In this document: positions 1 through 64,000 of the stretch, piece after piece
Numbering within the stretch: position 1 is the stretch's first letter
How the letters are laid out: every line of letters starts with the position of its first letter
Source of the DNA: a virus
IMG/VR virus record: IMGVR_UViG_3300043419_000731
Coordinates: 1 to 64,000 of that record
Strand: one strand, 5' to 3'
Length of the DNA stretch: 64,000 bases
Made by a program: the position numbers and the translations under genes
Notes under the pieces: generated by a model
Databases searched by the model: none
Told to the model about the DNA's origin: nothing
What the model saw: only the letters and a program-made list of their open reading frames with translations

Positions 1-1
1 T

Positions 2-811
2 AGAACTAGCAAAGCAGGAAAGGGAGATGCAGCAGATCTCGTAAATACTGGAAAAGCAGCTGGAGTTCTTAAGGGTGACCTAAAGGGTGTTGATGTAGGA
101 ACTGAAGCTCTTAAACTAATGAATGGGCCTGTAGATGCAATCACTGCAGCACTTTCATCAAAGGGCATAACAATGGGCAGTGGTGATATTATTATTAATG
201 GTAAAAAGGTTGACCTTGGAGGAGATAAGCCAGTTACGCCAAAGACTGTAACTAAGCCAACAGGTGGTGGAAAGAGCAGTACAACAATTGATCCAAAATC
301 AACACTACCTCCAACTTTTTCTACAAATAAACAAGCAGATAAAGCAGCATCTGATCCTACAAAAAATACATTTACAAGTAGTGACGGATCTAAATGGTTC
401 CTAACATCTAATCCAAAATCAGGAGCCAAATGGACAAGTGGTACATGGAGCATACCAGCAGTCAAAGCTGGATATGGAACAATGAAGCTTGATCCAAAGA
501 TCCCAACAATTGTTGGAGATCGTGGTCCTGAAATGGCATTTGGAGGAATGATTATTCCTAATATGGCAAAGGTTCCATTTGCATCTCCAAGATATGATGT
601 TAATCAGGCAGCTAAGATGTTTGAGCCAATGGCTCCATCTTCAAGCGGAAGTGTAATCAATCTAACACAAAATATCTATCCATCAGATGGCATGAATACA
701 GATGCGTTTGTCAGACAAGTAGTATCAATGACAAAGCAAGCAATTGGACAAGATGCTAAGTTAAATGCTAAAATGGTTGGAACAACTAAGAATGTGAGCA
801 TCAAATCATGA
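2..811 (+). CDS. Tape measure protein, C-terminal part (5' truncated by window)
   Basis: Frame is open from position 2. C-terminal 'IVGDRGPEMAFGGMIIPN' and 'INLTQNIYP' segments are typical of tape-measure C-termini. Tail genes follow. Confidence 0.7.
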   Translation, partial: RTSKAGKGDAADLVNTGKAAGVLKGDLKGVDVGTEALKLMNGPVDAITAALSSKGITMGSGDIIINGKKVDLGGDKPVTPKTVTKPTGGGKSSTTIDPKSTLPPTFSTNKQADKAASDPTKNTFTSSDGSKWFLTSNPKSGAKWTSGTWSIPAVKAGYGTMKLDPKIPTIVGDRGPEMAFGGMIIPNMAKVPFASPRYDVNQAAKMFEPMAPSSSGSVINLTQNIYPSDGMNTDAFVRQVVSMTKQAIGQDAKLNAKMVGTTKNVSIKS

Positions 812-1269
812 CATTGACTTTACCAGTAGGCTCTGCCCTTTATATAGATACCTCTACAACAGACACTCCAACATGGGTGAAGTTGTCAGAGCATAACCGC
901 TCACCTATATCAATTGATACAAATAGAATTGAAAAGACTCAAAGAATGTCAGGCGGAACTTTAAGAAAAGTTTGGATTGCTGATAAGAAAACACTCAGTA
1001 CAAGCTGGAGTATGCTGCCAACAAATGATGCTGCCACCGTAGATGGCGGGTATGGAGCTGGATCCCTAAGATCATTCTATTATGGAGACAAGGGCAAGAA
1101 TACATTTAAGGTAAAGATTTCATATAATGGAGTTTCAGCAAGAGATGAGATATTGCTTATGTCATTTACCTCATGCTCATTTACTGTGGTTAAAAGAAAT
1201 GTAAAAGAAAAAAGCACAGATTCTCCACAAGAATTTTGGGATGTGTCAATCGGTCTGGAAGAAGTATAA
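808..1269 (+). CDS. Putative distal tail / minor tail protein
   Basis: Position directly after tape measure; beta-rich 153 aa; ATGA overlap. Confidence 0.5.
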   Translation: MTLTLPVGSALYIDTSTTDTPTWVKLSEHNRSPISIDTNRIEKTQRMSGGTLRKVWIADKKTLSTSWSMLPTNDAATVDGGYGAGSLRSFYYGDKGKNTFKVKISYNGVSARDEILLMSFTSCSFTVVKRNVKEKSTDSPQEFWDVSIGLEEV

Positions 1270-4200
1270 TGCTAACAGCTTCAACCGCCACAATAAATGC
1301 ATTAAATCAATCTCAATCTATCAACATTAAAAATGGATGCTGGATTGAGTATAACATGAATAGTCTAATTGATGGTAAAGCAATTACTGCTCCAGATGGA
1401 GTTTTAACTGTTACCAAAGAGGATGGGGCAGGAAATAAATATAAGCCTTTTGAAAAGCTATTTCCAATAACATCTATTATTGATCCAAGAAGGCCCAAGA
1501 CGGCTGGAATTAAATATATGATTGCAGGTGACCCAAGTCTAACAAAAGACGGTACATCTGGCGTAATAGATAAATATAAGACTGCAGCTAATTTTGCATC
1601 TAGACTATATTTCTCAGGCGCAAAAATGGTTTATAAATACTGGGTAACACCTGTGGCGTCTGGCACATCATTGTCTAATTGTGTATTGACTGCAACATAT
1701 CCTGCTAATAAAACTGCTGTTGCAAATAAGATAGTTGTTAAATTTGAAACATCACACTCTAAGCCAGTTAATTGGACTTTGAAGCTTGTAGGATTGACAG
1801 GCACCGAAACAACAATAGCAACAAATGTGGTTGTGCCAAGTAATGGAGTTGTTAATCTTTATTATAATGGTAGCGCATGGACAACAACAGAATTTACATC
1901 CCCGCCAGCTGGAGTTAATCTAAGTGCTCTAAAGCTTGAGATCTCATCACTAGATACATCGGGCGGGTATGTAGGAGTAATAGAGCTTTCACCTAGATAT
2001 GTAATAGATGCTACAAGCAGGTTAATATCTATGACAATAAACAAATCATCCTCAGATGATATATCTGGAATCATTCCAGTAGGAAATGTTACAGCAAACT
2101 CAATCTATATTGATCTAAATGCCTATGACAAGAACTATGAGTACTACGATAAGACTGTGGCATTTAATAAAGATAAACTTAACTTGTACAAAGACACAAT
2201 ACTTAGACCATTTGTGAATATAGGATCAGAAAAAATAAACCTTGGAATATTTTACACAGACTCATTTTCTGTCAGTGAGTTTGGAGATGTAAGTATAACT
2301 GGGCTAGATGGGGCTAAAGAGCTTCAGTATATAAAGCCACCAGATATTGTATGTGACAATATGACTTCAGTTGCCATTATTAGAAGACTCCTAGATTCAG
2401 TAGGATTTACAAACTATAATTTTAATTTAACAACAACTGATACAACCGTTATATCCCCATACCACTGGTATACAGATCAGTCCAAGACTGTCTGGGAGCA
2501 TATTCAGGATCTCTGTAAAGATACTCAAATGATAGCAACATTTGATGAGCTTGATGTTTTACAGTTTTATCCAAGAGATTATATCTTTAAAAAAGATAAG
2601 CAAACTAATTTAAAGCTAAGAGATAGAAATATTGGCAGCAACCTTGCAAACATATCTTCTATCTCAGTAGAAAATGTTCCATCCGTAAAGGCAGTTAAGA
2701 TAGTTTATACGCCACAACTTGTTAGCTCATATAGAGGAACAGGCGAAAATCTTTATGATGCTCCAGTGATTACTTTAGGTGCATCTGCAATTGTTAATGA
2801 CATATTGCCAACTCAGCCTTCTTATACAAATAACTCAGGTGAAGTTGCAGCACTAGGCGTTGTTTCTTGTGAGCCAGTAGTTCTCTCTGGTCTTGGATCA
2901 ACTCAGTATTCATTCAAAGGATATTTAGTAATTGAAAAAGAAATTATTGAATATGATGCAATAGAGTACAGCTACGCAGAGGTAGATACTGGAACAGTAA
3001 AATATAAGTGGATAACATCAGATTCAGATGTTGCAAAGTACCAGGGGCTTGCGAAGCCTTCAACATTCAAGCCTACAAATAATTATAGAATTAAAGCTAG
3101 GAATGCATTTGGTGTGCTTGGCCCAGTTACCTCTTCATACACTCAAGATATGATGAATAAGGACATGACGCACAAATTAGGAAATTCAGATGATGGATGG
3201 ACTCAGCTAGAGTGGGACTCCAAGACTGGAATATTTGCCTCAAGCCCAGGATCAATGGTTACAACAAGTATTCCAAGCTATGATCCAAAGGGTCCAGATA
3301 CACAAAAACTTTTATATAATGGCGTATCAAGATCAATGGCTACCCTTTTTGCTAATGACGTTACGTATGTGCCAAGCCCAGATCCAGCAAAGCCAACAGA
3401 AGATAAGTATATTCCAAATACATTTTATAAGATTGCAACAACTACAGCTCAATATACAGGAAGTGCAGACAAGGCTTTTGCTATAGGAGCAAACATGTAC
3501 TTCCCACTTACTGTTGATAAAACAACAAAGAACGTTACTGGCAACCAGATGACTGTAGCTGGACTTGCATTTTCATTAAGTGAAAATAATCAAAGTGGCT
3601 ACATGTTATCAATAGCTACATCTCAAAATAGCAATGGCGATAAAACATATAGGGATGTAAATTTTTATAAAATTGTTAATGGCAAGCCAGAGCCAATGAT
3701 TACAAGCCAAAAAGATACAGATGGGACTATCATTACAAATATTAATGGTGGAGATTTATATAAAGTAGAGATCAAAGCATTAGACATTATGAATGGTACA
3801 GATGAGAATAGGGTATTTAAGATTGCCCTAAATGGAAAGATCGTGGGTGTTACAGATGCTTCCCCTATACCTTTAACAAATAAAATAGGAATAGCTTCTC
3901 TTCAGGGCACAACATCATTTGACTACGTATATACCGCTAGCATTACTAAAGAAGAGTTTGGTCTGACTTCATCTTTTGACGCATACTCAGGATTCCTTTC
4001 TAGCAATTCATCAATGGTTAAAACATTTAGCGATTTTGTTTTTAATAAAACTGATAAGCCAAAGACAGAGGTGTGGCTAAGAGAATTTGGTCCAGTAGCT
4101 CGTGAGCTTAGAAGAATAAATGGCAGATACACAAATGCCCCAGGTTATCCTTTGTATCCATCAATTGTTCAGAATAATGATGTTACTCTAGTTGGCTCCT

Positions 4201-4676
4201 CACTTGATCCATTTACCATGGATATATTTGTCATGAATAATACTGGAGCTTTTGCAGACCTCGCTAATGGTCAAGAAAAATCATTTGTTGTGGTTGGAAA
4301 TCAAATTACGCCTTCTGACTCATTTGAATATATTGATCCAAAGCTTACTGATGAAGACAAGGCAGAAGGAATAGCGTTTGACTCAGTTTGGATTCAAAAA
4401 GAATCTGAAGCGGAAAGCCTATCAAAATGGATTACTGGACAATGGTCTAAGCAGCAGAAGGTGGTAAGTGTAGAGACATTTATAAACCCTCTAATTCAGA
4501 TTGGCGATGTAGTTGAAATATCATATCCTTCAAGCCAGCTATACTCATCTGAAGATACAAATCCAGCATACGCTGTTGGCAAATATATAGTGTTAACTGT
4601 AGAGAATAACTATGATGATACAAGTGCTCCAGTTACTAATTTAATGTGTAGATCAATCTACACTGAAATGGTATAA
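1269..4676 (+). CDS. Large minor tail / baseplate hub-like protein
   Basis: About 1135 aa from ATG 1269 (TAATG overlap). C-terminal 'NPLIQIGDVVEISY' hub-type motif. Tail context. Confidence 0.6.
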   Translation: MLTASTATINALNQSQSINIKNGCWIEYNMNSLIDGKAITAPDGVLTVTKEDGAGNKYKPFEKLFPITSIIDPRRPKTAGIKYMIAGDPSLTKDGTSGVIDKYKTAANFASRLYFSGAKMVYKYWVTPVASGTSLSNCVLTATYPANKTAVANKIVVKFETSHSKPVNWTLKLVGLTGTETTIATNVVVPSNGVVNLYYNGSAWTTTEFTSPPAGVNLSALKLEISSLDTSGGYVGVIELSPRYVIDATSRLISMTINKSSSDDISGIIPVGNVTANSIYIDLNAYDKNYEYYDKTVAFNKDKLNLYKDTILRPFVNIGSEKINLGIFYTDSFSVSEFGDVSITGLDGAKELQYIKPPDIVCDNMTSVAIIRRLLDSVGFTNYNFNLTTTDTTVISPYHWYTDQSKTVWEHIQDLCKDTQMIATFDELDVLQFYPRDYIFKKDKQTNLKLRDRNIGSNLANISSISVENVPSVKAVKIVYTPQLVSSYRGTGENLYDAPVITLGASAIVNDILPTQPSYTNNSGEVAALGVVSCEPVVLSGLGSTQYSFKGYLVIEKEIIEYDAIEYSYAEVDTGTVKYKWITSDSDVAKYQGLAKPSTFKPTNNYRIKARNAFGVLGPVTSSYTQDMMNKDMTHKLGNSDDGWTQLEWDSKTGIFASSPGSMVTTSIPSYDPKGPDTQKLLYNGVSRSMATLFANDVTYVPSPDPAKPTEDKYIPNTFYKIATTTAQYTGSADKAFAIGANMYFPLTVDKTTKNVTGNQMTVAGLAFSLSENNQSGYMLSIATSQNSNGDKTYRDVNFYKIVNGKPEPMITSQKDTDGTIITNINGGDLYKVEIKALDIMNGTDENRVFKIALNGKIVGVTDASPIPLTNKIGIASLQGTTSFDYVYTASITKEEFGLTSSFDAYSGFLSSNSSMVKTFSDFVFNKTDKPKTEVWLREFGPVARELRRINGRYTNAPGYPLYPSIVQNNDVTLVGSSLDPFTMDIFVMNNTGAFADLANGQEKSFVVVGNQITPSDSFEYIDPKLTDEDKAEGIAFDSVWIQKESEAESLSKWITGQWSKQQKVVSVETFINPLIQIGDVVEISYPSSQLYSSEDTNPAYAVGKYIVLTVENNYDDTSAPVTNLMCRSIYTEMV

Positions 4677-4683
4677 TGTTAAT
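4672..4683 (+). promoter_or_regulatory. Extended -10 promoter TGgTATAAT, 6 nt before ATG 4684 (leaderless type)
   Basis: TATAAT 4672-4677, then GTTAAT, then ATG. Confidence 0.6.
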
Positions 4684-5046
4684 ATGAGCAATCAAAAACA
4701 ACAAGCATCCAAGCTACCTAAATCCAAAAAGCTATTGCTATTCCCAGGCGATAAGCTTATTAACGTATTGAACCCAGACCTTTATATAATTGTTGATCCT
4801 TCAACTCTTACCCAGGCGGAGATTCAAGGCATTCAGGATGACATTGATGATTTTATTGATGATGACGAGACAGAAACTGAAGTTGAAGATGCCTCAAATT
4901 TAGATGCCCCAAACCTTGAGGACATTAAATTAATTAGCAAAACATTGGTTACAGATGGAAATAAAAATCAATATGTAGAATTTAAGTTTAATATTAAAAA
5001 TCACGTTGGAGAAGAAGTAATAGGAGTAAATGGATATGGACAATAA
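4684..5046 (+). CDS. Hypothetical acidic protein (tail module)
   Basis: ORF in tail cluster, D/E-rich. Confidence 0.55.
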   Translation: MSNQKQQASKLPKSKKLLLFPGDKLINVLNPDLYIIVDPSTLTQAEIQGIQDDIDDFIDDDETETEVEDASNLDAPNLEDIKLISKTLVTDGNKNQYVEFKFNIKNHVGEEVIGVNGYGQ

Positions 5047-5992
5047 TCTTTCATTAGCTGGAGAGTATCGCTTCTATGAAGACGGTAAAGAAATTTATAG
5101 ATCTAAAAACATTCTTACAAAGTTTGGCAAAAGATACTTAACTCAATACCTTGCTGGTAAAGCTACCACTAACGCTAAAGATATTGCAGTTGGCATTGGT
5201 TCAAGCACACCTTCAGAAAATAACACAGGGCTAGATTTTGAGTTCTATAGATCTCAAGTAAATCTTTCCAGCGTTGATATTCAGACAAGTGCTACAACTG
5301 GGTTGAGTACCTATGGCGTTGTATATAAGACAACTCTTCCAGTGGAGCTTGCAGGAATAATTTCAGAGATAGGCCTGTTCCCTAGCGTGACTTTAGGGGC
5401 TACAGATTATGCAAGCAAGTCAATATCTAATTTTTCTGACTACCAGCAGTGGACTGATGATGACGGGGAATACTCAATATTAGTTACTACTCCAACACCA
5501 AGAAACGGCTCTAATCATTTATCATTAACTGCAGCTTCAGCATCTATCAATCAGTACTCAGCAAATATAGAGTTAGACATAACTGGTTATAGTCCAAATG
5601 ACAGCTTAACTATTGCTTACGTACAAAATGATCTTAACCTAGACTATACATTTGTAAGGCTATATAGTTCATCTACAGACTATTATGAAATAAGATACCC
5701 AGGAGAAACATCAATTGGAGACAAGATATCCTCATTGACATTAAACAATTTATATTCAAGCGGATACGGAAGCGGAACACCAGACAGCTCCTCGATAATT
5801 AAGATATCAATAGGAGCAAGAGCAAAGTCATCAGGAGCAACAACAGTGCTCTTAGATGGCGTAAGAATTAACGATGAAGATTCATTTAGATCAGACTATG
5901 GTTTAATAAGTAGATCAAAGCTGACCAACCCAATTACAAAATCAATTGGTAGACAAATGGATATCGAATACAGACTAGGACTATCATTCTAA
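5030..5992 (+). CDS. Virion structural / tail protein
   Basis: N-terminal 'KNILTKFGKRYLTQYLAG..DIAVGIGS..TGLDFEFYR' resembles phage baseplate/tail-collar N-termini. Confidence 0.55.
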   Translation: MDMDNNLSLAGEYRFYEDGKEIYRSKNILTKFGKRYLTQYLAGKATTNAKDIAVGIGSSTPSENNTGLDFEFYRSQVNLSSVDIQTSATTGLSTYGVVYKTTLPVELAGIISEIGLFPSVTLGATDYASKSISNFSDYQQWTDDDGEYSILVTTPTPRNGSNHLSLTAASASINQYSANIELDITGYSPNDSLTIAYVQNDLNLDYTFVRLYSSSTDYYEIRYPGETSIGDKISSLTLNNLYSSGYGSGTPDSSSIIKISIGARAKSSGATTVLLDGVRINDEDSFRSDYGLISRSKLTNPITKSIGRQMDIEYRLGLSF

Positions 5993-5993
5993 A

Positions 5994-8639
5994 ATGACAA
6001 CCTCATCTTGGTATAAAGGGCCAGCTCCAGACTTACAAAAAACAGAAGGCGATGCCGCTACAGCTGCGGGCACAACTACTGCTGGCTCATATGACAAGAT
6101 AATTAGACTTCCTCTTGTAAAGAATAAAAAATATAAGTTTTGGTTTACATACCTGTACGAAGATGCAGAAACCAAGAAAATAACAGAGGGACCAAGATCT
6201 CCAATAGTTGAATCTGCTTTTGATATTCCAAACCTAACAAAACCAGTACTAAACCTAACAGTAACTGCGTCATATAGAGCATACGGAGTTAAGTTTGATT
6301 TTGACCCCACTAGCGTTCAAGAAGATGTTATTATATATGAAAGCCTAACAGGTTTATTTGCTGGAGAAGAATATATCGTTTATGTTGGAAACTCTACAAA
6401 CGTAACAATTCAGACGGGCAGCACAGCTAAGAGATGGGTTAAAGTTGTTGTAAGAGACAAGTGGCTAGACACCAACAGATCTTCATCTGCTATTGTTGAA
6501 GTTACTCCATTAAATCCAGACCCAGACACAACCTTTACGGTTGCAAATCCAACAACAGCTACCGCTTCAGCATCAATTGATCCAAAAGATTTGAGCGGAT
6601 TTAGCGTTGTATCAACAATTAACTGGGCGGTATCAGCTGATACAAGAGCTGCAGGATATTCAATTAGATGGTCTACAACAAATCCATCAACAGGAACACC
6701 ATTGTGGGAGTATGCATCAGTTGCAGGAAGAACTACAAACACCTATACAGCAACAGGGCTAATCCCAAATACAACTTATTATTACCAAGTAACCTCAGTT
6801 ACTCCATACGACGTGCCAAACTGGACAGGCGTAGAGACAAGAACATTTATAGCATCAGATGCAGATGGAACAGCAGCAGGAGCTTTAGCAAGACTTAAAT
6901 CCTTTATAGCGATTGGCGGAGTTTCACAGGATCTGTTTAAAATAGGAACGGGAATTGCACAAAGTATTAATCTTAATACAGAGCCTTTAGCAAGCCCAAC
7001 ATTAACCGCAGGTACATATCACGGTATCATATTAAATAAATCAACAACAAATGTTGGTAACAATTTTTGGCTAACAACTGGGCAATTCAGAGTTGGAAAC
7101 TCAACAGAGTTTATGTATTGGAACGGTACAGATTTAAATCTTACTGGAAACATTAATGCTACAGGTGGTAAGTTCACTGGAAACGTACAGCTAGCCGTAC
7201 CTACTGGTGGAACAACAAGCGGATCCCTGTATGCTGGAGCATCAGCAACATCTGGGGCCAGACTAAGGCTTAATGATCAAGGTTTATTTGCATACGATGG
7301 ATTAGCTACAGATGCTACAGTTTCAATTACAAAAGATGGAACCATTGATGCCCGTAAGGGATATATCGGTGGCTGGACTATTGCTGCTACATCTCAAACA
7401 TCAGGAACAATATCTAGAAATAACACAATTCTTGATAGCAATGGAAATATTACAGTCGGAGATAAAACTGGAACTGTAGGTTCTGCAGTTAGACTTAGTG
7501 CAACTGATCCTACATATAGAATTTGGGTAGGATCAACATCATCATCAAATGCTCCATTTAGAGTAGATGCAAATGGTAAGCTTTATGCAACAGGTGCAGT
7601 ATTTACATCTTCTTCAATTGATGGTTATGCTACTACGGCTGCATTGGGAAATTATGCTACAACTGCAACCGTCACACCAATTGGCACAAAAGCACAGTCG
7701 GCGTATGATAAAGCTGTTGCCAATGAGTCTGGTCTGACTGCATTACAAAACAGAACTACTAATGCCGAGAATGCTATAGCATTAAAAGTTTCTGCCACAG
7801 CAGTAGCAGATGCTATAAACAATAATACAACAACAATTAATGGCGCTAAGATAACTACTGGAACAATTGAGCTTAATACATTAAAGGTTGTTGGAAATAC
7901 TACAAATGGGTTATTTATTGACAATAATGGAATTAGAGGATACTCTGGGTCTGTAAATACATTCAGCCTATCTTCAACAGGCTCTCTTTCAGTAAGAGGT
8001 AATATTTTTGCTACTTCAGGAAATGTGGGAGGCTTTGCACTAGGAGCTGCCGACATGACAGCAGCAACAAATACTTACCCTAGAATCATATTTGGAAATA
8101 AGGTTTTATTAGGATCAATTGATCTAGGTGCAGACTTTGGATTAAGAATTGGCAACCCTTATGGAACAGCTGGGCAATCATTTAGAGTAAATACTGCAGA
8201 TAACGTAAATAGAATTACTGTAGACAGTGCTGATAAAGTTTATGCTGCAGAAATTAGAAATATTGTAAGAGCGGTTGGCTTCAGGCATATGGGAGATGGA
8301 TTTGTTTCAGATTCATCTGCTAGATATAAAGAAAATATAACAGAGGTTCCCAAAAGATACTATGAAAGAATTTTAGATGTACCAATCAATTTTTATACAT
8401 ATAAGTATGATAACAATGAAATACCAGAAGAGATGTGGGGCACACACAGCTTTGGCCCAATAGCAGAGGATATCGATTCCTCTGGCCTAGGATACTTTAT
8501 TCAAAGAGATCTTGATGGGAAAATAACTTCATTTAAAAATGAACAAAAGTATCCTTTCTTGTTAATACCAATAGTGCGTGATTTAAAATTAAAAATTGAA
8601 GAGATGGAAGCAAAGATATTAGAACTGGAGAGTAGATAG
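5994..8639 (+). CDS. Tail fibre / receptor-binding protein with FN3-like domain and C-terminal intramolecular chaperone (peptidase S74-like)
   Basis: FN3-like 'YTATGLIPNTTYYYQVTSV'; GxIxAxxGxIGGW repeats; 'SDSSARYKENI..FYTYK..GPIAED' followed by coiled-coil C-terminus. Confidence 0.75.
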   Translation: MTTSSWYKGPAPDLQKTEGDAATAAGTTTAGSYDKIIRLPLVKNKKYKFWFTYLYEDAETKKITEGPRSPIVESAFDIPNLTKPVLNLTVTASYRAYGVKFDFDPTSVQEDVIIYESLTGLFAGEEYIVYVGNSTNVTIQTGSTAKRWVKVVVRDKWLDTNRSSSAIVEVTPLNPDPDTTFTVANPTTATASASIDPKDLSGFSVVSTINWAVSADTRAAGYSIRWSTTNPSTGTPLWEYASVAGRTTNTYTATGLIPNTTYYYQVTSVTPYDVPNWTGVETRTFIASDADGTAAGALARLKSFIAIGGVSQDLFKIGTGIAQSINLNTEPLASPTLTAGTYHGIILNKSTTNVGNNFWLTTGQFRVGNSTEFMYWNGTDLNLTGNINATGGKFTGNVQLAVPTGGTTSGSLYAGASATSGARLRLNDQGLFAYDGLATDATVSITKDGTIDARKGYIGGWTIAATSQTSGTISRNNTILDSNGNITVGDKTGTVGSAVRLSATDPTYRIWVGSTSSSNAPFRVDANGKLYATGAVFTSSSIDGYATTAALGNYATTATVTPIGTKAQSAYDKAVANESGLTALQNRTTNAENAIALKVSATAVADAINNNTTTINGAKITTGTIELNTLKVVGNTTNGLFIDNNGIRGYSGSVNTFSLSSTGSLSVRGNIFATSGNVGGFALGAADMTAATNTYPRIIFGNKVLLGSIDLGADFGLRIGNPYGTAGQSFRVNTADNVNRITVDSADKVYAAEIRNIVRAVGFRHMGDGFVSDSSARYKENITEVPKRYYERILDVPINFYTYKYDNNEIPEEMWGTHSFGPIAEDIDSSGLGYFIQRDLDGKITSFKNEQKYPFLLIPIVRDLKLKIEEMEAKILELESR

Positions 8640-8842
8640 TGTTTAAGTTTTGGTGCTCCATATGCATAGACGATAAAGAGATGTATGCTGAATCAATAGA
8701 TAATGGCTGGGGCTATGCAAACTGCCCAGATTGTGGAACTTCTTTAAAAGAACCATTTTCAAGGCATAGCGGAATAACAGATGAAGAGATGACTACTGAA
8801 TCTTATAGATTACTGCATGGGCTAGACAACAATACGCCATAA
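8639..8842 (+). CDS. Small zinc-ribbon protein
   Basis: CxxC...CxxC; GTG start. Confidence 0.5.
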   Translation: MFKFWCSICIDDKEMYAESIDNGWGYANCPDCGTSLKEPFSRHSGITDEEMTTESYRLLHGLDNNTP

Positions 8843-8873
8843 TGGTATACTGTAAATCTATCAAGGAGATATA

Positions 8874-9035
8874 ATGGATAACAAACTAGAACTAGTAGCA
8901 CAGGCTTTACAGCAACGTGTAGGCGAGATTGTCTCACAATATGAGACTCATGTTGCATTGCTTCGTGCTGAAATAACACAATTAACAGAACAAATTAAAT
9001 CACAGGAAGTTCCAGCGGAACAACCAAAGGAGTAA
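8874..9035 (+). CDS. Small coiled-coil protein (53 aa, MDNKLELVAQALQQRVGE...)
   Basis: Read manually; AAGGAG RBS. Confidence 0.65.
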   Translation: MDNKLELVAQALQQRVGEIVSQYETHVALLRAEITQLTEQIKSQEVPAEQPKE

Positions 9036-9038
9036 AAA

Positions 9039-9479
9039 ATGGCAATTGACCCAATGAAAATAGCTGCAGGAGATCCAGTGACATCGGATCTAATTGCTAC
9101 AATTATTAAGAATATTAATACGTTGTCAACTCCAGCAGCTACTACAAACATAAATATAGAAAACGCTGGTGCAAAGCAGCCAGCGGCAACTGTATCTTCA
9201 ACTGTTCTTGCAAAAGAAGGAAGCAAGGCAGTTAAGTCATCAGATAAAGGCGGGTCAAAGGCTACAGTTAAATTTGGTCAAACATTTAATGGAACACCAC
9301 ACGTCTGGGTACAAATAAATACTATTGGGCAATCTTCTCCATCATGGGCTAACTGCCAGGTATTTCCACAGATTGAAAGCATAACTGCAACAGATGCAGT
9401 AATTAGATTCAGAACAAATACAGCAAACACCACAGTTAAATATACATTGTTTGCTGCAGGAGAAATAGCTAGCAAATAA
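9039..9479 (+). CDS. Tail-associated protein with H-type lectin-like / gp53-like C-terminal domain
   Basis: 'TVKFGQTFNGTPHVWVQ...ESITATDAVIRF' pattern; AAGGAG RBS. Confidence 0.5.
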   Translation: MAIDPMKIAAGDPVTSDLIATIIKNINTLSTPAATTNINIENAGAKQPAATVSSTVLAKEGSKAVKSSDKGGSKATVKFGQTFNGTPHVWVQINTIGQSSPSWANCQVFPQIESITATDAVIRFRTNTANTTVKYTLFAAGEIASK

Positions 9480-9480
9480 G

Positions 9481-9511
9481 CTATTGACAAGCTAAATCAA
9501 TATGTTACACT
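9481..9511 (+). promoter_or_regulatory. Sigma70/SigA-type promoter CTATTGACA-N16-TACACT
   Basis: TTGACA 9484-9489; TGtTACACT 9503-9511. Confidence 0.6.
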
Positions 9512-9523
9512 TAGCGTAACATT

Positions 9524-9548
9524 AAAGTCACGTACCCGTGACTTTTTT
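9524..9548 (+). terminator. Intrinsic terminator-like hairpin AAAGTCAC-gtaccc-GTGACTTTTTT
   Basis: 8-bp stem followed by T run. Confidence 0.6.
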
Positions 9549-9565
9549 ACATATTAAGGTAGATA

Positions 9566-10366
9566 ATGAGTAACGATTTAAAGTGGATGATTTCATCCGA
9601 CCAGCAGTTCCCATATCAGGATGACAAGATGATCGCACTTTGGTTTAAGGTCATGAAGTGGTTTAAGCCAGATGTCGTTGACTACCTTGGCGATACAGAT
9701 GATCAGGCTTGCTACAGCAAGTATACAGAGGGACGCTCAGCAGAGTTTTTAAATTATCACAAGAATGATAGCAAGGACTTGATTGTTCCAATGATGCGCC
9801 ATGAAGCAAAAGGCGCTAGAGACTTTTATGCAAAGACAAGAGATATGCTACCAGATGCTCAGCTGTTCTCTGCTCTAGGCAATCACGATATTAGAGTATT
9901 TAATTATGTAGATGCAAAGCTTCCAGACTACATCTCAGAGGTTACACCAGAGGCTTTATGGAGCTTAGACTCATTGGGATACGAGTACATCTATTACAAT
10001 GAATTGCCAAAGCGCCGTTTTGGAGATATCCATGTTCATCATGGACTATCAATTGCTGCAACTGGTTCTGTTCGCAAGGACATGGAAGACTTGCAGATCT
10101 CTCTTATTCGAGGTCACTCACATAGAATTGCTTCCCATCTGGTTACATATGAACTTAGAAATAATGGCGAGGGAGAAACTCTTAGAGGCTATGAGCTAGG
10201 GCACATGTGTGATGAAAAGTCTGACGGCATGAAGTATATGCAACACCACGACTGGCAGAAGGGTTTTGCAATTGCTCATATTGTAAATGATTACCCACAT
10301 ATTCAGATGATTCATGTGGCTCCAGATTATTCATGCGTAGTGGATGGAAAGTTGTTTACTCTATAA
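9566..10366 (+). CDS. Calcineurin-like metallophosphoesterase
   Basis: SDxQ, LGDxxD, GNHD, HHG and GHSHR motifs. Confidence 0.85.
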   Translation: MSNDLKWMISSDQQFPYQDDKMIALWFKVMKWFKPDVVDYLGDTDDQACYSKYTEGRSAEFLNYHKNDSKDLIVPMMRHEAKGARDFYAKTRDMLPDAQLFSALGNHDIRVFNYVDAKLPDYISEVTPEALWSLDSLGYEYIYYNELPKRRFGDIHVHHGLSIAATGSVRKDMEDLQISLIRGHSHRIASHLVTYELRNNGEGETLRGYELGHMCDEKSDGMKYMQHHDWQKGFAIAHIVNDYPHIQMIHVAPDYSCVVDGKLFTL

Positions 10367-10551
10367 TGTGGTGCGGTAAATGCAAGGGTAGAGTTTTTGT
10401 AGATAGAGTATTTTCACAGAAACTACATATGGAACTGTTTTGCATCATGTGCGGGAAACGCTGGATGATTAATAAGGAAACGAGTGCTTTCGGTAAATGG
10501 CTAGATCAAAAAGAGACAGCAAATCAAAAGTTTTACGGTATTTCTTCTTAA
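10366..10551 (+). CDS. Zinc-ribbon protein (MWCGKCKG...CIMCG)
   Basis: Two CxxC pairs; ATG at 10366. Confidence 0.65.
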   Translation: MWCGKCKGRVFVDRVFSQKLHMELFCIMCGKRWMINKETSAFGKWLDQKETANQKFYGISS

Positions 10552-10982
10552 ACGATAAAGTACATAAAGTACTAAGCGCATCTAGATCAAAGGATGAGCT
10601 TATTGCCTGGTGCTATCCAGATAAAAAGAGAATGCTGTATTCATACTCTCAAGTAAAAAAGAATATGGAGACGGCATACACAATAGTTCAAGTTTCTTCT
10701 ATGCTTAATAAACACAGAGTTACAATACAGGATTATATCTTAGAGGGCAAAGTTATGACTCCTACTAAGATATATCCTATAGGTGAGCCAGATAGTACAT
10801 CATGGTCTCAGTATATGTTTAATCAGAAAAACATTCTTGATATACATCAACATATATTAGATTCAGGACATTCATCTGAAGTTCCATCACGAACAGAGCT
10901 TTTGGGTCTTCTCAAAAACAACTTTATATTGTATACTAAAACAGATGAGGGAAAGTTCGTCCCAGTATGGAAGGCGGAATAA
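10497..10982 (+). CDS. Putative DNA-binding protein (MerR/excisionase-like HTH)
   Basis: 'YTIVQVSSMLNKHRVTIQDYILEGKV' HTH-like segment. Confidence 0.5.
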   Translation: MARSKRDSKSKVLRYFFLNDKVHKVLSASRSKDELIAWCYPDKKRMLYSYSQVKKNMETAYTIVQVSSMLNKHRVTIQDYILEGKVMTPTKIYPIGEPDSTSWSQYMFNQKNILDIHQHILDSGHSSEVPSRTELLGLLKNNFILYTKTDEGKFVPVWKAE

Positions 10983-11092
10983 TGGCAAGCAGTCGTATAG
11001 TTATATGCCCTGAATGCAATAAAGAGCTTGAAGTAAGATCTGATTTTGCATACATGACATTATCTAATCATATTAAAAAGGAGCACAGATGA
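10982..11092 (+). CDS. 36-aa C2H2-type zinc-finger microprotein
   Basis: MASSRIVICPECNKELEVRSDFAYMTLSNHIKKEHR; overlaps both neighbours by start/stop coupling. Confidence 0.6.
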   Translation: MASSRIVICPECNKELEVRSDFAYMTLSNHIKKEHR

Positions 11093-11292
11093 CAACAAAG
11101 GTAAAAGTAGATTTATCATTTACTAGAAATCTTGGTAACTATGAGAGCATTAAGATTGGCATAGGCATTGAGGATGATGTCCGCCAAGGTGAGACAGTTG
11201 ATGCTGCAACCGAAAGAGTATATGCCTTTGTTGAGAACAAGCTTATTGAGAAGACACAAGAAGTAGAAGAAGAGCTCAAGCGTGGCAAGTGA
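11089..11292 (+). CDS. Hypothetical protein
   Basis: AAGGAG RBS; coupled ORF. Confidence 0.7.
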   Translation: MTTKVKVDLSFTRNLGNYESIKIGIGIEDDVRQGETVDAATERVYAFVENKLIEKTQEVEEELKRGK

Positions 11293-11605
11293 TAAAGGAC
11301 CTTATATTCTTTTAAGCCTGTACCAATCTTTATTTAAAGAGAAGTATGGTCGTGTTCCAACTATTAATAAGTTCCGTGAAAAATGGGCTATGCAAGATGT
11401 CATTGATAGTGTAGGATATGACCGTGCAAAAGAATTGTTAGAGTACTACTTTGGTCTTACCAAGAATGGTCACCCACTTCAATTCTTTTTCTATAACTTT
11501 GATAAGATGGATGCACTAAAGATTGAGATTGAAAAAGATAAAGAGAAGCGTCGTTTGTTACTGGAAGAAACGAAGAAAATGGTAGAGCAAGGCGGAATAG
11601 AGTGA
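11282..11605 (+). CDS. Hypothetical protein (possible helicase loader)
   Basis: Directly upstream of DnaB; GTG start. Confidence 0.55.
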   Translation: MASDKGPYILLSLYQSLFKEKYGRVPTINKFREKWAMQDVIDSVGYDRAKELLEYYFGLTKNGHPLQFFFYNFDKMDALKIEIEKDKEKRRLLLEETKKMVEQGGIE

Positions 11606-12864
11606 ATACAGAAGCAACATTAATTTCTGCAGTATGTAAGAATAAAGACATCAGCACACTGCTAGCAGATAACGTGGACGATCTATTTACTTCCCATAAA
11701 GATATTTGGGAAGGGTTAAAGTCATACTACTATAAGTTTAAGGCTGTACCAGAAGTTGGTATTCTTCAGGAGAAGTTTAAAGATTTTGAGCCAGTAGAAA
11801 CAAAGGCTGAGACAGGCTACTATTTAGATACATTAAAGAATGAGTTCTTGTCTGCTAAGCTAAAGACAATTCTTTTGAAGAGTGGTTCTGCTCTAAAAGA
11901 AGATGCTGCATCTAGAGTTCTTGAGCAAATGCAGAGTCAGTTAGCAGGGCTAAGCCGTTTTACAAACAATGTACGAGATTTAGATATCACCGATGCTGAT
12001 GCAGCAATTAGACACATGGAGTTGTTGCGTGTAAGGTCTGCCGAAATGGGTGGCTCTCCAGGCATCAAGACAGGTTTTGAGGCGATAGATCTTGCATACC
12101 CAACAGGTATGGCTCCAGGACACCTAATCGTCGCTATCGGCTGGCCAGGCCGTGGTAAGACATGGTTCACATCTTATCTTGCTTGCAAGGCTTGGGAGCA
12201 AGGGTTCAAGCCAATGATCGTGTCACTTGAAATGTCTCCAGAAAATATGCGTGACCGTATTTATACCATGTTAGGGTCTGGTCTGTTTAAGGCTTCTGAT
12301 TTTTCAAAGGGAGATATCAATATTGATGACTTCCGTTCATGGTCACAAAAGAAGTTTGAGAATAAGAATAGCTTTATTCTGATTTCAAATGAGGGAAATA
12401 CTGAAGTTACTCCTGCAACTATTCAGGGTAAGATTGACCAGCATAAACCAGACCTAGTTATTCTAGATTACCACCAGCTATTTAATGATAACAAGCGTAG
12501 CAACTCTGAAGTTGAGCGTAACCGAAATGTTTCTCGTGAGTTCAAGATGCTTGCAGTATCAAACAACATCCCAATTATCGACATTACCGCAGCAACCGCA
12601 GACGATGTATCAGATCAAGACAATCCTCCGATGATGTCGCAGGTTGCTTGGTCTAAGGCAATTGAGTACGATGCTGACATGGCTATGGCTGTCCATAGAT
12701 ATCCAGGAACTAACATGATCGAGGTTGTTTCTAGAAAGAACCGACATGGACATGAGTTTGGTTTATACTTAGATTGGGATATCAATAGAGGTATCGTCAA
12801 AGAGATTTATGAGAATCCATTCCAGAATAATGAATCACAAACAAATAAAAAGATTTCAGGTTAA
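11602..12864 (+). CDS. dnaB: DnaB-like replicative helicase
   Basis: Walker A 'GWPGRGKT', 'SLEMS', Walker B 'VILDY', 'KNRHG'. Confidence 0.9.
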   Translation: MNTEATLISAVCKNKDISTLLADNVDDLFTSHKDIWEGLKSYYYKFKAVPEVGILQEKFKDFEPVETKAETGYYLDTLKNEFLSAKLKTILLKSGSALKEDAASRVLEQMQSQLAGLSRFTNNVRDLDITDADAAIRHMELLRVRSAEMGGSPGIKTGFEAIDLAYPTGMAPGHLIVAIGWPGRGKTWFTSYLACKAWEQGFKPMIVSLEMSPENMRDRIYTMLGSGLFKASDFSKGDINIDDFRSWSQKKFENKNSFILISNEGNTEVTPATIQGKIDQHKPDLVILDYHQLFNDNKRSNSEVERNRNVSREFKMLAVSNNIPIIDITAATADDVSDQDNPPMMSQVAWSKAIEYDADMAMAVHRYPGTNMIEVVSRKNRHGHEFGLYLDWDINRGIVKEIYENPFQNNESQTNKKISG

Positions 12865-13120
12865 AGTTGAATTTCTAGATGACTCTGATATGATTCGTGT
12901 CAAGCATCAATATGAAAGTATGCTGACACATCAGATGAGAGACAAGGGTTATGTCAGGGTACTTGACATAGACACTAACTTTTCGGTAGAATTTGACGGA
13001 CAAACATGGGTGTTCTTAATGACACTCTATGGAGTATATGTAGGAAAGAAGAAGGCATGGCAATCAGAAGCAATTACGCAAGGAAAGCTGATTCCACGCA
13101 GTACGCTGTCTCGCAAGTAA
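12830..13120 (+). CDS. Hypothetical protein
   Basis: ORF between helicase and primase; ATG 12830. Confidence 0.6.
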   Translation: MNHKQIKRFQVKVEFLDDSDMIRVKHQYESMLTHQMRDKGYVRVLDIDTNFSVEFDGQTWVFLMTLYGVYVGKKKAWQSEAITQGKLIPRSTLSRK

Positions 13121-14049
13121 AAGCAATTGTAAAGGCTCTAGGTCTTCATGAAACATCAGAGGCAAACAATAATTTACTTATGTACTGTCCGTTTCATTCA
13201 AATAGACATACCGCAAGCTTTAGTATTAGCTGTGAGAACGGCGCTTGGCTTTGCTATAACCCAGCATGTGGCGAGTCAGGAAGCTTAATTGAGCTTGTTA
13301 AAAGAGTGCTACATAAAAATGATTTTGAAGCCCTACGCTTTATTAGCTCTAAGCAAAATGAAGCCTTAGAGAATTTTGATGAACTACTTGAAAACTTAAT
13401 GGAAGAAAAGCCAGAGTTTGAGGAGTTTCCACAAGAGACAATAGATAGACTACATGCCGATCTAGCTGGAAATAAAGCGGCAAGAGATTACTTAGGTTCA
13501 AGACTTATTACAAAAGAGTCTGCAGAACACTTTACTCTAGGATACTCTCCAGCAATGAAGATGGTTGTTACTCCAGTTCATAGTCCAGACGGGCTACCGA
13601 TTGGTATTGTAGGCAGATCAATTGAGGGAAAGTCTTTTAAGAACAGTACCAACCTGCCAAAGAGCAAAACGCTATTTAATATTCATCGTGCTAAGAAAAT
13701 TGGAAGCAACGTAATAGTTGTAGAGTCTAACTTCGATGCAATAAGAGTTCATCAGGCTGGATTCCCAAACGTTGTAGCAACCCTTGGGGGATCTTTGTCA
13801 TCAGAGCAGCAAAGACTCCTAAATAAGTATTTCAGCACAATCATTGTAATGACTGATGCTGATGAGGCTGGGCGTGAGCTTGGTCTAAGTATTGCAAATA
13901 GATTGAATACAAAAGATATCTTGTGGGCATCATACGATTATGGTAAGATATACCCTCATGAAGCCAAAGATGTGGGCGATATGACGGAAGAAGAGATAAA
14001 GCAGTGCATAAAAAACTCAGTTTCCCATATTGAATATGTCAGCTGGTAA
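13057..14049 (+). CDS. dnaG: DNA primase (CHC2 zinc finger + TOPRIM)
   Basis: 'CPFH...C...C'; TOPRIM 'VVESNFD' and 'DADEAG'. Confidence 0.9.
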   Translation: MAIRSNYARKADSTQYAVSQVKAIVKALGLHETSEANNNLLMYCPFHSNRHTASFSISCENGAWLCYNPACGESGSLIELVKRVLHKNDFEALRFISSKQNEALENFDELLENLMEEKPEFEEFPQETIDRLHADLAGNKAARDYLGSRLITKESAEHFTLGYSPAMKMVVTPVHSPDGLPIGIVGRSIEGKSFKNSTNLPKSKTLFNIHRAKKIGSNVIVVESNFDAIRVHQAGFPNVVATLGGSLSSEQQRLLNKYFSTIIVMTDADEAGRELGLSIANRLNTKDILWASYDYGKIYPHEAKDVGDMTEEEIKQCIKNSVSHIEYVSW

Positions 14050-14106
14050 TGATATACTAGTAACACAGATGGATCTATACCATCAACTACAAACTAAGGA
14101 GATACA

Positions 14107-14778
14107 ATGGGTATCGTTAAAGGACTAAAAGACCTAAATAAGGTTATGGATGCACCGCAACACTCAAGCGGTGATGGAGTAAAAGCACGTTGGGCAAAGC
14201 TTGAAGATGCAGAAAGCGTTAAAGTTCGTTTTCTTCAAGAGCTTGATCCAGATTCACCAACATACAACGAAAAAGCAGGCCTAGGCTTTATTGCCGTAGA
14301 GCACACAAATCCAAAAGACTATCGTCGCAAGGCGCTTTGTTCAATGGAAGACCAAGGTAAGTGCTATGGCTGTGAACAACACCGCAAAGATTATAAGGCA
14401 GGATGGAAGGGTCGCTCACGACTTTACATCAATGTTCTTATTGACGACGGCAAGGAAGATCCATATGTAGCGATTCTTTCTCAAGGCTCAAGCGGAAAGA
14501 CAATCACACCAACACTCATCGAATACGCTGGAGAAATGGGATCGATTACAAATCTCATGTGGCGTATTAAGCGTTCAGGTACAAAGACTGACACAAGCTA
14601 TACAATTATTCCACTCGCAAAAGATGAAGAAGCATTTGATTCATCTTCACTCGAACTGTACGATCTTGAAACAACAGCAGTTCGTGACTTGCCATACACA
14701 GAGCAAGAAGCTTTCTTTGCTGGTGAGGGCGGACAAGCAGAAGAGCCTTCTGCTTCTAGCAGCAGCGTAGATTGGTAA
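14107..14778 (+). CDS. Single-stranded DNA-binding protein (gp32-like phage type)
   Basis: OB-fold-like pattern with Zn ligands (H, C, CxxC), acidic tail ending DW; replication context; AAGGAG RBS. Confidence 0.7.
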   Translation: MGIVKGLKDLNKVMDAPQHSSGDGVKARWAKLEDAESVKVRFLQELDPDSPTYNEKAGLGFIAVEHTNPKDYRRKALCSMEDQGKCYGCEQHRKDYKAGWKGRSRLYINVLIDDGKEDPYVAILSQGSSGKTITPTLIEYAGEMGSITNLMWRIKRSGTKTDTSYTIIPLAKDEEAFDSSSLELYDLETTAVRDLPYTEQEAFFAGEGGQAEEPSASSSSVDW

Positions 14779-14790
14779 ATAACTAAATAG

Positions 14791-14816
14791 CAGGGGCAGT
14801 CTATTGACTGCCCCTG
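14791..14816 (+). terminator. Hairpin CAGGGGCAGTC-tatt-GACTGCCCCTG (terminator-like)
   Basis: Perfect 11-bp stem after SSB stop. Confidence 0.7.
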
Positions 14817-14838
14817 TATTATTTAGTAGAATGACATC
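14801..14838 (+). promoter_or_regulatory. Promoter CTATTGACT-N17-TAGAAT, 6 nt before ATG 14839
   Basis: TTGACT 14804-14809; TAGAAT 14827-14832; -35 lies inside the hairpin. Confidence 0.7.
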
Positions 14839-15045
14839 ATGATTTCATACGAGATACCAGATCCATTTGATACATTTGTTGAAAACAAATACAAAGATTA
14901 CAAGGGAATGCTTTATGATTTCTTTGCCAGAGAATGGCATATGAAGGCCGCCTGTTGTGGCGAAGAATTATATGCACCAAATAAAAAGACAATGACTAAG
15001 ATTAGACTTTATCATACTAGAAACGAATGCTTGGGCGGATACTAA
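14839..15045 (+). CDS. Hypothetical protein
   Basis: ORF coupled to dnaE (TAATG). Confidence 0.65.
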   Translation: MISYEIPDPFDTFVENKYKDYKGMLYDFFAREWHMKAACCGEELYAPNKKTMTKIRLYHTRNECLGGY

Positions 15046-18000
15046 TGAGCTTTACACACCTACATGTTCACTCCTATTATTCATTAATGGATGGACTAAA
15101 TTCACCTAAAGAATTATGTCAAGCAGCGCTAGATGCTGGACAAACTGCGATTGCAATCACAGACCATGGTACTCTCTCGTCACACAGAGATATGCAGATT
15201 GCCGCAAAGGAAATTGGCATTAAGCCGATTCTTGGTGTTGAGGCGTATATTTCTCCAACAGATAGATTTGATAGATCATCTAAAACAGATAAATCTATTC
15301 AGGCCTATAACCATATTATTTTACTAGCAAAAAATAAGAAGGGGTTGGAGAATATTAATGCTCTGCAAGAGCTTGCTTGGAATGAAGGCTTTTACCATAA
15401 GCCACGTATTGATAGAGAGGTGTTAAATGAATATAAGGAAGGCATTATTGTTCTTTCTGGATGTCTCAACGGCCTTATTTCTAAGGCTATCGAAAGGAAT
15501 GAGTTCTCTGAGGCTACACTTATTCTCAAGGATTTTAAAAAGAATTTCGGTGAAGATTTTTATATTGAGGTTCAATCTCACAACCCAAAAGAAATTAATG
15601 AAAAGCTACTTGAATTTGCAGATGAACTCAAAATCAAAGCGGTAGCAACAGGAGATGCACACTTCGCTAAAGAAGAAGATAGAATCCTAGAAGAAGCACT
15701 TCTTATTTTGTCTACATCTCCAAAGGCAGAGAAGGATTCAGATTTTGAAATGTCTAGAAACATCAAAGACATGTTAGATAGATTTAACTATCTTTATCCT
15801 GATCGTAGAATCTCATTTCAAGATATGAACCTGTTTATTCAAAGCCGTTCCGAAATTGAAGCAGACTTCAATAAGTCTGGAATTAATCGAACAGACATTT
15901 ATGAAAATACAATGGAGATTGCTGATAAGGTAGAAGACTATGACTTTCATCAAGGCCTTGATCTTTTGCCAGTGCCGAAGACTGATGCCGATGAAAGACT
16001 ACGGGAGTTGGCTGAAAGTGGCTTAGAGAGGCTTCAGAAGGCTTCTGACCCTGCATACATCGACAGACTTAACGAAGAGCTAGCAATTATTGCTAAGAAG
16101 AACTTTGCTTCGTATTTCTTGGTAGTAGGAGATATGATTAATTGGGCTAAAGAAAATGATATTCGTGTAGGTCCAGGTCGTGGCTCTGCTGCAGGCTCAT
16201 TGGTCTGCTACGCTCTTGGAATTACAGATGTAGATCCAATTGAATATAACTTGCTGTTCTTTAGATTTATCAATGAAGAGCGTAATGACTTTCCAGATAT
16301 CGATACAGACTTTGAAGACCGTCGCCGTAAAGAAGTTAAAGATTATTTAAAGAAAAAGTTTAAGCACGTAGCATCAATCTCAACATATACTTATTTTAAA
16401 GATAAGGGTGTTGTTCGTGATGCTGCTCGTGTATTTATGGTGCCACTTCAAGAAGTAAACCGTGCACTAAAGACTGTTGATACATTTGAAGATTTTATTG
16501 ATTCTCCAAATACAAAAGAATTTAGAATGAAGTACCCAGAGGTTGTGTGGCTTGCAGACAGATTACGTGGAAGAATTCGTTCAGTAGGAGTCCATGCCGC
16601 AGGTGTTGTGGTTGCTAAAGATGATCTAAGAAAGTTTGCACCAGTAGAGTCTCGTGAAGATTCACAAGACAAGGTGTCTGGAAGAATCCCTGTTGTTGCA
16701 TATGATATGGATACAGTTGCGGACATTGGGCTTATTAAGCTAGATGCTCTGGGCCTAAAGACACTTTCTGTTATATCCGATACTCTTAAGTCAATCAAAG
16801 AAAGATCTGGAAAAGATATTGATCTTTCCAAACTTTCTCTTGATGATCCAAAGGTTTATCAGATGTTGAATGATGGATATACTAAGGGTGTGTTCCAGGC
16901 AGAAGCAACACCATATACAAACCTTCTCATCAAAATGGGTGTAGATAAGTTTGAAGACCTAGCAGCATCTAACGCATTGGTCAGACCAGGCGCTATGAAT
17001 ACTGTAGGTGCATCTTATATCAATAGAAAAAATGGCAATGAGGCAGTAGACTATAGCCATACAATCATGAAGCCTTTTACAGAAAACACTTATGGTGTTA
17101 TTATATATCAGGAGCAGGTTATGCAGGCATGCGTACACCTTGGTGGTATGACTTGGGCAGAGGCTGATAAGGTCCGCAAGATTATTGGAAAGAAAAAGGA
17201 TGCAAAAGAGTTCGACCAGTTCAAGGATAAGTTTATTACTGGGGCTTCAGAACACATTTCTAAGAAAAAAGCGGAAGCGCTATGGCATGACTTTGAAGCT
17301 CACGCAGGTTATTCTTTTAACCGTTCCCATGCTGTTGCTTACTCTATGCTATCTTACTATACTGCTTGGCTCAAAACTTATTATCCTTTGGAATTCATGT
17401 TCTCGATTCTTAAGAACGAAAATGACAAAGACGCCAGAACAGAGTATCTGATCGAGGCTAAAAGATTAGGCCTTAAGGTTTTACTTCCACACATCAATGA
17501 ATCTGATCTTTATTTCTCTTTGCAGAAAGATTCAATTAGATTTGGTTTAGCTGAGATAAAATTTATTTCAGACAGTATTGCAAATAAAATTATAGAAAGA
17601 AGACCATACAGTGATTATGCTGACTTTATTGAGAAGGCATCAAAGAAAGGCTCTGGCATTAATAGCCGTGCTGTTACTGCTCTTAACGCCATCGGCGGTG
17701 CTGCGTTCCCTGATAACAAAAGGCAAGGAAATGAAAAAGACAATTACTACGAATATCTAGGTATTCCAACATTTAATCTTGAAGGCATTCCTCCAAGAAT
17801 TAAAGCGCAAGCTAGACCAATCAATGAGTTTGATGACCTAGGTTCTTTCATTATGTTTGGAATGGTTAAATCAATTAAGCGAGGTAATGGCTGGGCTAGA
17901 GTTGAGCTTGTTGATGAAAGCGGAACAGTTGGACTATTCCATACAGAGCAAACTCAAATTGAAACAAACCAGATGTACTTTATTCTTGTAGGAGATAACC

Positions 18001-18314
18001 GTATTGCTAGATACATTAAGGTCTCAGACATTGATCCAAAATCAGATGACTTATTTGTAGACTATCTATACAGAAAAGAATATGATCTTGAGGAAGATGA
18101 ATACATTGTAGTAAACTTTACGCCTTATACAACTAAGGCGGGTAAACAAATGAGCCACCTAATCCTATCTAATAGGGACAAGGAGCTAACAAGAGCTATT
18201 GCATTCCCAGCGATGTACAAGATGACATTGGCTAAAATGCGTGAAGGAATGAAGTGCAAGGTTACATTATCTAAGCTGGATGATGGAACATTAAGTATCA
18301 AGGAGATAAAATGA
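15045..18314 (+). CDS. dnaE: DNA polymerase III alpha subunit (DnaE-like)
   Basis: PHP 'HLHVHSYYSLMDG', 'GRGSAAGSL', 'FPDIDTD', 'HAAGVV', 'FNRSHAVAY'. No intein-sized insertion. Confidence 0.95.
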   Translation: MSFTHLHVHSYYSLMDGLNSPKELCQAALDAGQTAIAITDHGTLSSHRDMQIAAKEIGIKPILGVEAYISPTDRFDRSSKTDKSIQAYNHIILLAKNKKGLENINALQELAWNEGFYHKPRIDREVLNEYKEGIIVLSGCLNGLISKAIERNEFSEATLILKDFKKNFGEDFYIEVQSHNPKEINEKLLEFADELKIKAVATGDAHFAKEEDRILEEALLILSTSPKAEKDSDFEMSRNIKDMLDRFNYLYPDRRISFQDMNLFIQSRSEIEADFNKSGINRTDIYENTMEIADKVEDYDFHQGLDLLPVPKTDADERLRELAESGLERLQKASDPAYIDRLNEELAIIAKKNFASYFLVVGDMINWAKENDIRVGPGRGSAAGSLVCYALGITDVDPIEYNLLFFRFINEERNDFPDIDTDFEDRRRKEVKDYLKKKFKHVASISTYTYFKDKGVVRDAARVFMVPLQEVNRALKTVDTFEDFIDSPNTKEFRMKYPEVVWLADRLRGRIRSVGVHAAGVVVAKDDLRKFAPVESREDSQDKVSGRIPVVAYDMDTVADIGLIKLDALGLKTLSVISDTLKSIKERSGKDIDLSKLSLDDPKVYQMLNDGYTKGVFQAEATPYTNLLIKMGVDKFEDLAASNALVRPGAMNTVGASYINRKNGNEAVDYSHTIMKPFTENTYGVIIYQEQVMQACVHLGGMTWAEADKVRKIIGKKKDAKEFDQFKDKFITGASEHISKKKAEALWHDFEAHAGYSFNRSHAVAYSMLSYYTAWLKTYYPLEFMFSILKNENDKDARTEYLIEAKRLGLKVLLPHINESDLYFSLQKDSIRFGLAEIKFISDSIANKIIERRPYSDYADFIEKASKKGSGINSRAVTALNAIGGAAFPDNKRQGNEKDNYYEYLGIPTFNLEGIPPRIKAQARPINEFDDLGSFIMFGMVKSIKRGNGWARVELVDESGTVGLFHTEQTQIETNQMYFILVGDNRIARYIKVSDIDPKSDDLFVDYLYRKEYDLEEDEYIVVNFTPYTTKAGKQMSHLILSNRDKELTRAIAFPAMYKMTLAKMREGMKCKVTLSKLDDGTLSIKEIK

Positions 18315-18526
18315 CAGAAGAAATTGAGTCATCTAGCGCTGAAGACATTTTTGGAACACTGAGTGTACCAAAGATATTGATTGCTACAATTCAAACGCTA
18401 GGTGAAATTACCGTACCAACAGACGCATTCATTAATGCTGGAACAGAAGATCAGGAATTACAGGTTGATTACAATTCAGATAATCAAACATTTACATTTA
18501 AGCTAAAGGTAAAAGATGTCGAATAA
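18311..18526 (+). CDS. Hypothetical protein
   Basis: AAGGAG RBS; ATGA overlap. Confidence 0.65.
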   Translation: MTEEIESSSAEDIFGTLSVPKILIATIQTLGEITVPTDAFINAGTEDQELQVDYNSDNQTFTFKLKVKDVE

Positions 18527-18869
18527 AGATGTAGAGCTTCCAACAGACTACGGACTAGATGTGCTTGCTGCAATCTTACATGAAACAGCAATTGAAAAAG
18601 GTTTCTGGGATAACCCAAAAAACTTTGATGTGTTTGGAAATAAACTTGCACTAGTGCATTCTGAGGTTACAGAAGTTCTTGAGGCAATCAGAAAGAATAA
18701 AGGTTCAGAAGAAATTGTCGAAGAAATGGCAGACATCCTAATTAGAACTCTTGATCTGTATGCATCAATGCGTAATGGCGGATTCATAGATCACAGTCTA
18801 GATGAAATTTTATTTAAAAAGATGGAAGTAAATAAAGCTCGCCCAAAGCTTCACGGCAATTTATTTTAA
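18516..18869 (+). CDS. MazG-like nucleotide pyrophosphohydrolase
   Basis: 'ALVHSEVTEVLEA...EEMADILIR..D' ExxE..ExxD motif. Confidence 0.85.
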   Translation: MSNKDVELPTDYGLDVLAAILHETAIEKGFWDNPKNFDVFGNKLALVHSEVTEVLEAIRKNKGSEEIVEEMADILIRTLDLYASMRNGGFIDHSLDEILFKKMEVNKARPKLHGNLF

Positions 18870-18902
18870 TGATATAATTGTATCAAAGAGAAAAGATAAT
18901 AA

Positions 18903-19907
18903 ATGACTATAGCGATTGATGATATCCTAGCAGGATTAGATCCAAAAACAAGAGCAAGAGTAAAAGCAGCACAAGATGTAAAAGTTGAAAAGCAAAAGAC
19001 ACCAAGCATAGGATTGAACATGGCGCTCAAGGGTGGCCTTGGTTATGGACGACAAGTTCTTGTTTGGGGTAACAAGTCTGCAGGAAAGTCTTCTTTCTGT
19101 TTGCAGATGATTGCTCTTGCACAGAAAGACGGAAAGACTTGTGCATGGATTGATGCAGAGGCATCATATGATCAGTCTTGGGCTGAAGCTTTAGGAGTAG
19201 ATTCTGCTTCCCTTATTTACTCACCAGCGAAAACAGTAAATGATATGGTTGATGTTGCCACAAAGCTAATGGATGCTGGAGTAGACATTATCGTTGTAGA
19301 TTCAATCTCAGCACTTCTACCTGCAATCTATTTTGAAAAAGACGGAAATGAAATGAAGGATTTGCAAGACACAAAGCAAATCGGCGCAGAAGCAAAGGAT
19401 ATGACTCACGCAGTCAAGATGTTAAACTATGCAAACAAAAATACACTACTGGTTCTCATCTCACAGCAAAGAAATCAATTTGGATCTATGCATGCTTCCC
19501 ATATCCCAACGGGGGGAATGGCGGTCAAGTTCTTTTCTTCAACAGTCATTAAGCTATGGTCTTCTGAAGCTGAAGCAAATGCGATTAAAGCGGGCGTTCA
19601 AGTTGGTGACAAAATCATTGAACAGCGAGTTGGCAGACCAGTCAATTGGATTATTGATTACAACAAGCTCGGCCCCCCTAACCTTTCAGGACAATACGAT
19701 TTCTATTACCAAGGAGAAACCCTAGGAGTAGATGGCGTTGGCGAAACTCTTGATGTTGCGGAGATGGTTGGCGCAGTAGAAAAGGGTGGCGCTTGGTATA
19801 CAGTTAATGGTGAGAGACTACAAGGTCGTGCTAAAGCTGTTGCATACTTAAGAGAAAATCCAGATGTTGTTGAAAAGCTTGTTGGTGATATCAGTGCCAA
19901 ATCTTAA
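18903..19907 (+). CDS. recA: RecA/UvsX-like recombinase
   Basis: Walker A 'GNKSAGKS', 'WIDAE', 'VVDSISAL', 'PTGG.AVKF'. Confidence 0.92.
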   Translation: MTIAIDDILAGLDPKTRARVKAAQDVKVEKQKTPSIGLNMALKGGLGYGRQVLVWGNKSAGKSSFCLQMIALAQKDGKTCAWIDAEASYDQSWAEALGVDSASLIYSPAKTVNDMVDVATKLMDAGVDIIVVDSISALLPAIYFEKDGNEMKDLQDTKQIGAEAKDMTHAVKMLNYANKNTLLVLISQQRNQFGSMHASHIPTGGMAVKFFSSTVIKLWSSEAEANAIKAGVQVGDKIIEQRVGRPVNWIIDYNKLGPPNLSGQYDFYYQGETLGVDGVGETLDVAEMVGAVEKGGAWYTVNGERLQGRAKAVAYLRENPDVVEKLVGDISAKS

Positions 19908-20091
19908 TGAGTTTTTAAATAAATCTACAATAGATACTGTTCCACTTGATGAAAGAGTTGAGGTCATTGAGCAGATGAGACCTTGCTCTAAGTGCGATCT
20001 TTATGTTGACTCTTACATGTTTAATAATCAAACTATGGAAATGTACTGGAGATGTAAAGACGGTCACGAAACAAGATATCAGGTAGGTTAA
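19894..20091 (+). CDS. Hypothetical zinc-binding protein
   Basis: CxxC...C..H; probable GTG start at 19894. Confidence 0.55.
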   Translation: MPNLNEFLNKSTIDTVPLDERVEVIEQMRPCSKCDLYVDSYMFNNQTMEMYWRCKDGHETRYQVG

Positions 20092-20396
20092 TGTCAGAGA
20101 GAGCAGAAGTTAAAAGAGATGGGGCTAAAGCCCAGAAAAACTCTGGTCGTGGCGACTATCAAAAGGGTGATGCTCAATGGAAGCAGTTTCTTGTAGATTA
20201 TAAAGAGGCAGGATCTTCTTTTACACTAAACAAAGACAACTGGGCCAAGATCTGTACTGATACATTTAAGGTAAACAGAGATATGTATCCAGCCTTAAAA
20301 ATTATTATAGGCAAGGAAGCCAAGGTTAGACTTGGCATAATAGAGTGGGCTGTATTAGAAGAGCTAATACAGTTCTGGGAGGAGAATCATGAGTAA
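20091..20396 (+). CDS. PD-(D/E)xK Holliday-junction resolvase-like endonuclease
   Basis: 'SGRG...KGD...LVDYK' motif. Confidence 0.65.
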   Translation: MSERAEVKRDGAKAQKNSGRGDYQKGDAQWKQFLVDYKEAGSSFTLNKDNWAKICTDTFKVNRDMYPALKIIIGKEAKVRLGIIEWAVLEELIQFWEENHE

Positions 20397-21192
20397 TGTT
20401 GGACAGTATTATGTGTCACAGCTCCTAACTGAAGCGGAAACAATACATTATTCAAACCTAATTGATTCCCTATATGACAGATGGTCTATTCGTAAGTTTA
20501 ACGGAGGACACTATTATACTTTAGGCCTTGCCACTCATTTAGATGGGCCAACGCACGAAGAAGATGCTAGTGAAGAATACATTGCAAGATGTCGTGAAAG
20601 CAATGCAATGCTATTAAAATACTTTCATCCACTTTACGACAAGGCTGTTAAAGAAATATCAACTAAGCTAGGAGAATGTGAGCTAATATCTGATGGACCC
20701 CTACCTGGATTCTACATATATGGAGAGCCTAAGTCACGCAAAGAGCCAATCGAGCTGGAGCGTACAGAGACAGTAAGTGCAATACATAGAGATGTTCAAG
20801 TAGATAGACTTAATTACTTATGGAATAGATACTCTGATGTTGACAACACAACAACAATGTCTTTTACATTTGCAATTGATGTTCCTGAATTTGGAGCAAG
20901 TATTGCTCTGTGGGATCAGGAAGACAAAGGGCTGTTTTCTAATACAGAGTATGCTAAATGGGCTAAGTCTATAGACTACACATCATACCCAGACAATGTA
21001 TATATGCTTGAAAATAATATCAAAAATAAGATTCCAGATATTGTACAGCATAAGCCAGGACAAATATTTTTTCAAGAAGGTGCAATATATCATGCTGTTG
21101 GTCATACGCAAAAGCCAATGAGTAACGATAGAAGAATTACCTTACAAGGGTTTGGTAAAAAATGTGACGGGGTATGGAGGCTATGCTTTTAA
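20389..21192 (+). CDS. 2OG-Fe(II) oxygenase-like protein
   Basis: HxD 'IHRD', distal 'YHAV', 'RITLQGFG'. Confidence 0.65.
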   Translation: MSNVGQYYVSQLLTEAETIHYSNLIDSLYDRWSIRKFNGGHYYTLGLATHLDGPTHEEDASEEYIARCRESNAMLLKYFHPLYDKAVKEISTKLGECELISDGPLPGFYIYGEPKSRKEPIELERTETVSAIHRDVQVDRLNYLWNRYSDVDNTTTMSFTFAIDVPEFGASIALWDQEDKGLFSNTEYAKWAKSIDYTSYPDNVYMLENNIKNKIPDIVQHKPGQIFFQEGAIYHAVGHTQKPMSNDRRITLQGFGKKCDGVWRLCF

Positions 21193-21296
21193 TGACTATC
21201 TTTCTTTTAGGTATTATGATAGGATTCTCTCTAGGATACCCGCTTGGATTATTTATAGACAAATTAGACAAAAGGATAAAAAATGACAGAAGATAA
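21192..21296 (+). CDS. 34-aa membrane microprotein
   Basis: MTIFLLGIMIGFSLGYPLGLFIDKLDKRIKNDRR; coupled starts. Confidence 0.5.
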   Translation: MTIFLLGIMIGFSLGYPLGLFIDKLDKRIKNDRR

Positions 21297-21621
21297 AAAC
21301 ACACTTCAATTAATTAGTGATATTACAGAGTTCAATGATCTTCATGAGTACATGAAGGATGAGCATCTAGATAGAGCTCTTGCTATTGTAGTTAAGATTT
21401 TGATGAACCCAGAAGTGCCTTCTGCTAAAGCCCCAGTTCTTATTATGGAGCTTCAGGCTATGTCTACTAAGTTTGGCGTAATGGCTTCAGTCTATTCAAC
21501 CATTGCAAAGGATAAAGCGGGAACAGTAAATAACAATAAGAAGAACGTTTATTATTCAGTAAAGGAGTCCATAGACAAACTTGTAGATGCACTTAAGTAT
21601 GTCGTTAGGTACAACTCATAA
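21283..21621 (+). CDS. Hypothetical protein
   Basis: Helical ORF in recombination module. Confidence 0.65.
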   Translation: MTEDKNTLQLISDITEFNDLHEYMKDEHLDRALAIVVKILMNPEVPSAKAPVLIMELQAMSTKFGVMASVYSTIAKDKAGTVNNNKKNVYYSVKESIDKLVDALKYVVRYNS

Positions 21622-22412
21622 TGGGCAGAGATATAGTAAAGAACCTTAAATTTAAGAAGCATACTGGAAAATTTTTTGACCCAGAAAGATTTGCTGATCT
21701 TCTTGATGAGGCTTATAGAAATACAAAAAGAGCAGATGGATCAATGACAAAGAAGTCATTTAGTCCTAGCTCGCTTGGATATGGACACGGCAAATGCCCA
21801 AGATATTGGTACATGGCATTTTCTGGTGCAGTATTCATTGATGATAACGATGCAGTAGCAGTGGCTAATATGGCACAGGGAACTCAGGCTCACGAAAGAC
21901 TTCAGAAGCTTATATCTACAATGCCAGAGTGGAGAGCTGAAGAAGAAGAGATTGTAAATGAGTACCCACCAATTCGTGGCTTCATTGATTTAATTATGGA
22001 ATACGATGGCGAGACCGTGATTGGTGAAATTAAGACGGCTAAGCAAGAAGTGTGGGATACAAGACAATCAGAGATGAAGTCATCTGCCAACCACATGCTA
22101 CAGCTACTTACATACATGAAGTTAAAGAATGCTAAAGAGGGATTCTTTTTGTATGAAAACAAGAATACGCAAGAGATCCTTATTATTCCTATTTCTATGA
22201 ATGACAAGAACAAGAAAATAATTGAAGACACATTCCTCTGGATGCAAGAAGTATATGACAATTTTAAAGATGGAGATATCCCTATGCGACCTGCTGGGGC
22301 CACTAAGTCTAAAATGCCATGCACATATTGTCCAATTAAAAAAGAATGTTATAGTAAAGATACTCCAGTAGGGACTGTTCAGATTGAATTATTTGAGGTG
22401 GCTGGAATATGA
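21621..22412 (+). CDS. Cas4-like PD-(D/E)xK exonuclease
   Basis: 'SPSSL..CPRYWY', 'GFIDL..GEIKT', C-terminal 'CTYCPIKKEC'. Confidence 0.8.
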   Translation: MGRDIVKNLKFKKHTGKFFDPERFADLLDEAYRNTKRADGSMTKKSFSPSSLGYGHGKCPRYWYMAFSGAVFIDDNDAVAVANMAQGTQAHERLQKLISTMPEWRAEEEEIVNEYPPIRGFIDLIMEYDGETVIGEIKTAKQEVWDTRQSEMKSSANHMLQLLTYMKLKNAKEGFFLYENKNTQEILIIPISMNDKNKKIIEDTFLWMQEVYDNFKDGDIPMRPAGATKSKMPCTYCPIKKECYSKDTPVGTVQIELFEVAGI

Positions 22413-22687
22413 TATGCATTAATTCTGAGTGCCAAAAAGATTTTGAGGCAAAGACACACAACCAAAAGTATTGTTCAGATGAGTGCTGTCGTGTGGCAAC
22501 CAATAAAAGAATTATGGAAAAGTACTATGAGAAGAAAGCCATTAAGAAAGGCGCAATCAGACATTGCAAGAAATGCAAATCTGTTCTAAGTAGATACAAT
22601 TCTGAAAATGTATGTTCATCTTGTCAAAAGACTAACTACAAGAAAACAAAAAACTTATTGTCGGAGATTATAGATGAAATTAGCTAG
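22409..22687 (+). CDS. Cys-rich zinc-binding protein
   Basis: Multiple Cys pairs 'KYCSDEC', 'CKKC', 'CSSC'. Confidence 0.65.
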   Translation: MICINSECQKDFEAKTHNQKYCSDECCRVATNKRIMEKYYEKKAIKKGAIRHCKKCKSVLSRYNSENVCSSCQKTNYKKTKNLLSEIIDEIS

Positions 22688-23240
22688 CCTTGTTAAGACA
22701 AAAGCAAATAGAGTTTTAGGCATAGATGCCTCAACAAACTCTATAGCTTTTTGCTTGATGGAAGATGATGTGCCGCTGAAATGGGGCAAGATCAATCTTG
22801 TAGGCGAAGATATCTATGAAAAGATATATGATGCTAAAAACAAAATGTCTATGATGTTAGAAGAACTAAAGAGTGATTACATAGTTGTAGAAGGAGCAGT
22901 ACTTGTCAGATCACCAGATGCTGTGATAAAATTATCATATGTATATGGAGTTGTTATTGCTGAGCTCATGTCTACTGGCGCTAAAGTTATTACCATTAGC
23001 CCATCCGCTTGGCAATCATATATTGGTAACAAGAATCCTACAAAGGAAGAGAAGTCTGCAATAAGACTGGCTAACCCAGGATATGCAGATTCATGGTATA
23101 AGAATCAATTGCGTAATATGAGAAAGCAAAGAACTGCTGATTATTTTAATAAGAAATATGGTTTACAAATTGTGGATTTTGATGTTGCAGACAGCTTTGG
23201 TATTGCACATTATAGTAACCAGGTGCTTACTAAGCGATGA
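22674..23240 (+). CDS. RuvC-like Holliday-junction resolvase
   Basis: 'VLGIDAS', 'VVEG', 'DVADSFGIA'. Confidence 0.8.
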   Translation: MKLASLVKTKANRVLGIDASTNSIAFCLMEDDVPLKWGKINLVGEDIYEKIYDAKNKMSMMLEELKSDYIVVEGAVLVRSPDAVIKLSYVYGVVIAELMSTGAKVITISPSAWQSYIGNKNPTKEEKSAIRLANPGYADSWYKNQLRNMRKQRTADYFNKKYGLQIVDFDVADSFGIAHYSNQVLTKR

Positions 23241-23383
23241 AACTATACCAGAGTAAAGATTGGCTTTACAGAAGATATGTAGTGCAAAAGAAAACAGTTA
23301 CTGAAATCGGTAAAGAGTGCGGTGTCTCTGCTATGACTATACAGAGATATTTACAAGAGTTTGGATTGTTAAGAAAAAAATGA
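23237..23383 (+). CDS. Small HTH DNA-binding protein (48 aa)
   Basis: MKLYQSKDWLYRRYVVQKKTVTEIGKECGVSAMTIQRYLQEFGLLRKK. Confidence 0.75.
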   Translation: MKLYQSKDWLYRRYVVQKKTVTEIGKECGVSAMTIQRYLQEFGLLRKK

Positions 23384-23706
23384 CGGGTTACCCAAATAAA
23401 GACGGCGGATATCAGGCTTGGATTACAGACCTTCAATTAATTGCAACAGATGCTCCTTCAGGACACCCTATTATTAGAGAGTGTTTAGAGACAGCAGAGA
23501 TGCTAATTAAAAAGAATATCTCCTACGGCAACTCTGCCCTTGATCCAATTAGAATATTTTCAAAGGCGGATTCAACAGAGCAGATTCGTGTCCGTATTGA
23601 TGACAAGCTAAATAGAATTCAAAATGACCAAGCCTTCCCTGGAGATAATGACATTGATGATTTAATTGGGTACTTGATCTTGCTTAAAATAGCCAACAAG
23701 TCCTAG
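23380..23706 (+). CDS. Nucleotide-modification-associated (DUF1599/Nmad1-like) protein
   Basis: 'KKNISYGNS', 'RIDDKLNRI', 'DLIGY' motifs. Confidence 0.7.
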   Translation: MTGYPNKDGGYQAWITDLQLIATDAPSGHPIIRECLETAEMLIKKNISYGNSALDPIRIFSKADSTEQIRVRIDDKLNRIQNDQAFPGDNDIDDLIGYLILLKIANKS

Positions 23707-23733
23707 TCAACTAAAACGTGGTATAATTTAGAT

Positions 23734-24270
23734 ATGAGCGAATTAGAGCCAGCAGTCCATTTTGACCGTATGAATAAGGTCGTAGAAGAGCTTTTAAAGG
23801 GCAATTCAGCAACCCAGATAGCAACTCTGACGGGCTACTCCCGAAAAGAGGTCCTAGAGTACCTTGATGAATGGAAGTCTGTTGTACATAATGACAACAA
23901 TATACGTGATCGTGCTAGAGAGGCTATCTCAGGAGCAGATCAACATTACGCAATGCTTATCAAAGAGGCATGGAGAACTGTAGAAGATGCAGATCAGCAG
24001 GGAGCTTTGGCTGTAAAGTCAGGAGCTCTAAAGCTTATTGCAGATATTGAAACAAAAAGAATAGCTATGCTTCAGTCTGTAGGTGTCCTAGAGAATACAG
24101 AGATTGCTTCACAGCTTGCCGAAACAGAAAGAAAGCAAGACATACTTGTTGGCATTTTAAAAGAGGTTACTGCTACCTGCCCTAAATGCAAGATGGATGT
24201 TGCAAAAAGATTGTCTCAAATAACTGGGATAGTGGAGTCAATAGTAATCGAAACAGAAGATGTCATTTGA
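23734..24270 (+). CDS. Probable terminase small subunit / HTH protein
   Basis: N-terminal HTH; directly upstream of TerL; TGgTATAAT 6 nt upstream. Confidence 0.55.
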   Translation: MSELEPAVHFDRMNKVVEELLKGNSATQIATLTGYSRKEVLEYLDEWKSVVHNDNNIRDRAREAISGADQHYAMLIKEAWRTVEDADQQGALAVKSGALKLIADIETKRIAMLQSVGVLENTEIASQLAETERKQDILVGILKEVTATCPKCKMDVAKRLSQITGIVESIVIETEDVI

Positions 24271-26062
24271 TTTTTCAGACTTAATAGATATTCTAGATGG
24301 CGAAGAGTTTGAAGAAAAGCCAGTAGATTTACAAACGTTTGTAACTAGCCCAGAGTACTTGGGTCTTCCTCCTTTGTCCCAATATCAATATGAGCTTATT
24401 GAAAAATCTTCTCAGGTTTATAAAGAGTCTACTCTTATAAAGTTGTATGGAGAAGAAGAAGGAAAGAAAAGATTTAAGCAGACTTGCAACGAAGTTATAG
24501 CTCAGCTTGGCAAGGGATCTGGAAAAGACTACTCATCAACTATTTCTGTGTCGTACATGGTTTACTTATTGCTATGCTTAAAGGATCCAGCATCTTACTA
24601 TGGCAAACCACCAGGAGACTCAATTGATATCCTTAACATTGCTATTAACGCACAGCAGGCAAGCAATGTTTTCTTTAAGGGATTCAAGACAAGAGTAGAT
24701 AGATCCCCATGGTTTGTTGGAAAGTATGAAGCCAAAGCTTCCGAAATGAAGTTTGATAAAGCAATCACAGTCCACTCTGGTCACTCTCAAAGAGAAGCCT
24801 GGGAAGGATATAACGTTATTGCAGTTATCCTTGATGAGATATCAGGTTTTGCACAAGAAAATACTACAGGACATGATCAGGCTAAAACAGCTGACGCTAT
24901 ATATGACATGTACCGTGCCTCTGTAATGTCCCGTTTCCCAGACTTTGGCAAAGTTATTTTGCTTTCTTTCCCAAGATTTAAAAATGATCCTATTCAAAAA
25001 TTTTATGAGTCAGTCATTGGTGAAAAAGAAACTGTAATTAGAAGCAAGACTTTGAAGATGGATGACGACTTGCCAGATGGCATAGAGGGCAATGAAATAA
25101 CTGTAGAGTGGGAAGAAGACCATATCATTTCATATCTTTATCCCAAGACATATGCTTTAAAAAGACCAACATGGGAAGTGAACCCAACAAAAAAGATTGA
25201 AGACTTTAAGGTAGACTTTTACAAGAACTCCTTAGACGCACTTGGAAGATTTGCATGTATGCCACCAGAGATGGTTGATGCGTTCTTTAAGTCAAGAGAG
25301 AAAGTTGAAAAAGCATTTAGTATAGCGCACCTTGCTGTAGATAAGTTTGGAAGATTAGAAGAATGGTTTAAGCCAGAAGCCGACAGAAAATATTTTATTC
25401 ACGTAGACTTAGCTCAAAAGCATGACCATTGTGCTGTATCGTTAGCCCATGTTGACAGGTGGGTTAATGTGAAGGTTACAAATGAATACTCACAGCCTGC
25501 CCCAATAGTTACAGTAGATGCAGTAAGGTACTGGACACCAACACCAGACAAGTCAGTTGATTTTACTGAAGTTAAAGACTATATTCTTTCTTTAAAAACT
25601 CGTGGATTTGATATTGGAGTCTGTACATTCGATAGATGGAACTCCCATGATATGATGCAGCAGCTTAAAGCATATGGAATCAATACTGAAATTTTGTCTG
25701 TTGCCAAGAAGCACTACGACGATATGGCGATGGTCGTACTGGAAGAAAGACTAAATGGCCCACATATAGAGTTGCTGATTGATGAACTTTTGCAGTTAAA
25801 GATTATGAGAGATAAAGTAGATCACCCTAGAAAGGGATCTAAAGACTTAGCCGATGCTGTTTGCGGATCAATATTTAATGCAATTAGCAGAACTAGACCA
25901 GACATAAATAATCAAATAGATGTACATACATATGAATCAATGAGCTACGACAATGATTTTGGAACAGAGAGCGATGGGGAAACATCATCGTATAATATGA
26001 TCAGGGCCCCCAGGATGCCTGAGTATTTGAGAGAAGCAATGGACAGGATGCAAATAATATGA
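24260..26062 (+). CDS. terL: Terminase large subunit
   Basis: Walker A 'GKGSGKD', Walker B 'VILDE', nuclease 'HVDLAQKHD', 'KDLADAV'. Confidence 0.88.
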   Translation: MSFDFSDLIDILDGEEFEEKPVDLQTFVTSPEYLGLPPLSQYQYELIEKSSQVYKESTLIKLYGEEEGKKRFKQTCNEVIAQLGKGSGKDYSSTISVSYMVYLLLCLKDPASYYGKPPGDSIDILNIAINAQQASNVFFKGFKTRVDRSPWFVGKYEAKASEMKFDKAITVHSGHSQREAWEGYNVIAVILDEISGFAQENTTGHDQAKTADAIYDMYRASVMSRFPDFGKVILLSFPRFKNDPIQKFYESVIGEKETVIRSKTLKMDDDLPDGIEGNEITVEWEEDHIISYLYPKTYALKRPTWEVNPTKKIEDFKVDFYKNSLDALGRFACMPPEMVDAFFKSREKVEKAFSIAHLAVDKFGRLEEWFKPEADRKYFIHVDLAQKHDHCAVSLAHVDRWVNVKVTNEYSQPAPIVTVDAVRYWTPTPDKSVDFTEVKDYILSLKTRGFDIGVCTFDRWNSHDMMQQLKAYGINTEILSVAKKHYDDMAMVVLEERLNGPHIELLIDELLQLKIMRDKVDHPRKGSKDLADAVCGSIFNAISRTRPDINNQIDVHTYESMSYDNDFGTESDGETSSYNMIRAPRMPEYLREAMDRMQII

Positions 26063-26292
26063 GCGAGTATCAAGAGCTAGCAAAGCAATGCAAGTGCTGC
26101 AGTAAGCATGTTCCACTACCAATAGTTATGAAGTCTTATAACGGTATTGTGGTATGCCCAACAACGCTGCAAAATATAATAGAGTATAAAAGAATATGGG
26201 AGTCATTTGGCAGTAGACCAATGGGCAGCATAAGAAAACATTTTTCTGAATATGTGCAGGATATAGTTGAAGATGAATTCAAAAACATTTGA
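26059..26292 (+). CDS. Hypothetical protein
   Basis: Coupled ORF; CKCC motif. Confidence 0.6.
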   Translation: MSEYQELAKQCKCCSKHVPLPIVMKSYNGIVVCPTTLQNIIEYKRIWESFGSRPMGSIRKHFSEYVQDIVEDEFKNI

Positions 26293-27214
26293 TCTAAATG
26301 ATAAACTCAAAACAATAGACACTCTTAACCAAAGCCCAATTGATATACATGCTTTAAGATTTAAAGATCTTGATAAGAATGATATACCTCATGAGGTAGA
26401 TAAAGATGGCTATCTTATTGTTCATAAAGCTAAAAATGAAGAAATTAAAAATGAAGAGTTGTATTTTGACTATAAGATAAATTCAAGCGGATATAGAAGT
26501 CAACACTTTAAGGAGCTGGATACAGGCAGCATCAATATAGTTTATGCAGGCTGTTCATTCACATATGGTGAAGGACTGCCAGAGGAGTACACATGGCCTC
26601 ATCTCCTAACAAAGAAAATAGAAAAAGATCATCCAGGTAAAAATGTTGAATACTTTAATTTGTCACAACCTGGAGCTGGCGTCCATCAAGTAATTAGAGT
26701 TTGCTTTGACTACTTTAAAAAATATGGAAACCCAGACTATTTATTTCTAATGCTTCCTGATGTTATGAGAGGCATATCTTGGGTAGATCATAGAAGCATG
26801 TATGAGACTTTAATTCCAGACATAAATAATATTGAGGCTGGCCCTTTCTACAAGAAGTATTTTCAGTCAGTTATAGCAGAGAATTTTTGGCTACTTGCTT
26901 CAGATCTGATGCACATTATGGAGCAGTATTGCGAAGCAGCTGGGATAACCCTATTATGGGATGGCTGGCATGATGCTGCAATATGGCCAGACCTTAACTA
27001 CGGCAATAGGATAATTAGAAAAACAATAGATACTCCATTGATACGTACAGAATATTCAAAGCGACATCAGGTTGGAGTATTCCCAGAAAATTTAAATGCA
27101 TTGCCATATTGGGAGTGTGCCCGTGACGGTGGCCACCCAGGAACATGCTGGACAGTTTATCAGTCTGAATCGTACTACGAAAACCTACAAAGGAGAAAAA
27201 ATGAAAAAGGCTAA
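26273..27214 (+). CDS. SGNH-hydrolase-like protein, paralog 1
   Basis: 'AGCSFTYG', 'NLSQPGAG', 'DGGHPG' blocks. Confidence 0.6.
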   Translation: MNSKTFDLNDKLKTIDTLNQSPIDIHALRFKDLDKNDIPHEVDKDGYLIVHKAKNEEIKNEELYFDYKINSSGYRSQHFKELDTGSINIVYAGCSFTYGEGLPEEYTWPHLLTKKIEKDHPGKNVEYFNLSQPGAGVHQVIRVCFDYFKKYGNPDYLFLMLPDVMRGISWVDHRSMYETLIPDINNIEAGPFYKKYFQSVIAENFWLLASDLMHIMEQYCEAAGITLLWDGWHDAAIWPDLNYGNRIIRKTIDTPLIRTEYSKRHQVGVFPENLNALPYWECARDGGHPGTCWTVYQSESYYENLQRRKNEKG

Positions 27215-27299
27215 AAAAATATTTTACAAAATATACTACAGAATATTTTATCCAGATCTATATAAAAAGATTAAGAACAAAAAGGACTTTATATACTAA
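27201..27299 (+). CDS. 32-aa cationic/aromatic microprotein
   Basis: MKKAKKIFYKIYYRIFYPDLYKKIKNKKDFIY; AAGGAG RBS; stop overlaps next ATG. Confidence 0.6.
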   Translation: MKKAKKIFYKIYYRIFYPDLYKKIKNKKDFIY

Positions 27300-28234
27300 T
27301 GGACAACTACCCAAGCGGACTCAAGTATTCTGTTAAAAAGTTTATTGATCATGACACTCCTAGAAAAGTTCAGTTTATGGACACAGGAGAAAAAAGGTCT
27401 TTGCCAGATGAAGTTCTAACTGATGATGGATACTGCGTAGTTGATAGTATTACTGAGCCAATCTATGAAGATCAACATAAGTTTCAGTATAAAATAAATG
27501 CGGAGGGATTTAGGTCACAACATTTTAAGACCTTAGATAAAGACTCTACAAATATATTATATGCTGGATGCTCGATGACTTATGGAGTGGGCCTACCTGA
27601 AGAGTACACATGGCATTCACTTTTAACATCTTTAATTAAAGAAAGGCTTCATCCTGAAGTAGAATCTTTTAACGTTGCCTCACCTGGTGCTAGCATACAT
27701 GAGATAGTTAGAAACTGTTTTATATTCTTTGAGAAGTATGGTAATCCAGACTACTTATTCATCTCTGTATCTGACATTGAAAGATCAATTAGCTTTGATA
27801 ATTCTGATGAAAAGTTTAAGCAAATAATTCCTTCTGAATTTAATTTGACTCAGAAAATGTCTAAGCAATTAATTTATGCTTTGTCATCCATCAACACTGC
27901 AAACAATTGGCTGCTATGTGCAGATATAATGTTTATGCTTGAGTCGTATTGCAAATCAGCAGGAATTAAGCTAGTATGGACATCTTGGGTAAGGCAGCAG
28001 GCTGACGATTGGGACAGCCTAAAGTTTGCAAATTACTTAAAGACAGAAGATTACAACATAAGAACTTGGTACTCGCCTATAACGGGTGAGGAAAAACCAG
28101 ATGGGCTAGAAGATAATGCAGACGGACTACCATATTGGGATTATGCCCGTGATGGATCACACCCAGGACTTCTATGGTCAAGAACAGTTTCAAAAAAGTT
28201 TATTGATGAAATTGAAAAGAGATGGTTTGAATAA
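27299..28234 (+). CDS. SGNH-hydrolase-like protein, paralog 2
   Basis: 'AGCSMTYG', 'NVASPGAS', 'DGSHPG'; shares 'YKIN..G.RSQHFK', 'GLPEEYTW', 'KYGNPDYLF' with paralog 1. Confidence 0.6.
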   Translation: MDNYPSGLKYSVKKFIDHDTPRKVQFMDTGEKRSLPDEVLTDDGYCVVDSITEPIYEDQHKFQYKINAEGFRSQHFKTLDKDSTNILYAGCSMTYGVGLPEEYTWHSLLTSLIKERLHPEVESFNVASPGASIHEIVRNCFIFFEKYGNPDYLFISVSDIERSISFDNSDEKFKQIIPSEFNLTQKMSKQLIYALSSINTANNWLLCADIMFMLESYCKSAGIKLVWTSWVRQQADDWDSLKFANYLKTEDYNIRTWYSPITGEEKPDGLEDNADGLPYWDYARDGSHPGLLWSRTVSKKFIDEIEKRWFE

Positions 28235-29679
28235 TGATTATATTGGGTATTAATGAAACTTCTCATGATGCATCAGCATCTTTAATTAAAGATGGAGAGA
28301 TCCTTTTTGCTGGGCATGCTGAAAGATATAGTAAACAAAAAAATGATTGGTATATCAATAATGAATTAATTAATGATGCTTTATCATACGGTGCACCTGA
28401 TGCTATAGCCTACTATGAGAAACCGCTTCTAAAGGCCTCCAGGCTATTTCTAAGGGGTGGTGCAGGGGATTGGAAGCCAAAGTTTAATATTGAAGGTGTG
28501 CCTAGGAAATCATTTAAGCATCATTACTCACATGCATGTGCAGGATACTATACAAGCAAATTTACAGATGCTGCAATAGTAGTACTTGACGCAATGGGAG
28601 AATATAACACTTCTACCATATGGGTGGGAGAAGGCGAGTCAATTAAGTTAAAGTATAAGCAAGACTACCCAGTAAGCTTTGGATTATTTTATTCAGCATT
28701 CACGGATCTGATTGGCCTGATGCCCAACCAAGAAGAATACATAATGATGGGCATGGCTGCATACGGAGACTGGAAAAGATATTATAAAGAAGTAGATGCC
28801 TATTTCCCTAAATATCATACTCAAACATACAATTTCCATAAGGGTATAACAGACTGGGGATTTGATATTGAAGAAAAAGATAAGTTTGATATAGCAGCGG
28901 CAGTTCAAGTAGTATATGAGCAAAGACTCCTAGACTTCATGAGTATGGCTAAGAGACTGACTGGAAAGAAAAATCTTGTATTCATGGGTGGCTGTGCCCT
29001 AAATAGCAAAGCCAACACATTGCTATGGAACATATTTAAAGATATCTGGATTATGCCAAATCCTGGCGACGCTGGCAGTTCTTTAGGAGCTGCACTAGCT
29101 TTATATGGAAAGCATGTTGACTGGAAAACTCCATATCTTGGATACGATATGGGCGGAGAGTATCCAGTAAAAGATATAGTTGATGCAATACTTAAAGATG
29201 GAATAGTTGCAGTTGCAAGCGGAAGAGCTGAATATGGCCCAAGAGCTTTAGGGAATAGAAGCATACTTGCAGATCCTAGAGATCCAAACATTAAAGATAA
29301 AGTCAACTTAATTAAGCAAAGAGAGCAGTTCCGACCATTTGCACCAGTTGTTTTAGAAGAATGTGCTTCAAAATGGTTTGACATGAAGTTTACAAGCCCA
29401 TACATGCAATACACGGTTAAGTGTTTACAGCCAGAAAAAATTCCATCTGTTGTGCATGTAGACGGAACATCTAGAGTTCAAACTGTAAATAGAGAACAGC
29501 ATAGAGGATTATGGAGAGCAATAAATAAATTCTATATTCATACGGGCGTTCCAATATTATTAAATACAAGTTTAAATATAAAAGGCCAACCACTATTAAA
29601 TGATCATCAAGATGCTATTGACTGGCAGGCGCATTACGGATATAATATACTAACTAGCGGCAGTAGCTTAGTTGGTTAA
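28234..29679 (+). CDS. O-carbamoyltransferase (CmcH/NodU/TobZ family)
   Basis: 'SHDAS', 'HHYSHA', 'GGCALN', 'EYGPRALGNRSILADPR', 'RPFAP', 'LNTSLN'. Confidence 0.92.
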   Translation: MIILGINETSHDASASLIKDGEILFAGHAERYSKQKNDWYINNELINDALSYGAPDAIAYYEKPLLKASRLFLRGGAGDWKPKFNIEGVPRKSFKHHYSHACAGYYTSKFTDAAIVVLDAMGEYNTSTIWVGEGESIKLKYKQDYPVSFGLFYSAFTDLIGLMPNQEEYIMMGMAAYGDWKRYYKEVDAYFPKYHTQTYNFHKGITDWGFDIEEKDKFDIAAAVQVVYEQRLLDFMSMAKRLTGKKNLVFMGGCALNSKANTLLWNIFKDIWIMPNPGDAGSSLGAALALYGKHVDWKTPYLGYDMGGEYPVKDIVDAILKDGIVAVASGRAEYGPRALGNRSILADPRDPNIKDKVNLIKQREQFRPFAPVVLEECASKWFDMKFTSPYMQYTVKCLQPEKIPSVVHVDGTSRVQTVNREQHRGLWRAINKFYIHTGVPILLNTSLNIKGQPLLNDHQDAIDWQAHYGYNILTSGSSLVG

Positions 29680-29730
29680 AGCCCCGAACTCATAATTCGG
29701 TAATCGTAGGTTCGAGTCCTACCTGCCGCA
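29657..29730 (+). tRNA. tRNA-CAT (elongator Met or Ile2)
   Basis: Full cloverleaf; anticodon arm CCGAA-CTCATAA-TTCGG. Confidence 0.88.
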
Positions 29731-29731
29731 C

Positions 29732-29803
29732 ACCTCTGTAGCTCAGCGGAAGAGCAACAGACTTCTAATCTGTTGGTCGCTGGTTCGATTCCAGCCAGGG
29801 GTG
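29732..29803 (+). tRNA. tRNA-Arg(TCT)
   Basis: Cloverleaf; ACAGA-CTTCTAA-TCTGT. Confidence 0.92.
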
Positions 29804-29956
29804 CTCAAAGTGCAAATCTGAATAATTTGTGCTAAGATAGTGATTACTGATAAATGTTTTTACCCGCATCATACGAAGTGATTCAGCACGATGGAGATTG
29901 CTCTGCGGAAGTAAATAGGTAGTTACAGTCAGCGGGAATTCCCACGGCTGACACAT

Positions 29957-30031
29957 TGCGGAGTAGAGCAGTTAGGTTAGCTCGGAAGCCTCATAAGCTT
30001 TAGGTCGTGGGTTCAAATCCCTCCTCCGCAA
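29957..30031 (+). tRNA. tRNA-CAT with initiator-like scaffold but atypical anticodon stem
   Basis: Cloverleaf; GAAGC-CTCATAA-GCTTT; T-loop TTCAAAT. Confidence 0.8.
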
Positions 30032-30154
30032 CTAAGGCCCTTAACTGTAGAGTCCACAAGACCAACCTACAGCGGTTACGTGGGACGACTCGAAAGAGTG
30101 GGAAAATCTGGAAGCAGTGTCCAAAGCTGTGAAAAGCTAGTACTAGGTCCGCCA

Positions 30155-30228
30155 GCGTCAATAGCCCAAATGGTAGAGGCGTCAGTCTTAGGAACTGATT
30201 GTTGTAGGTTCGAGTCCTACTTGATGCA
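30155..30228 (+). tRNA. tRNA-Leu(TAG), short variable loop
   Basis: TCAGT-CTTAGGA-ACTGA; 5-nt variable region. Confidence 0.85.
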
Positions 30229-30317
30229 CGATATTAAGGTTGAGTGGCAGGTGTATAGACTGACTCCCGACTGGGACAACTGGAGGCCAACGAGCTTATG
30301 TAAAGCCTCATATATCA

Positions 30318-30353
30318 GATTAGTAAGTTAGTTTGCTCGTAGACTTACTAATC
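30318..30353 (+). other. Perfect 11-bp hairpin GATTAGTAAGT...ACTTACTAATC in tRNA spacer
   Basis: Direct reading. Confidence 0.75.
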
Positions 30354-30357
30354 ACAT

Positions 30358-30428
30358 ATCGTCTAAGTGTTACGGAAGCACTGCCGTCTCCAAAGCGGCA
30401 AGCCTAGGTTCGACTCCTAGAGACGGTG
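30358..30428 (+). tRNA. tRNA-Trp(CCA)
   Basis: ATCGTCT/AGACGGT acceptor; GCCGT-CTCCAAA-GCGGC. Confidence 0.85.
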
Positions 30429-30589
30429 CAGGAAACGTTTGTATGGCAATAGGAACTTTCATTAGCTACGAAAAGTTGGCTTTTTGCTTCCGCAAACTAC
30501 AGGGGCAACTAGGAGTCTACTGTACCATCTCGTCGGGGGATGCGGTTAAAGGCCTTACAGTGTGGAATCTATAAACTGACCCGACATAA

Positions 30590-30672
30590 GGAAATATGGC
30601 AGAGTGGTCGAATGCAACGGTTTGCTAAATCGTAGATCGAAAGATCCATAGGTTCGAATCCTATTGTTTCCG
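30590..30672 (+). tRNA. tRNA-Ser(GCT)
   Basis: ACGGT-TTGCTAA-ATCGT; variable arm GATC-GAAA-GATC. Confidence 0.92.
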
Positions 30673-30676
30673 CTTT

Positions 30677-30747
30677 TCTTTCTTCGTCCAAAGGTAGGAC
30701 TCCTGTTTTTGGCACAGGCAATCTTGGTTCGAATCCAGGGGAAAGAG
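30677..30747 (+). tRNA. tRNA-Gln(TTG)
   Basis: CCTGT-TTTTGGC-ACAGG; D-stem GTCC/GGAC. Confidence 0.85.
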
Positions 30748-30751
30748 CAAT

Positions 30752-30824
30752 GCTTCTATAGCTCAGTTGGTAGAGCAGCAGACTTTTAATCTGCGGGTCG
30801 ATGGTTCGAGACCATCTGGAGGCA
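30752..30824 (+). tRNA. tRNA-Lys(TTT)
   Basis: GCAGA-CTTTTAA-TCTGC. Confidence 0.93.
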
Positions 30825-30846
30825 CAATAAATAGTATAATGGAGTA

Positions 30847-31515
30847 ATGATCAATAAAATAGAGCACACCAAAGATATATTTGAATATGAATCTTTTCTC
30901 TCAGAAGAAGAATGCAAATACCTAATTGATGGCTGGAATGCACAGGACGACTGGGATCTAACGTGCTTCTATAATGCATACGTCATATCTGGTAAAAAAG
31001 ACATTAAAGATGAATTTAAAATTAAAATACACCAGATGTATGACAGGTTTCATAAAATAGCTGAGGAGTCTTTTGGGATTCAACTTAAGCCTCTTTCTCA
31101 AAGTGCTCATAAGTGGACGGTAGGGGCATATGCAGCAGATCATGCTGACAATGCAGATCTAGATGGAACACCTAATGGGTGGGCTGCAAATAAATTAGTA
31201 ACAATTTTATATTTAAATGACAACTACGAGGGCGGGTATCTTACATTTAGAGATCATGACATATCCATCAAGCCAAAGACGGGCACCCTGATTGTATTTG
31301 ATGTAGGAATAAATAATGTTCATGCTGTAACAGAGGTCACAGATGGAGTTAGATATACCATGCTAAATTCTTTTGACTATATAGATTCCCAATATGATGT
31401 GGATTTAGAGCAGGAGAAATTAAAAGAAGAGGCAGCTAAAGAAGAATTAAAGATACATTGGCAAGAAGGCAAGATAAATCCCAATGACGCAACAATGCCG
31501 AAAATGGTATACTGA
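30847..31515 (+). CDS. Prolyl-4-hydroxylase-like 2OG-Fe(II) oxygenase
   Basis: 'HAD', 'YLND.YEGG.L.F', 'HAV..V..G.RY'. Confidence 0.85.
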   Translation: MINKIEHTKDIFEYESFLSEEECKYLIDGWNAQDDWDLTCFYNAYVISGKKDIKDEFKIKIHQMYDRFHKIAEESFGIQLKPLSQSAHKWTVGAYAADHADNADLDGTPNGWAANKLVTILYLNDNYEGGYLTFRDHDISIKPKTGTLIVFDVGINNVHAVTEVTDGVRYTMLNSFDYIDSQYDVDLEQEKLKEEAAKEELKIHWQEGKINPNDATMPKMVY

Positions 31516-31519
31516 GATT

Positions 31520-31990
31520 ATGAAACAACTAATTAACTCTCTACAGGAATTACAATCAAATTCATTCGTATACACTAACTTGGTCAAAGGGTTTTGGCTA
31601 AACACTGAATCAGTTTTAATGAGACAGTCACAAACAGTATATAAGGAAATCTATTTAGAGTCTGAAAGACTTCTACTAGAGACATCCCTGTGGTTACGTA
31701 GACTTGGTGGAGAAGCTTTATACACAATTGAAGAGATTTCTGACAGCCAAACATTAGGCAACGTAAAGCCAGATACCTACTGTGGTGTTGAAATGGCAGT
31801 CCATCTTGTTCCAATTAACAAGAGAATGATTGAAGACATTAAGATATTTACAGATCAAGCAATAGCAAGCAAAGAGTGGGCATTGGTTCAGCATCTATCA
31901 GAGCTGTTGAAAAAGCATCAGGAGTGGAATTGGTTCTTGGAGTCTAGCTTAAAGCTTCCTCCTAATCCATGGAAATCTCTTAAGGACTAA
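31520..31990 (+). CDS. Dps/ferritin-like protein (degenerate ferroxidase centre)
   Basis: Four-helix pattern 'FWLN..S', 'EIY', 'RRLGG', 'HQEWNWFLES'; TGgTATACT 6 nt upstream of ATG 31520. Confidence 0.65.
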   Translation: MKQLINSLQELQSNSFVYTNLVKGFWLNTESVLMRQSQTVYKEIYLESERLLLETSLWLRRLGGEALYTIEEISDSQTLGNVKPDTYCGVEMAVHLVPINKRMIEDIKIFTDQAIASKEWALVQHLSELLKKHQEWNWFLESSLKLPPNPWKSLKD

Positions 31991-31992
31991 AA

Positions 31993-33054
31993 TTGAAACC
32001 AGATACATCTACAAGTAATTTATGCTTTGATGACATACTTTTAGTGCCTAAGCATTCTAAAGTTGAAACAAGATATGATATCAAGATAGATACTGTAATT
32101 GGCAACCCAAATAATCCAGAGGCTTGGCTAGAAATGTGGACGCCATTTGTAATGGCTCCCATGGAGTTCATCACAAGTGATCAAATGATACACGCTCTAC
32201 TTGGGTTTGGTGGAGTTGCATTTACTAATAGATTTAAGCCAAGAGAAGAAAGAATATCTAAGTTTAAAAATCTGTTATTTGAAACACAGCATAAGAATAG
32301 ACTTGGGTTTACCATAAGTAACCATGATATATTTGCTGACGAACCACTCATAAAGGAGTTTGTTTCTGCAGGCGGAAAGCTTTTGTTAATCGATACAGCC
32401 TTTGGACACCTACAATACTCTATAGATTCAGTTAAAAGACTTAGGGAGCTTGTTCCAAACCATGTACATATCATGACAGGAAACGTCTCTTCTTATGAAG
32501 CTTATCGTGACCTCATGGAGGCAGGGGCGGACTCAGTAAGAGTAGGTATTGGTGGAGGAGCTGCTTGTACCACAAGAGTTGTAACTGGTTTTGGCGTACC
32601 AGTTCTAGGATCTTTAATTGATGTGTATAGTAAGGTAGACCCAAACCAAGTAAATGGTATTGTTTCAGATGGTGGAATCGTTTCAAATGGAGATATAGTT
32701 AAGGCACTAGCTGCTGGCGCAAGTGCAGTAATGATGGGAAGTAGATTTGCTGGACATGAAGAGTGTGAGGGCCAAGAAGATGGCAAGTTCTTATTCAGAG
32801 GTTTAGCATCTGCAGGAATCCAGATGGACCCAGTGACTGGAACAAAGCCTCCAGCAAACAGGTTTCACGTTGAAGGTGTATCAGGCTACATAGAAAATCG
32901 TGGCCCAGTATCTGATACAATTAATCAAATGATTAACAACTGCAAAAGTGGTATGTCTTACTCTGGGTGTGAAAACTTAAAAACATTTAGAGAACAATCA
33001 AGTTACATAATAGTTTCAGCTCAGTCTCTTAAAGAGTCTGGGAACAGAATATAA
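31993..33054 (+). CDS. IMP dehydrogenase / GMP reductase family (no CBS domains)
   Basis: 'FDDILLVP', 'IDTAFGH', 'GNV', '[12 protein letters not shown]', 'SDGGI...[11 protein letters not shown]'. Confidence 0.88.
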
Positions 33055-33065
33055 AGGAGAAAAAA

Positions 33066-33683
33066 ATGGCAGCAAAAGGAAGCCTTGAAGCAATCATTGA
33101 GGTTGCAAAGAAAGAAATTGGGACAATTGAAGGTCCAAAAGATAACGAAACAAAGTATGGTAAGTGGACAGGTGCAAACTTTCTACCATGGTGCCAGTCA
33201 TTTGTTTCATGGTGTGCATTTACTGCAGGCTTAGATCCAAAGAAGTATCCTAAGAGCGCAGCAACAGTAGCAGCATCTGACTGGTTCAAGAAGAATGAAA
33301 GATGGTCTGATGCTCGTAATGATGATCCACAGGCAGGAGACTGGATCTATTTTGATTTCCCAGATGATGGTGTCAATCGCATTTCACATGTAGGACTTTG
33401 TATTAAGAACAATGGCGATGGAACAATCCAGGTTATTGAAGGAAACACTTCAGGAACTGCTAAGGGAGATCAGCGCAATGGCGGAATGTGCGTAGAGAAA
33501 ACTCGTGGATATGTCAAGGACAACAAGAAGAAGCTGCTCAATGCAGTTGTTGGCTGGGGACGACCAGTTTATGCTGGAGAAGAAGATGCCCCACTTCTAA
33601 ACAAGTTGGCACCAGCACCCGCAAAGAAAGCAGCACCTGCTAAGCCAGCAGCTAAAAAAGTAGCACCAAAAAAGACTAAATAA
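33066..33683 (+). CDS. Endolysin, CHAP / cysteine amidase domain, Lys/Ala/Pro-rich tail
   Basis: 'PWCQSFVSWC', 'SHVGL', 'IEGNT'; AAGGAG RBS. Confidence 0.82.
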   Translation: MAAKGSLEAIIEVAKKEIGTIEGPKDNETKYGKWTGANFLPWCQSFVSWCAFTAGLDPKKYPKSAATVAASDWFKKNERWSDARNDDPQAGDWIYFDFPDDGVNRISHVGLCIKNNGDGTIQVIEGNTSGTAKGDQRNGGMCVEKTRGYVKDNKKKLLNAVVGWGRPVYAGEEDAPLLNKLAPAPAKKAAPAKPAAKKVAPKKTK

Positions 33684-34090
33684 TGTACGAATACTACGTT
33701 AGAAAAGTTGAAGGTGTAGTCGATGGGGACACAATAGATGTCCTCATCGACCTTGGCTTTGATATATTGTTTGCTTCTAGAGTTAGACTGGCTGGCATAG
33801 ACACACCAGAGTCAAGAACAAAAGATTTGGCAGAAAAGAAGCTTGGGCTAGAAGCTAAAGAGTATCTTAAATATAAATTAAAGGATGCTAAGTCTGTAAA
33901 GATTAAGACTGAAAAAATGGATTCGTCAGAAAAATATGGAAGAATACTGGGCTGGATATTTGTAGACGATCAGACTGTATCTATAAATGAGCAGATGATT
34001 TCAGATGGATATGCTTGGGGATACCTTGGGGACACAAAAGTTAAAGATTTTGAAGCCCTAGCAAAAGCGAGAGCAAACTCTAAAAAGTAG
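33683..34090 (+). CDS. Thermonuclease (SNase) family protein
   Basis: 'VVDGDTIDV', 'VRLAGIDTPES', 'KYGRILG'. Confidence 0.9.
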   Translation: MYEYYVRKVEGVVDGDTIDVLIDLGFDILFASRVRLAGIDTPESRTKDLAEKKLGLEAKEYLKYKLKDAKSVKIKTEKMDSSEKYGRILGWIFVDDQTVSINEQMISDGYAWGYLGDTKVKDFEALAKARANSKK

Positions 34091-34152
34091 TTGCAATCTG
34101 CACCTACAAAATGATATAATAGATTAGTACCTGCCGAAATGGGGGTACTAAT
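34091..34152 (+). promoter_or_regulatory. hsp20 promoter TTGCAA-N18-TATAAT plus downstream inverted repeat (CIRCE-like)
   Basis: TTGCAA 34091-34096; TATAAT 34115-34120; ATTAGTACC 34123-34131 / GGTACTAAT 34144-34152. Confidence 0.55.
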
Positions 34153-34179
34153 TTAACTCGCTTAAAAGGAGCAAAAAAA

Positions 34180-34596
34180 ATGGTAACAAATTTCGCCATG
34201 GATCTTTTCAAGGATCCATTTTTTATTGGTTTCAACCGAGAGTTGGAACGTTTTAACAGTCTAAGCAAAGTAAACAATACAGCGTTTCCGCCGTATGATT
34301 TGCTAAAGCTTGATGAGGATAACTATCAATTGTCTTTGGCAGTTGCTGGATTCACAAGAGATGATCTAACTGTATCGATTGAGGACGGAAGTCTTTGGAT
34401 TACAGGTGAAATCAAAGAGGTCTTAGATGCAGAAGTTGTTCATAAAGGAATAGCTGCACGTAAGTTTACAAGAATCTTTGAGCTTAGTGAATACATGGAA
34501 GTATCCAATGTTGAGCTAAAGGATGGAATGCTACATATCAATGTGGTACGAAACATCCCAAAGGAAAAGCAACCAAAAGTCCTAAAAATTAAATAA
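34180..34596 (+). CDS. Small heat-shock protein (Hsp20 / IbpA-like)
   Basis: 'FPPYDL', 'AVAGF', 'HKGIAARKFTR.F', 'LKDGML.I'. Confidence 0.92.
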   Translation: MVTNFAMDLFKDPFFIGFNRELERFNSLSKVNNTAFPPYDLLKLDEDNYQLSLAVAGFTRDDLTVSIEDGSLWITGEIKEVLDAEVVHKGIAARKFTRIFELSEYMEVSNVELKDGMLHINVVRNIPKEKQPKVLKIK

Positions 34597-34644
34597 CATT
34601 CTGTACGTCGGTGGACATCGGGATATGTAGGAAGCGTACAGCGT

Positions 34645-34672
34645 ACACCTGAGCATGTGTTTAAAAGGCTCA
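34645..34672 (+). ncRNA. H-type pseudoknot motif, copy A
   Basis: ACAC-CTGAGCAT-GTGT-TTAAAAG-GCTCA; two homologous copies at 60193 and 61706 with covarying stem. Confidence 0.7.
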
Positions 34673-34690
34673 CTATAGAAAAGGGAAGCA

Positions 34691-34873
34691 ATGCCAGTAT
34701 ACGAATATAAGTGTGAATGCAATGATAAGGTTGTTCCATTCAACATGTCAATTAAAGACTATCAGCCTAATCAAACCTGTGTTGATTGTGGTAAAGATAT
34801 GCAAAGACATTACACGCCAACAGGAATTCAGTTTAAAGGTAATGGCTTCTACAAAACAGATAATCCTAAGTAG
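34691..34873 (+). CDS. FmdB-family zinc-ribbon protein
   Basis: 'MPVYEYKC.C...C.DCG....FKGNGFYKTD'. Confidence 0.85.
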   Translation: MPVYEYKCECNDKVVPFNMSIKDYQPNQTCVDCGKDMQRHYTPTGIQFKGNGFYKTDNPK

Positions 34874-34940
34874 TTTAAACTAACATTCTGCTATAATTAC
34901 TAAGTAATCAAAAATATTGCATTACTTAGGGGATCCTTAG

Positions 34941-37289
34941 TTGACTAGAAAGATTAAGTATTATCTAACCAGCCTTTTTATAATCGGCTGGCTTTTCCTT
35001 TTTGGACCTAGCATAGCAAGTGCTGATGAAGTTACTGTTCAAGTAACACCAGTAAATCCTTCTTCAGATACCGCCACAGCAACCACTCCTATTACAGTTG
35101 AGATAGTTGCAAATAAAGTAGAAGCAGCAGAAACAACACTACAGGCAGCAGCACAAACACAAAGCAATGCGATCATATCTGCAATTCAGGCAAATGTTCC
35201 AAATACAGACACTCAGACTGCTACTCAAATTGCTACAACTCAAGAGCCGATTGCAACTGCGGTTGCAGAGGCTACAGTCAAGGTTCAAGAGGCTAATAAT
35301 GTAATTCAATCTGCTGAGACAGCAGTAACAGTTGCAGTAACTGCCCAAGCAGCGGTTGAATCACAAACTGCTGTGGTTGCTACAGCAATTACAACAGTAG
35401 AGTCAGCCACAGCAGTAGTTGCTACTGCAACAGAGAATGTAGTATTGGCAACAGCAGCTGTAGAATCTCAAACAGCTGTAGTACAATTAGATACGCTGGC
35501 TGTAGCAGAAGCACAATCTACTGTACAAGAATTCACCAGTCCTGGATTAAAAGTAGAAGTTTACAATGTACAGGGTCAGAACAACGCTCCAGTACTTCCA
35601 GACAATGCTGTTCCTATTCATACAACTGTTGACACTAACGGGATTAATGAGCAATGGGGTGGCGGAAACGTCGCTGGTTCTAACCGTAGTGAGGATGTAA
35701 TTGTTAAATACACAGGAACTTGGACGCCTTCAGTTGATGTAACTCATGTTCTTGCTCCAGCAGATGATGGTGTAAAACTTTATCTTGATGGTCAGATTGT
35801 TATTAACGACTGGTATGATAAAGGCGGAGGAGGAAGCGTTAATCAGGTTTCTGTATCCGCTGGAACTAGCAAAGCTTTTGAGTTGTGGTACTACGAAAAC
35901 GGTGGTGGTGCTGGTGTTTGGTTCTACCGTTATAACTCATTAACAGGCTGGATAATAGCACCTGGTTCTGAGTTTTCTCAATCATCTGCCAGCCCAGAAC
36001 AGTTAGCGGCACTACAAGCTGCTCAGAACATTCTTGCTAGTGATACGGCAGTACTAACAACCCTCACAGCAGAAAAAACAGAGGCTGAAACAAATCTAAC
36101 AAACGCTCAATCAAACCTAACATCTGCTGAAACAAACCTAACAACAGAACAACAAAACCTCACAATAGCAAATCAAAACCTAACAATTGCTATTCAGACA
36201 GCAGATTCTTTTGCAAATACAGCAACAACAAAAGTAAATGAAGCAGTAACTGCAATGACAAATGCGGCACAGGTTACAGTTAATTATTATGCAGAGCAAC
36301 AAGCAGCAGCACAGGCCGCTGCAAATGCAGCAGCGGAAGCTGCAGCGCAAAGAGCAGCTGCACAAGTAGCAGCAACGGAAGCTGCCGCCAAAGCAGCAGC
36401 GGAAGCTGCAGCAAAGGCAGAAGTAGAAGCCAAAGCAGCAGCGGAAGCTGCAGCAAAGGCAGAAGCAGATCGTGTAGCCGCAGAGGAAGCCGCTGCTAAA
36501 GCAGAGGCTGATCGTGTAGCAGCAGAAGAAGCTGCAGCAAAGGCTGAAGTTGAAGCAAAAGAACAAGCAGAAGCAGATGCTAAGGCTGAAGCAGATAGAT
36601 TAGAAGCAGAGGCAAAAGCGGCAGCTCAGGCAGAAGCAGATGCTAAGGCTGAAGCAGAGGCAAAAGCTCAAGAAGAAGCAAACGCTAAAGCAGAAGCGGA
36701 GGCTAAAGCACAAGAAGCAGCAGATGCAAAAGCAGAAGCTGAAGCAAAAGCTGCAGAGCTAGAAACGGCAAAAAAAGAAGCAGAAAAATTAAAGAAAGCA
36801 GCAGCGGAAGGAAAGTTAAGTGAAGAGCAAAAGGAAGTTGTTGTAGAAAAACTACTTGAATCAATTGAGCCTGGAAAAACAGTTTCATCTGCAGATATAA
36901 AAGCAGCAGGCGTATCTTATTCCGATTTACCACCAACAACACCAGTAGATGTTCGTACTGATGAAAATGGAAATGCGGTTGTAATTACCGCAGCAGTTGC
37001 TGCTCAAGTAGAATTACTACAAAACCCAGGAGCTCTTGTAGAAGAATTATTTACAAATCCAGCGGCAGCATTAGCTGCATTTGGAAGTATAGGTGCAGAT
37101 ATGTCAGATGAAGAAAGAGAAGAAGCAACAGACATGGTTGTTGCTACAGTTGTAGCAGCAGGTGCAGCAATTAACGCAGCAGCAGTTGCTACAGGAGGAG
37201 CCACTGGAGGTGGCACAGGAGGCGGAGGAAGTTCTGGTGGAGGCTCAGGAGCAAATTCACCAGGTTCACGAGGAGGAAGAAGATGGTAA
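34941..37289 (+). CDS. Large secreted / membrane-anchored protein: signal peptide, Ala/Thr-rich stalk, PA14 domain, AEAKA coiled-coil repeats, C-terminal hydrophobic segment
   Basis: TTG start; PA14-like 'ADDGVKLYLDGQIVINDW..YYENGGGA'; K/E/A repeats; Gly-rich end. Confidence 0.75.
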   Translation: MTRKIKYYLTSLFIIGWLFLFGPSIASADEVTVQVTPVNPSSDTATATTPITVEIVANKVEAAETTLQAAAQTQSNAIISAIQANVPNTDTQTATQIATTQEPIATAVAEATVKVQEANNVIQSAETAVTVAVTAQAAVESQTAVVATAITTVESATAVVATATENVVLATAAVESQTAVVQLDTLAVAEAQSTVQEFTSPGLKVEVYNVQGQNNAPVLPDNAVPIHTTVDTNGINEQWGGGNVAGSNRSEDVIVKYTGTWTPSVDVTHVLAPADDGVKLYLDGQIVINDWYDKGGGGSVNQVSVSAGTSKAFELWYYENGGGAGVWFYRYNSLTGWIIAPGSEFSQSSASPEQLAALQAAQNILASDTAVLTTLTAEKTEAETNLTNAQSNLTSAETNLTTEQQNLTIANQNLTIAIQTADSFANTATTKVNEAVTAMTNAAQVTVNYYAEQQAAAQAAANAAAEAAAQRAAAQVAATEAAAKAAAEAAAKAEVEAKAAAEAAAKAEADRVAAEEAAAKAEADRVAAEEAAAKAEVEAKEQAEADAKAEADRLEAEAKAAAQAEADAKAEAEAKAQEEANAKAEAEAKAQEAADAKAEAEAKAAELETAKKEAEKLKKAAAEGKLSEEQKEVVVEKLLESIEPGKTVSSADIKAAGVSYSDLPPTTPVDVRTDENGNAVVITAAVAAQVELLQNPGALVEELFTNPAAALAAFGSIGADMSDEEREEATDMVVATVVAAGAAINAAAVATGGATGGGTGGGGSSGGGSGANSPGSRGGRRW
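36387..36465 (+). repeat. 37-bp exact direct repeat (42-bp period) within AEAKA region
   Basis: GCCAAAGCAGCAGCGGAAGCTGCAGCAAAGGCAGAAG at 36387 and 36429. Confidence 0.85.
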
Positions 37290-37462
37290 GAATAATAAAG
37301 AATATCCTAAAGGATATGGTAGACCAAGCATGGACGCTTCTCGGTATGTTTATTGCTTGGGTAGTTCTGGACGGAAGTGCAAAGACAATTGTTGGATATG
37401 GAATTATAGCTACAACTGCCCTTTGGATTATTACAAGCCCGATCAGAAATAGAGAGGAATAA
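37283..37462 (+). CDS. Two-TM membrane protein (59 aa)
   Basis: MVRIIKNILKDMVDQAWTLLGMFIAWVVLDGSAKTIVGYGIIATTALWIITSPIRNREE; read manually. Confidence 0.7.
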   Translation: MVRIIKNILKDMVDQAWTLLGMFIAWVVLDGSAKTIVGYGIIATTALWIITSPIRNREE

Positions 37463-37464
37463 AA

Positions 37465-37755
37465 ATGGCAAAAGCGTATATTGAAGAACCGCAGCATGTA
37501 GGCGGAGGAGCAATTGCAAGCATAAATAATATTATTGCTAGAATTGTAGCTGTATTTGCAGCTTCTGGACTTTCAGTAATTGGAGCAGGTGCAGTAGTTG
37601 GAATTAGCACAGCTAAAGCAGTAATTTTAGCAGGAACTTTAGGAGTAGCAACAGTAGTTGAAAAGCTTGCTCGTGGATTTCTAGATGATGGCAAATTAAC
37701 TGTAGATGAGATTAATGCAGCATTCTCAGCAGTAGACAAAAAATCTGCTAAGTAA
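37465..37755 (+). CDS. Membrane protein (holin-like candidate)
   Basis: Two hydrophobic segments and charged C-terminus. Confidence 0.55.
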   Translation: MAKAYIEEPQHVGGGAIASINNIIARIVAVFAASGLSVIGAGAVVGISTAKAVILAGTLGVATVVEKLARGFLDDGKLTVDEINAAFSAVDKKSAK

Positions 37756-37770
37756 TGATATAATTAGAGC

Positions 37771-37920
37771 ATGAATAAATATCGCATAAAATTAGATGTA
37801 GAGGTAGAAGTAGAAGCCTTTAATGCTGAAGATGCAAGCGAATATATTCATGATATATTTAATATAGATGACGAAATTAAAAAGATTAATATCGTAAAAA
37901 TATCACCATTAAATCATTGA
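37771..37920 (+). CDS. Hypothetical protein (49 aa)
   Basis: MNKYRIKLDVEVEVEAF...; TGaTATAAT 6 nt upstream. Confidence 0.6.
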   Translation: MNKYRIKLDVEVEVEAFNAEDASEYIHDIFNIDDEIKKINIVKISPLNH

Positions 37921-37961
37921 CAAGGCCACTGTACAGAGTGTATAATTATACAGTACAGTGG
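37917..37961 (+). promoter_or_regulatory. tRNA promoter TTGACA-N18-TATAAT within inverted repeat CCACTGTAC...GTACAGTGG
   Basis: TTGACA 37917-37922; TATAAT 37941-37946; arms 37926-37934 / 37953-37961. Confidence 0.65.
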
Positions 37962-37973
37962 TTTTGTGCATAT

Positions 37974-38046
37974 TGGTCCATAGCTCAGTTGGTAGAGCGC
38001 CAAACTGTTAATTTGGATGTCCCAGGATCGAGACCTGGTGGACCAG
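37974..38046 (+). tRNA. tRNA-Asn(GTT)
   Basis: CCAAA-CTGTTAA-TTTGG; T-loop ATCGAGA (A54). Confidence 0.88.
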
Positions 38047-38051
38047 CATAT

Positions 38052-38133
38052 GCCCGAATGGTGGAATCGGTATACACGACAGACTTAAAATTTGTTGCTT
38101 CACAGCATGTCGGTTCAAGTCCGACTTCGGGTA
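38052..38133 (+). tRNA. tRNA-Leu(TAA)
   Basis: ACAGA-CTTAAAA-TTTGT; variable arm present. Confidence 0.9.
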
Positions 38134-38152
38134 CTAGAAAAGGTAAAGTAAT

Positions 38153-38386
38153 TTGTTACATTTAACGGAGAAAGGTGTTGAGATTTTTATCAAAAGGTCT
38201 CAATCAAAAACACAAGATTCATTTTGGAATAACTATGACCTTGTGATTTGGAAAAAAGATAACGGCGGCTATAGTTCTGTTGACGGAATGTATAGAAAAG
38301 ATGCTTGGGGCAAGTCAGAAAAAATTTCTGTCAGCCGTGAAGGAATTTGGAAGCTGCCAAAAAAATATGTCAAGTATTTTAAATAA
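38153..38386 (+). CDS. Hypothetical protein
   Basis: ORF track; TTG start. Confidence 0.55.
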   Translation: MLHLTEKGVEIFIKRSQSKTQDSFWNNYDLVIWKKDNGGYSSVDGMYRKDAWGKSEKISVSREGIWKLPKKYVKYFK

Positions 38387-38678
38387 TTTAGGTATAGAAA
38401 AAGAAGATCCAAAATGGTGGGACCTTGCGCTATGTAAAGGCATGGATACCAATCTATTTTTTGATAAATATGAATCAGATATCAACATCGCAAAAAGCAT
38501 TGATGAGGCATGCTTGTCTTGTCCAGTAATAAAGATATGCCATGATAGCGGGATTGAAAATGCAGATTATGGGGTATGGGGTGGAGTATTCCTAAGCTCT
38601 GGATCAGTTGATAAATCTAGAAATGCACATAAGACTAAAGATGTGTGGAGAAGAATAAAGGAAAAACATGTTTATTGA
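38367..38678 (+). CDS. whiB: WhiB-family Fe-S transcription factor
   Basis: 'W...ALCKG.DTNLFF', 'ACLSCPV...C', 'YGVWGG'. Confidence 0.88.
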   Translation: MSSILNNLGIEKEDPKWWDLALCKGMDTNLFFDKYESDINIAKSIDEACLSCPVIKICHDSGIENADYGVWGGVFLSSGSVDKSRNAHKTKDVWRRIKEKHVY

Positions 38679-38988
38679 TAAGAACAAGAATCATTTTAAA
38701 TATGGAATTAATGAATGGACTGGTGAGCCAAATAAACCAGTATTCTATAATAAAGCAATGGCTCTAAAGATAAGAGAGTTAGCAAAGCCAACAAGTGCTT
38801 TGCAGATGGATATAGTCAAGTATCCAGAGTTTTTAGCTATAAGGTTATATGAAGATAACTTTGCACAATTTGATGGCTCAATGAGAGTCAGAGTAATAGA
38901 ATATGTAGAAATGGTAAAAAATATCTTGGAATCATATGGAGTAAGAGTTGAGCTTGAAGGAAAGCCAGGAGGAAAGAACAATGGATAA
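38668..38988 (+). CDS. Hypothetical protein
   Basis: Coupled ORF. Confidence 0.65.
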   Translation: MFIDKNKNHFKYGINEWTGEPNKPVFYNKAMALKIRELAKPTSALQMDIVKYPEFLAIRLYEDNFAQFDGSMRVRVIEYVEMVKNILESYGVRVELEGKPGGKNNG

Positions 38989-39217
38989 GGTATTATGCTA
39001 CTCATGCAATAAGAGTAAAAATGAGCTAACTGCCAAGAAATCTTCGCTATTAGCAATCAACCTGTTGCTATGCAAGACATGCACAGAGAATAAGCTTGAG
39101 CCCCGCTGGATAGTTATCCTGGCTGGAAGACAATATGGCGCAGATCATGTTAAAGAGTTTATTGCTAAAAAGCGATATGTTGGCTTAGACATAACTGCAT
39201 CTGAATTATTAATCTAA
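38981..39217 (+). CDS. Zinc-binding hypothetical protein
   Basis: 'CYSC...CKTC'; GGAGG RBS; ATG 38981. Confidence 0.65.
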   Translation: MDKVLCYSCNKSKNELTAKKSSLLAINLLLCKTCTENKLEPRWIVILAGRQYGADHVKEFIAKKRYVGLDITASELLI

Positions 39218-39246
39218 TATAGATATTACGGTATAATATTCATATA

Positions 39247-39561
39247 ATGAATATTACTACGCAAATAATTATAACCTTATTTGCCGCTTCTATAAGCGGC
39301 TTGCTCACAGCGCAAGTAAATTCTAGAAGATTAAAAAAAGAAAAAGCTATTCAGGCTGCAGATAAAGCCCATGACCAGCTTTTACTTGAGGTAAAAGATC
39401 TTCAGATTAAGCTATATAAATTAGAAAAAGACTTGACCGAATGGAAGGAAAAGTATTTTGAGGCCCTTCAAGAATTAATTAAAGTCAAAGGCGAGCTAGA
39501 AAAGACTATGATTAGGCTCAGCCATGTAGAAATACATGAGGAAGAATTAAACGATATCTAG
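39247..39561 (+). CDS. N-terminal TM + coiled-coil protein
   Basis: Hydrophobic N-terminus, heptad-rich C-terminus. Confidence 0.65.
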   Translation: MNITTQIIITLFAASISGLLTAQVNSRRLKKEKAIQAADKAHDQLLLEVKDLQIKLYKLEKDLTEWKEKYFEALQELIKVKGELEKTMIRLSHVEIHEEELNDI

Positions 39562-39593
39562 CACTTCGAATTTATATTTAGTATACTAGAATC

Positions 39594-40151
39594 ATGACAT
39601 GTATAGTAGCCATTGCCCAAAATGGGGTAGTTTATATGGGATCAGATCACGCAGCATCAGATGATAAGACTGGATGGATACTTTCACGCAAAGAGCCAAA
39701 ATGTTTTAAAGTTGGACAGTATGGCGTTGCGTTTACAGATTCATTTAGAATGGGACAAATCTTACAGTACTCATGGGTCCCACCAAAGTACACTCCTACA
39801 AAAACAAACTCTGGATTAGATAAGTTTATGAGAACAAAGTTTATTGATTCAGTCAAGCAAGCATTCAAAGACGGCGGTTATGGAAGCATAGGGTCATCAT
39901 CCGATGAAGACACTGGAGGAATCTTTATTGTTGGAGTTGAAGGAAGAATCTTTACAATCGACGAAGACTTTCATGTTGGAGAAAATGTTGTTAACTACAT
40001 GGCGGAAGGCAGTGGTGGTCAGATAGCACTAGGAGCCTTATACGCAACAAAGAATCAAAAGAACCCTAAGCTAAGGCTAAAGGCTGCCCTAGAAGCTGCT
40101 ACAGAGTTTAACATGAGCGTAGCAGCCCCATATACATACATTCAAGTTTAG
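39594..40151 (+). CDS. Ntn-hydrolase / HslV-proteasome-beta-like peptidase
   Basis: N-terminal 'MTCIV' nucleophile Thr, 'GSD', 'GSGGQIALGAL', 'AA..FN.SV..P'. Confidence 0.8.
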   Translation: MTCIVAIAQNGVVYMGSDHAASDDKTGWILSRKEPKCFKVGQYGVAFTDSFRMGQILQYSWVPPKYTPTKTNSGLDKFMRTKFIDSVKQAFKDGGYGSIGSSSDEDTGGIFIVGVEGRIFTIDEDFHVGENVVNYMAEGSGGQIALGALYATKNQKNPKLRLKAALEAATEFNMSVAAPYTYIQV

Positions 40152-40165
40152 TGTATAATTGAGTT

Positions 40166-40522
40166 ATGAAAACTTTCATAGCAGCATTGTCAGCACTTGG
40201 TTTATTTTCTGCATTCAAATCATTTAGATCAAGATATGCTGTAGGCATTTATTATATTGACAAGCTTGAAGAGGTTCAAGAGCAGATCAGAAAGGCCACT
40301 GGCCCATTTGATATAAATGATCTTAAGCCAGAAAACTATGACAACGCTATGGATGTCAGAGGCACCCCAACACATCTTTGCCCATGCGGTTGCAACATAT
40401 GGAATGTCAAGGTTATATTTGAAGACTTTGAGGTTGCAACATACTTCCTGGATATGGAATGCGCTAATTGTGGGACAATGGCGACAGCACCAACACTATT
40501 AGATAAAGAAAAGATGGAATGA
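40166..40522 (+). CDS. Hypothetical zinc-binding protein with N-terminal hydrophobic segment
   Basis: 'HLCPCGC...CANCG'. Confidence 0.65.
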   Translation: MKTFIAALSALGLFSAFKSFRSRYAVGIYYIDKLEEVQEQIRKATGPFDINDLKPENYDNAMDVRGTPTHLCPCGCNIWNVKVIFEDFEVATYFLDMECANCGTMATAPTLLDKEKME

Positions 40523-40656
40523 TTAAAAATAAAAAGATTAAAGAATTAGATAAAAAGATATTCGAGTTAGAGGCTAGGCTGGCTATTATGGAGTTACAGC
40601 TAAATAGTCTTATTATAAGCCAAAATCTAGATCTCGACGCAGAAAAATGGTACTAG
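40519..40656 (+). CDS. Small coiled-coil protein (45 aa)
   Basis: Read manually; ATGA overlap. Confidence 0.5.
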   Translation: MIKNKKIKELDKKIFELEARLAIMELQLNSLIISQNLDLDAEKWY

Positions 40657-40660
40657 AATA

Positions 40661-40697
40661 CTATTGACAATCTACTATTATTTAGTAGAATTAAGGC
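40661..40697 (+). promoter_or_regulatory. Promoter CTATTGACA-N16-TAGAAT, 6 nt before ATG 40698
   Basis: TTGACA 40664-40669; TAGAAT 40686-40691. Confidence 0.7.
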
Positions 40698-41819
40698 ATG
40701 AATAAAAAACTAATAACTGTATTACTATCACTATCATTTATTGTGCCTATGGCGGTACATGCTAACGCTGCTCCAGCAGCCCCAACGATTGCTATCCTAG
40801 ACACAGCTCTGGACTCATCGCTACCAGCATTTCAGGGCAAGGTAATTCAAGAAGTTTGCATTCTTCAGTTCGGCCTATGCCCAAATAATCAGTCATTTAT
40901 GGAAGGCCCAGGAGCAGCAGCAATGTCTGCTAACACAATCACTATGAACGGATTTGATCATGGTACTCAAATGGCATCTGTATTTGTTAAAACAAATCCA
41001 AATGCCAATATTGTATTCATTAGAATTATTGGAGATAAGGCAGGAGTTCGTCAGCCAGCAGGGGAGCCAACAGTATATAACGCTCTTAACTGGGTAAAAG
41101 CAAATGCATTAAAGTATAACATTCAGGCAGTAAGTATGTCGCAAGGCCACCATAATATTGGTGCAGCGGGAACAGATTATTGTCCAAAGACTCCAGTAAC
41201 TGAGCAGGCAGTAAAAGACCTTACGGCAATGCAAATTCCAGTGTTCTTTCCTTCTGGAAATGGTCGTGATTACTCACGTATTGATTGGCCAGCATGCCTA
41301 GATGTTTCAGTTTCTGTAGGATATACAGATCAGCAGGGAGAAATTTCTTCTTCTAGCAATAACGATGCAACAAAGCTTGACTTCTTTGCACTAGGATTTT
41401 TTACAAGCGCAGGTCCAGGTAATGTTCTAAAGAATATCTCAGGCTCATCTTCTGCTACACAGGTAATGGCAGCAAACTGGATTGCATATAAAACTGCAAA
41501 GCCAACTGCTACATATCAAGAAACTTTAGATGCATTCAGAAGTACTGCAGTTTCTACCGTTGGCCGTCAAGGAAAGTTTAATAAGCTTGTTGACTTAAAT
41601 AAAGCATTATCATATACTTCAGCCAAGCCCTCTGCACCAAGTGCAGCGGAACTTGCAGCAGCAGAAGCAGCAGCGCAGGCAGCAGCAAAAGCTGCCTTAC
41701 AAACACAAGTGAATGCTGCAATTGCAGCAGCAGAAGCACAGTATCAAATTGAATTAAAGGCTGCACAAGATAAGCTTGCTGCAACAAAGGCGACATGGTT
41801 GGCAAAACTCAATGGCTGA
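40698..41819 (+). CDS. Secreted subtilisin-like (S8) serine peptidase
   Basis: Signal peptide; 'IAILDT' (Asp), 'DHGTQMA' (His), 'PSGN' (oxyanion Asn), 'SGSSSA' (Ser). Confidence 0.82.
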   Translation: MNKKLITVLLSLSFIVPMAVHANAAPAAPTIAILDTALDSSLPAFQGKVIQEVCILQFGLCPNNQSFMEGPGAAAMSANTITMNGFDHGTQMASVFVKTNPNANIVFIRIIGDKAGVRQPAGEPTVYNALNWVKANALKYNIQAVSMSQGHHNIGAAGTDYCPKTPVTEQAVKDLTAMQIPVFFPSGNGRDYSRIDWPACLDVSVSVGYTDQQGEISSSSNNDATKLDFFALGFFTSAGPGNVLKNISGSSSATQVMAANWIAYKTAKPTATYQETLDAFRSTAVSTVGRQGKFNKLVDLNKALSYTSAKPSAPSAAELAAAEAAAQAAAKAALQTQVNAAIAAAEAQYQIELKAAQDKLAATKATWLAKLNG

Positions 41820-42018
41820 ATTAACAGTAATGGATGAAATCATTGGCGAAGTTGCTGAGGGTCTATATAAAAAATGGATTTCAGCAATGCCTGATGATGA
41901 AAAGAATCAACAAGCATTTAGTGCAATGTCAAAAAATGCACATGAAACAACTCTATTTGTAATTCAAGATTTTATGAATAGATTTAATGCAGCAGCGGAG
42001 GAGTTAAAGGATCAATGA
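41812..42018 (+). CDS. Hypothetical protein
   Basis: ATG 41812; coupled. Confidence 0.6.
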   Translation: MAELTVMDEIIGEVAEGLYKKWISAMPDDEKNQQAFSAMSKNAHETTLFVIQDFMNRFNAAAEELKDQ

Positions 42019-42317
42019 TTGTCACAGATGAGACATTTGAATCAACACTATCTGCTCATGATTTAGTGCTCATAGATTTTTGGGCACCTTGGTGTGGACC
42101 ATGTAAAAAGATATCACCAATCTTAGATGAAATCTCAGATGAGCGTGGTTTATGGGTTGGAAAGTTAAATGTTGATGAGAATCCAGTAAAAACTGCTGAA
42201 TACTCTGTTGCTACTATCCCATATATGGTACTATTTAAGTCTGGTCAACCAGTAAAGACCATTACGGGCGCAAAGCCAAAGCATGTAATGCTTGAGGAGC
42301 TTTCGGAATGGATCTAG
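42015..42317 (+). CDS. trxA: Thioredoxin
   Basis: 'DFWAPWCGPCK', 'KLNVDEN', 'IP'. Confidence 0.93.
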   Translation: MIVTDETFESTLSAHDLVLIDFWAPWCGPCKKISPILDEISDERGLWVGKLNVDENPVKTAEYSVATIPYMVLFKSGQPVKTITGAKPKHVMLEELSEWI

Positions 42318-42502
42318 AAAATATAGACTCAGATCATTTAGAGTTTGAGATATGGTTGAAGAGCGGATATGACAGAGGATGGATTACTGATGTATTTTGT
42401 AATACACACGATGGTTCACCTATGACAGAAGAAGAAATGCAAGAATGGGATGAAGGCGGAGACCCGTGTTCGTTTCAGGTAAAGGTATTACCACTAAACT
42501 AA
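42308..42502 (+). CDS. Hypothetical protein
   Basis: 'FCNTHDG.P' and 'GDPC' motifs. Confidence 0.65.
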   Translation: MDLENIDSDHLEFEIWLKSGYDRGWITDVFCNTHDGSPMTEEEMQEWDEGGDPCSFQVKVLPLN

Positions 42503-42548
42503 CTTTCTGCGCTCATCTAGAGGCAGATTAATTAAGGAGAAAAAATAA

Positions 42549-43637
42549 ATGAAGTCATTTAAGAAACTATCGATTGCTACTGCTGCAGCTCTAGCAATTA
42601 CAACTGTTTCTGTAGCAACATCTTCGGCAGCACCACTAGCCGTTACGGTTGCAACAGTAACAAACGCAACAACATCTGCAGCACCTGCATCAGTTGCAGT
42701 ACCAGCAGCAAACCAGATCACATCTGGTACATCAGTAGCTTTAGCAGCAACTGCTGACACAAATACAGTAGTGTCTTTTGTAGCATCAGATACAATTAAG
42801 CTTGTAACTGCTTTGCACACAACAGATGCACCAAAGACAATTGCTTCTGGAGTATCTACACTATCACTAACATCAGCAGGATCAGCGCTTACTGTTTACG
42901 CTTATACAACAAGCGTTAAGGTTGGAACAGTAACAATTACAAACGGCGGTTATTCAACTGTTGTTTACATCAAGGGAACAGCAGGAGCAGCATCAAATGT
43001 TGCAGTCGCAGTCCCAGCAGCATCAGCAGTTGGAACAATTCCAACAGTAACTGTATCTGCTACAGACGTGTTTGGTAACCCAATTCTTACAGGTGAAACA
43101 ATCACTGCAACAGTTCTCGGTTCAACATTCTCAGATGGGACCATCACAAAGACACTCGTTACTTCTACAACAGCAGAAGCAACAGCAGACACAACTCTAG
43201 TTGCTGGCTCAAAGACTGCATCACTTGCAGTTGGCGTTGCTGGAACAGTTACAGTTGTAGTTACAGGTGCAACATCAGCAGCAACAGTTGCTGGCTTGAC
43301 AGCACCAACAAAGGCAGCACAGGCAGCATTTACTGTATCTGATCTTAATGGTACAGTAGCAACACTTACTGCACAGCTCGCAGCAGAGAAGGCTGGACGT
43401 GCACTTGATGCACAGGCAGCAGCAAATGTTCTCGCAGCAGAGAAGGCTGGACGTGCAGCAGATAAGGTTGCAGCAGATAAGGCACTTGCGGACGCAAAGG
43501 CAGCATCTGATTCAGCAACAGCAACAGCAAAGGCAGCAGCAGATCTTGCTCGTGCAACATATGTTGCAGAGTACAACGCTCTTGCTAAGAAGTGGAACGC
43601 TAAGAATCCAAAGGCTAAGGTTGCACTTAAGAAGTAA
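42549..43637 (+). CDS. Secreted Ala/Thr/Val-rich surface (S-layer-like) protein
   Basis: Signal peptide 'MKSFKKLSIATAAALA...SSAAP'; beta-rich body; helical basic tail 'AEYNALAKKWNAKNPKAKVALKK'; AAGGAG RBS. Confidence 0.65.
   Translation: MKSFKKLSIATAAALAITTVSVATSSAAPLAVTVATVTNATTSAAPASVAVPAANQITSGTSVALAATADTNTVVSFVASDTIKLVTALHTTDAPKTIASGVSTLSLTSAGSALTVYAYTTSVKVGTVTITNGGYSTVVYIKGTAGAASNVAVAVPAASAVGTIPTVTVSATDVFGNPILTGETITATVLGSTFSDGTITKTLVTSTTAEATADTTLVAGSKTASLAVGVAGTVTVVVTGATSAATVAGLTAPTKAAQAAFTVSDLNGTVATLTAQLAAEKAGRALDAQAAANVLAAEKAGRAADKVAADKALADAKAASDSATATAKAAADLARATYVAEYNALAKKWNAKNPKAKVALKK
43377..43457 (+). repeat. 27-bp exact direct repeat (54-bp period)
   Basis: CTCGCAGCAGAGAAGGCTGGACGTGCA at 43377 and 43431 (LAAEKAGRA x2). 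Confidence 0.85.
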
Positions 43638-43647
43638 TTAACTTCGA

Positions 43648-43682
43648 TTAAAGGGGCAGGACTCAGGTCTTGCCCCTTTAAT
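43648..43682 (+). terminator. Intrinsic terminator-like hairpin
   Basis: TTAAAGGGGCAGGAC-tcag-GTCTTGCCCCTTTAA after stop. Confidence 0.75.
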
Positions 43683-43704
43683 ATTTAAATGATAGAATTG
43701 AGAT

Positions 43705-43923
43705 ATGGAATCAAACAAAAGAAGTTTATATAAGTCGTTTACTTGGCCAGCAGTTCATATAGGATTTGTTGGCACATTAGTCTACTTTTTTGAGAAGGCT
43801 ATTACTGGCGAAGCCCACTGGGAGTATGCTGGTGCATTTGCAATAATTTATACTTTATGTGAGATGGTCGGATACTTTTTGCACGAAAGAGCGTGGTCAA
43901 AGTTTGGAAGTAAGGTTAAATAA
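43705..43923 (+). CDS. DUF2061-like small membrane protein
   Basis: 'ES.KRSL.KS.TW' and 'YF.HER.W' motifs; TGaTAGAAT 6 nt upstream. Confidence 0.7.
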   Translation: MESNKRSLYKSFTWPAVHIGFVGTLVYFFEKAITGEAHWEYAGAFAIIYTLCEMVGYFLHERAWSKFGSKVK

Positions 43924-44066
43924 TGGGAAAGCATAACGATAAAATTAAAAAAGCTTTAGAGCAAAGAATTGCTGCAACACCAAATGGGGCGGGATACAAG
44001 AAGCCTGGATCAATGAATAAGAAGAAAACAGGCTATAGAGGACAAGTAGCAAAGGGTCCTAAGTAA
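43923..44066 (+). CDS. Basic microprotein (47 aa)
   Basis: MGKHNDKIKKALEQRIAATPNGAGYKKPGSMNKKKTGYRGQVAKGPK. Confidence 0.65.
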   Translation: MGKHNDKIKKALEQRIAATPNGAGYKKPGSMNKKKTGYRGQVAKGPK

Positions 44067-44069
44067 TTA

Positions 44070-44192
44070 ATGCTCAGCGATAAGTGTGAAATAAAAGATT
44101 GTAATAAGCCAGCCAAGCACATAGGCTCATTGCCTGAGACTGGTATTATTGATATGTGTGCAGATTGTTACCACAGATTATATAGGTCATAA
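44070..44192 (+). CDS. Cys-rich microprotein (40 aa)
   Basis: MLSDKCEIKDCNKPAKH...MCADCYHRLYRS. Confidence 0.6.
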   Translation: MLSDKCEIKDCNKPAKHIGSLPETGIIDMCADCYHRLYRS

Positions 44193-44194
44193 TA

Positions 44195-45196
44195 ATGAAT
44201 AAGTATTTAATCAAGGCAGTCCAGCTTGATGTAAATGGCTTATGCAATTCTTCTTGCTGGTTTTGCCCAGTCGCCTATGCTGGTAATCCAAAGTCAGCAA
44301 TAAGAGATATGCCTTTATCAGAGATAGAGGATATATTTATTCAATTGACTGAAGGCAAAGGTGACTTTGTAGATCCAGGTCTATCTATAGTTTACTCTGC
44401 TAATTACAATGAGGTTCTTTTGTATAAAGAGTTTGACGCAATGATGGATCTATATGCAAAGTATAATTTTAAAACTAACATACTAACCAACGGAGTCAAC
44501 CTAACTAAATCTAAAACCGATTTACTTATCAAGCACAAAGATTCAATACAGGGAATACTATTAAACATCCCATCATCTGATCCAGAAACTTGGTCTAAAT
44601 ATGTTGGTATGAATATAAACCTGTTTGATAAAGTAATTAATAATGTTAAGCATTTTATAGAAGAAAATAATAAGCTTGAGAATCCAATATTTATTCATTT
44701 AATGATAAATGGTATCAATGAGCTATCATTGACTGAAAATGGTGGATGGCTTAACCTATTAGAAAATGCTCCAATAATGGATCTAAGCCTAGAGAGTGGT
44801 GATCTAAAAAAGGAGCATGATAGATTTCAATCTATATTCCCTAATTTAAGTATAAGCACAGCTCATCACCTATACGACAGGGCGGCACACCTTGAAACAC
44901 ATAAGGTTATGACTCAGGGACCTGCTATTGAAAAGTATTTAAAGGTAAATGGTAGTCGTGTAATTGGATGCAATGGTGGTCTTGGAGTTAGAAGTAGAAC
45001 TAATGAATGGATACATATTAACCCAAATGGAGATTTATTTATTTGCTGTGCTGATTATGATTTTGAAACAATATATGGCAACGCATTTAGCCAGTCAATA
45101 AAGGAAATATGGCACAGCAAGTCAAGGTCTGACATGGTTGAAGAGTCCTATTCTAAGATGTGCACGAGCTGTTCTGCGGCCATTTGGGGCGACTGA
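44195..45196 (+). CDS. Radical SAM protein with C-terminal SPASM/twitch domain
   Basis: CxxxCxxC 'CNSSCWFC'; 'GC..HINPNGDLFICC.D...GN...SIKEIW...CTSC'. Confidence 0.9.
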   Translation: MNKYLIKAVQLDVNGLCNSSCWFCPVAYAGNPKSAIRDMPLSEIEDIFIQLTEGKGDFVDPGLSIVYSANYNEVLLYKEFDAMMDLYAKYNFKTNILTNGVNLTKSKTDLLIKHKDSIQGILLNIPSSDPETWSKYVGMNINLFDKVINNVKHFIEENNKLENPIFIHLMINGINELSLTENGGWLNLLENAPIMDLSLESGDLKKEHDRFQSIFPNLSISTAHHLYDRAAHLETHKVMTQGPAIEKYLKVNGSRVIGCNGGLGVRSRTNEWIHINPNGDLFICCADYDFETIYGNAFSQSIKEIWHSKSRSDMVEESYSKMCTSCSAAIWGD

Positions 45197-45300
45197 TGTG
45201 CTGGTTATGTGGGTGCGCTGATCATGTTGGCCTAGGCAACGAGAGAGAGCCTGAAGAGAAGCCTGATCCTAATCAACTAAATGCTATAATAGAGTCATAA
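45196..45300 (+). CDS. 34-aa micropeptide MCWLCGCADH...
   Basis: TGATG overlap with radical SAM stop; CxxCGC N-terminus. Confidence 0.55.
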   Translation: MCWLCGCADHVGLGNEREPEEKPDPNQLNAIIES

Positions 45301-45346
45301 GCGGAATACTAGTCCCGCTTAAATAAATAACCTATAGGAGTACCAA

Positions 45347-45505
45347 ATGACAACAAATGGAATTAACGGTGGTGGTTTTGAAGCTGCTAAGCCAGCAGGA
45401 ACTAACAGCATCAATGCACACTATTCAGACAATACAGGATCAGCATTCCCAGCAACAGATAAGTCAACACAAGACGGTTCAGGCGTAGGCCAGGGCGGAA
45501 AGTAA
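45347..45505 (+). CDS. 52-aa Gly/Ser/Thr-rich micropeptide
   Basis: TAGGAG RBS; TGcTATAAT 45282-45290; leader hairpin 45298-45321. Confidence 0.65.
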   Translation: MTTNGINGGGFEAAKPAGTNSINAHYSDNTGSAFPATDKSTQDGSGVGQGGK

Positions 45506-45507
45506 TA

Positions 45508-45657
45508 ATGTCGATCTTTGATAAAGAAGAAGTTGTAGCACCAACACAGGCAGCAGCAGTTGCTGCAGCTATAAAGCCATCGGCTAAGGTTGAGTGCACA
45601 AGAGACACAAGAGGCGATGCTCCTTGTGCAGTGAAGGATTGCGAGAACTGTAACTAA
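45508..45657 (+). CDS. 49-aa micropeptide with Cys-rich C-terminus
   Basis: MSIFDKEEVVAPTQAAAVAAAIKPSAKVECTRDTRGDAPCAVKDCENCN. Confidence 0.6.
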   Translation: MSIFDKEEVVAPTQAAAVAAAIKPSAKVECTRDTRGDAPCAVKDCENCN

Positions 45658-45845
45658 TGTGCATAATGTGTGGTTGCGGAGATTCTAGTAATTTCGGAGA
45701 TATTAAATCACAAGATGCCCCAATGTTTACAATTGGAGATATTTTTGGTGGAGATATAGACGACTTATCAGAGTCAGGTATTAGAGACAGAGATTCTGAA
45801 TCTACTTATAACCCAAGCGGAGAAGTAGAAGACGATAATGACTAA
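45657..45845 (+). CDS. 62-aa acidic micropeptide MCIMCGCG...
   Basis: TAATG overlap; CxxCGC N-terminus. Confidence 0.6.
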   Translation: MCIMCGCGDSSNFGDIKSQDAPMFTIGDIFGGDIDDLSESGIRDRDSESTYNPSGEVEDDND

Positions 45846-46044
45846 TAGTTTTAAAAAAGAAGATGGTACTGGCATGGTTCCACCAGCTAACGCTGGTGCA
45901 CCTGCTGGTGCTGTAACAAGCACAAACACGCCAAAGAGATATCCAAGGCAGGGTGTAAGAATAGATACTAATAAGCATGGCATTCGAAGAGAAACAAGCT
46001 TAGTACCTAAGCCACCTAAAAAAAGCGGTAGAAAGAAAGTTTAA
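45838..46044 (+). CDS. 68-aa basic low-complexity protein
   Basis: ORF track; coupled. Confidence 0.6.
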   Translation: MTNSFKKEDGTGMVPPANAGAPAGAVTSTNTPKRYPRQGVRIDTNKHGIRRETSLVPKPPKKSGRKKV

Positions 46045-46133
46045 TGTGTAGATCATGTGGTGATTGTTCAAAAGAACATTCATTTAACATTGATGATGCA
46101 ATAGATGGGGTTCTAGATTCTCCCATCATTTAG
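46044..46133 (+). CDS. 29-aa micropeptide MCRSCGDC...
   Basis: TAATG overlap. Confidence 0.5.
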   Translation: MCRSCGDCSKEHSFNIDDAIDGVLDSPII

Positions 46134-46144
46134 ATATTGGAGTT

Positions 46145-46789
46145 GTGGTGAGCGTTTTAAATATAGATGCTATTGTAAATCAAGGGTATCAGTTTGAGCA
46201 GCTTGATGAGAACATTCTCCTTATAAAAAACTTTTTAACAGATGAAGACCTCAGTATTCTTTGGGATATTATAAATAATTCTACAGATGAAGACTGGGGT
46301 CTTCAACTGCACTACACCAAGCACCTAGAAGATCGTGCAGAAGAGCTTACTGGCAAGCGTGATATAGATGCTGCAGGCATAGAAAGAACCGATAACTGGG
46401 ACGACAAGGTTACACCATTGAGTGGTAAGACGCATCTTGTTCAAGATTTGCCAGAGCGGGTATCAAAATTTTTTAGCAGTGATTGTGGATTTGAATTCAG
46501 AAGCTTTGGAACTATACAGAGAATGTATAAAGGCACTGAGTTAAAAGCACACTACGATGATAGAGCAGATGTAAGACATGTCTGGGCATCAGTTGCTTAT
46601 ATTAATGATGATTATAATGGCGGAGAACTTTACTTTACACACAAAAATATACAGATTAAACCACCAAAGGGTAGTATCATGATATTCCCAGCAACTGAGG
46701 AATACGAGCATGGAGTAAAGCATGTAATAGATGGCCCATTCAGATATGTGCTTCCTGCATTTATCTTCGATCACTCTAAAAAGATATAA
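46145..46789 (+). CDS. Prolyl-4-hydroxylase-like 2OG-Fe(II) oxygenase
   Basis: 'AHYD', 'YINDDYNGGELYF', 'HGVKHV..G.RY'. Confidence 0.85.
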   Translation: MVSVLNIDAIVNQGYQFEQLDENILLIKNFLTDEDLSILWDIINNSTDEDWGLQLHYTKHLEDRAEELTGKRDIDAAGIERTDNWDDKVTPLSGKTHLVQDLPERVSKFFSSDCGFEFRSFGTIQRMYKGTELKAHYDDRADVRHVWASVAYINDDYNGGELYFTHKNIQIKPPKGSIMIFPATEEYEHGVKHVIDGPFRYVLPAFIFDHSKKI

Positions 46790-47847
46790 TGTATTCATTT
46801 GAAACAAGAGCCATTTCCAGCGGAAGGCCAGATCGATACCCAGATGGACCGCTAAACACACCAGTATCACTTAATTCTACCTACACAGCAGGTGGATCAT
46901 GGGGATATGGTCGGTATGGAAATGATTCATGCATCTCGCTAGAGGAAACGATATCTCAATTAGAGGGCGGAAAGACATTAGCATTTGCATCAGGAATGTC
47001 AGCAATAAGCTCTTTGTTTTCAACAATACCAGTTGGATCAGTAGTTGTCTCATCAAATCAGGGCTATGCTGGAGTTAATGCAACTATGCAAAAACTTCAT
47101 GATGAAGGCAAGATATTTGCAAGATTTGTTGACATATCAAATACTGGAGAAGTTTTAGCCAGCATCGAAGGTGCTTACATGCTATGGCTGGAGTCTCCAA
47201 CAAATCCAAGACTTGATATAGCTGATTTAAACAGACTTATCAGAGCATGTAATAGAACTGGAGTTATTGTTGGAGTTGATAATACTTTTGCAACTCCCAT
47301 TAACCAGAGGCCTCTGGAGTTGGGTGCAGATATGTCTATGAACTCTGTCACTAAGTATTTAGCTGGACATAGTGATGTATTGATGGGCTCTATATCTTTT
47401 AATAATCAAGGCCTATATGATTCAGTAGAGTTTGCAAGAAAAATCAATGGCACAATACCACAGCCATTTGAAGCATGGCTTGCCCTCAGAGGAATTAGAA
47501 CATTTCCATTAAGATTTAAAAAAGCAGAATCAAATGCAAAGCAGCTTTTTAATTTAATTAGTAATCACCCAATGATTTCAAAAGTTTATTACCCAGGGTT
47601 TGGCGCCATGATCTCATTTGAAGTAGACGCTTCACCAGAAGAAGTTGAAGATATTTGCAACAGATCAAAGCTTATTGCTAATGCTACTAGCCTTGGAAGC
47701 GTGGAATCAATATGGGAAAGAAGAAGGCGTTGGGCCCTAGAGAGCCCTTTGGTCTCTGAAAGTTTAATTAGATTATCTGTTGGATGCGAGGATGTCGAAG
47801 ATATCTGGAATGATATAATAGAATCATTAAGCAAATATGCCAGATAG
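46789..47847 (+). CDS. Cystathionine gamma-synthase/lyase family PLP enzyme (MetB/MetC-like)
   Basis: 'YGRYGN', 'AFASGMSA', 'ESPTNP', 'VDNTFATP', 'SVTKYLAGHSDV', 'SLGSVES', 'RLSVG.E'. Confidence 0.92.
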   Translation: MYSFETRAISSGRPDRYPDGPLNTPVSLNSTYTAGGSWGYGRYGNDSCISLEETISQLEGGKTLAFASGMSAISSLFSTIPVGSVVVSSNQGYAGVNATMQKLHDEGKIFARFVDISNTGEVLASIEGAYMLWLESPTNPRLDIADLNRLIRACNRTGVIVGVDNTFATPINQRPLELGADMSMNSVTKYLAGHSDVLMGSISFNNQGLYDSVEFARKINGTIPQPFEAWLALRGIRTFPLRFKKAESNAKQLFNLISNHPMISKVYYPGFGAMISFEVDASPEEVEDICNRSKLIANATSLGSVESIWERRRRWALESPLVSESLIRLSVGCEDVEDIWNDIIESLSKYAR

Positions 47848-48082
47848 AAAATTAATAGATGGCAGTATTGCTAAAGAGTACAGCGATCCAGTAACCATAA
47901 CAGTCTACACCAAAGCTCCAACAAAATGGAAGCTTACTGATATGCAAACTGGAGAAGAGTATATAGCAGATTTTCGCCCAGCTAAAGTTGATGCATTGGC
48001 TATGATTAAAATGGGCGGATTCAGGAATATACAAAAAAATACATACGGGACGTGGGTTAAAATTGAGAAAACTACTGAATAA
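47837..48082 (+). CDS. Hypothetical protein, paralog A
   Basis: 'TKAPTKWKLTDMQTGEEYI'. Confidence 0.65.
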   Translation: MPDRKLIDGSIAKEYSDPVTITVYTKAPTKWKLTDMQTGEEYIADFRPAKVDALAMIKMGGFRNIQKNTYGTWVKIEKTTE

Positions 48083-48299
48083 TGTATATGGATTTCTTCC
48101 AAGGGTCTATCAAGGTGCTATGGTGGAAGAGTTTCCAAAGGCTGTGGATTTAACAATACACACAAAGGCGCCAGGTAAATGGCTACTAATCGATTTAGAA
48201 ACTGGTCAAGAGTACATAGGGTCAGATGTTCCTACTAAATATGGCAGGTGGAAAAGACTAAAAGACAGGTATGTTCCAGACAACCAGGACATGCTATAA
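48063..48299 (+). CDS. Hypothetical protein, paralog B
   Basis: 'TKAPGKWLLIDLETGQEYI'. Confidence 0.65.
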   Translation: MRKLLNNVYGFLPRVYQGAMVEEFPKAVDLTIHTKAPGKWLLIDLETGQEYIGSDVPTKYGRWKRLKDRYVPDNQDML

Positions 48300-48328
48300 T
48301 TGTATAATGAAACATAGGGGGATAGACA

Positions 48329-48913
48329 ATGAAAATTAAATCAATCGGATTAAATCTTAACGGCGGAAGAGGCTTACGCACATTTTTAACAGATTCAGGC
48401 TTTAAGGTAAAATACTTCTATGATTACAGCGGAATCCCAGTAGGCACATATTACGAGAACCTATCTGGAATTGAGTCATATCTAGATTCTGTTGATGACG
48501 GATCAGTAGATGTTATTATTGACTTCCCAATTAACCTAGCATTTAAGCATGCCTACGAAAAGGATTCAGATACAAAGTTTATCTGTCTCCAAAAAGACGT
48601 AGAGAAGTGGCTAGATGTATGGGGTAAGACTATGCAGAAGTATGCAAGCGCTGAGCCATATCAGTTTGAAGAGGCTTTCTGTAAGGCATATTTAGATACA
48701 TCAAAAACTAAGATTTCAGATCTCACAGAAGAAGAGCTAAGAACTATCTATGCTGAGCATTATGCTGCAGTGGAAGAATTCTTCAAAGATAAGCCTAACT
48801 TTTTAAAGGTACACCTAGATGATCCACAGATCTCTGCCAAGCTAAGAACATTCTTTGAAATAACATCAGATATCGAGTTTGATACCTTGTCTGATGAAGC
48901 GGCTATTGCGTAG
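48329..48913 (+). CDS. P-loop sulfotransferase-like protein (degenerate)
   Basis: N-terminal 'IGLNLNGGRGL..FL..GF'; 'KFI...KD.EKW..' and 'H...V.EFF...P.FL.V' pattern. Confidence 0.5.
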   Translation: MKIKSIGLNLNGGRGLRTFLTDSGFKVKYFYDYSGIPVGTYYENLSGIESYLDSVDDGSVDVIIDFPINLAFKHAYEKDSDTKFICLQKDVEKWLDVWGKTMQKYASAEPYQFEEAFCKAYLDTSKTKISDLTEEELRTIYAEHYAAVEEFFKDKPNFLKVHLDDPQISAKLRTFFEITSDIEFDTLSDEAAIA

Positions 48914-48926
48914 TTAGGGTAACACT

Positions 48927-49064
48927 ATGGATGTGATAATGGCTCCATGTTTTTATTGTACTAATAAGGCAGAGTACTTAGCACTAGAAGTTGCAAAAGT
49001 TAATGAAAAGTTAGAGGTCGTTGAGGTCTGTAAAGATCACTTTGTTTTCCCAGGTGTTTCTTAA
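48927..49064 (+). CDS. Zinc-binding microprotein (45 aa)
   Basis: 'CFYC...VCKDH'. Confidence 0.6.
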   Translation: MDVIMAPCFYCTNKAEYLALEVAKVNEKLEVVEVCKDHFVFPGVS

Positions 49065-49876
49065 TGGATTTGCCTCACAATGTTGAATCTAGGCTGACGA
49101 TTACTGGGTTTACAATGAACCCAATAACTGATTCATATATATTAAAAGCGGTGCTTACTGGATTAACTTCTTATAAAGAAGAGCATCTATGCGATTATGG
49201 TCATCAAGTAATTCATAAGAACTATCTAGGTCAAAGAATATCTGACCCAATGATTACAAACTGTATGCAATATGGTTTTATTCAAGGGCATGTTGTTCTT
49301 ACAAACGGCTGGATCAATATCAGAATAACAAGTGATGTGTACCCTGCCAAAGTGGTGGCAGATGTTTATTTAAATAACAGTATGCCTGATGCAGATATCA
49401 TAATTGATCATTTGTGCGCCCCAGCCTTACCACTAGATGGTATGGGATTATTTGATTATACATACACCCTACAGTCTACTCCAATACCTAACACTGCAAT
49501 GAGCAAGCATAACAAGATGGAGTCTCCATACAAGGTAAACGAGCCAGCAAAGGTATCTGAAGACAAGGTGGAGGTTACATTAAATAAGCTATCTACTATT
49601 GAATGCCATTTTTGCTCATCACCAGCTACAACATGGTTGATTATAGGGCCACCTATGAGCCCTGATGCTACTAGTTTAACTCCACCTAGGGTGGTAACTT
49701 CATGCAAGAATCATATCGGAAACGGCAGAGTAACAGAGATTAGGTATAATATAGATGAGATACCAGAGAATGACTTCGTAGTGGCTGGCAATAATGCCGC
49801 TCAATATGAAATGCTAGATGTTTTAGACGAAAATAGAAATTTTCAATATACTATCAATAAGATAAAGGAGACTTAA
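49064..49876 (+). CDS. AdoMet-decarboxylase-fold-like N-terminus fused to zinc-binding C-terminal domain
   Basis: Spacing resembles SpeD ('NP..D....L', 'P', 'G....VV', 'DVY'); C-terminal 'CHFC...C..H'. Confidence 0.4.
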   Translation: MDLPHNVESRLTITGFTMNPITDSYILKAVLTGLTSYKEEHLCDYGHQVIHKNYLGQRISDPMITNCMQYGFIQGHVVLTNGWINIRITSDVYPAKVVADVYLNNSMPDADIIIDHLCAPALPLDGMGLFDYTYTLQSTPIPNTAMSKHNKMESPYKVNEPAKVSEDKVEVTLNKLSTIECHFCSSPATTWLIIGPPMSPDATSLTPPRVVTSCKNHIGNGRVTEIRYNIDEIPENDFVVAGNNAAQYEMLDVLDENRNFQYTINKIKET

Positions 49877-50590
49877 ATGTCAAACATGGAAAAAGTAACT
49901 ATAGAAGGTGATCTATGGTACATAGAGAACTTCTTAACACAAGAAGAATTGGATTTCTTTAAGCCTTTTATGGATGATCATGATGGATGGTATACAACCA
50001 TGCGTTCACCATACAAAAATATTTTAAATAAGTTTATTGAAAATGATATTCCAAGAAATGAAGATGGAACAACAGGAGTTGCAACACCTGATGACCCAAG
50101 AATTTACTACCCAATGTTAAGCGACCCAGGTGGGGTATTTGATAGATTGCTTCAGGTTATGCCACCAATATACCGACCACATGCATCGCTTCAGACATTT
50201 AAGTATTGCACAGATGAAGAGATTGCAAGAGATTTAAATGATGGAGATAGAGAAAAGCTCACGCTTGGCGGTACTATCCCACTTGATCCTAGCAAGGTAG
50301 ATTGGGCAATGAACTGGCACTCTGAATGGGACGAAACAAGCCCAGTGCCTCCATTTAAGCTTTCATTATCTTTATATCTCAATGATGATTACGAGGGCGG
50401 AATCCTTGAGTTTAAGCATAAGCCATACAAGATTAAGCCTAAAGCAGGAATGCTAGTAGGAGTACCAGTAACGAAAGACTTCGAGCATAGAGTTACTAGA
50501 ATTACTTCTGGCAATTGGAGACACACATTATATGGTGCTTCATGGAATGATCCAGACAATATACCTGTGAGTACAGCTGACGACTGCTAA
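49877..50590 (+). CDS. Prolyl-4-hydroxylase-like 2OG-Fe(II) oxygenase
   Basis: 'WHSE', 'YLNDDYEGG.LEF', 'HRV..I.SG.WR'. Confidence 0.8.
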   Translation: MSNMEKVTIEGDLWYIENFLTQEELDFFKPFMDDHDGWYTTMRSPYKNILNKFIENDIPRNEDGTTGVATPDDPRIYYPMLSDPGGVFDRLLQVMPPIYRPHASLQTFKYCTDEEIARDLNDGDREKLTLGGTIPLDPSKVDWAMNWHSEWDETSPVPPFKLSLSLYLNDDYEGGILEFKHKPYKIKPKAGMLVGVPVTKDFEHRVTRITSGNWRHTLYGASWNDPDNIPVSTADDC

Positions 50591-50593
50591 TTC

Positions 50594-51583
50594 ATGGAGC
50601 TAAATAGCAAGACTATATTCATAAATCTAGGTGCATTCAACGAGTTGTATCTAGACTTAATGATAAGTAATTGTTTAAGTAATGCTGAATTTCCTGACAG
50701 AATTAAGATAGGCTTATTCTTGCACGATAGCCACGGCTTAAAAGAAGACCTATCTGCATACTCTAAGAACTTAAAGGTAGGCTACTTTGATTACCCAGCA
50801 GCCCTAGGTTGCTGTATTGGAAGAGAGATGGCTCATGCGTTCTATGATGGGGAAGACTATTATCTTCAATTAGATGCACATATGCTATTTCAAAAAAACT
50901 GGGACACAATCTTAATAAATAAGTTTGAAAAGATAAAGTTGAAGTATCCTAAGCCAGTTATATCATACTATGTTCCGTGGTGGGCTGTCAAACAAAATGG
51001 AAAATTCTTTGCATATTCTTCAGATATAAAGACATTCCATAATGGCGGAATGAAGTTTGATGTTGAAGATAGCCTTAGAGCTAAGTATCCTAAGCCTACA
51101 GGAGACTATACAAAGTGGGAAGAAATACCAGAAGGATACATTGAGCATCACCAGATAGCAGGACACTTTATTTTTTCTGATCCAAGCGTATTTGATGAAG
51201 TAAGACCAGATACCACCATCATGTTTGGTCCAGAAGAATCACTGCTGGCTTTAAGGTTATGGACAAGAGGATATAGAATATTTGCAATAAATGAACCCGT
51301 GGTCTGGCATTTAAATAAGGGCTATAATAATGTTAACCCGTACATGAGAAGGTCTGCATACTTTAAGACTGATGAGTTAGCTAAACATTATTTTGATAAG
51401 AATCACAGGGCATTAAAGAAGTCAAGGAAGATATTTACGGGAGAATACACGGGCTACTGGGGTGCTCCAAACATGGAATTATTGGCGGCATATGAGCATG
51501 CAGCAAAGCTATCCTATAAAGAGTATTTTAGATTACTTGATGAGAGATACCCAAACGATCCACCTGAATCAAGGATGCTATAG
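50594..51583 (+). CDS. GT60 / Gnt1-like GlcNAc transferase (GT-A fold)
   Basis: 'TIFI', 'A.FPDRI.IG', 'YDGEDYYLQLDAH..F.KNWD', 'KPVISYY', 'AGHFIF', 'GPEE..L.LRLWTRGY'. Confidence 0.8.
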   Translation: MELNSKTIFINLGAFNELYLDLMISNCLSNAEFPDRIKIGLFLHDSHGLKEDLSAYSKNLKVGYFDYPAALGCCIGREMAHAFYDGEDYYLQLDAHMLFQKNWDTILINKFEKIKLKYPKPVISYYVPWWAVKQNGKFFAYSSDIKTFHNGGMKFDVEDSLRAKYPKPTGDYTKWEEIPEGYIEHHQIAGHFIFSDPSVFDEVRPDTTIMFGPEESLLALRLWTRGYRIFAINEPVVWHLNKGYNNVNPYMRRSAYFKTDELAKHYFDKNHRALKKSRKIFTGEYTGYWGAPNMELLAAYEHAAKLSYKEYFRLLDERYPNDPPESRML

Positions 51584-51584
51584 C

Positions 51585-51622
51585 CTATTGACCAGACCTT
51601 GCCTATATTGTATACTAGGCAA
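51585..51622 (+). promoter_or_regulatory. Promoter CTATTGACC-N17-TATACT, 6 nt before ATG 51623
   Basis: TTGACC 51588-51593; TATACT 51611-51616. Confidence 0.7.
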
Positions 51623-51736
51623 ATGACTGAACCAAAGATTATGCGAATGGACTGGCGTTCATTAGGTTACTGGCCAGTATACAAAGATGGCAAACTTACA
51701 TGGGAAAAGGATCCAGATGAACGAACAACAATTTGA
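51623..51736 (+). CDS. Microprotein (37 aa)
   Basis: MTEPKIMRMDWRSLGYWPVYKDGKLTWEKD... Confidence 0.55.
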   Translation: MTEPKIMRMDWRSLGYWPVYKDGKLTWEKDPDERTTI

Positions 51737-51836
51737 TGATGAATTTAATGTAGAAATATTAACACAATCTATTGTAGATAAAGCCAAAGCAGAAGTAAAG
51801 GCTCGTTACGGAAATAAGAAAAGACATAGGCAATGA
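51717..51836 (+). CDS. Microprotein (39 aa)
   Basis: Read manually; overlaps neighbours. Confidence 0.5.
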   Translation: MNEQQFDDEFNVEILTQSIVDKAKAEVKARYGNKKRHRQ

Positions 51837-52000
51837 TTAAAGATTTTATAACAGGAGCAGTACCACTAGGTTTATTTTTGTACCTTGGAGTATTTCATAC
51901 AACAGTCTTTGTTGTACTTTTTATGGGGTTTGGATTAGCTTTTGCTTCATACCTTATTGGCGTATCAATAAGAGAAGAGTTTTTTGATGATCGCAATTAA
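51833..52000 (+). CDS. Two-TM membrane microprotein (55 aa)
   Basis: Hydrophobic; ATGA overlap. Confidence 0.55.
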   Translation: MIKDFITGAVPLGLFLYLGVFHTTVFVVLFMGFGLAFASYLIGVSIREEFFDDRN

Positions 52001-52166
52001 TGGACCAATGCAAGGTAAATTCTATAATACCTCAGAGATAACTAAGACAGTTATTGATCATGTGAGGATTGAGTATGCTATATTTGAGCTTACTTACTAC
52101 CGCACAAAAAATGGATGGGCATTCCATTCATGGAAAAATCTATTTAATACAAGGGGAATAAAATGA
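51984..52166 (+). CDS. Hypothetical protein
   Basis: ORF track. Confidence 0.5.
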   Translation: MMIAINGPMQGKFYNTSEITKTVIDHVRIEYAIFELTYYRTKNGWAFHSWKNLFNTRGIK

Positions 52167-52384
52167 GCTCACCAATTATCGTATTCAATCCAAGCGGGTT
52201 AACAGATGAGCAGGTTAAACTAATTAAACAGGCACTTGATGACGCTTATCATGCAGGGTATGAAACTGCTAAAGAGTTTTATCAGCTTAAGTTTAATACA
52301 ACAACTACAACTAGCCCAAATACTGGCATTACATGGTCACAACCTCCGTATACAGTAAATAATTGTGAATGTAAGCCTAAATAA
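52163..52384 (+). CDS. Hypothetical protein
   Basis: ORF track; RBS AAGGGG. Confidence 0.55.
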   Translation: MSSPIIVFNPSGLTDEQVKLIKQALDDAYHAGYETAKEFYQLKFNTTTTTSPNTGITWSQPPYTVNNCECKPK

Positions 52385-52599
52385 TGCCCATTCATATTCC
52401 AATCTACGTTAATGATAGATTAATTAAAACTTATCATATTGGGCGGTTAGAAGGAGATACCAATCCTGATTCAATCAATAAGTATCTAATTATAGAAGAT
52501 GATCAGCTTTGGCAGGTAGGAAAAGAGTTTACTCATAGATATGGAGATGGCATAGACACTTGTGTAATCAAGGGTATAAATGCTATGATGAATATATGA
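52384..52599 (+). CDS. Hypothetical protein
   Basis: ORF track; coupled. Confidence 0.6.
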   Translation: MPIHIPIYVNDRLIKTYHIGRLEGDTNPDSINKYLIIEDDQLWQVGKEFTHRYGDGIDTCVIKGINAMMNI

Positions 52600-52733
52600 T
52601 ATCAACTATGGAGCTTATGATGATTAAAGAGGCGGTTTCTACTACTGCCCTTGAAAATGGGTGGGATAAAGAAAAGGAAAAAGAAATGTTTAATCAGGCA
52701 GTTTCATTTCTTATTGAAAAGGAGTTATTATGA
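52596..52733 (+). CDS. Hypothetical microprotein (45 aa)
   Basis: TGcTATGAT 6 nt before ATG 52596; ATGA overlaps. Confidence 0.55.
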   Translation: MISTMELMMIKEAVSTTALENGWDKEKEKEMFNQAVSFLIEKELL

Positions 52734-52981
52734 TAGAGCCTCCTATGGGTTCAGTAGTTGTCGATACGTGTGGCTCTGCATGGCAAAGAAGTCCAGTTGG
52801 GTGGTCTTCATGCGGGTCAGACGGATCTTGGAACTATACTTGGAAAGAGCTATTAAAAGAGTTAAATAGATATATGGATTATCCAACAGAAGCGTGGGCT
52901 CCAGTGCTAGGAGACAAACGATTGCCCTGTATTGTTTATGTTCCGCATGAAGAATTAATTTGGGGGGATGAAGATGAGTAA
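52730..52981 (+). CDS. Hypothetical protein
   Basis: AAGGAG RBS. Confidence 0.55.
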   Translation: MIEPPMGSVVVDTCGSAWQRSPVGWSSCGSDGSWNYTWKELLKELNRYMDYPTEAWAPVLGDKRLPCIVYVPHEELIWGDEDE

Positions 52982-53249
52982 AGATAAAATTGAAAGACCA
53001 GCATACATCATTAAAGTTACTCGTGACTGGAAATATGGCAAGCGGGCTAGATTCTGGGATATTCAGAAATGGTATCAAATGGGTAAAGGTCCAGAAGATG
53101 GCTACTGGGGAAATGCCTGTAAAGGCGGTCTATCATATTCTGATTGGGGTATGTGGAGAGCTATTGATAAGCGCCTAAAGAAGATGAAGTTTGGCTATCA
53201 TGTAAATCATTTTAGTTTAGATAGACAATCAATAGAGGAACCAAAATGA
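52974..53249 (+). CDS. Hypothetical protein
   Basis: ORF track. Confidence 0.55.
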   Translation: MSKDKIERPAYIIKVTRDWKYGKRARFWDIQKWYQMGKGPEDGYWGNACKGGLSYSDWGMWRAIDKRLKKMKFGYHVNHFSLDRQSIEEPK

Positions 53250-53527
53250 TTTATAAATTTGTAGAAAAGTATCTTATGCGCCCTAAACGCCTTAGAAAAG
53301 CAATTGAGGCAGTAGTACATGAAAATGATGAGTTGTTACGCAGGCTTGCAGAATATGAAGAAGAAGGGCCAACTAATCTAGCATGGTCGGAAGGAGATAG
53401 ATGGTATGGATGGACTTACAATCCTAATTCTAAACGTTATTACTTTGATGATATTGGCAATGAATCATTAATGGGTTTATGGGAAGATCAATGGGCCAGG
53501 GAAGAAGCTAATGACAATAAAGCTTAA
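53246..53527 (+). CDS. Hypothetical protein
   Basis: ORF track; GAGG RBS. Confidence 0.55.
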   Translation: MIYKFVEKYLMRPKRLRKAIEAVVHENDELLRRLAEYEEEGPTNLAWSEGDRWYGWTYNPNSKRYYFDDIGNESLMGLWEDQWAREEANDNKA

Positions 53528-53684
53528 TGCTTTTTGTGTATCATGCAACAAAAATGTAGAAGGCAGGCTAACAGAGATGGAAGTCCTAGACTCTGGTAAT
53601 TGGCTATATAGGGGTGAATGCCCAGAATGCTATTATGAAATCAAGAGGGTAATTCCACACGAAAAGGACACAAATGATAGATAA
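53511..53684 (+). CDS. Zinc-ribbon protein (57 aa)
   Basis: 'AFCVSC...GECPEC'. Confidence 0.6.
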   Translation: MTIKLNAFCVSCNKNVEGRLTEMEVLDSGNWLYRGECPECYYEIKRVIPHEKDTNDR

Positions 53685-53820
53685 GCTTATTAGTCTTATA
53701 TGCAATATGTTTGATCACAAGTTAGATCCAAACAACTGGCAATATGAGTCATATACAGGGCAAACTTACTATTTCTGTAATAGATGTAAATACTATGTAC
53801 CTTTGTACTATATTGACTAA
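53674..53820 (+). CDS. Small Cys/His protein (48 aa)
   Basis: 'C..FDH...CNRC'. Confidence 0.55.
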   Translation: MIDKLISLICNMFDHKLDPNNWQYESYTGQTYYFCNRCKYYVPLYYID

Positions 53821-53911
53821 TTTGATCGCAATTAGTGAACGCAAAAAGTGAAAAAGTGCGGCGGTAGAGACCATATTGTCACGATGTGACTAGATATGAT
53901 ACAATTGTCCT

Positions 53912-54151
53912 ATGACTAATGAATTTGAACTAAACGACGAAGAGCTATCCAAGACATACATCTCAGATGATGAGCATGTCGACAAATGGAACAATATGGA
54001 GAAGGCTTGCTGGGCGGGATATAAGCAAGTAGGCATGAAGGACAAGGGTGGCAAAAGAGTCCCTAATTGCGTACCTATCAATAAAGCGACGGGACTACCA
54101 GAAGAACCAGAAACTTCCTGGAATGGTGTATTTAAACCAAAGGTAGACTAA
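53912..54151 (+). CDS. Protein with CWxGY...K.GG...PNCVP motif
   Basis: 'CWAGYKQVGMKDKGGKRVPNCVP'; TGaTACAAT 6 nt upstream. Confidence 0.7.
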   Translation: MTNEFELNDEELSKTYISDDEHVDKWNNMEKACWAGYKQVGMKDKGGKRVPNCVPINKATGLPEEPETSWNGVFKPKVD

Positions 54152-54249
54152 TTGCTACATACAACAATAGACCTACTTATCCTTATTGGCGTATGGGTCA
54201 ATGCTTATATAAATATACAGCATCATATTGCTAGAAAGAAGAAAGCATT

Positions 54250-54393
54250 ATGAGTATATTAGATAACCTTGAGGCATATCTTGAGTTTGATGATCTAGGT
54301 AAAGCTTGGAAAGATGCACCAGACTGGTGCGATGATTGCAATTCAAATCCTGGAGAGAAATGTCCAGATTGTGGATATACGCATAATTGTTAG
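54250..54393 (+). CDS. Zinc-binding microprotein (47 aa)
   Basis: 'CDDC...CPDC'. Confidence 0.5.
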   Translation: MSILDNLEAYLEFDDLGKAWKDAPDWCDDCNSNPGEKCPDCGYTHNC

Positions 54394-54434
54394 TTGACTA
54401 GAATATATTTATATTTAATTAAAGGCGGGAAGAA

Positions 54435-54599
54435 ATGAAATGCTACTACTGTACTAAAGAAGCTATACATATAAAGACCTATAGAGATGATGTAGATGGG
54501 ATTACATATCCATTTGAACATTGTGAAGATCACCAAGATATAGACGATATGACCCAAGAAGCAGTGGATCTATGGGCATCTCAAAGTACCTTTGAATAA
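54435..54599 (+). CDS. Zinc-binding microprotein (54 aa)
   Basis: 'CYYC...HCEDH'. Confidence 0.5.
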   Translation: MKCYYCTKEAIHIKTYRDDVDGITYPFEHCEDHQDIDDMTQEAVDLWASQSTFE

Positions 54600-54767
54600 A
54601 GCCAAAATACACATCTAACTCCTATATCCCCCTCCCTTTTATCTCCTTTCTAAGAGCCTCTGGAAGGCTTTATATGTGGAGTAAAGTGGAGCATTGTGGA
54701 GAATTTATACTCTAGATTATAGTTAATATACTATAGTTATATCTATCTAAAGATATATGTGTAATTG

Positions 54768-54798
54768 AGCATACCCCATCTTAAACGTAATGTCAATA
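54768..54798 (-). promoter_or_regulatory. Leftward promoter CTATTGACA-N17-TATGCT
   Basis: + strand AGCATA 54768-54773, TGTCAA 54791-54796. Confidence 0.5.
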
Positions 54799-55079
54799 GG
54801 ACAAATCGGACATATTTACCCCCATATAGCAGCATATTGATCTAAATTTGTCAAGGGATTTTTTGAGGAATTTTGATCTATTTTGCCATATTCTCTACAG
54901 ATTTGTCGACATTTAATAATGATTATATATTTAATTAGACATATTCTGTAGCATTTTCAGGGGTTTTTGTCAAGCCTTCGTAAATAGAAAAATTTGCCCC
55001 AACTTTCAGGGGTTTTGATCAGCTCTCGTAAATAGAAAATTTTGCCCATATGCCCACAGCATACAAAAAATCCACAGGA

Positions 55080-55100
55080 TGTGGATAACCCTGTGGATAA
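55080..55100. promoter_or_regulatory. Two perfect DnaA boxes (TGTGGATAA = TTATCCACA rc)
   Basis: 55080-55088 and 55092-55100. Confidence 0.7.
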
Positions 55101-55156
55101 TTTGGGCAATATATGTTTATCTATATCACCAGGCATTCTTCTCTCATTGTATATGC

Positions 55157-55528
55157 CTAATTGAATGGATCTAGTTCTTCACTCCGCCATCCAAATCTAT
55201 GTTCCTTTACTTCCTCCCGCTTTGGGACTGTAAAAGAACGGGAAGGCAACTTAAGATTAACTAAGTTGTTATCTTCTTGGTATGCTTTGATACATTCGTT
55301 CAATTCATTAGCAAGAGATAGACCTTCGGTTGTTTCATTTCTATTTAGATATACATTGTACATCTTGGCTTGCTCAGATATAATCGATACAATCATTTCC
55401 ATAATTCGGTCAATTGTGTGTAATGGCTGTTCAGCCATATATCGACCAAATACTGTTGGATTAAACCAATGGTCATCTGTTAGATTTACTAGTGATTCTG
55501 CTACTTTGATTTCAGGTGATTTACTCAT
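55157..55528 (-). CDS. Hypothetical protein
   Basis: ORF track; RBS and TTGACC-N17-TATAAT promoter upstream (55554-55582). Confidence 0.65.
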   Translation of the reverse strand: MSKSPEIKVAESLVNLTDDHWFNPTVFGRYMAEQPLHTIDRIMEMIVSIISEQAKMYNVYLNRNETTEGLSLANELNECIKAYQEDNNLVNLKLPSRSFTVPKREEVKEHRFGWRSEELDPFN

Positions 55529-55613
55529 CTGTCCGCCTTCCGCCTAACTGTCGATTATATCAAAAATAAGAGAGGGGGTCAAGGACCAACGAAGCCTGGA
55601 CCCCCACCCTGAA

Positions 55614-55763
55614 TTACTTTGCCTTGTTGCTTGGTGTTTCTGCAGTAAACTTAATACCCTTGGCCTCTGCCTCTGCTAGAGCTACCTTAGCTGCTCCTGA
55701 GAAACGACCACGCACACCTACTGTAATGCCCTGCTGCTTTAGATATTCACGCTTTGTTGCCAT
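55614..55763 (-). CDS. Lsr2 C-terminal DNA-binding-domain-like microprotein (49 aa)
   Basis: MATKREYLKQQGITVGVRGRFSGAAKVALAEA...; RGR AT-hook-like loop; GAAAGGGG RBS. Confidence 0.6.
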   Translation of the reverse strand: MATKREYLKQQGITVGVRGRFSGAAKVALAEAEAKGIKFTAETPSNKAK

Positions 55764-55855
55764 TTGATTATCCCCTTTCAAGAGATGTTATTTGTACTAA
55801 TTATATAAGATATCCACGATTTTGTAAATACCTTCGTAACATATTTTTTTTGCCC

Positions 55856-55996
55856 TTAGATCAAATTGACTTGCTCAACTCGATCTTTAATTAATTTAGC
55901 AATGATGTTATGGGCTTCGATGTTTTCTGTTTCTGACCCACCCCATAGCAATTGCTGTGCTTTATTTAATTGATCATTGATGTACTCATCACTCAT
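55856..55996 (-). CDS. Hypothetical microprotein (46 aa)
   Basis: Read manually; overlaps upstream stop. Confidence 0.55.
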   Translation of the reverse strand: MSDEYINDQLNKAQQLLWGGSETENIEAHNIIAKLIKDRVEQVNLI

Positions 55997-56363
55997 CTTC
56001 ATCTTCGTCCTCATCCCCGTCATATAGTTCGATGATACCTTCTTCGGTCATCCAGTCCCGTACGGCCTCATAGAGGTCCTCTGTGCCATACTCCAGTGTG
56101 AACCCGTTCTTGTCAGCCTGCGTGAAGAACAGTTCCCACATTTCTTCTTCATCCTTGGCTGTACAGTAATCAGGGTCTCCGCCCTGCATAATGTCAGTCC
56201 AGATAGATAGCGCTACATCCCATGTCCACACCCAAACCAGGGGAGGGAAGACCCCTAGTTCACCAATCTTATCTACAATTAAAGTAATATCCTTGTAGAC
56301 ATCCTTCATTCGTGTACTTTCTTGTAGGTCTAATTGATTACTCATTACGTTCTCCAATCGCAA
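55989..56363 (-). CDS. Hypothetical acidic protein
   Basis: ORF track. Confidence 0.6.
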   Translation of the reverse strand: MRLENVMSNQLDLQESTRMKDVYKDITLIVDKIGELGVFPPLVWVWTWDVALSIWTDIMQGGDPDYCTAKDEEEMWELFFTQADKNGFTLEYGTEDLYEAVRDWMTEEGIIELYDGDEDEDEDE

Positions 56364-56607
56364 ATGATAGTTGATATGTTAGATTATATAAAGATACTAA
56401 TGTATCAAGGGCACCTTCACATCTTGTGCGGTCCATAGAGTCCATGGCTTCTTCTGATTCATCTTCAATTGCTTGTGCTTCTGCCAACTCCTGCTCAGCA
56501 ATGAGCATTAGATTCTTTAGTTCACCGTGCATGATGTCAAGGCCTGATACTCCTGCGTTGACCATGCGCTGTAGGTGTGGCGGTAGTCCGATGTCTTCTG
56601 AATTCAT
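56338..56607 (-). CDS. Hypothetical helical protein
   Basis: MNSEDIG start with AAGGAG RBS. Confidence 0.6.
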   Translation of the reverse strand: MNSEDIGLPPHLQRMVNAGVSGLDIMHGELKNLMLIAEQELAEAQAIEDESEEAMDSMDRTRCEGALDTLVSLYNLTYQLSFAIGERNE

Positions 56608-56738
56608 TACATATCTCCTTCTGATAGAGTTAGCCAAGTAGTACAGTATTTGCAGTGGTCCATTTTTAGCGGGGAAGTAACAGAATGAGTACTATCAATA
56701 ATAGACTCAATCTTGTCTAGAACATCATCCAATGTCAT
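56607..56738 (-). CDS. Hypothetical microprotein (43 aa)
   Basis: Read manually; follows TGTCAG promoter. Confidence 0.5.
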   Translation of the reverse strand: MTLDDVLDKIESIIDSTHSVTSPLKMDHCKYCTTWLTLSEGDM

Positions 56739-56920
56739 TATTCATACCTTTCGTTTGAAGAGTTCATTATATCAGTGGCCACTGACAAAAGGTGCTTGGT
56801 TGCATAAATCTGTCCTTCTATATCTACCACATGGATAGAACAAGGATTCTCCTCTAGGTCTTGTTCTAAACTAATTAGATGCAACTTCATATATTCTAGG
56901 AAGTATGATGATCGTGTCAT
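56738..56920 (-). CDS. Hypothetical protein
   Basis: ORF track. Confidence 0.5.
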   Translation of the reverse strand: MTRSSYFLEYMKLHLISLEQDLEENPCSIHVVDIEGQIYATKHLLSVATDIMNSSNERYE

Positions 56921-56921
56921 C

Positions 56922-57182
56922 CTATGCCTCCAGCTTCATTCTAATAATGTCATATGCGTCAATCGCACCTGCTGAATAATCATTCATTTCGTTGTCGCCT
57001 TCTTCTTCATATTGCTTACGCAATTCAGTTAGTTCAGCAATTCGACCTTCTGCAAATTTGCGGAGGGTATCAATAACATCTAAAGCAGCACATTCTCCGC
57101 AATAGGCATTGTAGTCTTCTTCTTCTGTATATGGAATAGATGTTCCACAATCATTACACCAAGACTCATCGCGCATTCCCAT
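56922..57182 (-). CDS. Hypothetical zinc-binding protein
   Basis: 'CNDC...CGEC'. Confidence 0.55.
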   Translation of the reverse strand: MGMRDESWCNDCGTSIPYTEEEDYNAYCGECAALDVIDTLRKFAEGRIAELTELRKQYEEEGDNEMNDYSAGAIDAYDIIRMKLEA

Positions 57183-57367
57183 TATTCTCCCCATGGCCCT
57201 TCAATAAGTCCTTCTTGATATGCAGCAATAATATTCATGGTTTCATGAAGAATGCAATCGCAATCTCCACCGTTCATGTTTTCCATAAATTCAAAATGAG
57301 AATAGTTATCCTCATAGATAGCAGTAACTAGTTCATGAATTGCATATGGTTTTGTATCACTCTTCAT
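57182..57367 (-). CDS. Hypothetical protein
   Basis: ORF track. Confidence 0.55.
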   Translation of the reverse strand: MKSDTKPYAIHELVTAIYEDNYSHFEFMENMNGGDCDCILHETMNIIAAYQEGLIEGPWGE

Positions 57368-58085
57368 TTGATTCTACCTTTCGATATTCAGGGACATTGG
57401 TTTCTAAGTATATAGCATGGGTCTGACATCCTGCGACAGACTCTAGGTCTGCCTCACCAAGCCAGTTACATTTAGAACAGATTTGATTGTCACAATCTTC
57501 ACACCACTCTAGGGTATCAATAGCATCACAATCACGGCACTTAGTGTCATATTCTGATTCTGAGATAACTACACCACGGAGAATCTCACATTCTCCACCC
57601 CAGCCTGTTTCTTCCTCATATGATAAAGTAAATAGTAATGTTGGGTATTGTGCAGATAGTTTTTGTAGGGCAGGCATAGGGCGTGACCATGCTGTATTAA
57701 AGTTATAATAAACTACTTTGTTATCGCCATTAGCGACAGGCCCTTCAATATATGTATCAGGAAACTTTTCTAGTTCAGATACAGCCACATCCCATTTGGT
57801 ACCCCATTCACGGTTATTGAAGTTGTACCAATCGTTGCCCTCAAATGCCAAACTAAACTTTTCGGGGAAGACAGGTTGCGAATGATATGCATCAAGGTCG
57901 GTAGGTGCAATAATGTTGCGGAAACTAAAGATAGGATTAGGATACTTGCGTTGTTCCACAGAATAAGCCAAATCACCATTAGGTTTAATAGAATCTACAA
58001 ATGGTGTATTCATCTGTTCAACTAATTTATCTACTTGCTCAGGATTACCCTCAATAGTTAATCCATTATATACCCAGTTTGGCAT
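57357..58085 (-). CDS. DUF1281/Api92-like ferredoxin-fold protein with C-terminal Cys cluster
   Basis: 'MPNW..N.L.I.G', 'WYNFN..EWGTKWD', 'F.TAWS.P', 'YEEE.GW.G'. Confidence 0.7.
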   Translation of the reverse strand: MPNWVYNGLTIEGNPEQVDKLVEQMNTPFVDSIKPNGDLAYSVEQRKYPNPIFSFRNIIAPTDLDAYHSQPVFPEKFSLAFEGNDWYNFNNREWGTKWDVAVSELEKFPDTYIEGPVANGDNKVVYYNFNTAWSRPMPALQKLSAQYPTLLFTLSYEEETGWGGECEILRGVVISESEYDTKCRDCDAIDTLEWCEDCDNQICSKCNWLGEADLESVAGCQTHAIYLETNVPEYRKVESNEE

Positions 58086-58264
58086 ATTTATCCTTTCGTT
58101 TGATATATGAGAATTATACACTGGACCACTGACAAATGGAATACATATGCCCTGTGTTCTACACCACATGGATCAGAGCTGATCCCATATTGTGAAATTT
58201 TCAGGGAATTTACTTGACACCCGTAAAAGAGATATGTTACCCTCAGTCTTTGCGGGCAAATAGA

Positions 58265-58290
58265 AATCCCCCAGTCAAAGCTGGGGGATT
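58265..58290 (-). terminator. Intrinsic terminator-like hairpin
   Basis: AATCCCCCAG-tcaaag-CTGGGGGATT, followed on minus strand by TTTCTATTT. Confidence 0.7.
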
Positions 58291-58425
58291 ATGAATATGG
58301 CTGCCTGGATTTCCAACGAAAGAAATAAACCCGCTTTACTTAGCACCTGGCCCGTAGACTAGTAGATGCACCATTTCATTTCCTATTAAAACCAGGACCC
58401 AAGGTCCTGGATTAATTATAGCATA

Positions 58426-58791
58426 TTACTCAACTGAAACTAGGGAGTACTTGTCTACAAAGGATGAGAGACTAGTTGAAAATACTTCCGTAGTCAGGTC
58501 CTCTTCCATTAGTGTAAATGTCTTCTTATTCCAGTCAATGATTGGTACCCTGTGCTCATTATCTGCTAACTCATTAACGGTAATGCCCCAGCCAGTGGTT
58601 GACTGCCATTCTTCATTAATTAAATTAGAGATAGCAATGCGTGTTGCATATGATTCATCAGACCACCTTGGCTCTGCTGCTCGTACAGCGCTAGCCAAAT
58701 TCTGCAACATCATGTGCCCCGCCCAGTGTCCATACAAAAACACTGTATCGCCCTTGCGGTCTTTAAACCCAAAGTTTGCTCTGTCGCCCAT
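58426..58791 (-). CDS. Hypothetical protein (MGDRANF...)
   Basis: ORF track; 'YGHWAG', 'YATRI' conserved-looking motifs. Confidence 0.7.
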   Translation of the reverse strand: MGDRANFGFKDRKGDTVFLYGHWAGHMMLQNLASAVRAAEPRWSDESYATRIAISNLINEEWQSTTGWGITVNELADNEHRVPIIDWNKKTFTLMEEDLTTEVFSTSLSSFVDKYSLVSVE

Positions 58792-58792
58792 T

Positions 58793-58990
58793 TTATTCCG
58801 CCGTTTCTAGTTGTGGTGTTACTTCTACCTTGTTCAATTCTATCACTTCATAGGCCGCTCTGTCTAGGCCCCTTTTATTGCTGTTATAATGATGGCCACA
58901 GAAAGCAAGCTCTCCGCCAACTAGTTTAACTAGATACATAGAGTCTGCAGATCCGCAGGCATCGCATGGAATATATTCTCTATCTCTCAT
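58793..58990 (-). CDS. Zinc-binding hypothetical protein
   Basis: 'CDACG...FCGHH'. Confidence 0.7.
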   Translation of the reverse strand: MRDREYIPCDACGSADSMYLVKLVGGELAFCGHHYNSNKRGLDRAAYEVIELNKVEVTPQLETAE

Positions 58991-59133
58991 AGAGAGCCAC
59001 CCTCAATCATTTCTGCAAGGCGGTCAAGAATCCATGTATCGATATCAGCGATATCAATCTCTGCAAGCTTTTCCATAAGTTCCTCACGAGCAAACTTATA
59101 TCCATCCTCAAAGCCATCTTTATAATCTGACAT
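58987..59133 (-). CDS. Hypothetical microprotein (48 aa)
   Basis: MSDYKDGFEDGYKFAREE...; AGGAG RBS. Confidence 0.6.
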   Translation of the reverse strand: MSDYKDGFEDGYKFAREELMEKLAEIDIADIDTWILDRLAEMIEGGSL

Positions 59134-59141
59134 CTTATCTC

Positions 59142-59345
59142 CTAATATCCTGTCGCTTCTTTATCTGACCAGTATGATTCTGTTAAACCATACTTATCAC
59201 GAATGCGACTTACTTTCTCAATACTACCAGTTCCGATATTGAATGTCAATGGTCCGCATTGTTCTGGGTCCAAACCAATCAACTCCGCTTCCCAGGTAGC
59301 CCGTGCAAAGGCTACCTGAGATGGAGCAGTTAATTCAAAATACAT
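59142..59345 (-). CDS. Hypothetical protein
   Basis: ORF track. Confidence 0.6.
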   Translation of the reverse strand: MYFELTAPSQVAFARATWEAELIGLDPEQCGPLTFNIGTGSIEKVSRIRDKYGLTESYWSDKEATGY

Positions 59346-59959
59346 TAGTACGCACCTTCTTCTACTCGGTCAATCTCAAAGTTATTCACAGACATTTCTG
59401 ATGCATATGAATCAACAGTTAGATTAGAAGATACAAAGTCTTCGATACCGTCAAAGTCACCTGTCAAATCAACTTCAACAGTTGCATCAACACGAACCCA
59501 AACAGTAACTTCAATTTCCTTGGTTAGAGGAACATCGAACATCTCTGCAATCTCAGCCAATGATTCTTGGTCTGATGAATCTGCGTAGTTCTCTTCAAGG
59601 AATGTACGGAGTTGTGATTCCTTGCGGTACCACTGGTTCTGCTTCTCAGTAAGATTCTTAAGTTGCCAAACCATGTGACGAATATCTGATTCAGTATATG
59701 TTTTAGTAATTAGGTCATCACCCTCGACCCACTGCAACTGCATTGTTACTGGTGTTGTTGTTTCTTCCATTGTTTCCTCTTTCGTTGTTGTTGTAGAAGG
59801 AATTGTAGCATCGACCACTGACAAAAGGATGCAGGCGGTCCCGCATCTGCAAGTGAGGTCCATCACACCATTAGGCCATCCATAGCCATCCTTAAATGTG
59901 TATTCAATTAATGCATCACAATCACCTGGGCATATCCAGGTATATTTCTGATAGTTCAT
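59345..59959 (-). CDS. Hypothetical protein with an in-frame internal start at 59770
   Basis: Both ATG 59959 and ATG 59770 have their own TGTCAG promoter and GAAAGAGG RBS. Confidence 0.65.
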   Translation of the reverse strand: MNYQKYTWICPGDCDALIEYTFKDGYGWPNGVMDLTCRCGTACILLSVVDATIPSTTTTKEETMEETTTPVTMQLQWVEGDDLITKTYTESDIRHMVWQLKNLTEKQNQWYRKESQLRTFLEENYADSSDQESLAEIAEMFDVPLTKEIEVTVWVRVDATVEVDLTGDFDGIEDFVSSNLTVDSYASEMSVNNFEIDRVEEGAY

Positions 59960-60111
59960 TTTCCCTCTTTCGTTGTATAGGAGTATTATAGGGCATAGCA
60001 CTGACAAATGGAATAGTTTTCAGGGATTTTCTTTGTGATCCGTAACACAAAAAACTGGCCTTCCCTATTGCGGGCGCATACTTATGCATTGATATGCATA
60101 AATATGTTTTG

Positions 60112-60185
60112 CGATCCATAACGGACTTGAACCGTCGACCTCTACCGTGACAGGGTAGCGCTCTAACCAACTGAGCTAATGGACC
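60112..60185 (-). tRNA. tRNA-Asp(GTC)
   Basis: rc cloverleaf; CTACC-CTGTCAC-GGTAG. Confidence 0.92.
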
Positions 60186-60192
60186 AATAAGG

Positions 60193-60220
60193 TGAGCAGT
60201 TTTAAATCTTGCTCAGGATT
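60193..60220 (-). ncRNA. H-type pseudoknot motif, copy C
   Basis: AATC-CTGAGCAA-GATT-TAAAACT-GCTCA. Confidence 0.7.
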
Positions 60221-60228
60221 ATTTTTAT

Positions 60229-61233
60229 TTAGAAAGTTGCAACCATTCGATACAACTTATTTTTTTCTGCGGTAAGAACAGGGTCAAATCCTGATGCACC
60301 CGCCATAAGTGATTCAGAGTTGCCACGCCCTGAACGATAGTAATCTAGGCGCTCAGTTAGCGCATTGAATGCGCCCCACTTTGTGCCCTTGATTGTGGCG
60401 TTAGTTGGTGAGTTATGATAAAGGTCATCGATTAGGACAACTTTATTTTCCCACTTCTTGATTGCGCCCTTAGCATCTTTCTCAGGCTTTGGATAGATTG
60501 TCTGAATCAACTTTGAGAATTCAGCATCGGTGATTGCTTGAGAATAAAGTGCTTGAGCATTCTTCTCAAATTCATCAAAGTATCCAAGCGCAAGCCCAAG
60601 AGTTTCACGAGCAACTTGAATGCGACCTTCAACAGATTGCGTGTGGCGAATCTTGAAAGATTGCTTAGCGCTCTTCATTGCAAGGTTGAGAGTGTTTTGG
60701 CATACAACACGAACAGGGGTAACCGCTGCTTGAACAGCAACAGAACCATCGTGTGATGTCCATACGATTAGATATAACTTGGTTTCGTCATTGGCGCCTT
60801 GTGGGTCAAGAACCATTGTGCGAGGAATATCCACAGTGCCGAATACAACTTTGCCCTGCTTAAGAGAACCAGCAGATTCCCAACGGCAGTCAGCGTTAGC
60901 ATCGTGAATTGCATCAGCGAATGCAAACAATTCTTCATTCTGCACAGGCTTGTAGCGCTTACCAACAGTAGCAAGAACATCAGTTCCGCCATTGAATGGG
61001 TTATCACGCAACACGAGAGATGCAGTTGAAACATCATTCCAAGATTCTGGAATATGCTCAGCGATTGGAGAAAGACGAACATTCCAATTTGCTAACTTTG
61101 CTTCTTCAAGCATTGTTGCAGTTGTAACTTCTTCATCTTGTGTAAAGATGCGGTTTGCAAGGTTGTGCCAAGCAGGAGCACCACGGAGAGCGAATGCAAC
61201 TTCGCCATTTTCGACTTCGAGATTATGAGCCAT
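60229..61233 (-). CDS. DUF932/DUF945 phage-plasmid protein
   Basis: 'MAH......AWHNL', 'Y.PVQN.E.F', 'ESAGSL..G..VF', 'SHDGS', 'RVVC.NTL', 'IRHT'. Confidence 0.85.
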   Translation of the reverse strand: MAHNLEVENGEVAFALRGAPAWHNLANRIFTQDEEVTTATMLEEAKLANWNVRLSPIAEHIPESWNDVSTASLVLRDNPFNGGTDVLATVGKRYKPVQNEELFAFADAIHDANADCRWESAGSLKQGKVVFGTVDIPRTMVLDPQGANDETKLYLIVWTSHDGSVAVQAAVTPVRVVCQNTLNLAMKSAKQSFKIRHTQSVEGRIQVARETLGLALGYFDEFEKNAQALYSQAITDAEFSKLIQTIYPKPEKDAKGAIKKWENKVVLIDDLYHNSPTNATIKGTKWGAFNALTERLDYYRSGRGNSESLMAGASGFDPVLTAEKNKLYRMVATF

Positions 61234-61410
61234 TTTTTGCCTTTCGTTTGGTTGATTAAGCAATTATAACAGGTGGGTCTGACATTTACAAGGTTAGTTA
61301 GTCATTTGTCCGAATTGTCTGACGTGATCAATCTCACAAATTTTCAGGGTTTTCCACAGATCCCCGTAACGCTGTGGATAACCCCGCAAAAGCGGGGGCC
61401 GAGCTGGGGA

Positions 61411-61671
61411 TTAACTCCCCAACTCTACCTTAGTCGCATTTCGAATTATGTTTTTATTAAATTCAACTGTCTTCTCATCAAGAAACATTGCAGTTGTCTT
61501 TTTCTTTTTTACATTATCAAAAACGTAAGCATTTACTTTGCCGCTAAAGTTTCTGATGTTACTGAATACTAATTCAGTTAAGTATTCTTTATCAACACCT
61601 TGATCCGAATAAATCGTGATGTCGTTCATTTTGTTTGCATCGTAGATTTCTACTCTGAAACGATTTGCCAT
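61411..61671 (-). CDS. Hypothetical protein
   Basis: ORF track. Confidence 0.6.
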   Translation of the reverse strand: MANRFRVEIYDANKMNDITIYSDQGVDKEYLTELVFSNIRNFSGKVNAYVFDNVKKKKTTAMFLDEKTVEFNKNIIRNATKVELGS

Positions 61672-61705
61672 TGTATTACCTTTGTTAGTAGTTGTCCCCG
61701 AAGGG

Positions 61706-61733
61706 AGAGCAGTTTGGCGACATACTCAGGTCG
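61706..61733 (-). ncRNA. H-type pseudoknot motif, copy B
   Basis: CGAC-CTGAGTAT-GTCG-CCAAACT-GCTCT. Confidence 0.7.
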
Positions 61734-61742
61734 TTGGATTAG

Positions 61743-62159
61743 TTAGAGATAACGAGCAATTTGCTTCATTGTTGAAGCATTAACTGTTTCCTCATCTGTC
61801 ATCTTTAGAATTGTGAGAGCATTTGTGATGTCCTCTACAATTTCGTTGTATGAGTGCTGGTGCATAATTGTAAAATCACGCTGTGGCTCTGTTGGCAAAT
61901 CTTTCTCTGCAACTGTCAAATCAAAGTCAATGTTGAGAGTGTTATTCCAAGAGCGATAAGAAGTGCGAAGGTTCTCTGACTTCTTGATGTTTGCGATTGC
62001 ATAATCCTGAAGTTCCTTCTGCCAAATCTTACGAGCCTTTTCATACTTAGCCTCGTTTGCGCCTTGCTCAGCATACTCTTTCTTGATTGTTGCTAACTTT
62101 GTTTCCAAAGCCTTAATTACCTTTGGTGTTGCCACCTTTACTGTGATTGCTCTTGACAT
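61743..62159 (-). CDS. Hypothetical coiled-coil protein
   Basis: ORF track; promoter plus GAAAGAGG RBS. Confidence 0.7.
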   Translation of the reverse strand: MSRAITVKVATPKVIKALETKLATIKKEYAEQGANEAKYEKARKIWQKELQDYAIANIKKSENLRTSYRSWNNTLNIDFDLTVAEKDLPTEPQRDFTIMHQHSYNEIVEDITNALTILKMTDEETVNASTMKQIARYL

Positions 62160-62298
62160 TTTTCCTCTTTCGTTGGTTGGTTGATGTTATGAGTATTATA
62201 GCAGGGGGGTCTGACATTTCCCCCGAAGGGGGGAGAGTTCTTACTTACGACATTGGGCTAGAACACTCTCCTAAACTGCCCCTGTTTCGATTATTTAG

Positions 62299-62475
62299 TT
62301 ATACTAGAGAACTTGCTGAAACTGTTGTCCAGCGTGTTTCCTTCGTTGGCATTTCTAGCAACACACGCACCGAGCCAGATGCTTGTGGGTGGATTTCTTT
62401 AATCACACCTGTCTTCTTTGACTTGAGGGTGGTGAATAAATCTCCAACCTGATACAACTTGTCTTGTATTGTCAT
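62299..62475 (-). CDS. Small SH3-like beta protein
   Basis: MTIQDKLYQVGDLFTT..KTGVIKEI..; GAAGGAAG RBS. Confidence 0.6.
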   Translation of the reverse strand: MTIQDKLYQVGDLFTTLKSKKTGVIKEIHPQASGSVRVLLEMPTKETRWTTVSASSLV

Positions 62476-62563
62476 TTGCTTCCTTCTTTCTGTGTAGGGT
62501 AGTATTGTAGCATTGGGGTCTGACATCTGTCTAGCCCTATCTCACTATTTGAGAGAATTATTG

Positions 62564-62579
62564 TGTGATTAGTATCACA
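62564..62579. promoter_or_regulatory. Perfect CRP/GlxR-type palindrome TGTGA-N6-TCACA
   Basis: TGTGATTAGTATCACA. Confidence 0.6.
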
Positions 62580-62715
62580 AGTAGTCGGTTAGGTCGCCAT
62601 CCATTATTTCGCTGACATCCACGCCTTCAGACTCAGCAATTGCATCCCATAGATCGGATTCTGTAAAATCTCCTTCAGGGTGCCACTCAGCTAAAATCTC
62701 ATAGACATTACTCAT
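62575..62715 (-). CDS. Acidic microprotein (46 aa)
   Basis: Read manually; GGAGG RBS. Confidence 0.55.
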   Translation of the reverse strand: MSNVYEILAEWHPEGDFTESDLWDAIAESEGVDVSEIMDGDLTDYL

Positions 62716-62983
62716 CGTAGTCCTCCTGTGGTAGCCAAGCATCTAGGTGGTGAGCATCTACGATAGCCGATGCAGGGCAAGTATCTTGACCTCGCCAAAA
62801 TACGCCTTCAGGAAGGCTAATCTCACGGGAGTAGTCCTCCTCATAGTATGCGTCAATTGCTTCGATGCAAGCATCTACCATAGCGACGGGGACGGGTGGA
62901 TAATGATTAGCCTGAAGGTGATAAGCAAGTCCAGCCTCAAGTGATAAATCTTCTGCAAGTCCTACTGCGGTTGTGTATCCCAT
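62708..62983 (-). CDS. Hypothetical protein
   Basis: 'HLQ.NHYPPVP..MV..C..AI' conserved-looking motif. Confidence 0.7.
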   Translation of the reverse strand: MGYTTAVGLAEDLSLEAGLAYHLQANHYPPVPVAMVDACIEAIDAYYEEDYSREISLPEGVFWRGQDTCPASAIVDAHHLDAWLPQEDYDE

Positions 62984-63057
62984 TTTATTTCCTTTGTTCG
63001 TTGGTTGATAAGAGTATTGTATCAGGGGGCACTGACATTATCAGTGCCCCCATTAGA

Positions 63058-63276
63058 TTATTTAGAGATAGATAGTTCTGCCCAAGAGTAGCCCGTGTTT
63101 GCAACTTCCAAAACCTTTGCTATTTCTAGTGCAGCGTGTGTTGCTTCTGAACACATCTTTGTAAGTTCATCCTCAGATAAAGATAATAGGGCAGGCAGTA
63201 ATCGAGCCTCAATTTTATCTAGGTCAATAGTAGCCATAAAACTAACTGTGTGTGGTACTTTCATTACATTAGCCAT
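63058..63276 (-). CDS. Hypothetical protein
   Basis: ORF track; promoter plus RBS. Confidence 0.6.
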   Translation of the reverse strand: MANVMKVPHTVSFMATIDLDKIEARLLPALLSLSEDELTKMCSEATHAALEIAKVLEVANTGYSWAELSISK

Positions 63277-63360
63277 TTGTTGCCTTTCGTTGTTGGTATG
63301 AGAGTATTATAGCCGAAGCCACTGACATTTCATAATCCATTTACGGCGTGTCGCAGCTTT

Positions 63361-63419
63361 TGTGAGAATGATCACAAATTTTCAGGGTCTGTGGATAACT
63401 CCCGTAAGCCTGTGGAAAA
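63361..63419. promoter_or_regulatory. Perfect CRP-type site, TTTTCAGGG motif and DnaA boxes
   Basis: TGTGAGAATGATCACA 63361-63376; TGTGGATAA 63390-63398; TGTGGAAAA 63411-63419. Confidence 0.65.
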
Positions 63420-63451
63420 CCCCCCACAAAAGAGAGGGCCTGCATATTTAT

Positions 63452-63565
63452 TCAGTCTTCTGAATATCTATGCTTGCGCTTTCGTGTATATTTTTTCTTA
63501 TTGCGAACAGGGGTTGCGGCATTTGATCTCCGCAACTCCTGCACACGCTTAATTCTATTCAACAC
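63452..63565 (-). CDS. Highly basic microprotein (37 aa)
   Basis: ..RIKRVQELRRSNAATPVRNKKKYTRKRKHRYSED. Confidence 0.6.
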   Translation of the reverse strand: MLNRIKRVQELRRSNAATPVRNKKKYTRKRKHRYSED

Positions 63566-63659
63566 ATTTGCATTTCTTAACACTTAACACATCTCCTTCA
63601 ATATATACCGCACCAAAATCTTCACAACTATCACACACAAACATTTCTACCAGTTGCAT
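63555..63659 (-). CDS. Cys-containing microprotein (34 aa)
   Basis: MQLVEMFVCDSCEDFG...KCKCVE. Confidence 0.5.
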   Translation of the reverse strand: MQLVEMFVCDSCEDFGAVYIEGDVLSVKKCKCVE

Positions 63660-63845
63660 TTATTTAGCCGCCTTCATCTTGTAGTTACTTGCTTCGTGAA
63701 ATCTTACGACATCAAATCGTGGATTATCTTTTGCAAACATCTCCGCAAAATCTGTAACGACCTTAGAAAATAAAGCGGGGTGAGTTTTGTTGCTCATATA
63801 GTTTAGAATTTCGGCAGTTGCCACATAATCTTTGCGAGTCATCAT
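63660..63845 (-). CDS. Hypothetical protein
   Basis: 'MTRKDYV..A.IL...DNPRFD..RF..A' motif. Confidence 0.7.
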   Translation of the reverse strand: MMTRKDYVATAEILNYMSNKTHPALFSKVVTDFAEMFAKDNPRFDVVRFHEASNYKMKAAK

Positions 63846-64000
63846 TTTGTTACGACCTTTCGTCCTTCACGATAAAATATGCGTGTATACATTTTGCCAG
63901 TTGGCATTTGGAGATTTACAGTTGCGTATTCATTAGCCCAACCCCAATCAACAAAATTGTTAAATGCGGTGAAAGCCTCTAAAGCGTCGGCATAGTTCTT
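63842..64000 (-). CDS. Hypothetical protein (5' end outside window)
   Basis: Open frame to window edge ending ...MYTRIFYREGRKVVTK. Confidence 0.55.
   Translation of the reverse strand, partial: KNYADALEAFTAFNNFVDWGWANEYATVNLQMPTGKMYTRIFYREGRKVVTK

Follow-up and report, generated by a model that had tools for sequence, protein, structure and literature searches.

A 28-nt H-type pseudoknot behind the stop codons of phage and bacterial genes

What does a 28-nt RNA motif do when it recurs three times in one phage genome, each time with a different gene? Here we describe the motif in a window of 64,000 nt (the whole stretch of DNA analyzed), its fold and conservation in other genomes, its position relative to genes, and the functions that it could have there.

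Three copies in one phage record

The pattern CCTGAGNANGNNNNNAAANNGCTC has exactly three matches in the window, and the same three are all that the 120,465-bp phage record contains; about 1e-4 exact matches are expected by chance (15 fixed bases, 128 kb of two strands). Scored with a covariance model (CM), copies A, B, and C reach 41-46 bits, against 13.5 bits for the next match in the window. All three have the layout 4-8-4-7-5 and lie where the first-pass annotation had placed them. Its distances to the preceding stop codons (48, 9, and 8 nt) and from copy C to the tRNA (7 nt) were also correct. The copies and their neighbors are as follows.

34180..34596, plus strand: hsp20 gene, stop 48 nt before copy A
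34645..34672, plus strand: pseudoknot copy A, 43.5 bits; stem 1 ACAC/GUGU, stem 2 UGAGC/GCUCA
34691..34873, plus strand: FmdB-like zinc-ribbon gene, 60 aa, start 18 nt past copy A
61743..62159, minus strand: gene of unknown family, 138 aa, stop 9 nt before copy B
61706..61733, minus strand: pseudoknot copy B, 41.3 bits; stem 1 CGAC/GUCG, stem 2 GAGU/GCUC with a G-U pair
61695..61706, minus strand: small hairpin with a UUCG loop (UCCC-UUCG-GGGA), directly adjoining copy B on its 3' side
61411..61671, minus strand: 86-aa gene, start 34 nt past copy B, behind a conserved leader
60229..61263, minus strand: DUF932 gene (phrog_1221), stop 8 nt before copy C
60193..60220, minus strand: pseudoknot copy C, 46.5 bits; stem 1 AAUC/GAUU, stem 2 UGAGC/GCUCA
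60111..60185, minus strand: tRNA-Asp(GTC), 5' end (the RNase P cleavage site) 7 nt past copy C

Copies B and C are 1.5 kb apart within one co-directional gene string. Stem 1 differs in sequence yet pairs in 3/3 copies, and stem 2 of copy B does contain a G-U pair, both as first noted. The linker of copy A has AG at its end in place of CU. Several of these arrangements recur in related loci. The A-type cassette, in which the knot and the zinc-ribbon gene are spaced by 18-19 nt, is also present in L031, L051, L059, L073, L092, and L106. Genes for hsp20 lie at most 25 nt upstream of the pseudoknot in six related loci, and the DUF932 family is found upstream in 18/104. At the UUCG hairpin of copy B, compensating changes keep the pairing in orthologous loci (L025, L026, L060, L070, L102, L108, and L113).

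Fold and covariation

The first-pass annotation had proposed a cis-acting H-type pseudoknot RNA, which is strongly supported by the covariation of the stems, by a loop-stem triple, and by the way the motif follows gene orientation. Scans of viral contigs and bacterial genomes yielded approximately 300 further copies, and covariation is seen in both helices. Pairs 3-16 and 4-15 of stem 1 (alignment A1 numbering) form in 139 and 140 of 140 copies, respectively, drawing on four pair types, and the covariation score of 0.432 (0.121 in shuffles) was reached by none of 500 shuffles. A search with stem 2 left free found 18 non-consensus versions with 5/5 pairs, for example UAGGC/GCCUA, UGGAC/GUCCA, and UGGGU/ACCCA, where fewer than one (approximately 0.3-0.5) would be found by chance. 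Base 18, in the linker, covaries with pair 2-15 (MI 0.36), being A with A-U or U-A and U with C-G. Since both stems and this base-pair combination covary, the motif is a compact H pseudoknot of the triplex type in which eight bases are nearly invariant. These bases are C4, C5, U6, A11, G13, and A19-21; among the 97 copies that did not trigger retrieval, 95-97 retain each of them.

Stem 1 consists of 4 bp of free sequence closed by the invariant C4-G13 pair, which is present in 140/140 copies and in 96/97 of the non-trigger copies. The knot crossing is a single base, C5. Stem 2 has 5-6 bp, formed by UGAGY with GCUCA, and A11-U23 can extend it. We propose that the A-rich linker of 6-7 nt is placed in the minor groove of stem 1. 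Its AAA is invariant and is followed by CU in approximately 80% of copies, with AG replacing CU in 23/159. Past the knot, C is enriched at both bases 3' of A28.

Position and neighbors

According to these scans, the knot occurs in hundreds of unrelated phages and bacteria, and its conserved bases are held across many phyla. Copy numbers are low, at 1-8 per phage, with one copy each in Labelle, S-RIM4, and ParKuw1. Phage Patience has a long hairpin after the same gene where its relative Labelle carries the knot. The knot lies behind a gene on its own strand and starts 5 nt or more past the stop codon. This limit is a sharp wall: 21 viral and 17 bacterial copies lie at exactly 5 nt, almost none are nearer, and the mode is 5-9 nt. 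In spacers of at least 100 nt, the knot is closer to the upstream stop in 52/66 cases. Under stringent criteria, there are five convergent arrangements (gene, knot, opposing gene) and no divergent ones. A tiny ORF terminates within the knot in two bacterial classes, and in the bacterial small-ORF class a separate terminator-like hairpin lies past it. By its positions, the knot is a gene-end element, and the context links it with the 3' end of the gene before it, not with the RNA that follows. The roadblock and processing-signal functions suggested in the first-pass annotation fit a genomic context of this kind, but the context is the 3' end of the upstream gene, not a downstream RNA.

RNA-cutting sites (tRNA 5' ends and hammerhead cleavage sites) are found 3-12 nt downstream of the knot. 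A same-strand tRNA is downstream 25 times, 19 of them at 3-12 nt, and upstream only twice; many of these cases are orthologous DUF932-knot-tRNA-Asp loci and hence not independent events. Type III hammerheads begin 0-4 nt past the knot in L131 (twice) and L007, and by our reading of the sequences their cut sites would be 5-12 nt past it. The order in L131 is ORF-stop-knot-hammerhead-ORF-stop-knot-hammerhead. A U-tract, defined as 5 or more U within the next 8 nt, follows 24% of viral and 14% of bacterial copies, compared with 6-7% in control spacers. Promoter- or operator-like sequences of the next unit are present past several copies (L079, L008, and L099).

Relation to known RNAs and possible functions

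The search of Rfam 15 recommended with the first annotation matched no family at the gathering score, nor did a relaxed search of the surroundings of the three window copies with E allowed up to 10. We found no report of the knot in phages in the literature. Among eukaryotic virus elements, coremin (xrRNA-C; Dilweg et al. 2019) has a linker AAACU that is essential by mutagenesis, with A16-A20 in BNYVV (PMC6546385), and coremin of beny-, cucumo-, and other RNA viruses blocks both Xrn1 and scanning ribosomes (Dilweg et al. 2023, PMC10520033). The phage knot shares with coremin a hairpin of 3-5 bp with a C-G closing pair that coremin requires (4 bp here) and a loop that starts with a pyrimidine and contains GA. 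Conversely, the coremin loop is YGAD or YGNNAD, whereas here it is an 8-nt CUGAGYAW with G as its third base rather than its second. Four to five of these loop bases form Watson-Crick pairs with the 3' strand, while coremin is without a Watson-Crick stem 2, and the coremin spacer is 10 nt long (8-10 nt with an essential AAACUA in the general definition) compared with the 7-nt linker here. Coremin also needs a hairpin directly after the spacer for Xrn1 resistance, which is not a rule for the phage knot: a hairpin starts within -2 to +4 of the knot end in 23/155 viral and 15/122 bacterial copies, against 36/155 (viral) and 22-34/122 (bacterial) control windows. Among the window copies, B has such a hairpin.

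The Watson-Crick variant xrRNA-WCC, described for Sanxia picorna-like virus 5 and for selected variants, is a viral element at which Xrn1 stalls and which promotes frameshifting (Dilweg et al. 2023, PMC10321173). It resembles the phage knot in being a very small H-type knot with a short C-G-closed hairpin, a one-base crossing, and GAG-CUC pairing after an A-rich UUAAA-type linker. The antiparallel Watson-Crick stem 2 from the loop to the spacer end is also common to both, as the 18 compensated variants indicate for the phage knot. The phage knot differs in its hairpin loop (8 nt vs 4), its stem 2 (5-6 bp vs 3), and its crossing base (C vs G), has no obligatory second hairpin after it, and lies directly behind the stop codons of DNA-phage genes. 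To our knowledge, bacteria and phages, the hosts of the present knot, have no Xrn1.

Luteovirus-type frameshifting pseudoknots (BWYV, PEMV) are H-type knots of 26-28 nt with an A-rich loop in stem 1 minor-groove triples and a conserved crossing-loop C. Size, layout, A-rich loop, and crossing C are common to the phage knot, but the latter follows a stop codon, has no slippery heptamer in overlapping ORFs, and has a longer stem 2. Coremin-type elements drive -1 frameshifting (PMC6546385; PMC10520033; PMC10321173). We rejected a role of the phage knot as a -1 frameshift stimulator: information content upstream of it is approximately zero, and a stop codon rather than a heptamer lies 5-9 nt upstream. 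A ToxI-type (type III) antitoxin, for which pseudoknot repeats in tandem beside an endoribonuclease toxin gene would be expected, was likewise rejected, as the copies are dispersed at distances of 1.5 kb and 26 kb from one another, each behind a different gene, with no Rfam match.

REP elements, T7 RNase III-processed hairpins, and the cry1A positive retroregulator are 3'-terminal stabilizers of bacterial and phage mRNAs that stop 3' exonucleases. We propose the same role for the knot, which processing would leave behind as the 3'-terminal structure of the upstream cistron, though these stabilizers are long GC-rich plain hairpins of free sequence and the knot has 28 nt with a fixed cross-phylum core. 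Somewhat short of even confidence, we favor a protein-free cap that, folded beside the terminating ribosome, would keep 3'-5' exonucleases away from the newly made 3' end of the upstream message. The observed fold, conservation, position rules, and neighbors are what this reading draws on. The knot would fold immediately on transcription and would sit just outside the mRNA channel of a ribosome terminating at a stop at least 5 nt upstream, so that translation would not unwind it. The transcript would then be cut or ended a few bases downstream. At a tRNA the cut would fall to RNase P and at a hammerhead to the ribozyme itself; in the G-poor, U-rich flank, RNase E/Y would be the probable enzyme, and the transcript could also end at a U-tract. 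Any of these events would leave the knot as a 3'-terminal structure with a tail of only 3-12 nt, barring 3'-to-5' exonucleases (PNPase, RNase II/R) from the coding region. We infer the protection itself and the enzymes that would be involved.

Several points count against the cap. The nested folding energy of the knot is modest (-4 to -6 kcal/mol, with copy A no better than shuffles), and coremin-type knots, which appear to be its closest characterized relatives, block enzymes from the 5' side, not the 3' side. Because copy numbers are low, the knot is not a general message cap. The A-type cassette fixes 18-19 nt to the zinc-ribbon start, with window copy A 48 nt from the upstream stop, and many of the tRNA cases are not independent. 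In the two bacterial classes whose tiny ORF terminates within the knot, the ribosome has to open it.

A possible but less likely function is a coremin-like roadblock to machines moving 5' to 3', such as RNase J, scanning RNase E, and ribosomes passing the stop or sliding after termination. A downstream RNA (tRNA precursor, ribozyme, or next cistron) would in this way stay unaffected when the upstream cistron is degraded or translated. The design is like that of coremin and its Watson-Crick variant, with a C-G-closed hairpin of 3-4 bp, a one-base crossing, GAG-CUC pairing, and an AAACU linker end. A 5-nt wall past stops would be expected of a structure that ribosomes hardly open, and the stem 1 triple would stiffen the side met first from the 5' end. 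However, with a tRNA or hammerhead downstream, cleavage would part the knot from the RNA to be protected, five convergent gene ends have nothing downstream to protect, and the knot follows ORFs and almost never tRNAs (25 vs 2). The second hairpin required by coremin is not enriched, at the 23/155 vs 36/155 given above. RNase J was not found in either of two genomes with the knot, MAGs of a Polynucleobacter and of a Cellvibrionaceae member, both of which may be incomplete.

It is unlikely that the knot is a recognition or processing signal, bound by a conserved host enzyme or protein that cuts in or beside it. RNase P (with the stacked stems as an acceptor-arm mimic), RNase E/Y, and the small zinc-ribbon protein are candidates. 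Eight near-invariant unpaired or closing bases across many phyla would suit such recognition, but the triplex fold itself also accounts for them. The knot adjoins RNA-processing elements, and the C enrichment after A28 is loosely like a discriminator followed by CC, yet a T-loop is missing and the coaxial stack is short, at 9-10 bp. The FmdB-like zinc-ribbon gene is linked to the knot in A-type cassettes, whereas Labelle, S-RIM4, and ParKuw1 have the knot and no PF09723 gene. A cut within the knot would also destroy the conserved structure.

Less probable again is an RNA polymerase signal, either a substitute for a terminator hairpin before U's or a gene-end pause or anti-termination signal. 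Enrichment of U-tracts 2-3.5-fold directly past the knot, the promoter- or operator-like sequences past the L079, L008, and L099 copies, and the existence of convergent gene ends would be consistent with this, but a U-tract is missing from 76-86% of copies. Copies B and C share one co-directional string, with C 7 nt before a tRNA that needs transcription, and the bacterial small-ORF class has its own terminator-like hairpin past the knot. An intrinsic terminator was rejected, as the U-tract frequency is above control but not the rule.

A ligand-binding or catalytic RNA, whether a preQ1-I-like mini-riboswitch or a very small self-cleaving ribozyme, is highly improbable. In its favor, the knot adjoins hammerheads and combines many phyla, a pseudoknot, and many conserved bases, which Weinberg et al. 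consider signs of demanding function (PMC5737381). It also shares with preQ1-I (RF00522) a length of approximately 30 nt, the H-type layout, a variable stem 1, a loop that is conserved, an A-rich tail lying in the groove of stem 1, and a 3' strand that pairs with the hairpin loop. Against it, the knot has no sequestered ribosome-binding site (the site is outside the knot), no alternative-structure platform, and no consistent downstream gene class (tRNA, ribozyme, and unrelated ORFs). No riboswitch or ribozyme CM of Rfam 15 matched it even when E values up to 10 were allowed, and on this ground we rejected both the pseudoknot riboswitches, preQ1-I among them, and the small ribozymes such as pistol. 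The ligand sensor of the first-pass annotation is unlikely because the downstream genes are heterogeneous and an expression platform is absent. We know of no natural ribozyme as small as 28 nt.

More tentatively than the cap itself, the knot could represent the first exoribonuclease-resistant RNA class of bacteria and phages. It would be a universal protein-free boundary element that punctuates polycistronic RNA together with RNase P, hammerheads, and endonucleases, capping the upstream message and maybe halting ribosomes or 5'-3' nucleases, and its structure would either have arisen convergently with the coremin knots of eukaryotic RNA viruses or be related to them. If so, bacteria and phages would have a module of 28 nt, defined by its sequence, that determines where single cistrons in operons end on the 3' side and how long they last, which would explain how tRNAs and ribozymes are embedded in phage operons without loss of the preceding gene. 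It would also connect the RNA biology of phages with the xrRNA and frameshifter knots that eukaryotic viruses carry, and provide synthetic biology with a very small portable part for stabilizing or insulating mRNA. For uncultured phages, the knot offers a ready annotation mark for gene ends.

Fold and covariation of the pseudoknot

The three window copies of the 28-nt H-type pseudoknot RNA motif, here called the knot, lie exactly where the first-pass annotation had placed them, and its distances to the preceding stop codons (48, 9, and 8 nt for copies A, B, and C) and the 7-nt gap between copy C and tRNA-Asp are also correct. A 15-base core pattern finds these three matches in the window and the same three in the whole 120,465-bp record, with none besides. 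Covariance model scores are 41–46 bits for copies A–C versus 13.5 bits for the next window match. Matches with three mismatches at 41199 and 58020, together with a match at 26384, were rejected as copies, being within coding sequence and without stem 2.

Copies and parts of the knot
34645-34672, + strand: copy A, after hsp20
61733-61706, - strand: copy B
60220-60193, - strand: copy C, between a DUF932 gene and tRNA-Asp
Knot nt 1-4: stem 1, 5' strand
Knot nt 5-12: loop
Knot nt 13-16: stem 1, 3' strand
Knot nt 17-23: linker
Knot nt 24-28: stem 2, 3' strand

Judged from sequence, the fold is real, and the structural case for it rests on covariation. Stem 1 was assessed in 140 distinct copies. Pair 3-16 (numbered by the columns of alignment A1) is formed in 139 of them and pair 4-15 in all 140, with GC, CG, AU, and UA all frequent; the outer pair is formed in 113. 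The stem 1 covariation score is 0.432, compared with 0.121 for shuffles (0 of 500 reach 0.432) and 0.03–0.10 for slid partners. Because the first retrieval pattern fixed stem 2, a second search left it free. This returned 62 non-consensus matches, about 48 of which are expected noise according to a reversed-sequence control; all five stem 2 pairs are present in 18 of the 62, with 0.3–0.5 expected by chance. In each stem 2 variant, between one and three pairs are compensated; examples are UAGGC/GCCUA, UGGAC/GUCCA, UAGAC/GUCUA, UGGGU/ACCCA, UAAGC/GCUUA, and UGAAC/GUUCA. Both stems stay paired in homologs through compensating changes.

Mutual information links linker base 18 to pair 2-15, with A accompanying A-U or U-A and U accompanying C-G; this covariation is the signature of a putative minor-groove triple. 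C4, C5, U6, A11, G13, and A19–A21 are kept in 95–97 of the 97 copies that did not trigger retrieval. Linker nt 22-23 are CU in 132 copies and AG in 23, including copy A, with mixtures hardly ever seen, and no partner position accounts for this switch across all copies. No conservation was found beyond knot nt 1-30. Nested energy models give only a weak hairpin at knots, and their energies are uninformative.

Position at gene ends and downstream neighbors

The knot is oriented with its genes and starts at least 5 nt past the stop codon of an ORF on its own strand. The wall is sharp, with a mode at 5–9 nt: 21 viral and 17 bacterial copies lie exactly 5 nt from the stop, and only one or two lie closer. 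In 52 of the 66 cases with spacers at least 100 nt long, the knot is closer to the upstream stop. Across copies, its distance to the next start codon spreads broadly from 9 to 380 nt. The preceding stop is TAA in 79 of 104 and TGA in 6 of 104. Upstream genes are diverse, with DUF932 (18/104) and Hsp20 (6/104) recurring as they do in the window, and a strict gene-arrangement test gave five convergent cases and no divergent ones. When the stop codon occupies the A site, the first pair of a knot with a 5-nt spacer is positioned near +12, counted from the P site. That position falls just outside the ribosomal helicase site reportedly described by Takyar et al. in 2005, so the knot can stay folded beside a terminating ribosome. 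A recoding role (readthrough or frameshift) was rejected, as neither the spacing nor the frame is constant and in-frame stops are met further on.

Same-strand tRNAs lie 3' of the knot 25 times, 19 of them at 3–12 nt, and the knot lies 3' of a tRNA only twice. Type III hammerheads begin 0–4 nt past the knot in two other knot-bearing loci, L131 (50.5 and 41.2 bits) and L007 (32.1 bits), with predicted cleavage sites 5–12 nt past the knot. L131 (7271-7620, - strand, a Polynucleobacter-binned contig) has the order ORF, stop, knot, hammerhead, leader, ORF, stop, knot, hammerhead. Self-cleavage here would leave each message ending in the knot plus 5 nt, and the 51-aa ORF between the units would be freed on a monocistronic RNA of its own with a knot at its end. 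The Rfam DUF2800 RNA (RF02960) starts at the base directly 3' of the knot in six loci, in which the knot lies 5–7 nt past a stop codon.

Loci with a DUF2800 RNA directly 3' of the knot
L029, 285-445
L198, 912-1071
L162, 5051-5208 (- strand)
L201
L221
L228

The flank of the knot is poor in G and rich in U, and a U-tract follows 24% of viral and 14% of bacterial copies versus 6–7% of control spacers. After the same gene, phage Patience has a long hairpin (L245, 100-160) and phage Labelle has the knot (L242, 590-626). Similarity between the two stops exactly at the stop codon, which makes the knot the mark of a mosaic junction. The Patience hairpin (GGAUAGGGG...CCCCUAUCC) is upstream of tRNA-Gln. 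At 20–45 nt past the knots of L079, L008, L099, L223, L240, and L196 are recurrent UUUUCGA-type words, TGTGAYC...GATCACA-type palindromes, and DnaA-box-like words (TGTCCACA or TTATCCAC). These words and palindromes are candidate promoters or operators for the early unit that comes next.

In the window, copy C belongs to the common DUF932-knot-tRNA-Asp block, and on the 3' side of copy B are a UUCG hairpin and a conserved leader common to seven related contigs. Copy A lies in a cassette of Hsp20, knot, and an FmdB-like zinc-ribbon gene (PF09723), in which the spacing from knot to downstream start is held at 18–19 nt. A promoter role for copy A, which has a T7-like CACTATAG on its 3' side, was rejected, since stem sequence differs from copy to copy yet the stems stay paired. 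A possible 7-bp hairpin, CUGUACG...CGUACAG, which the energy model does not predict, lies in the gap from the hsp20 stop to copy A (34601-34641, + strand); a short GC hairpin occupies the same place in other zinc-ribbon cassettes (L021, L059, L073, L092, and L094). The window carries eleven tRNA genes, as a cluster of eight (29657-30825), a pair (37974-38134), and tRNA-Asp (60111-60185). Its DUF932 protein shares ~50% identity with the DUF932 proteins of 130-kb Streptomyces phages, and the host may therefore be an actinobacterium.

Some bacterial MAG contigs carry a stand-alone 20-aa ORF, M[KH]RF.[IV]PR.AHC[SD][ED]GC...S*, whose stop is a UGA in the knot loop (L137, L138, L145, L147, L152, L156, L177, L181, L187, L190, L203, L204, L212, L222, and L229). 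It has its own Shine-Dalgarno and promoter-like boxes and a terminator-like hairpin 3'; synonymous changes at the codon level indicate that it is coding, and its neighbors vary (ArsR, MerA-like, SerRS). Separately, Saccharibacteria locus L142 (3754-3830) has a chromosomal leader with a 14-aa uORF stopping at knot nt 16-18, 21 nt upstream of a 138-aa gene of no known family and beside HIT and ValRS genes. This looks like a translation-sensitive leader, and leaders of the type also occur in L123, L150, L168, and L211.

Possible roles of the knot

The position and neighbor rules fit an element of the upstream cistron that is left at the RNA 3' terminus. Our tentative first choice is that the knot acts as a 3' cap, keeping the coding region and stop codon intact once downstream RNA is cut away. 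The tail past the knot would be too short to give 3' exonucleases a hold. The knot may act as a block from either side. Of the window copies, A fits this upstream-cap reading least well.

The main rival, which we consider doubtful, is a coremin-like roadblock acting on machinery arriving from the 5' side, as the closest characterized relatives do. The Watson-Crick coremin variant shares with the knot a short hairpin closed by C-G, a one-base crossing, a GAG/CUC stem 2, and an A-rich linker, and from its 5' side it halts Xrn1, acts as a barrier to scanning ribosomes, and stimulates frameshifting (PMC6546385, PMC10520033, PMC10321173). However, a purely 5'-side role is at odds with RNase P or a hammerhead severing the knot from downstream RNA, with the 25:2 asymmetry around tRNAs, and with the convergent gene ends. 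Also counting against such a role, the second hairpin that coremin requires is not enriched 3' of knots, and two knot-bearing genomes, MAGs of Polynucleobacter and Cellvibrionaceae that may be incomplete, have no RNase J (TIGR00649) match. The latter also weakens RNase J as a universal target.

Ranking below both the cap and the roadblock, a processing signal or protein site seems improbable, a terminator or polymerase signal more so, and a riboswitch or ribozyme very improbable. The zinc-ribbon protein was rejected as an obligatory partner, since PF09723 is missing from three complete knot-bearing phages and roughly one in two zinc-ribbon genes in the loci lacks an upstream knot.

Spread and novelty

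An exact-pattern scan of IMG/VR matched at least 119 contigs, several with 3–5 same-strand copies. A stricter 19-base pattern matched at least 119 contigs among bacterial genomes and MAGs, with about four chance matches expected; the matches listed include Saccharibacteria, Actinomycetes, Chloroflexota, Desulfobacterota, Bacteroidota, Bacillota, Cyanobacteria, Pseudomonadota, and Omnitrophota. Cultured Mycobacterium phage Labelle, cyanophage S-RIM4, and T7-like Paracoccus phage ParKuw1 carry one copy each. One bacterial match is a CRISPR spacer containing the knot, within an array of eight 37-nt repeats in a Cloacimonadota MAG (array at L166, 5039-5599), indicating that knot-bearing DNA is targeted by host immunity. 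A Leptolyngbyaceae contig (L165, 5980-6096) resembles this case.

No Rfam family matched the knot, whether at gathering score or with E relaxed to 10. A literature search covering knot sequence words, phage pseudoknot motifs, and bacterial xrRNAs found no description of it, nor is it mentioned in the text of either a phage structured-RNA catalogue from 2023 (PMC10690425) or Weinberg 2017 (PMC5737381). Eukaryotic RNA viruses already provide precedents for the fold type and for the roadblock idea. Neither Rfam 15 nor the searchable papers contain a pseudoknot with a defined sequence that sits at gene ends in DNA phages and bacteria.

Follow-up and report, generated by a model that had tools for sequence, protein, structure and literature searches.

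A 34-residue cysteine micropeptide is strictly linked to a radical SAM enzyme in lake phages

In the 64,000 nucleotides of viral DNA analysed here (the window), a gene for a radical SAM (rSAM) enzyme of 333 amino acids (44195..45196, + strand) is followed by a gene for a 34-residue micropeptide, p34 (45196..45300, +), and p34 adjoins such an enzyme gene in all 77 copies found in viral and metagenomic sequences. Because p34 is strictly linked to the rSAM, a direct relationship between enzyme and peptide is well supported by gene neighbourhood. We read the region as a conserved array of 40-, 52-, 49-, 62-, 68- and 29-residue micropeptides belonging to the lake-phage backbone, into which an accessory cassette of rSAM, p34 and usually a cystathionine-gamma-lyase-family enzyme (CGL) appears to have been inserted.

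The original prediction had listed seven micro-ORFs, the rSAM, a P4H-like oxygenase and a cystathionine lyase, all of which are present at the positions it gave, with domain matches confirming the enzymes. It had also proposed a phage peptide-modification cluster, and had named co-occurrence of enzyme and peptides across phages as the check; this separates p34, which is strictly linked to the rSAM, from the six other peptides, which are unlinked and occur mostly without it. By the standard that it set itself, the proposal fails for these six. The analysis corrects the tempting view of the seven micro-ORFs as a single RiPP cluster.

Several cofactors and antibiotics derive from pairs of an rSAM enzyme and a tiny peptide. 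For phages, a literature search turned up no report of such a pair, and searches on DUF6171, phage-encoded RiPPs and freshwater-phage rSAM enzymes returned nothing describing this system. The rSAM-p34 pair is clean and widespread, occurring in dozens of lake viral contigs, and it would be new either way, as a micropeptide metallo-subunit of an rSAM enzyme or as a leaderless substrate giving a metal-binding product.

Linkage of the enzyme, p34 and CGL across phages

All 45 viral copies of p34 lie by an rSAM gene, 39 of them directly after it and six after an rSAM-CGL pair, as do all 32 metagenomic copies (32/32). Among 87 non-redundant syntenic loci, 77 have neither the rSAM nor p34, ten have both and none is discordant. 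The pair holds in both of two gene orders and in two different genomic contexts, and five loci (L011-L015) carry rSAM and p34 without any array peptide. In five complete relatives of 114-116 kb, searched with a positive control, no rSAM was found anywhere in the genome. The ATG of p34 overlaps the stop codon of the enzyme gene (TGATG), and this overlap, together with the strict linkage, bears out the earlier view that the two genes are coupled.

The CGL gene (46789..47847, +; 352 aa) often joins the cassette as its third gene, being present in nine of the ten syntenic loci with rSAM, in none of the 77 without it and in none of the five complete rSAM-less genomes. Across the viral p34 loci it was found at 26 of 45 and was missing within 5 kb at the other 19.

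In a tree of the enzyme, the p34-linked proteins all fall in one clade (SH-aLRT 100), within which two nested tips, L058 and L061, are without p34; the pair, as far as this phylogeny indicates, arose once. At L061 the rSAM is intact though the p34 N-terminus is deleted, and L058 has no p34, so the enzyme is not instantly lost without the peptide. Homologues of 294-296 residues without CX3CX2C were considered as decayed genes, an explanation set aside when the N-terminal frame at L061 proved open and intact with no ATG; judging from this one locus, the short forms are probably gene calls that miss a non-ATG start.

The micropeptide array and its hairpin

Related phages conserve each of the seven micro-ORFs at the protein level. 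The first, a zinc-ribbon-like 40-mer (C-x4-C ... C-x2-C; 44070..44192, +), is an array member unlinked to the rSAM and occurs in 49 of the 77 syntenic loci that lack the enzyme. Behind p34 come a hydrophilic 52-mer (45347..45505, +), found in 69 of those 77 loci, and a 49-mer (45508..45657, +), found in 19 of them and in six loci with the rSAM. The 49-mer has the layout originally described, an Ala-rich N-terminal half and a C-x9-C-x4-C-x2-C half containing RGD; its four-Cys C-terminal segment (C-T-R-D-T-R-G-D..C..K-D-C-E-N-C) is conserved, the N-terminal half being of variable length. A 68-mer with a conserved basic C-terminus (N-K-H-G-I-R-R-E ... G-R-K-K-V; 45838..46044, +) is present in every one of the 77 rSAM-less loci.

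Two further array members begin with a cysteine motif resembling that of p34. The 62-mer (45657..45845, +) starts M-C-I-M-C-G-C-G, which is HypB-prefix-like; close homologues (MC[DTE]MCGCG...) are present at some rSAM loci, and a tblastn search of L001-L018 at E <= 0.01 gave no direct homologue. Most relatives have an MCxECGC peptide at this position, a type found at at least 184 viral loci and without rSAM in 74 of 80. The 29-mer (46044..46133, +) starts M-C-x-x-C-G-x-C-S-K-E-H, with C2, C5 and C8 (alignment A3) and an acidic tail; its type was found at at least 238 viral loci, in 72 of 80 without rSAM, and in 52 of the 77 rSAM-less syntenic loci. In all, MCxxCG(x)C paralogues are present in at least 70 phages that lack the enzyme.

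A hairpin (GCGG-N9-CCCGC) with an A/T-rich leader and a GGAG ribosome-binding site (45299..45346, +) stands directly before the 52-mer gene, and this conserved element always directly precedes that gene, rSAM-less phages included. A promoter plus hairpin had been predicted here; the hairpin is real and conserved, but a sigma-70 promoter scan of the 45300-45346 gap found none, and the overall count of such promoters was at the level of shuffled sequence.

The first interpretation of this stretch was that it forms one phage RiPP cluster, in which an rSAM/SPASM enzyme installs thioether or C-C links, chiefly in the 49-mer, with the Ala-rich half as leader and the four-Cys half as core. The conserved four-Cys segment behind an N-terminal half of varying length would suit such a precursor, as would the presence of several Cys-bearing micropeptides less than 1 kb from the rSAM. 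However, the array peptides keep their order in the 77 syntenic loci and the five complete genomes, all of them rSAM-less, L011-L015 have rSAM and p34 with no array, and the enzyme lacks an RRE and has just five C-terminal cysteines. The 49-mer is retained in 19 syntenic loci without any rSAM, and both its role as a leader-core precursor and a single cluster spanning the stretch are very improbable.

The enzyme and its relatives

The rSAM gene product carries CX3CX2C at C17/C21/C24 and a Pfam Radical_SAM domain (PF04055; E 9.9e-9, 36 bits against a cut-off of 29.5), the features that define the superfamily, and also matches Pfam SPASM (E 8.9e-11, 42 bits). In alignment A1, which comprises 14 diverse homologues, the three motif cysteines are at least 90% conserved, the sole exception being one N-terminally truncated gene call. 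The C-terminal domain contains five conserved cysteines (C259, C284, C285, C323 and C326; alignment A1), and the chain stops seven residues past C326. The seven-Cys SPASM motif (CX9-15GX4C ... CX2CX5CX3C ... C) is absent from the protein, and TIGR04085 covers it at model positions 6-66 of 93 only, with a score under the cut-off. The earlier rSAM-SPASM label is thus right as to the Pfam match but not as to the domain type, which with five cysteines in place of seven resembles the Twitch domain of BtrN, to which the auxiliary domain aligns.

BtrN, the 2-deoxy-scyllo-inosamine dehydrogenase, is a Twitch-domain rSAM that acts on a sugar, and it is the best PDB match to the phage enzyme by both sequence and structure. 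In a phmmer search, the N-terminal core and the terminal C-x2-C region align to BtrN with E 6e-7, and the AF2 model (pLDDT 82.7) superposes on it with Z 16.9 and an rmsd of 3.5 Å over 227/246 residues, the next family scoring about 2 Z lower. Peptide-modifying rSAM enzymes are among the other structural neighbours: SuiB (Z 14.7), SkfB (14.2), anSME (14.2), CteB (13.6) and EpeE (12.4). Both the phage protein and BtrN have CX3CX2C near the N-terminus and C-terminal cysteines for one auxiliary [4Fe-4S] cluster, predicted in the phage enzyme, and their terminal C-x2-C motifs align. They differ in that identity is only 15-18%, the phage protein exceeds BtrN by about 85 residues and has an invariant Cys-Cys pair, its locus has no aminoglycoside gene context, and it is tied to a micropeptide whereas BtrN is not. 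By alignment and predicted fold, the enzyme is a BtrN-like Twitch-type rSAM with one predicted auxiliary cluster.

No Pfam match to an RRE/PqqD-type domain was obtained in the rSAM or the neighbouring ORFs scanned, nor was a protease or (ABC) exporter found among those ORFs, which agrees with the reservation that the original prediction itself made. As CX3CX2C begins at residue 17, the protein has no room for an N-terminal RRE.

The enzyme family is essentially viral. Its clusters in the ESM Atlas are viral, and a search of 185,579 species of cellular genomes gave only six matches, whose neighbourhoods (in MAGs of Peptococcales, Rhodocyclales and others) gave no useful indication. Cultured-phage records contained no match to the region (blastn) or to the rSAM (tblastn), and PHROGs gave a weak match for the rSAM and nothing for the CGL or any micropeptide. 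Among remote homologues there are fusions to GT60 or GT2 glycosyltransferases. In a sister clade, a GT60-like gene lies directly downstream in 31 of 36 loci and a small Cys protein with C-x2-C-G-C directly upstream of the rSAM in 32 of 36, and in one relative a CxxCxxCC metal-binding domain is fused to the enzyme itself. Of the 11 sites that distinguish the two clades, five fall at 241-286, around the auxiliary-cluster cysteines. The small upstream protein is DUF6171-like; its AF2 model (pLDDT 74.8) had no PDB match by Foldseek. Descent of p34 from it, as a remnant, was also considered and found no support, hhalign aligning only the 8-residue C-x2-C-G-C stretch at a probability of 1.5%.

BtrN and DesII alter sugars, and the phage enzyme might likewise act on a sugar or glycoprotein by oxidation, epimerisation or some other change, with p34 as a separate, co-inherited and co-translated metal-binding or regulatory micropeptide that makes no contact with it. 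The first place of BtrN in both kinds of search, the glycosyltransferase fusions of remote homologues and the GT60-like neighbours of the sister clade would all be consistent with this, as would the P4H-like, GT60-like (49877-51583) and sulfotransferase-like (48329-48913) genes of the window. We nevertheless consider it quite unlikely. Chance hitch-hiking does not easily explain a peptide that stays adjacent in 77 of 77 copies over two gene orders and two contexts, and GT60 is not co-inherited with the rSAM in this clade: genome-wide co-occurrence of the two was rejected on a complete genome with rSAM and no GT60 (G006) and on an rSAM-less genome with GT60 (G002).

Conservation of p34 and its likeness to HypB

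The N-terminus of p34, M-C-W-x-C-G-C-A-D-H-x-G-x-G-N, is nearly invariant (alignment A2); ten of the first 15 residues are invariant, including M1, C2, W3, C5, G6, C7, A8, H10 and G12. The acidic tail is variable, and the peptide is as short as 23-25 residues in some loci. The first 17 codons occur in 31 nucleotide versions in which every synonymous Cys, Gly, Ala and His codon is used. With synonymous sites saturated and residues fixed, p34 is under protein-level selection. Matches to the 34-mer in the ESM Atlas scored <0.9.

In the bacterial nickel metallochaperone HypB, the Ni(II) site is square-planar. Its CxxCGC motif binds Ni(II) with picomolar affinity through the N-terminal amine and Cys2, Cys5 and Cys7 (PMC12284835), and p34 has M-C-x-x-C-G-C at residues 1-7, with C2, C5, G6 and C7 at the HypB residue numbers. 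HypB_prefix_1 was the sole match among 18,950 NCBIfam models for both p34 (residues 1-17; E 0.03, 15.7 bits) and the 62-mer (residues 1-16; E 0.042, 15.2 bits), scores that lie under its curated cut-off of 30 bits. As in HypB, the residues after the motif form a disordered stretch that is acidic or contains His. The phage peptides differ from HypB in being free-standing, at 23-68 residues, with no GTPase G-domain; the window showed no hydrogenase genes, and p34 adds nearly invariant Trp3, Ala8, Asp9, His10 and G-x-G-N. No peptide deformylase was found in the phage genome; nor was Ni-SOD, a search that was uninformative because the Ni-SOD control was also silent.

The CxxCG-type motif is fixed at residues 2-7 in every paralogue, the N-terminal placement that a site using the amine would need. 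ORFs starting MCxxCG number three in the whole 120-kb genome, all within 45196-46133, where shuffled sequences lead one to expect 0.02. In hundreds of viral contigs this phage family also has free peptides with a HypB-like prefix, which point to an unstudied role of metal-binding micropeptides in infection.

Possible roles of p34

We tentatively favour, at somewhat less than even confidence, p34 as a dedicated metal-binding partner of the rSAM, with CGL supplying cysteine or sulfide. With Met1 removed, Cys2 would become the N-terminal residue, with Cys5, Cys7 and, as an extension, the nearly invariant Asp-His behind it, and the stop/start overlap would lead to enzyme and peptide being made at about 1:1. 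The peptide could then hold a metal or Fe-S centre on, or close to, the side of the rSAM that has the auxiliary cluster, where it might deliver or rebuild the enzyme's cluster or pass electrons, and CGL might provide cysteine or sulfide. A comparable arrangement exists for LipA, where a Cys-ligand carrier (NfuA/IscU) and a PLP sulfur-mobilising enzyme (IscS) restore the auxiliary cluster. By analogy, the phage rSAM with its predicted auxiliary cluster would correspond to LipA, p34 as a small Cys3(+His/Asp) module to the carrier, and CGL, a PLP enzyme from sulfur metabolism, to IscS; the cassette differs in that CGL is not a NifS/IscS-type desulfurase, p34 does not have a U-type or A-type scaffold fold, and CGL is absent from 19 of 45 p34 loci.

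Several observations argue for such a partner: the unbroken linkage, which extends to cassettes without the array; the N-terminal residues held fixed amid saturated synonymous change, with the HypB motif at the same positions; the TGATG overlap and the lack of an RRE; and the MCxxCG(x)C paralogues in phages that have no rSAM. The enzyme's relatives point the same way, through the C-x2-C-G-C proteins upstream in the sister clade, the CxxCxxCC-rSAM fusion and the clade-differing sites near the auxiliary cysteines. Against it, the HypB_prefix matches are sub-cut-off and depend on about 17 residues, a functional subunit with some 15 conserved residues would be unusual for a soluble enzyme, and the conserved Trp3, Asp9, His10 and G-x-G-N exceed what HypB-type binding needs. 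CGL is missing near many p34 loci, the rSAM persists at L061 and L058 without an intact p34, and the peptide-modifying enzymes SuiB, ChlB, anSME and SkfB trail BtrN by only about 2 Z units.

Peptides of 20-35 residues with invariant reactive residues beside an rSAM are typical substrates, as with PqqA and MftA, and p34 may itself be what the enzyme acts on. It would then be a leaderless RiPP-like or cofactor-type precursor, comparable to PqqA/PqqE and MftA/MftC, in which C-W-x-C-G-C-A-D-H is altered, possibly by a Cys thioether or a Cys/Trp/His link, and CGL tailors as a C-S lyase, to yield either a metal-binding peptide in rigidified form or a small cofactor. We hold this to be possible, at a confidence well below even. 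The gene pair is strictly linked and of single apparent origin, the reactive residues are exactly the invariant ones while the tail is free, as is the pattern in cofactor precursors, and CGL co-varies only with the rSAM. RRE-less peptide-modifying rSAM enzymes exist, also among the structural neighbours (EpeE, SkfB, anSME, SuiB), and G006 has the cassette without GT60, no other phage accessory gene having been found that co-varies with the rSAM to supply a substrate. The phage system shares with PqqA/PqqE and MftA/MftC a very short peptide whose reactive residues do not vary, inherited as a unit with an adjacent rSAM that has auxiliary cluster(s); it differs in the absence of a PqqD/RRE chaperone, in a one-cluster domain where those enzymes have a full SPASM, in a conserved segment at the extreme N-terminus of the peptide, and in having a CGL-family PLP protein as partner and not the Pqq/Mft tailoring set. 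The maturases of sacti- and ranthipeptides (AlbA, CteB, SkfB) also stand beside a Cys-rich small peptide, and SkfB and CteB are structural neighbours, but the phage locus is without their N-terminal RRE, leader, seven-Cys SPASM, protease and ABC exporter. Further points weigh against p34 as a substrate: there is no conserved leader or follower outside the presumed core, the best match of the single-auxiliary-cluster domain is a sugar dehydrogenase, glycosyltransferase fusions occur among the enzyme's relatives, paralogues that share the motif of p34 do without an rSAM, and the stop/start overlap argues against an excess of peptide over enzyme.

A bolder version, which we think unlikely, joins these elements. 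The Twitch rSAM and a CGL-type C-S lyase would convert p34, as a leaderless precursor, into a cross-linked, tightly metal-binding peptide or cofactor, in effect a phage metallophore built on the HypB nickel motif, and the array's MCxxCG(x)C peptides would be relatives of it that stay unmodified. If this were true, a family of lake phages would be manipulating the way in which infected hosts handle Ni, Zn or Fe.

Flanking enzymes

The metal-binding partner reading, like the substrate reading, gives CGL a part in the cassette. Its family assignment rests on a match to Pfam Cys_Met_Meta_PP (PF01053; E 1e-79, 268 bits) and on the S-V-T-K-Y-L lysine motif, the S-x-T-K-Y-L-x-G-H-S-D segment aligning with solved CGL/CGS structures. 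The best NCBIfam match, PRK07582, scored 292 bits against a cut-off of 440, and no equivalog cut-off was reached. Farther along the window, P4H-like and GT60-like genes are found at 49877-51583 and a sulfotransferase-like gene at 48329-48913. Between the array and CGL lies the P4H-like 2OG-Fe(II) oxygenase (46145..46789, +; Pfam 2OG-FeII_Oxy_3, E 4.9e-11), a variably present accessory gene whose end overlaps the CGL start and whose close orthologues (~70% identity) occur beside CGL only in some cassette loci.

An accessory cassette within a backbone micropeptide array

The source viral record is 120,465 bp long and complete by CheckV, with the window as its first 64 kb, and its backbone is made up of phage genes (DnaE-type polymerase, DnaB helicase, large terminase subunit and tail proteins). 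Every open reading frame named in the original prediction, which proposed a phage RiPP cluster here, was recovered at 44070-47847. The radical SAM gene (rSAM; 44195-45196, +) encodes 333 amino acids with Pfam Radical_SAM and SPASM matches, and its stop codon is overlapped, as TGATG, by the ATG of a 34-residue micropeptide gene (the 34-mer; 45196-45300, +). The predicted P4H-like oxygenase (46145-46789, +; Pfam 2OG-FeII_Oxy_3) and cystathionine lyase (CGL; 46789-47847, +; Cys/Met-metabolism PLP enzyme, E 1e-79) were likewise confirmed. Array peptides of 40, 52, 49, 62, 68 and 29 residues lie around rSAM and, with the 34-mer, make seven micro-ORFs; none has a Pfam or PHROG family match above threshold, and all seven are conserved at the protein level in related viral contigs. 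The 49-mer, the precursor favoured in the prediction, does have the described Ala-rich half, C-x9-C-x4-C-x2-C spacing and RGD.

A search with the 34-mer yielded 45 viral loci, all with rSAM no more than 1.1 kb upstream; the peptide directly follows rSAM in 39 of them and rSAM-CGL in the other 6, and 26 of the 45 have CGL no more than 5 kb away. The 32 genuine metagenomic copies are all placed likewise next to rSAM. Two further metagenomic pattern matches were rejected as unrelated sequences. The MCxECGC peptide family, which takes the 62-mer position in relatives, occurs in at least 184 viral loci and the 29-mer family in at least 238, with rSAM absent from 74 of 80 and 72 of 80 fetched loci, respectively. 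Among 87 non-redundant syntenic loci, for which gene anchors were required on both sides, 10 contain rSAM and 77 do not. The 34-mer is present in 10/10 of the former and 0/77 of the latter, and CGL in 9/10 and 0/77. The corresponding counts are 10/10 and 49/77 for the 40-mer, 6/10 and 69/77 for the 52-mer, 6/10 and 19/77 for the 49-mer, 10/10 and 77/77 for the 68-mer, and 8/10 and 52/77 for the 29-mer. Five related array-bearing genomes (114-116 kb in length and 92-100% complete; terminal repeats in two) contained no rSAM and no CGL genome-wide in searches whose rSAM query recovered the window's own gene (E 5e-174). In the reverse case, five loci (L011-L015) carry rSAM(-CGL)-34-mer and none of the other micropeptides.

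The syntenic, whole-genome and reverse patterns together argue that the micropeptide array here belongs to the phage backbone and that an accessory cassette (rSAM and the 34-mer, with or without CGL) has been inserted into it. Judged by gene neighbourhoods, comparative genomics could not tie the 34-mer to rSAM any more closely. A RiPP cluster of all seven peptides is highly improbable: the proposed co-occurrence with rSAM across related phages stands for the 34-mer, and the other six, the 49-mer included, proved unlinked, the outcome that the prediction itself had named as refuting it.

Upstream of the array, a subtilase with a signal peptide (Pfam Peptidase_S8; 40698-41819, +) and an Ala/Thr-rich protein of 362 aa, signal-like at its N-terminus and matching no family (42549-43637, +), are conserved anchors in related phages. 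A 72-aa DUF2061 predicted membrane protein (43705-43923, +) is a constant array member on this side, found in 64 of 80 MCxECGC-family loci.

A predicted BtrN-like radical SAM enzyme and its relatives

In an alignment of 14 rSAM homologues, down to 47% identity, every full-length sequence retains C17/C21/C24; towards the C-terminus, conservation is limited to five cysteines (C259, C284, C285, C323 and C326), the protein ending seven residues past the last of these. Five cysteines would permit one auxiliary cluster of the Twitch type and not the seven-Cys SPASM motif, so the SPASM assignment of the original prediction holds for the Pfam match and not for the motif. The enzyme is predicted to have one auxiliary cluster and a Twitch-type, BtrN-like fold. 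BtrN is the best PDB sequence match, with both the core and terminal C-x2-C aligned, and ranked top with an AF2 model of rSAM (pLDDT 82.7); BtrN and DesII ranked first in Foldseek, and VIA gave BtrN a Z of 16.9 versus approximately 14.5 for SuiB, ChlB, DesII, anSME and SkfB. The N-terminus has no space for an RRE (a PqqD-like leader-binding domain).

The family is essentially viral, with hundreds of metagenomic proteins, 216 viral-contig matches, Atlas clusters labelled Uroviricota and only 6 matches among 185,579 cellular species genomes. Database versions of 294-296 aa (P0075, P0078-P0080, P0082, P0084-P0088) lack CX3CX2C. These are probably gene calls that miss a non-ATG start, because at the one locus examined (L061:1340-1470) the frame upstream of the called gene is open, encodes the motif and has no ATG.

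Viral loci with rSAM identity of at most 49% form a sister clade to the window's clade (at least 56%). In the sister clade, a 76-aa Cys protein (C-x2-C-x9-C-x2-C-G-C-x12-C-P; sub-threshold DUF6171 match) lies directly upstream of rSAM in 32 of 36 loci and a GT60-like glycosyltransferase directly downstream in 31 of 36, often beside tail-fibre or collagen-like genes. In the window's clade, both partner genes are missing from the immediate neighbourhood, and the 34-mer follows rSAM instead. A quick maximum-likelihood tree, with SH-aLRT as its only support measure, placed all 34-mer-linked enzymes in one clade (SH-aLRT 100, stem length 0.43, 34 rows). Two tips nested within it lack the peptide (L058 and L061); L061 has lost the N-terminal portion of its 34-mer gene and retains a tail remnant and an intact rSAM. 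Of eleven sites at which the clades are fixed for different residues, five fall at 241-286, around the auxiliary-cluster cysteines. An exhaustive representative search detected remote homologues fused to GT60-type GlcNAc transferases or GT2 glycosyltransferases, and one in which a CxxCxxCC metal-binding domain is the fusion partner. That the enzyme acts on carbohydrates and the 34-mer is simply inherited along with it is unlikely, as this fails to explain 77/77 adjacency of peptide and enzyme in two different gene orders and two different genomic settings, and GT60 is not co-inherited with rSAM in the window's clade.

The sister-clade module itself (DUF6171-like protein, rSAM, GT60-like transferase; L064-L099, e.g. 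L080:3760-5913) recurs in approximately 30 viral loci, and the NAD-dependent epimerase, tail-fibre or collagen-like repeat genes that often adjoin it suggest virion-protein or glycan modification.

The 34-mer and its possible role

Across 21 variants of the 34-mer, M1, C2, W3, C5, G6, C7, A8, H10 and G12 never vary and D9, G14 and N15 hardly do; a variable acidic tail follows, and in some phages the peptide is cut to 23-25 aa. The first 17 codons exist in 31 nucleotide versions with almost no amino-acid change, and their usage spans both Cys, all four Gly, three Ala and both His codons. Such synonymous variety around fixed residues indicates strong selection on the peptide rather than on an RNA element. 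Only three open reading frames genome-wide start with MCxxCG, all within 940 bp 3' of rSAM, where 0.02 were expected.

Among 18,950 NCBIfam models, only HypB_prefix models matched the 34-mer (residues 1-17, E 0.03) and the 62-mer (residues 1-16, E 0.042), both below cut-off. Membership of HypB was rejected, as HypB has a G-domain and the peptides do not. Methionine preceding a small residue such as cysteine is removed by methionine aminopeptidase. In the N-terminal site of HypB, which binds Ni(II) with picomolar affinity, the ligands are the thiolates of Cys2, Cys5 and Cys7 together with the N-terminal amine (PMC12284835). A site using the amine would require the motif at residues 2-7, which would account for its fixed position there in every paralogue, and it is reasonable to infer from the motif that the 34-mer functions like the HypB site.

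The cassette varies a known arrangement, in which a dedicated small peptide accompanies a radical SAM enzyme. Tentatively, we prefer the reading that the 34-mer binds a metal or Fe-S centre as a dedicated partner of rSAM, for several reasons: the TGATG overlap predicts roughly equimolar synthesis of the two; phages with no rSAM have working paralogues that share the motif, so it has a role independent of the enzyme; in the sister clade, another small protein with C-x2-C-G-C is kept beside rSAM; one relative bears a fused Cys-rich metal domain; RRE and leader are both absent; and the changes that distinguish the clades concentrate around the ligands of the auxiliary cluster. The main rival, possible if rather doubtful, would make the 34-mer a leaderless rSAM substrate, in parallel to PqqA, the substrate of PqqE. 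Precursors of this type are typically such peptides, of 23-34 aa with all invariant residues reactive; RRE-less peptide-modifying radical SAM enzymes are close structural neighbours; and no other co-varying phage gene that could offer a substrate was found in the window's clade. Either outcome, partner or substrate, would be new. No paper describing the rSAM-34-mer pair, or DUF6171, was found in the literature, and cultured-phage collections gave no matches.

A further reason for the partner reading is CGL, which tracks rSAM alone and could provide cysteine or sulfide; LipA with NfuA and IscS is a loose analogy. The best NCBIfam model for CGL is a cystathionine gamma-lyase, with a score below cut-off. 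Aligned to solved CGL/CGS structures, its PLP-lysine motif is intact, and a loop of approximately 16 residues after the Y-P-G motif of solved CGLs is missing. With no PHROG match, it appears to be a CGL-type auxiliary metabolic gene absent from cultured-phage collections.

Further downstream, a Sulfotransfer_4-domain protein of 194 aa (48329-48913, +; E 1.6e-8) has homologues directly 3' of the 34-mer in several cassette loci (L011-L015, L037, L038) and may be a loose fourth cassette member. At 49877-51583 (+), a GT60-type GlcNAc transferase (PF11397, E 1e-30) begins 3 nt after a second P4H-like 2OG oxygenase; it belongs to the glycosyltransferase family whose genes directly follow rSAM in the sister clade and are fused to it in remote homologues.

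Similar peptide starts were observed elsewhere. A 22-aa open reading frame just 5' of the S8 protease gene (40454-40522, +) begins M-E-C-x-x-C-G, followed by a conserved A-T-A-P-T-[PL]-[IL]-D, and recurs as M-[EQ]-C-x-x-C-G-S-x-A-T-A-P-T-P-I-D across many related loci. Its motif is displaced by one residue, and it may represent a fourth peptide of the CxxCG set. A few kb from sister-clade rSAM genes, L074:4965-5063 and L077:5926-6024 encode 32-aa peptides starting M-C-A-K-C-G-C-N-C-K, with nine cysteines in metallothionein-like C-x-C spacing, and L074 also encodes a 58-aa Lys-rich peptide starting M-C-A-T-C-G-C-G, so several unrelated lake-phage micropeptide families share the HypB-like start. 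Finally, a near-identical hairpin and leader (GCGG-N9-CCCGC, T-T-A-A-A-T-A-A-A-T-A-A-C-C-T-A-T-A-G-G-A-G) precede the 52-mer gene in the window (45299-45346), at L115:5106 and at L233:2471. Dozens of phages, both rSAM-bearing and rSAM-less, have them before this gene, and they may serve the array as a conserved element for regulation or RNA processing.

Follow-up and report, generated by a model that had tools for sequence, protein, structure and literature searches.

PafBC-Type Hybrid Promoters, Probably Activated by Host PafBC, on an Uncultured Lake Actinophage

Introduction

Promoters dependent on PafBC (RecA-NDp or recA P1-type promoters) are known in Mycobacterium and other Actinobacteria (PMC8635444; PMC6789036; PMC11804915). 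The in vivo consensus given for them spans 22 nt, tGTCgg(N10)tA(N3)T, with the 5′ part located at −23 to −28, no −35 element and a canonical SigA −10 element (PMC8635444). They are read by the SigA holoenzyme together with ssDNA-activated PafBC through a mechanism termed “sigma adaptation”, in which residues R46 and R50 of PafB read the GTC triplet; according to the legend of the model in that paper, RNAP-SigA without PafBC does not use such promoters (PMC8635444).

Middle promoters of phage T4 likewise form a −35-less phage class: their −10 element is normal, and a protein connects σ region 4 to a box that lies upstream of it. The sequence and register of the T4 MotA box differ from those of the box described here. 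Extended −10 promoters (TGnTATAAT) also have no −35 element and are able to fire without an activator. Finally, in LexA-/RecA-controlled prophage induction, phage expression is tied to host ssDNA sensing, as is proposed below for the locus under study. The parallel with T4 MotA had been drawn in the original prediction; it is apt, and the PafBC paper draws it as well (PMC8635444).

Results

The window, i.e., the whole stretch of DNA analysed, comprises positions 1–64,000 of record IMGVR_UViG_3300043419_000731 (120,465 bp in full). The virus is an uncultured actinobacterial phage from a lake and looks lytic; searches for integrases of either type gave no match, and its WhiB gene points to an actinobacterial host. 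A pattern search of the window for TGTCAG-N10-TAYAAT returned all nine sites of the original prediction, each on the minus strand and with a gap of exactly 10 nt. The list was nevertheless short by one, since a relaxed copy with the −10 sequence TATACT (57407–57428) had been overlooked. Four further copies lie just past the window end, with boxes starting at positions 64102, 64524, 65217 and 66262 of the record. The full 120-kb record contains 12 strict copies, or 14 with a relaxed −10 element, and these span 56.7–66.3 kb only. All copies are on one strand, each ahead of a gene start. The features located in the window are as follows.

63306..63327, minus strand: PafBC-type promoter; TGTCAG, 10 nt, TATAAT; 72-aa gene, ATG at 63276
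63016..63037, minus strand: PafBC-type promoter; TGTCAG, 10 nt, TACAAT, TGn before the −10; 91-aa gene, ATG at 62983
62504..62525, minus strand: PafBC-type promoter; TACAAT, TGn; 58-aa gene, ATG at 62475; variant leader GAAAGAAGG
62195..62216, minus strand: PafBC-type promoter; TATAAT, TGn; 138-aa gene, ATG at 62159
61263..61284, minus strand: PafBC-type promoter of the DUF932 gene, ATG at 61233
59985..60006, minus strand: PafBC-type promoter; TATAAT; ATG at 59959
59802..59823, minus strand: PafBC-type promoter; TACAAT, TGn; within the open frame starting at 59959; ATG at 59770
58113..58134, minus strand: PafBC-type promoter; TATAAT; 242-aa Api92-like (DUF1281_C) gene, ATG at 58085
57407..57428, minus strand: relaxed copy; TGTCAG, 10 nt, TATACT; in the 3′ end of the 242-aa gene; 61-aa gene, ATG at 57367
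56766..56787, minus strand: PafBC-type promoter; TATAAT, TGn; ATG at 56738
55800..55828, minus strand: canonical −35/−10 promoter, for contrast; TTTACA, 17 nt, TATAAT; before the 49-aa Lsr2-like gene (55614–55763)
56748..63290, minus strand: seven ACGAAAG leader cores; first bases at 56754, 58099, 59785, 59973, 61247, 62173 and 63290
55989..63276, minus strand: small-gene block (the part in the window) served by these promoters; genes mostly without known families
60229–61233, minus strand: DUF932 gene, in the small-gene block
57357–58085, minus strand: Api92-like gene, in the small-gene block
60111–60185, minus strand: tRNA-Asp, in the small-gene block

The nine strict copies in the window compare with a mean of 0.03 and a maximum of 1 in 100 dinucleotide-preserving shuffles. 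TGTCAG by itself is not enriched (37 found vs. 35.3 expected), and the signal therefore lies in the pairing of the box with the −10 element at a fixed distance. When spacers of 4–19 nt in front of TAYAAT were scanned across the whole record, 12 matches were obtained at 10 nt and none at any other length. An origin by chance or by recent functionless duplication, for which nothing but the small size of the motif speaks, is refuted by this excess over expectation, by the confinement to one strand and to positions ahead of gene starts, by upstream flanks that are unrelated among the 14 copies (mean identity 0.28, maximum 0.43) and by retention of the motif in related phages despite drifting spacers (see below).

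The box is TGTCAG at 13 of the 14 sites and TGTCGG at the remaining one; the GTC triplet is present at every site. The −10 element reads TAYAAT at 13 sites and TATACT at one, the TAnnnT form being common to all 14. It is directly preceded by TG at six sites, and 11 of 14 have a G at −14. The spacer opens with ACC at six phage sites, vs. TG in host sites. With the −10 hexamer set at −12 to −7, the box falls at −28 to −23 rather than at −35, as had been predicted, and no −35 signal above 0.13 bit per column was present at the −35 position among 483 unique sites from relatives. Contigs of relatives assembled from metatranscriptomes revealed no transcription starts.

The original prediction had described the class as new. 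Its sequence, spacing and position equal those of the PafBC/RecA-NDp promoter as published (PMC8635444), i.e., (T)GTC(R)G at −28 to −23, a 10-nt gap, SigA-type TAnnnT, no −35 element and no palindromic symmetry. The proposed dependence on an activator or a σ variant survives in its first half: a SigA −10 element without a −35 is combined with an activator box near −26, whereas a σ variant is unlikely, as the phage has no match to Sigma70_r2. There are also differences. The mycobacterial consensus has g at the fifth box base, whereas 13 of the 14 phage sites have A. The older R consensus for this base permits A. The phage −10 elements are full-consensus TAYAAT or TATACT, often with TG, and no accompanying LexA boxes were found at the phage promoters. 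Finally, the phage sites form an array, 14 within 9.5 kb, in front of small genes of unknown function rather than repair genes.

It is very improbable that we are dealing with a truly undescribed class that relies on a σ variant or on an activator unrelated to PafBC. Such a reading could draw on the spacer subtypes and upstream A/T runs, which fall outside the published consensus, and on the fact that PafBC is linked to these sites through sequence only. Against it, the published motif is matched at its 12 specified positions and in its spacing (PMC8635444), the motif is also found at recA in likely host lineages, and a search for Sigma70_r2 gave no match in the phage. Promoters of the ordinary TTGACA-N17-TATAAT type occur elsewhere in the phage; thus, conventional SigA promoters are in use there too, and the box promoters constitute a separate class.

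A leader had been predicted after eight of the nine copies. An ACGAAAG core follows seven of them, 12–22 nt downstream of the −10 element; the other two, at 63037 and 62525, have the variant leaders ACGAACAAAGG and CAGAAAGAAGG, and a total of eight requires one of these variants to be included. The leader is a Shine–Dalgarno variant, GAAAGG being complementary to the 3′ terminal CCUUUC of candidate-host 16S rRNA.

The box of the 63016..63037 promoter can pair with the adjacent upstream sequence in a hairpin of 11 bp, of which it is the 3′ arm, a hairpin is located directly upstream of the 62195..62216 promoter, and the box and spacer of the 56766..56787 promoter make up the palindrome TCAGTGG/CCACTGA.

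In a comparison across related phages and hosts, as the original prediction had suggested, the motif is present in 80/80 related lake-phage loci, picked by protein match only, and also at recA of candidate hosts. All 673 strict copies in the 80 loci are on the gene strand, with none on the opposite strand; spacers of 6–15 nt other than 10 total 12, vs. 673 at 10 nt. The box, the spacing and the −10 element are invariant, and the spacer sequence drifts. In 57 unique upstream regions of DUF932 orthologues, chosen without reference to the motif, TGTCAG (and with it GTC), the 10-nt gap and TATAAT/TATACT are kept in 57/57, with 21 different spacers; the TG before the −10 element is invariant here too. 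More distant lake phages have up to 25 copies. No copies above control level were found in the cultured Streptomyces relatives (n = 4), and hence no laboratory phage backs the PafBC reading.

The perfect −10 elements, together with TG at six sites and G at −14 at 11, mean that the promoters might fire without an activator. One can imagine strong activator-free extended −10 promoters whose box serves as a sink drawing PafBC off host repair genes, or as an operator for shut-off at a later stage. The invariant TG at the DUF932 promoter fits such an arrangement, and the 14 sites, present in every copy of the phage genome, could together take up much PafBC. We nevertheless hold it to be unlikely, since neither a mere sink nor a free-standing operator needs an invariant box in an absolute 10-nt register. 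Moreover, RNAP-SigA without PafBC does not use promoters of this kind according to the published model (PMC8635444). Extended −10 promoters also have no invariant extra box at a fixed 10 nt, and eight of the 14 phage copies have no TG.

The phage was also searched for factors of its own. No WYL domain was detected at E ≤ 0.1, and no relative of PafB or PafC was found (best phmmer E-value 1.5 with a PafB or PafC query). The only match to σ region 4 was a single weak one, below the cut-off, in a 49-residue frame. MotCF and AsiA also gave no match at E ≤ 0.1, a weak test given that control genomes gave none either. These results make it quite unlikely that the box is read by a phage protein that mimics PafB or acts like T4 MotA and has diverged beyond recognition, which would make the class independent of host DNA damage. 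A clade-specific factor would fit the restriction of the arrays to one lake-phage clade and their absence from the four cultured Streptomyces relatives, and most block genes are without a known family. However, an activator for this very motif is already available in the candidate host lineage, which uses it at recA; in addition, a phage factor whose own gene depended on these promoters would be unable to start them.

Tandem WYL genes are present in each of three small lake actinobacterial genomes, including Ca. Nanopelagicaceae MKE-14; at the single locus for which a third long frame was read, this frame looks like tatC. All three genomes, whose link to the phage is putative, encode PafB and PafC with the DNA-reading arginines. 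PafB of MKE-14 aligns to 7p5x chain AY (E 1.4e-35), with the arginines of RMFERDK kept. In two of the three, recA has TGTCAG-N10-TAnnnT upstream, and a LexA-type box immediately follows the motif. The frames behind other host-side sites were read, on sequence alone, as carD, a LysM gene accompanied by a LexA-type box, a cytosine methylase and a DnaQ-like exonuclease. The strict form (TAYAAT) occurs 0–2 times per host genome, with at least one copy in 6/61 genomes of the Nanopelagicaceae family and 2/401 of the class.

Discussion

Taken together, we consider it likely that this lake actinophage carries PafBC-type hybrid promoters that are activated by host PafBC, without bringing an activator itself. 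Host PafBC is a likelier activator than any phage protein, and the phage probably borrows this host switch. A search of the literature retrieved no paper reporting PafBC promoters on a phage.

In the proposed mechanism, the host housekeeping σ factor SigA would read the perfect −10 element, TAYAAT, which frequently has TG or a G immediately in front of it, and the ssDNA-activated host heterodimer PafBC would slot between σ region 4 and the DNA. By reading the GTC within the TGTCAG box (−28 to −23), PafBC would stand in for the −35 contact (“sigma adaptation”), with transcription expected to start 6–8 nt past the −10 element. Each of the fourteen promoters would then be followed by an 18–32 nt CA-rich leader with a GAAAGG-type Shine–Dalgarno site, and some 35 small genes, all on the same strand at 56–66 kb, would be expressed from the array. 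A phage without its own activator would in this way plug a gene block into the host ssDNA alarm.

The “early host-takeover” role originally assigned to the small, mostly family-less block genes is a guess. If these genes are truly early, the need of PafBC for ssDNA is a difficulty at the start of infection, possible sources of the first ssDNA being nicks or gaps in the DNA that enters the cell, host nuclease attack and the onset of replication. We put forward only tentatively, short of favouring it, the wider idea that the whole clade of abundant lake phages runs its early-type small-gene block wholly on the host ssDNA alarm, with 10–25 PafBC boxes per genome and no activator of its own; the ssDNA of infection would be the trigger, and the array may also draw PafBC off host repair and defence genes.

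Such a circuit would differ from T4 middle transcription, since no MotCF or AsiA match was found here (the control genomes also had none), the putative activator is a host protein and no σ remodelling is envisaged. It would also differ from LexA-/RecA-controlled prophage induction: here, putative positive control acts at many promoters, and neither an integrase nor LexA boxes were found.

PafBC-type promoters have so far been described for bacterial DNA-damage genes. The promoter described here is short and modular. If the PafBC reading is right, it would mean that lake actinophages time a gene block by a host ssDNA sensor and not by a phage activator, it would suggest that PafBC is activated during infection, and the motif would provide a sequence signature from which an actinobacterial host could be predicted for phages not yet cultured. 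Sigma adaptation would then extend from stress response to virus–host conflict. Should the ssDNA-alarm reading hold, this would be the first phage seen to exploit sigma adaptation, and the array would represent a counter-defence circuit that is triggered by damage and operates in the bacteria most abundant in freshwater.

The Phage and Its Leftward Gene Block

Among the large proteins of the phage are tail proteins, a terminase, a DnaB-like helicase and a DnaE-type polymerase. The last shares 56-58% identity with the polymerases of BillNye, Paradiddles and related Streptomyces phages (Stanwilliamsviridae). Since the phage carries a WhiB-family gene (at 38.4 kb), its host is likely an actinobacterium. 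Neither a tyrosine nor a serine integrase was found in the phage, and no cultured phages matching the region were retrieved by megablast. Two cultured Planktophila phages, E7 and F5, are on record (PMC10202952). Rightward genes fill the first 54 kb and the stretch from 73.6 to 120 kb, and a leftward block of about 35 small genes occupies 54.4 to 66.4 kb. Pfam and PHROGs searches with 30 proteins of the block revealed a DUF932 protein (334 aa), an Api92-like DUF1281_C protein (242 aa), an Lsr2-like protein and three PHROG families with no known function; the remaining proteins among these 30 matched neither database.

The Lsr2-like protein (49 aa, window 55614-55763) matches a DNA-bridging family (phrog_6269, E 1.3e-07), and its gene is preceded by a canonical TTTACA-N17-TATAAT promoter, not a box promoter. 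The beginning and end of the record are slightly divergent repeats of one another (745-774 and 790-4676 vs 116463-120394). This repeat of ca. 4 kb includes frames of 159 and 1160 aa and probably reflects terminal redundancy in the assembly; no end repeats are given in the IMG/VR entry.

An Array of Box Promoters in the Leftward Block

All nine TGTCAG-N10-TAYAAT sites of the original prediction (56766, 58113, 59802, 59985, 61263, 62195, 62504, 63016 and 63306) are present on the minus strand of the window, where shuffled sequences give 0.03. The whole IMG/VR record, of which the window is bases 1-64000, is 120,465 bp long and contains 12 copies of this strict pattern, which lie between 56,766 and 65,217 and are without exception on the minus strand. 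When the box and the -10 element were relaxed to TGTCRG-N10-TAnnnT, the same strand yielded 14 copies, from 56,766 to 66,262.

Additional copies retrieved by the relaxed-pattern scan of the record
57407-57428, minus strand, relaxed box promoter
66241-66262, minus strand, relaxed box promoter

Three further relaxed matches outside the array (14037, 72882 and 109655) look like chance occurrences; the box promoters are all inside the leftward block. TGTCAG alone occurs at chance frequency (37 found vs 35.3 expected), and the signal is therefore its fixed pairing with the -10 hexamer. With spacers of 4 to 19 nt allowed between TGTCAG and TAYAAT throughout the record, 12 pairs were found at 10 nt and none at any other distance.

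Promoter Anatomy

An ATG with a purine-rich ribosome binding site lies 25 to 39 nt past each copy. The 10-nt spacers are 64% G+C, vs ca. 38-42% in the genome, and begin with TG in six of 14 copies, with ACC in another six and otherwise in two. In the logo of the relatives' sites, the three bases 5' of the box are A/T-rich. The 60-nt upstream flanks show no relationship among the 14 copies (mean identity 0.28, maximum 0.43), so that recent duplication does not account for them. The absence of a -35 element, also part of the original prediction, was borne out by 483 unique sites from relatives, with at most 0.13 bit per column of the -35 hexamer. Ordinary promoters, with TTGACA-like and TATAAT-like elements 16-18 nt apart, are found in the phage before the helicase/primase/polymerase region, the tRNA clusters and the Lsr2-like gene (55800-55828). 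Since the phage uses ordinary promoters elsewhere, the box promoters constitute a second class.

Several other readings of the box were considered. An inverted repeat or hairpin is not a general property of these promoters, being found only at 56787 (palindrome) and 63037 (11-bp hairpin). The reverse complement of the box, CTGACA, was rejected as a -35 element for the opposite strand, since no -10-like signal is seen in the logo at the matching distance. A sigma-54-like -24/-12 promoter is ruled out by the spacing and the TATAAT element; sigma-54 is not known from Actinobacteria.

An open frame starting at 59959 contains the promoter at 59802-59823 together with its leader; this frame reads through into the following gene without a shift, for 204 aa altogether. 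Either two genes are fused here or the coding sequence harbours a promoter.

As to the leader, the stretch between the -10 element and the ATG, the ACGAAAG core stands behind seven of the nine window copies, while the other two have variants of it. Genome-wide, the minus strand has 12 ACGAAAG copies, always between 56.7 and 65.2 kb: ten copies are located behind box promoters and two before internal genes, and the element is thus tied to gene starts rather than to the promoter. GAAAGG is complementary to the 3'-terminal bases of 16S rRNA. Each of two candidate host genomes contains one copy of GGATCACCTCCTTTC, which in one of them occupies positions 1501-1515 of host locus L286, where the Rfam SSU match ends at 1514. 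Judged by its sequence, the leader would be a short untranslated region rich in C and A, with a putative Shine-Dalgarno variant.

The Box Promoters Match PafBC-Dependent Promoters

The phage motif is that of promoters dependent on PafBC, an actinobacterial transcription activator, in sequence, in register and in the absence of a -35 element. The motif was reportedly worded tTGTCRgtg-N8-TAnnnT by Gamulin et al. in 2004, and Mueller et al. (2018) are said to give lists of PafBC ChIP-seq sites. As published, the in vivo consensus is tGTCgg(N10)tA(N3)T, with the 5' part at -23 to -28 (the "-26 element") and without a -35 consensus; the two guanines of the strictly conserved GTC triplet are read by R46 and R50 of PafB, and SigA domain 4 is contacted by PafC (PMC8635444). 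The authors' term for this is "sigma adaptation", which they compare with T4 MotA/AsiA (PMC8635444). Other papers state that ssDNA on the WYL domains activates PafBC (PMC11804915) and that the motif, alias RecA-NDp, is found upstream of DNA-damage genes in Actinomycetales (PMC6789036, PMC5087735). It thus follows that the class is not "undescribed", as was originally proposed, since the phage motif equals the published PafBC promoter (PMC8635444).

Judged by titles and the openings of abstracts, no paper among those listed in the literature searches gives an account of phage-borne PafBC promoters. Rafique et al. (2025), cited in PMC12848934, reportedly deal with PafBC and mycobacteriophage resistance, which may bear on novelty. 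As far as we searched, then, the promoter class is known and arrays of such promoters on a phage are not in print.

Conservation in Related Phages

We chose 80 IMG/VR loci solely by their encoded DUF932 protein (91-97% identical). They contain 673 strict copies on the gene strand and none on the opposite strand; 12 copies have other spacers of 6 to 15 nt. For a footprint independent of the motif, the DUF932 start was located in all 80 loci and the region upstream of it was taken. As can be seen from the 57 unique sequences obtained, every one has TGTCAG followed, after a 10-nt gap, by TATAAT (19) or TATACT (38), with 21 different spacers and an ATG distance of 26 to 33 nt.

The main rival explanation of the box promoters is that a perfect, often extended -10 element may suffice for transcription, with the box only modulating it or soaking up PafBC. 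TG precedes the -10 element in six of the 14 phage copies, and G stands at -14 in 11 of them. At the DUF932 promoter, the box, the register and the -10 element are all kept while the intervening sequence drifts.

A scan of IMG/VR with one form of the motif matched at least 120 stretches. Among the matches listed, most multi-copy stretches have proteins in common with this phage, and some have only 0 to 5 common proteins, at 52-70% identity. In whole-record counts, eight distant multi-copy records had 5 to 25 copies on one strand vs 0 to 2 on the other, with 0 to 1 in the backward control. A 28.9-kb fragment contains 25 copies, mostly TGTCGGTGG, and nine copies are on one strand of a complete 100-kb record with terminal repeats. 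By tblastn, the polymerase and terminase of the latter are ca. 54% identical to those of this phage and a portal-sized protein is ca. 51% identical; in a 51-kb fragment, the portal-sized protein is ca. 52% and the DUF932 protein 53% identical. The array-bearing records so compared are thus distant relatives of this phage.

Four cultured Streptomyces relatives had 0 to 3 loose matches vs 0 to 2 in controls. They were rejected as a model, since BillNye has no matches and the 1 to 3 in Paradiddles, Ankus and Sham are at the control level. In a MAG labelled Bacteroidia, the phage promoter pattern occurs 13 times on at least seven contigs, and a WhiB there is 76% identical to that of this phage; these are probably mis-binned phage contigs.

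The Motif and PafBC in Candidate Hosts

The strict pattern is present in two of 401 class genomes sampled, once each, and the family to which one of the two belongs has it in six of 61 genomes (controls 1 and 2). Total counts of the loose pattern do not exceed those of its backward control (16 vs 16, 11 vs 11 and 9 vs 14). The box was therefore rejected as a general promoter element of host RNAP. One of the two class genomes belongs to MKE-14, a Candidatus Nanopelagicaceae isolate. In both, the site is followed by a short leader and a vWA gene, and in MKE-14 a dual-specificity phosphatase gene comes next.

This vWA/dual-specificity phosphatase operon (host loci L141, L142, L143 and L104; Ca. 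Nanopelagicaceae and related) has the only strict promoter seen in its genomes. In its short CA-rich leader and its small upstream frame the operon is closely similar to the phage cassette, and one genome with the operon has two strict promoters 82 nt apart.

Among loose-pattern sites of the candidate hosts, only those that precede genes look real. TGTCRGTG sites stand 6 to 47 nt upstream of several frames, including a TPR protein confirmed by Pfam; the other frames read, from sequence, as putative carD, a LysM gene (behind a LexA-type box), a DnaQ-like exonuclease and a cytosine methylase. The recA gene of both small genomes has TGTCAG-N10-TAnnnT ca. 200 nt upstream, followed directly by TCGAAC-N4-GTTCGG, which is the arrangement at mycobacterial recA.

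Each of the three lake genomes examined has a pair of neighbouring WYL genes, about 300-340 residues long. PafB of MKE-14 aligns to chain AY of PDB 7p5x (E 1.4e-35) and has retained the two arginines of RMFERDK; the long frame after the WYL pair at this locus looks, by its sequence, like tatC. The likely hosts thus possess both the PafBC reader and the motif seen in the phage.

Other Sites in and near the Block

CRP/GlxR-type palindromes, TGTGA-N6-TCACA with at most one mismatch, number 14 in the genome; 11 are located between 57.4 and 66.6 kb, six of them perfect. Those of the block span 57488-63376 of the window and continue to 66573 of the record. Exact TTATCCACA, a DnaA-box-like 9-mer, occurs eight times in the genome, six of them between 55.0 and 65.4 kb, and several adjoin hairpins past stop codons.

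Palindromes and 9-mers of the block
60034, 61323, 62564, 63361, 64573, 65257 and 66291, CRP/GlxR-type palindromes (n=7) 27 to 48 nt upstream of a box
55080-55100, 61373 and 63390 of the window, TTATCCACA 9-mers
65286 and 65306 of the record, TTATCCACA 9-mers

The palindromes point to a further host factor at work on these promoters. The gene-poor junction of the two transcription directions (window 54600-55140) has two DnaA-box-like 9-mers, a GGGCAAA-TTTTCTATTTACGA unit repeated twice, CCCTGAAAA motifs and several canonical promoter-like sites, and may be an origin or control region. The block has no LexA box; the sole match in the genome with up to two mismatches is at 73,964.

Transcription of the Block

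Relatives of the region are present as contigs in three freshwater metatranscriptome runs, with 6-12% of its sampled words, and in one uncertain run. The RNA contigs cover much of the block and show neither starts nor ends; RNA libraries can also contain DNA, and the contigs count neither for nor against the promoters. One such contig spans the promoter at 63037 and neither supports nor refutes a start there.

No reader encoded by the phage itself was found: it has no WYL domain, and among its open frames of at least 30 residues there are no relatives of the host PafB or PafC (best phmmer E with either query 1.5; the lowest value in that table, 0.08, belongs to the neighbouring host frame read as tatC). 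Sigma70_r2 was likewise not found in the phage, where only a 49-residue frame has a region-4-like match below the cut-off. Searches of the phage for MotCF and AsiA gave none, and neither did the control genomes.

Binding of these promoters by PafBC of a presumed lake actinobacterial host, along with the start sites and their timing, is what we infer. The best-supported reading is that host RNAP-SigA, together with ssDNA-activated PafBC, would start transcription of the genes of the leftward block.
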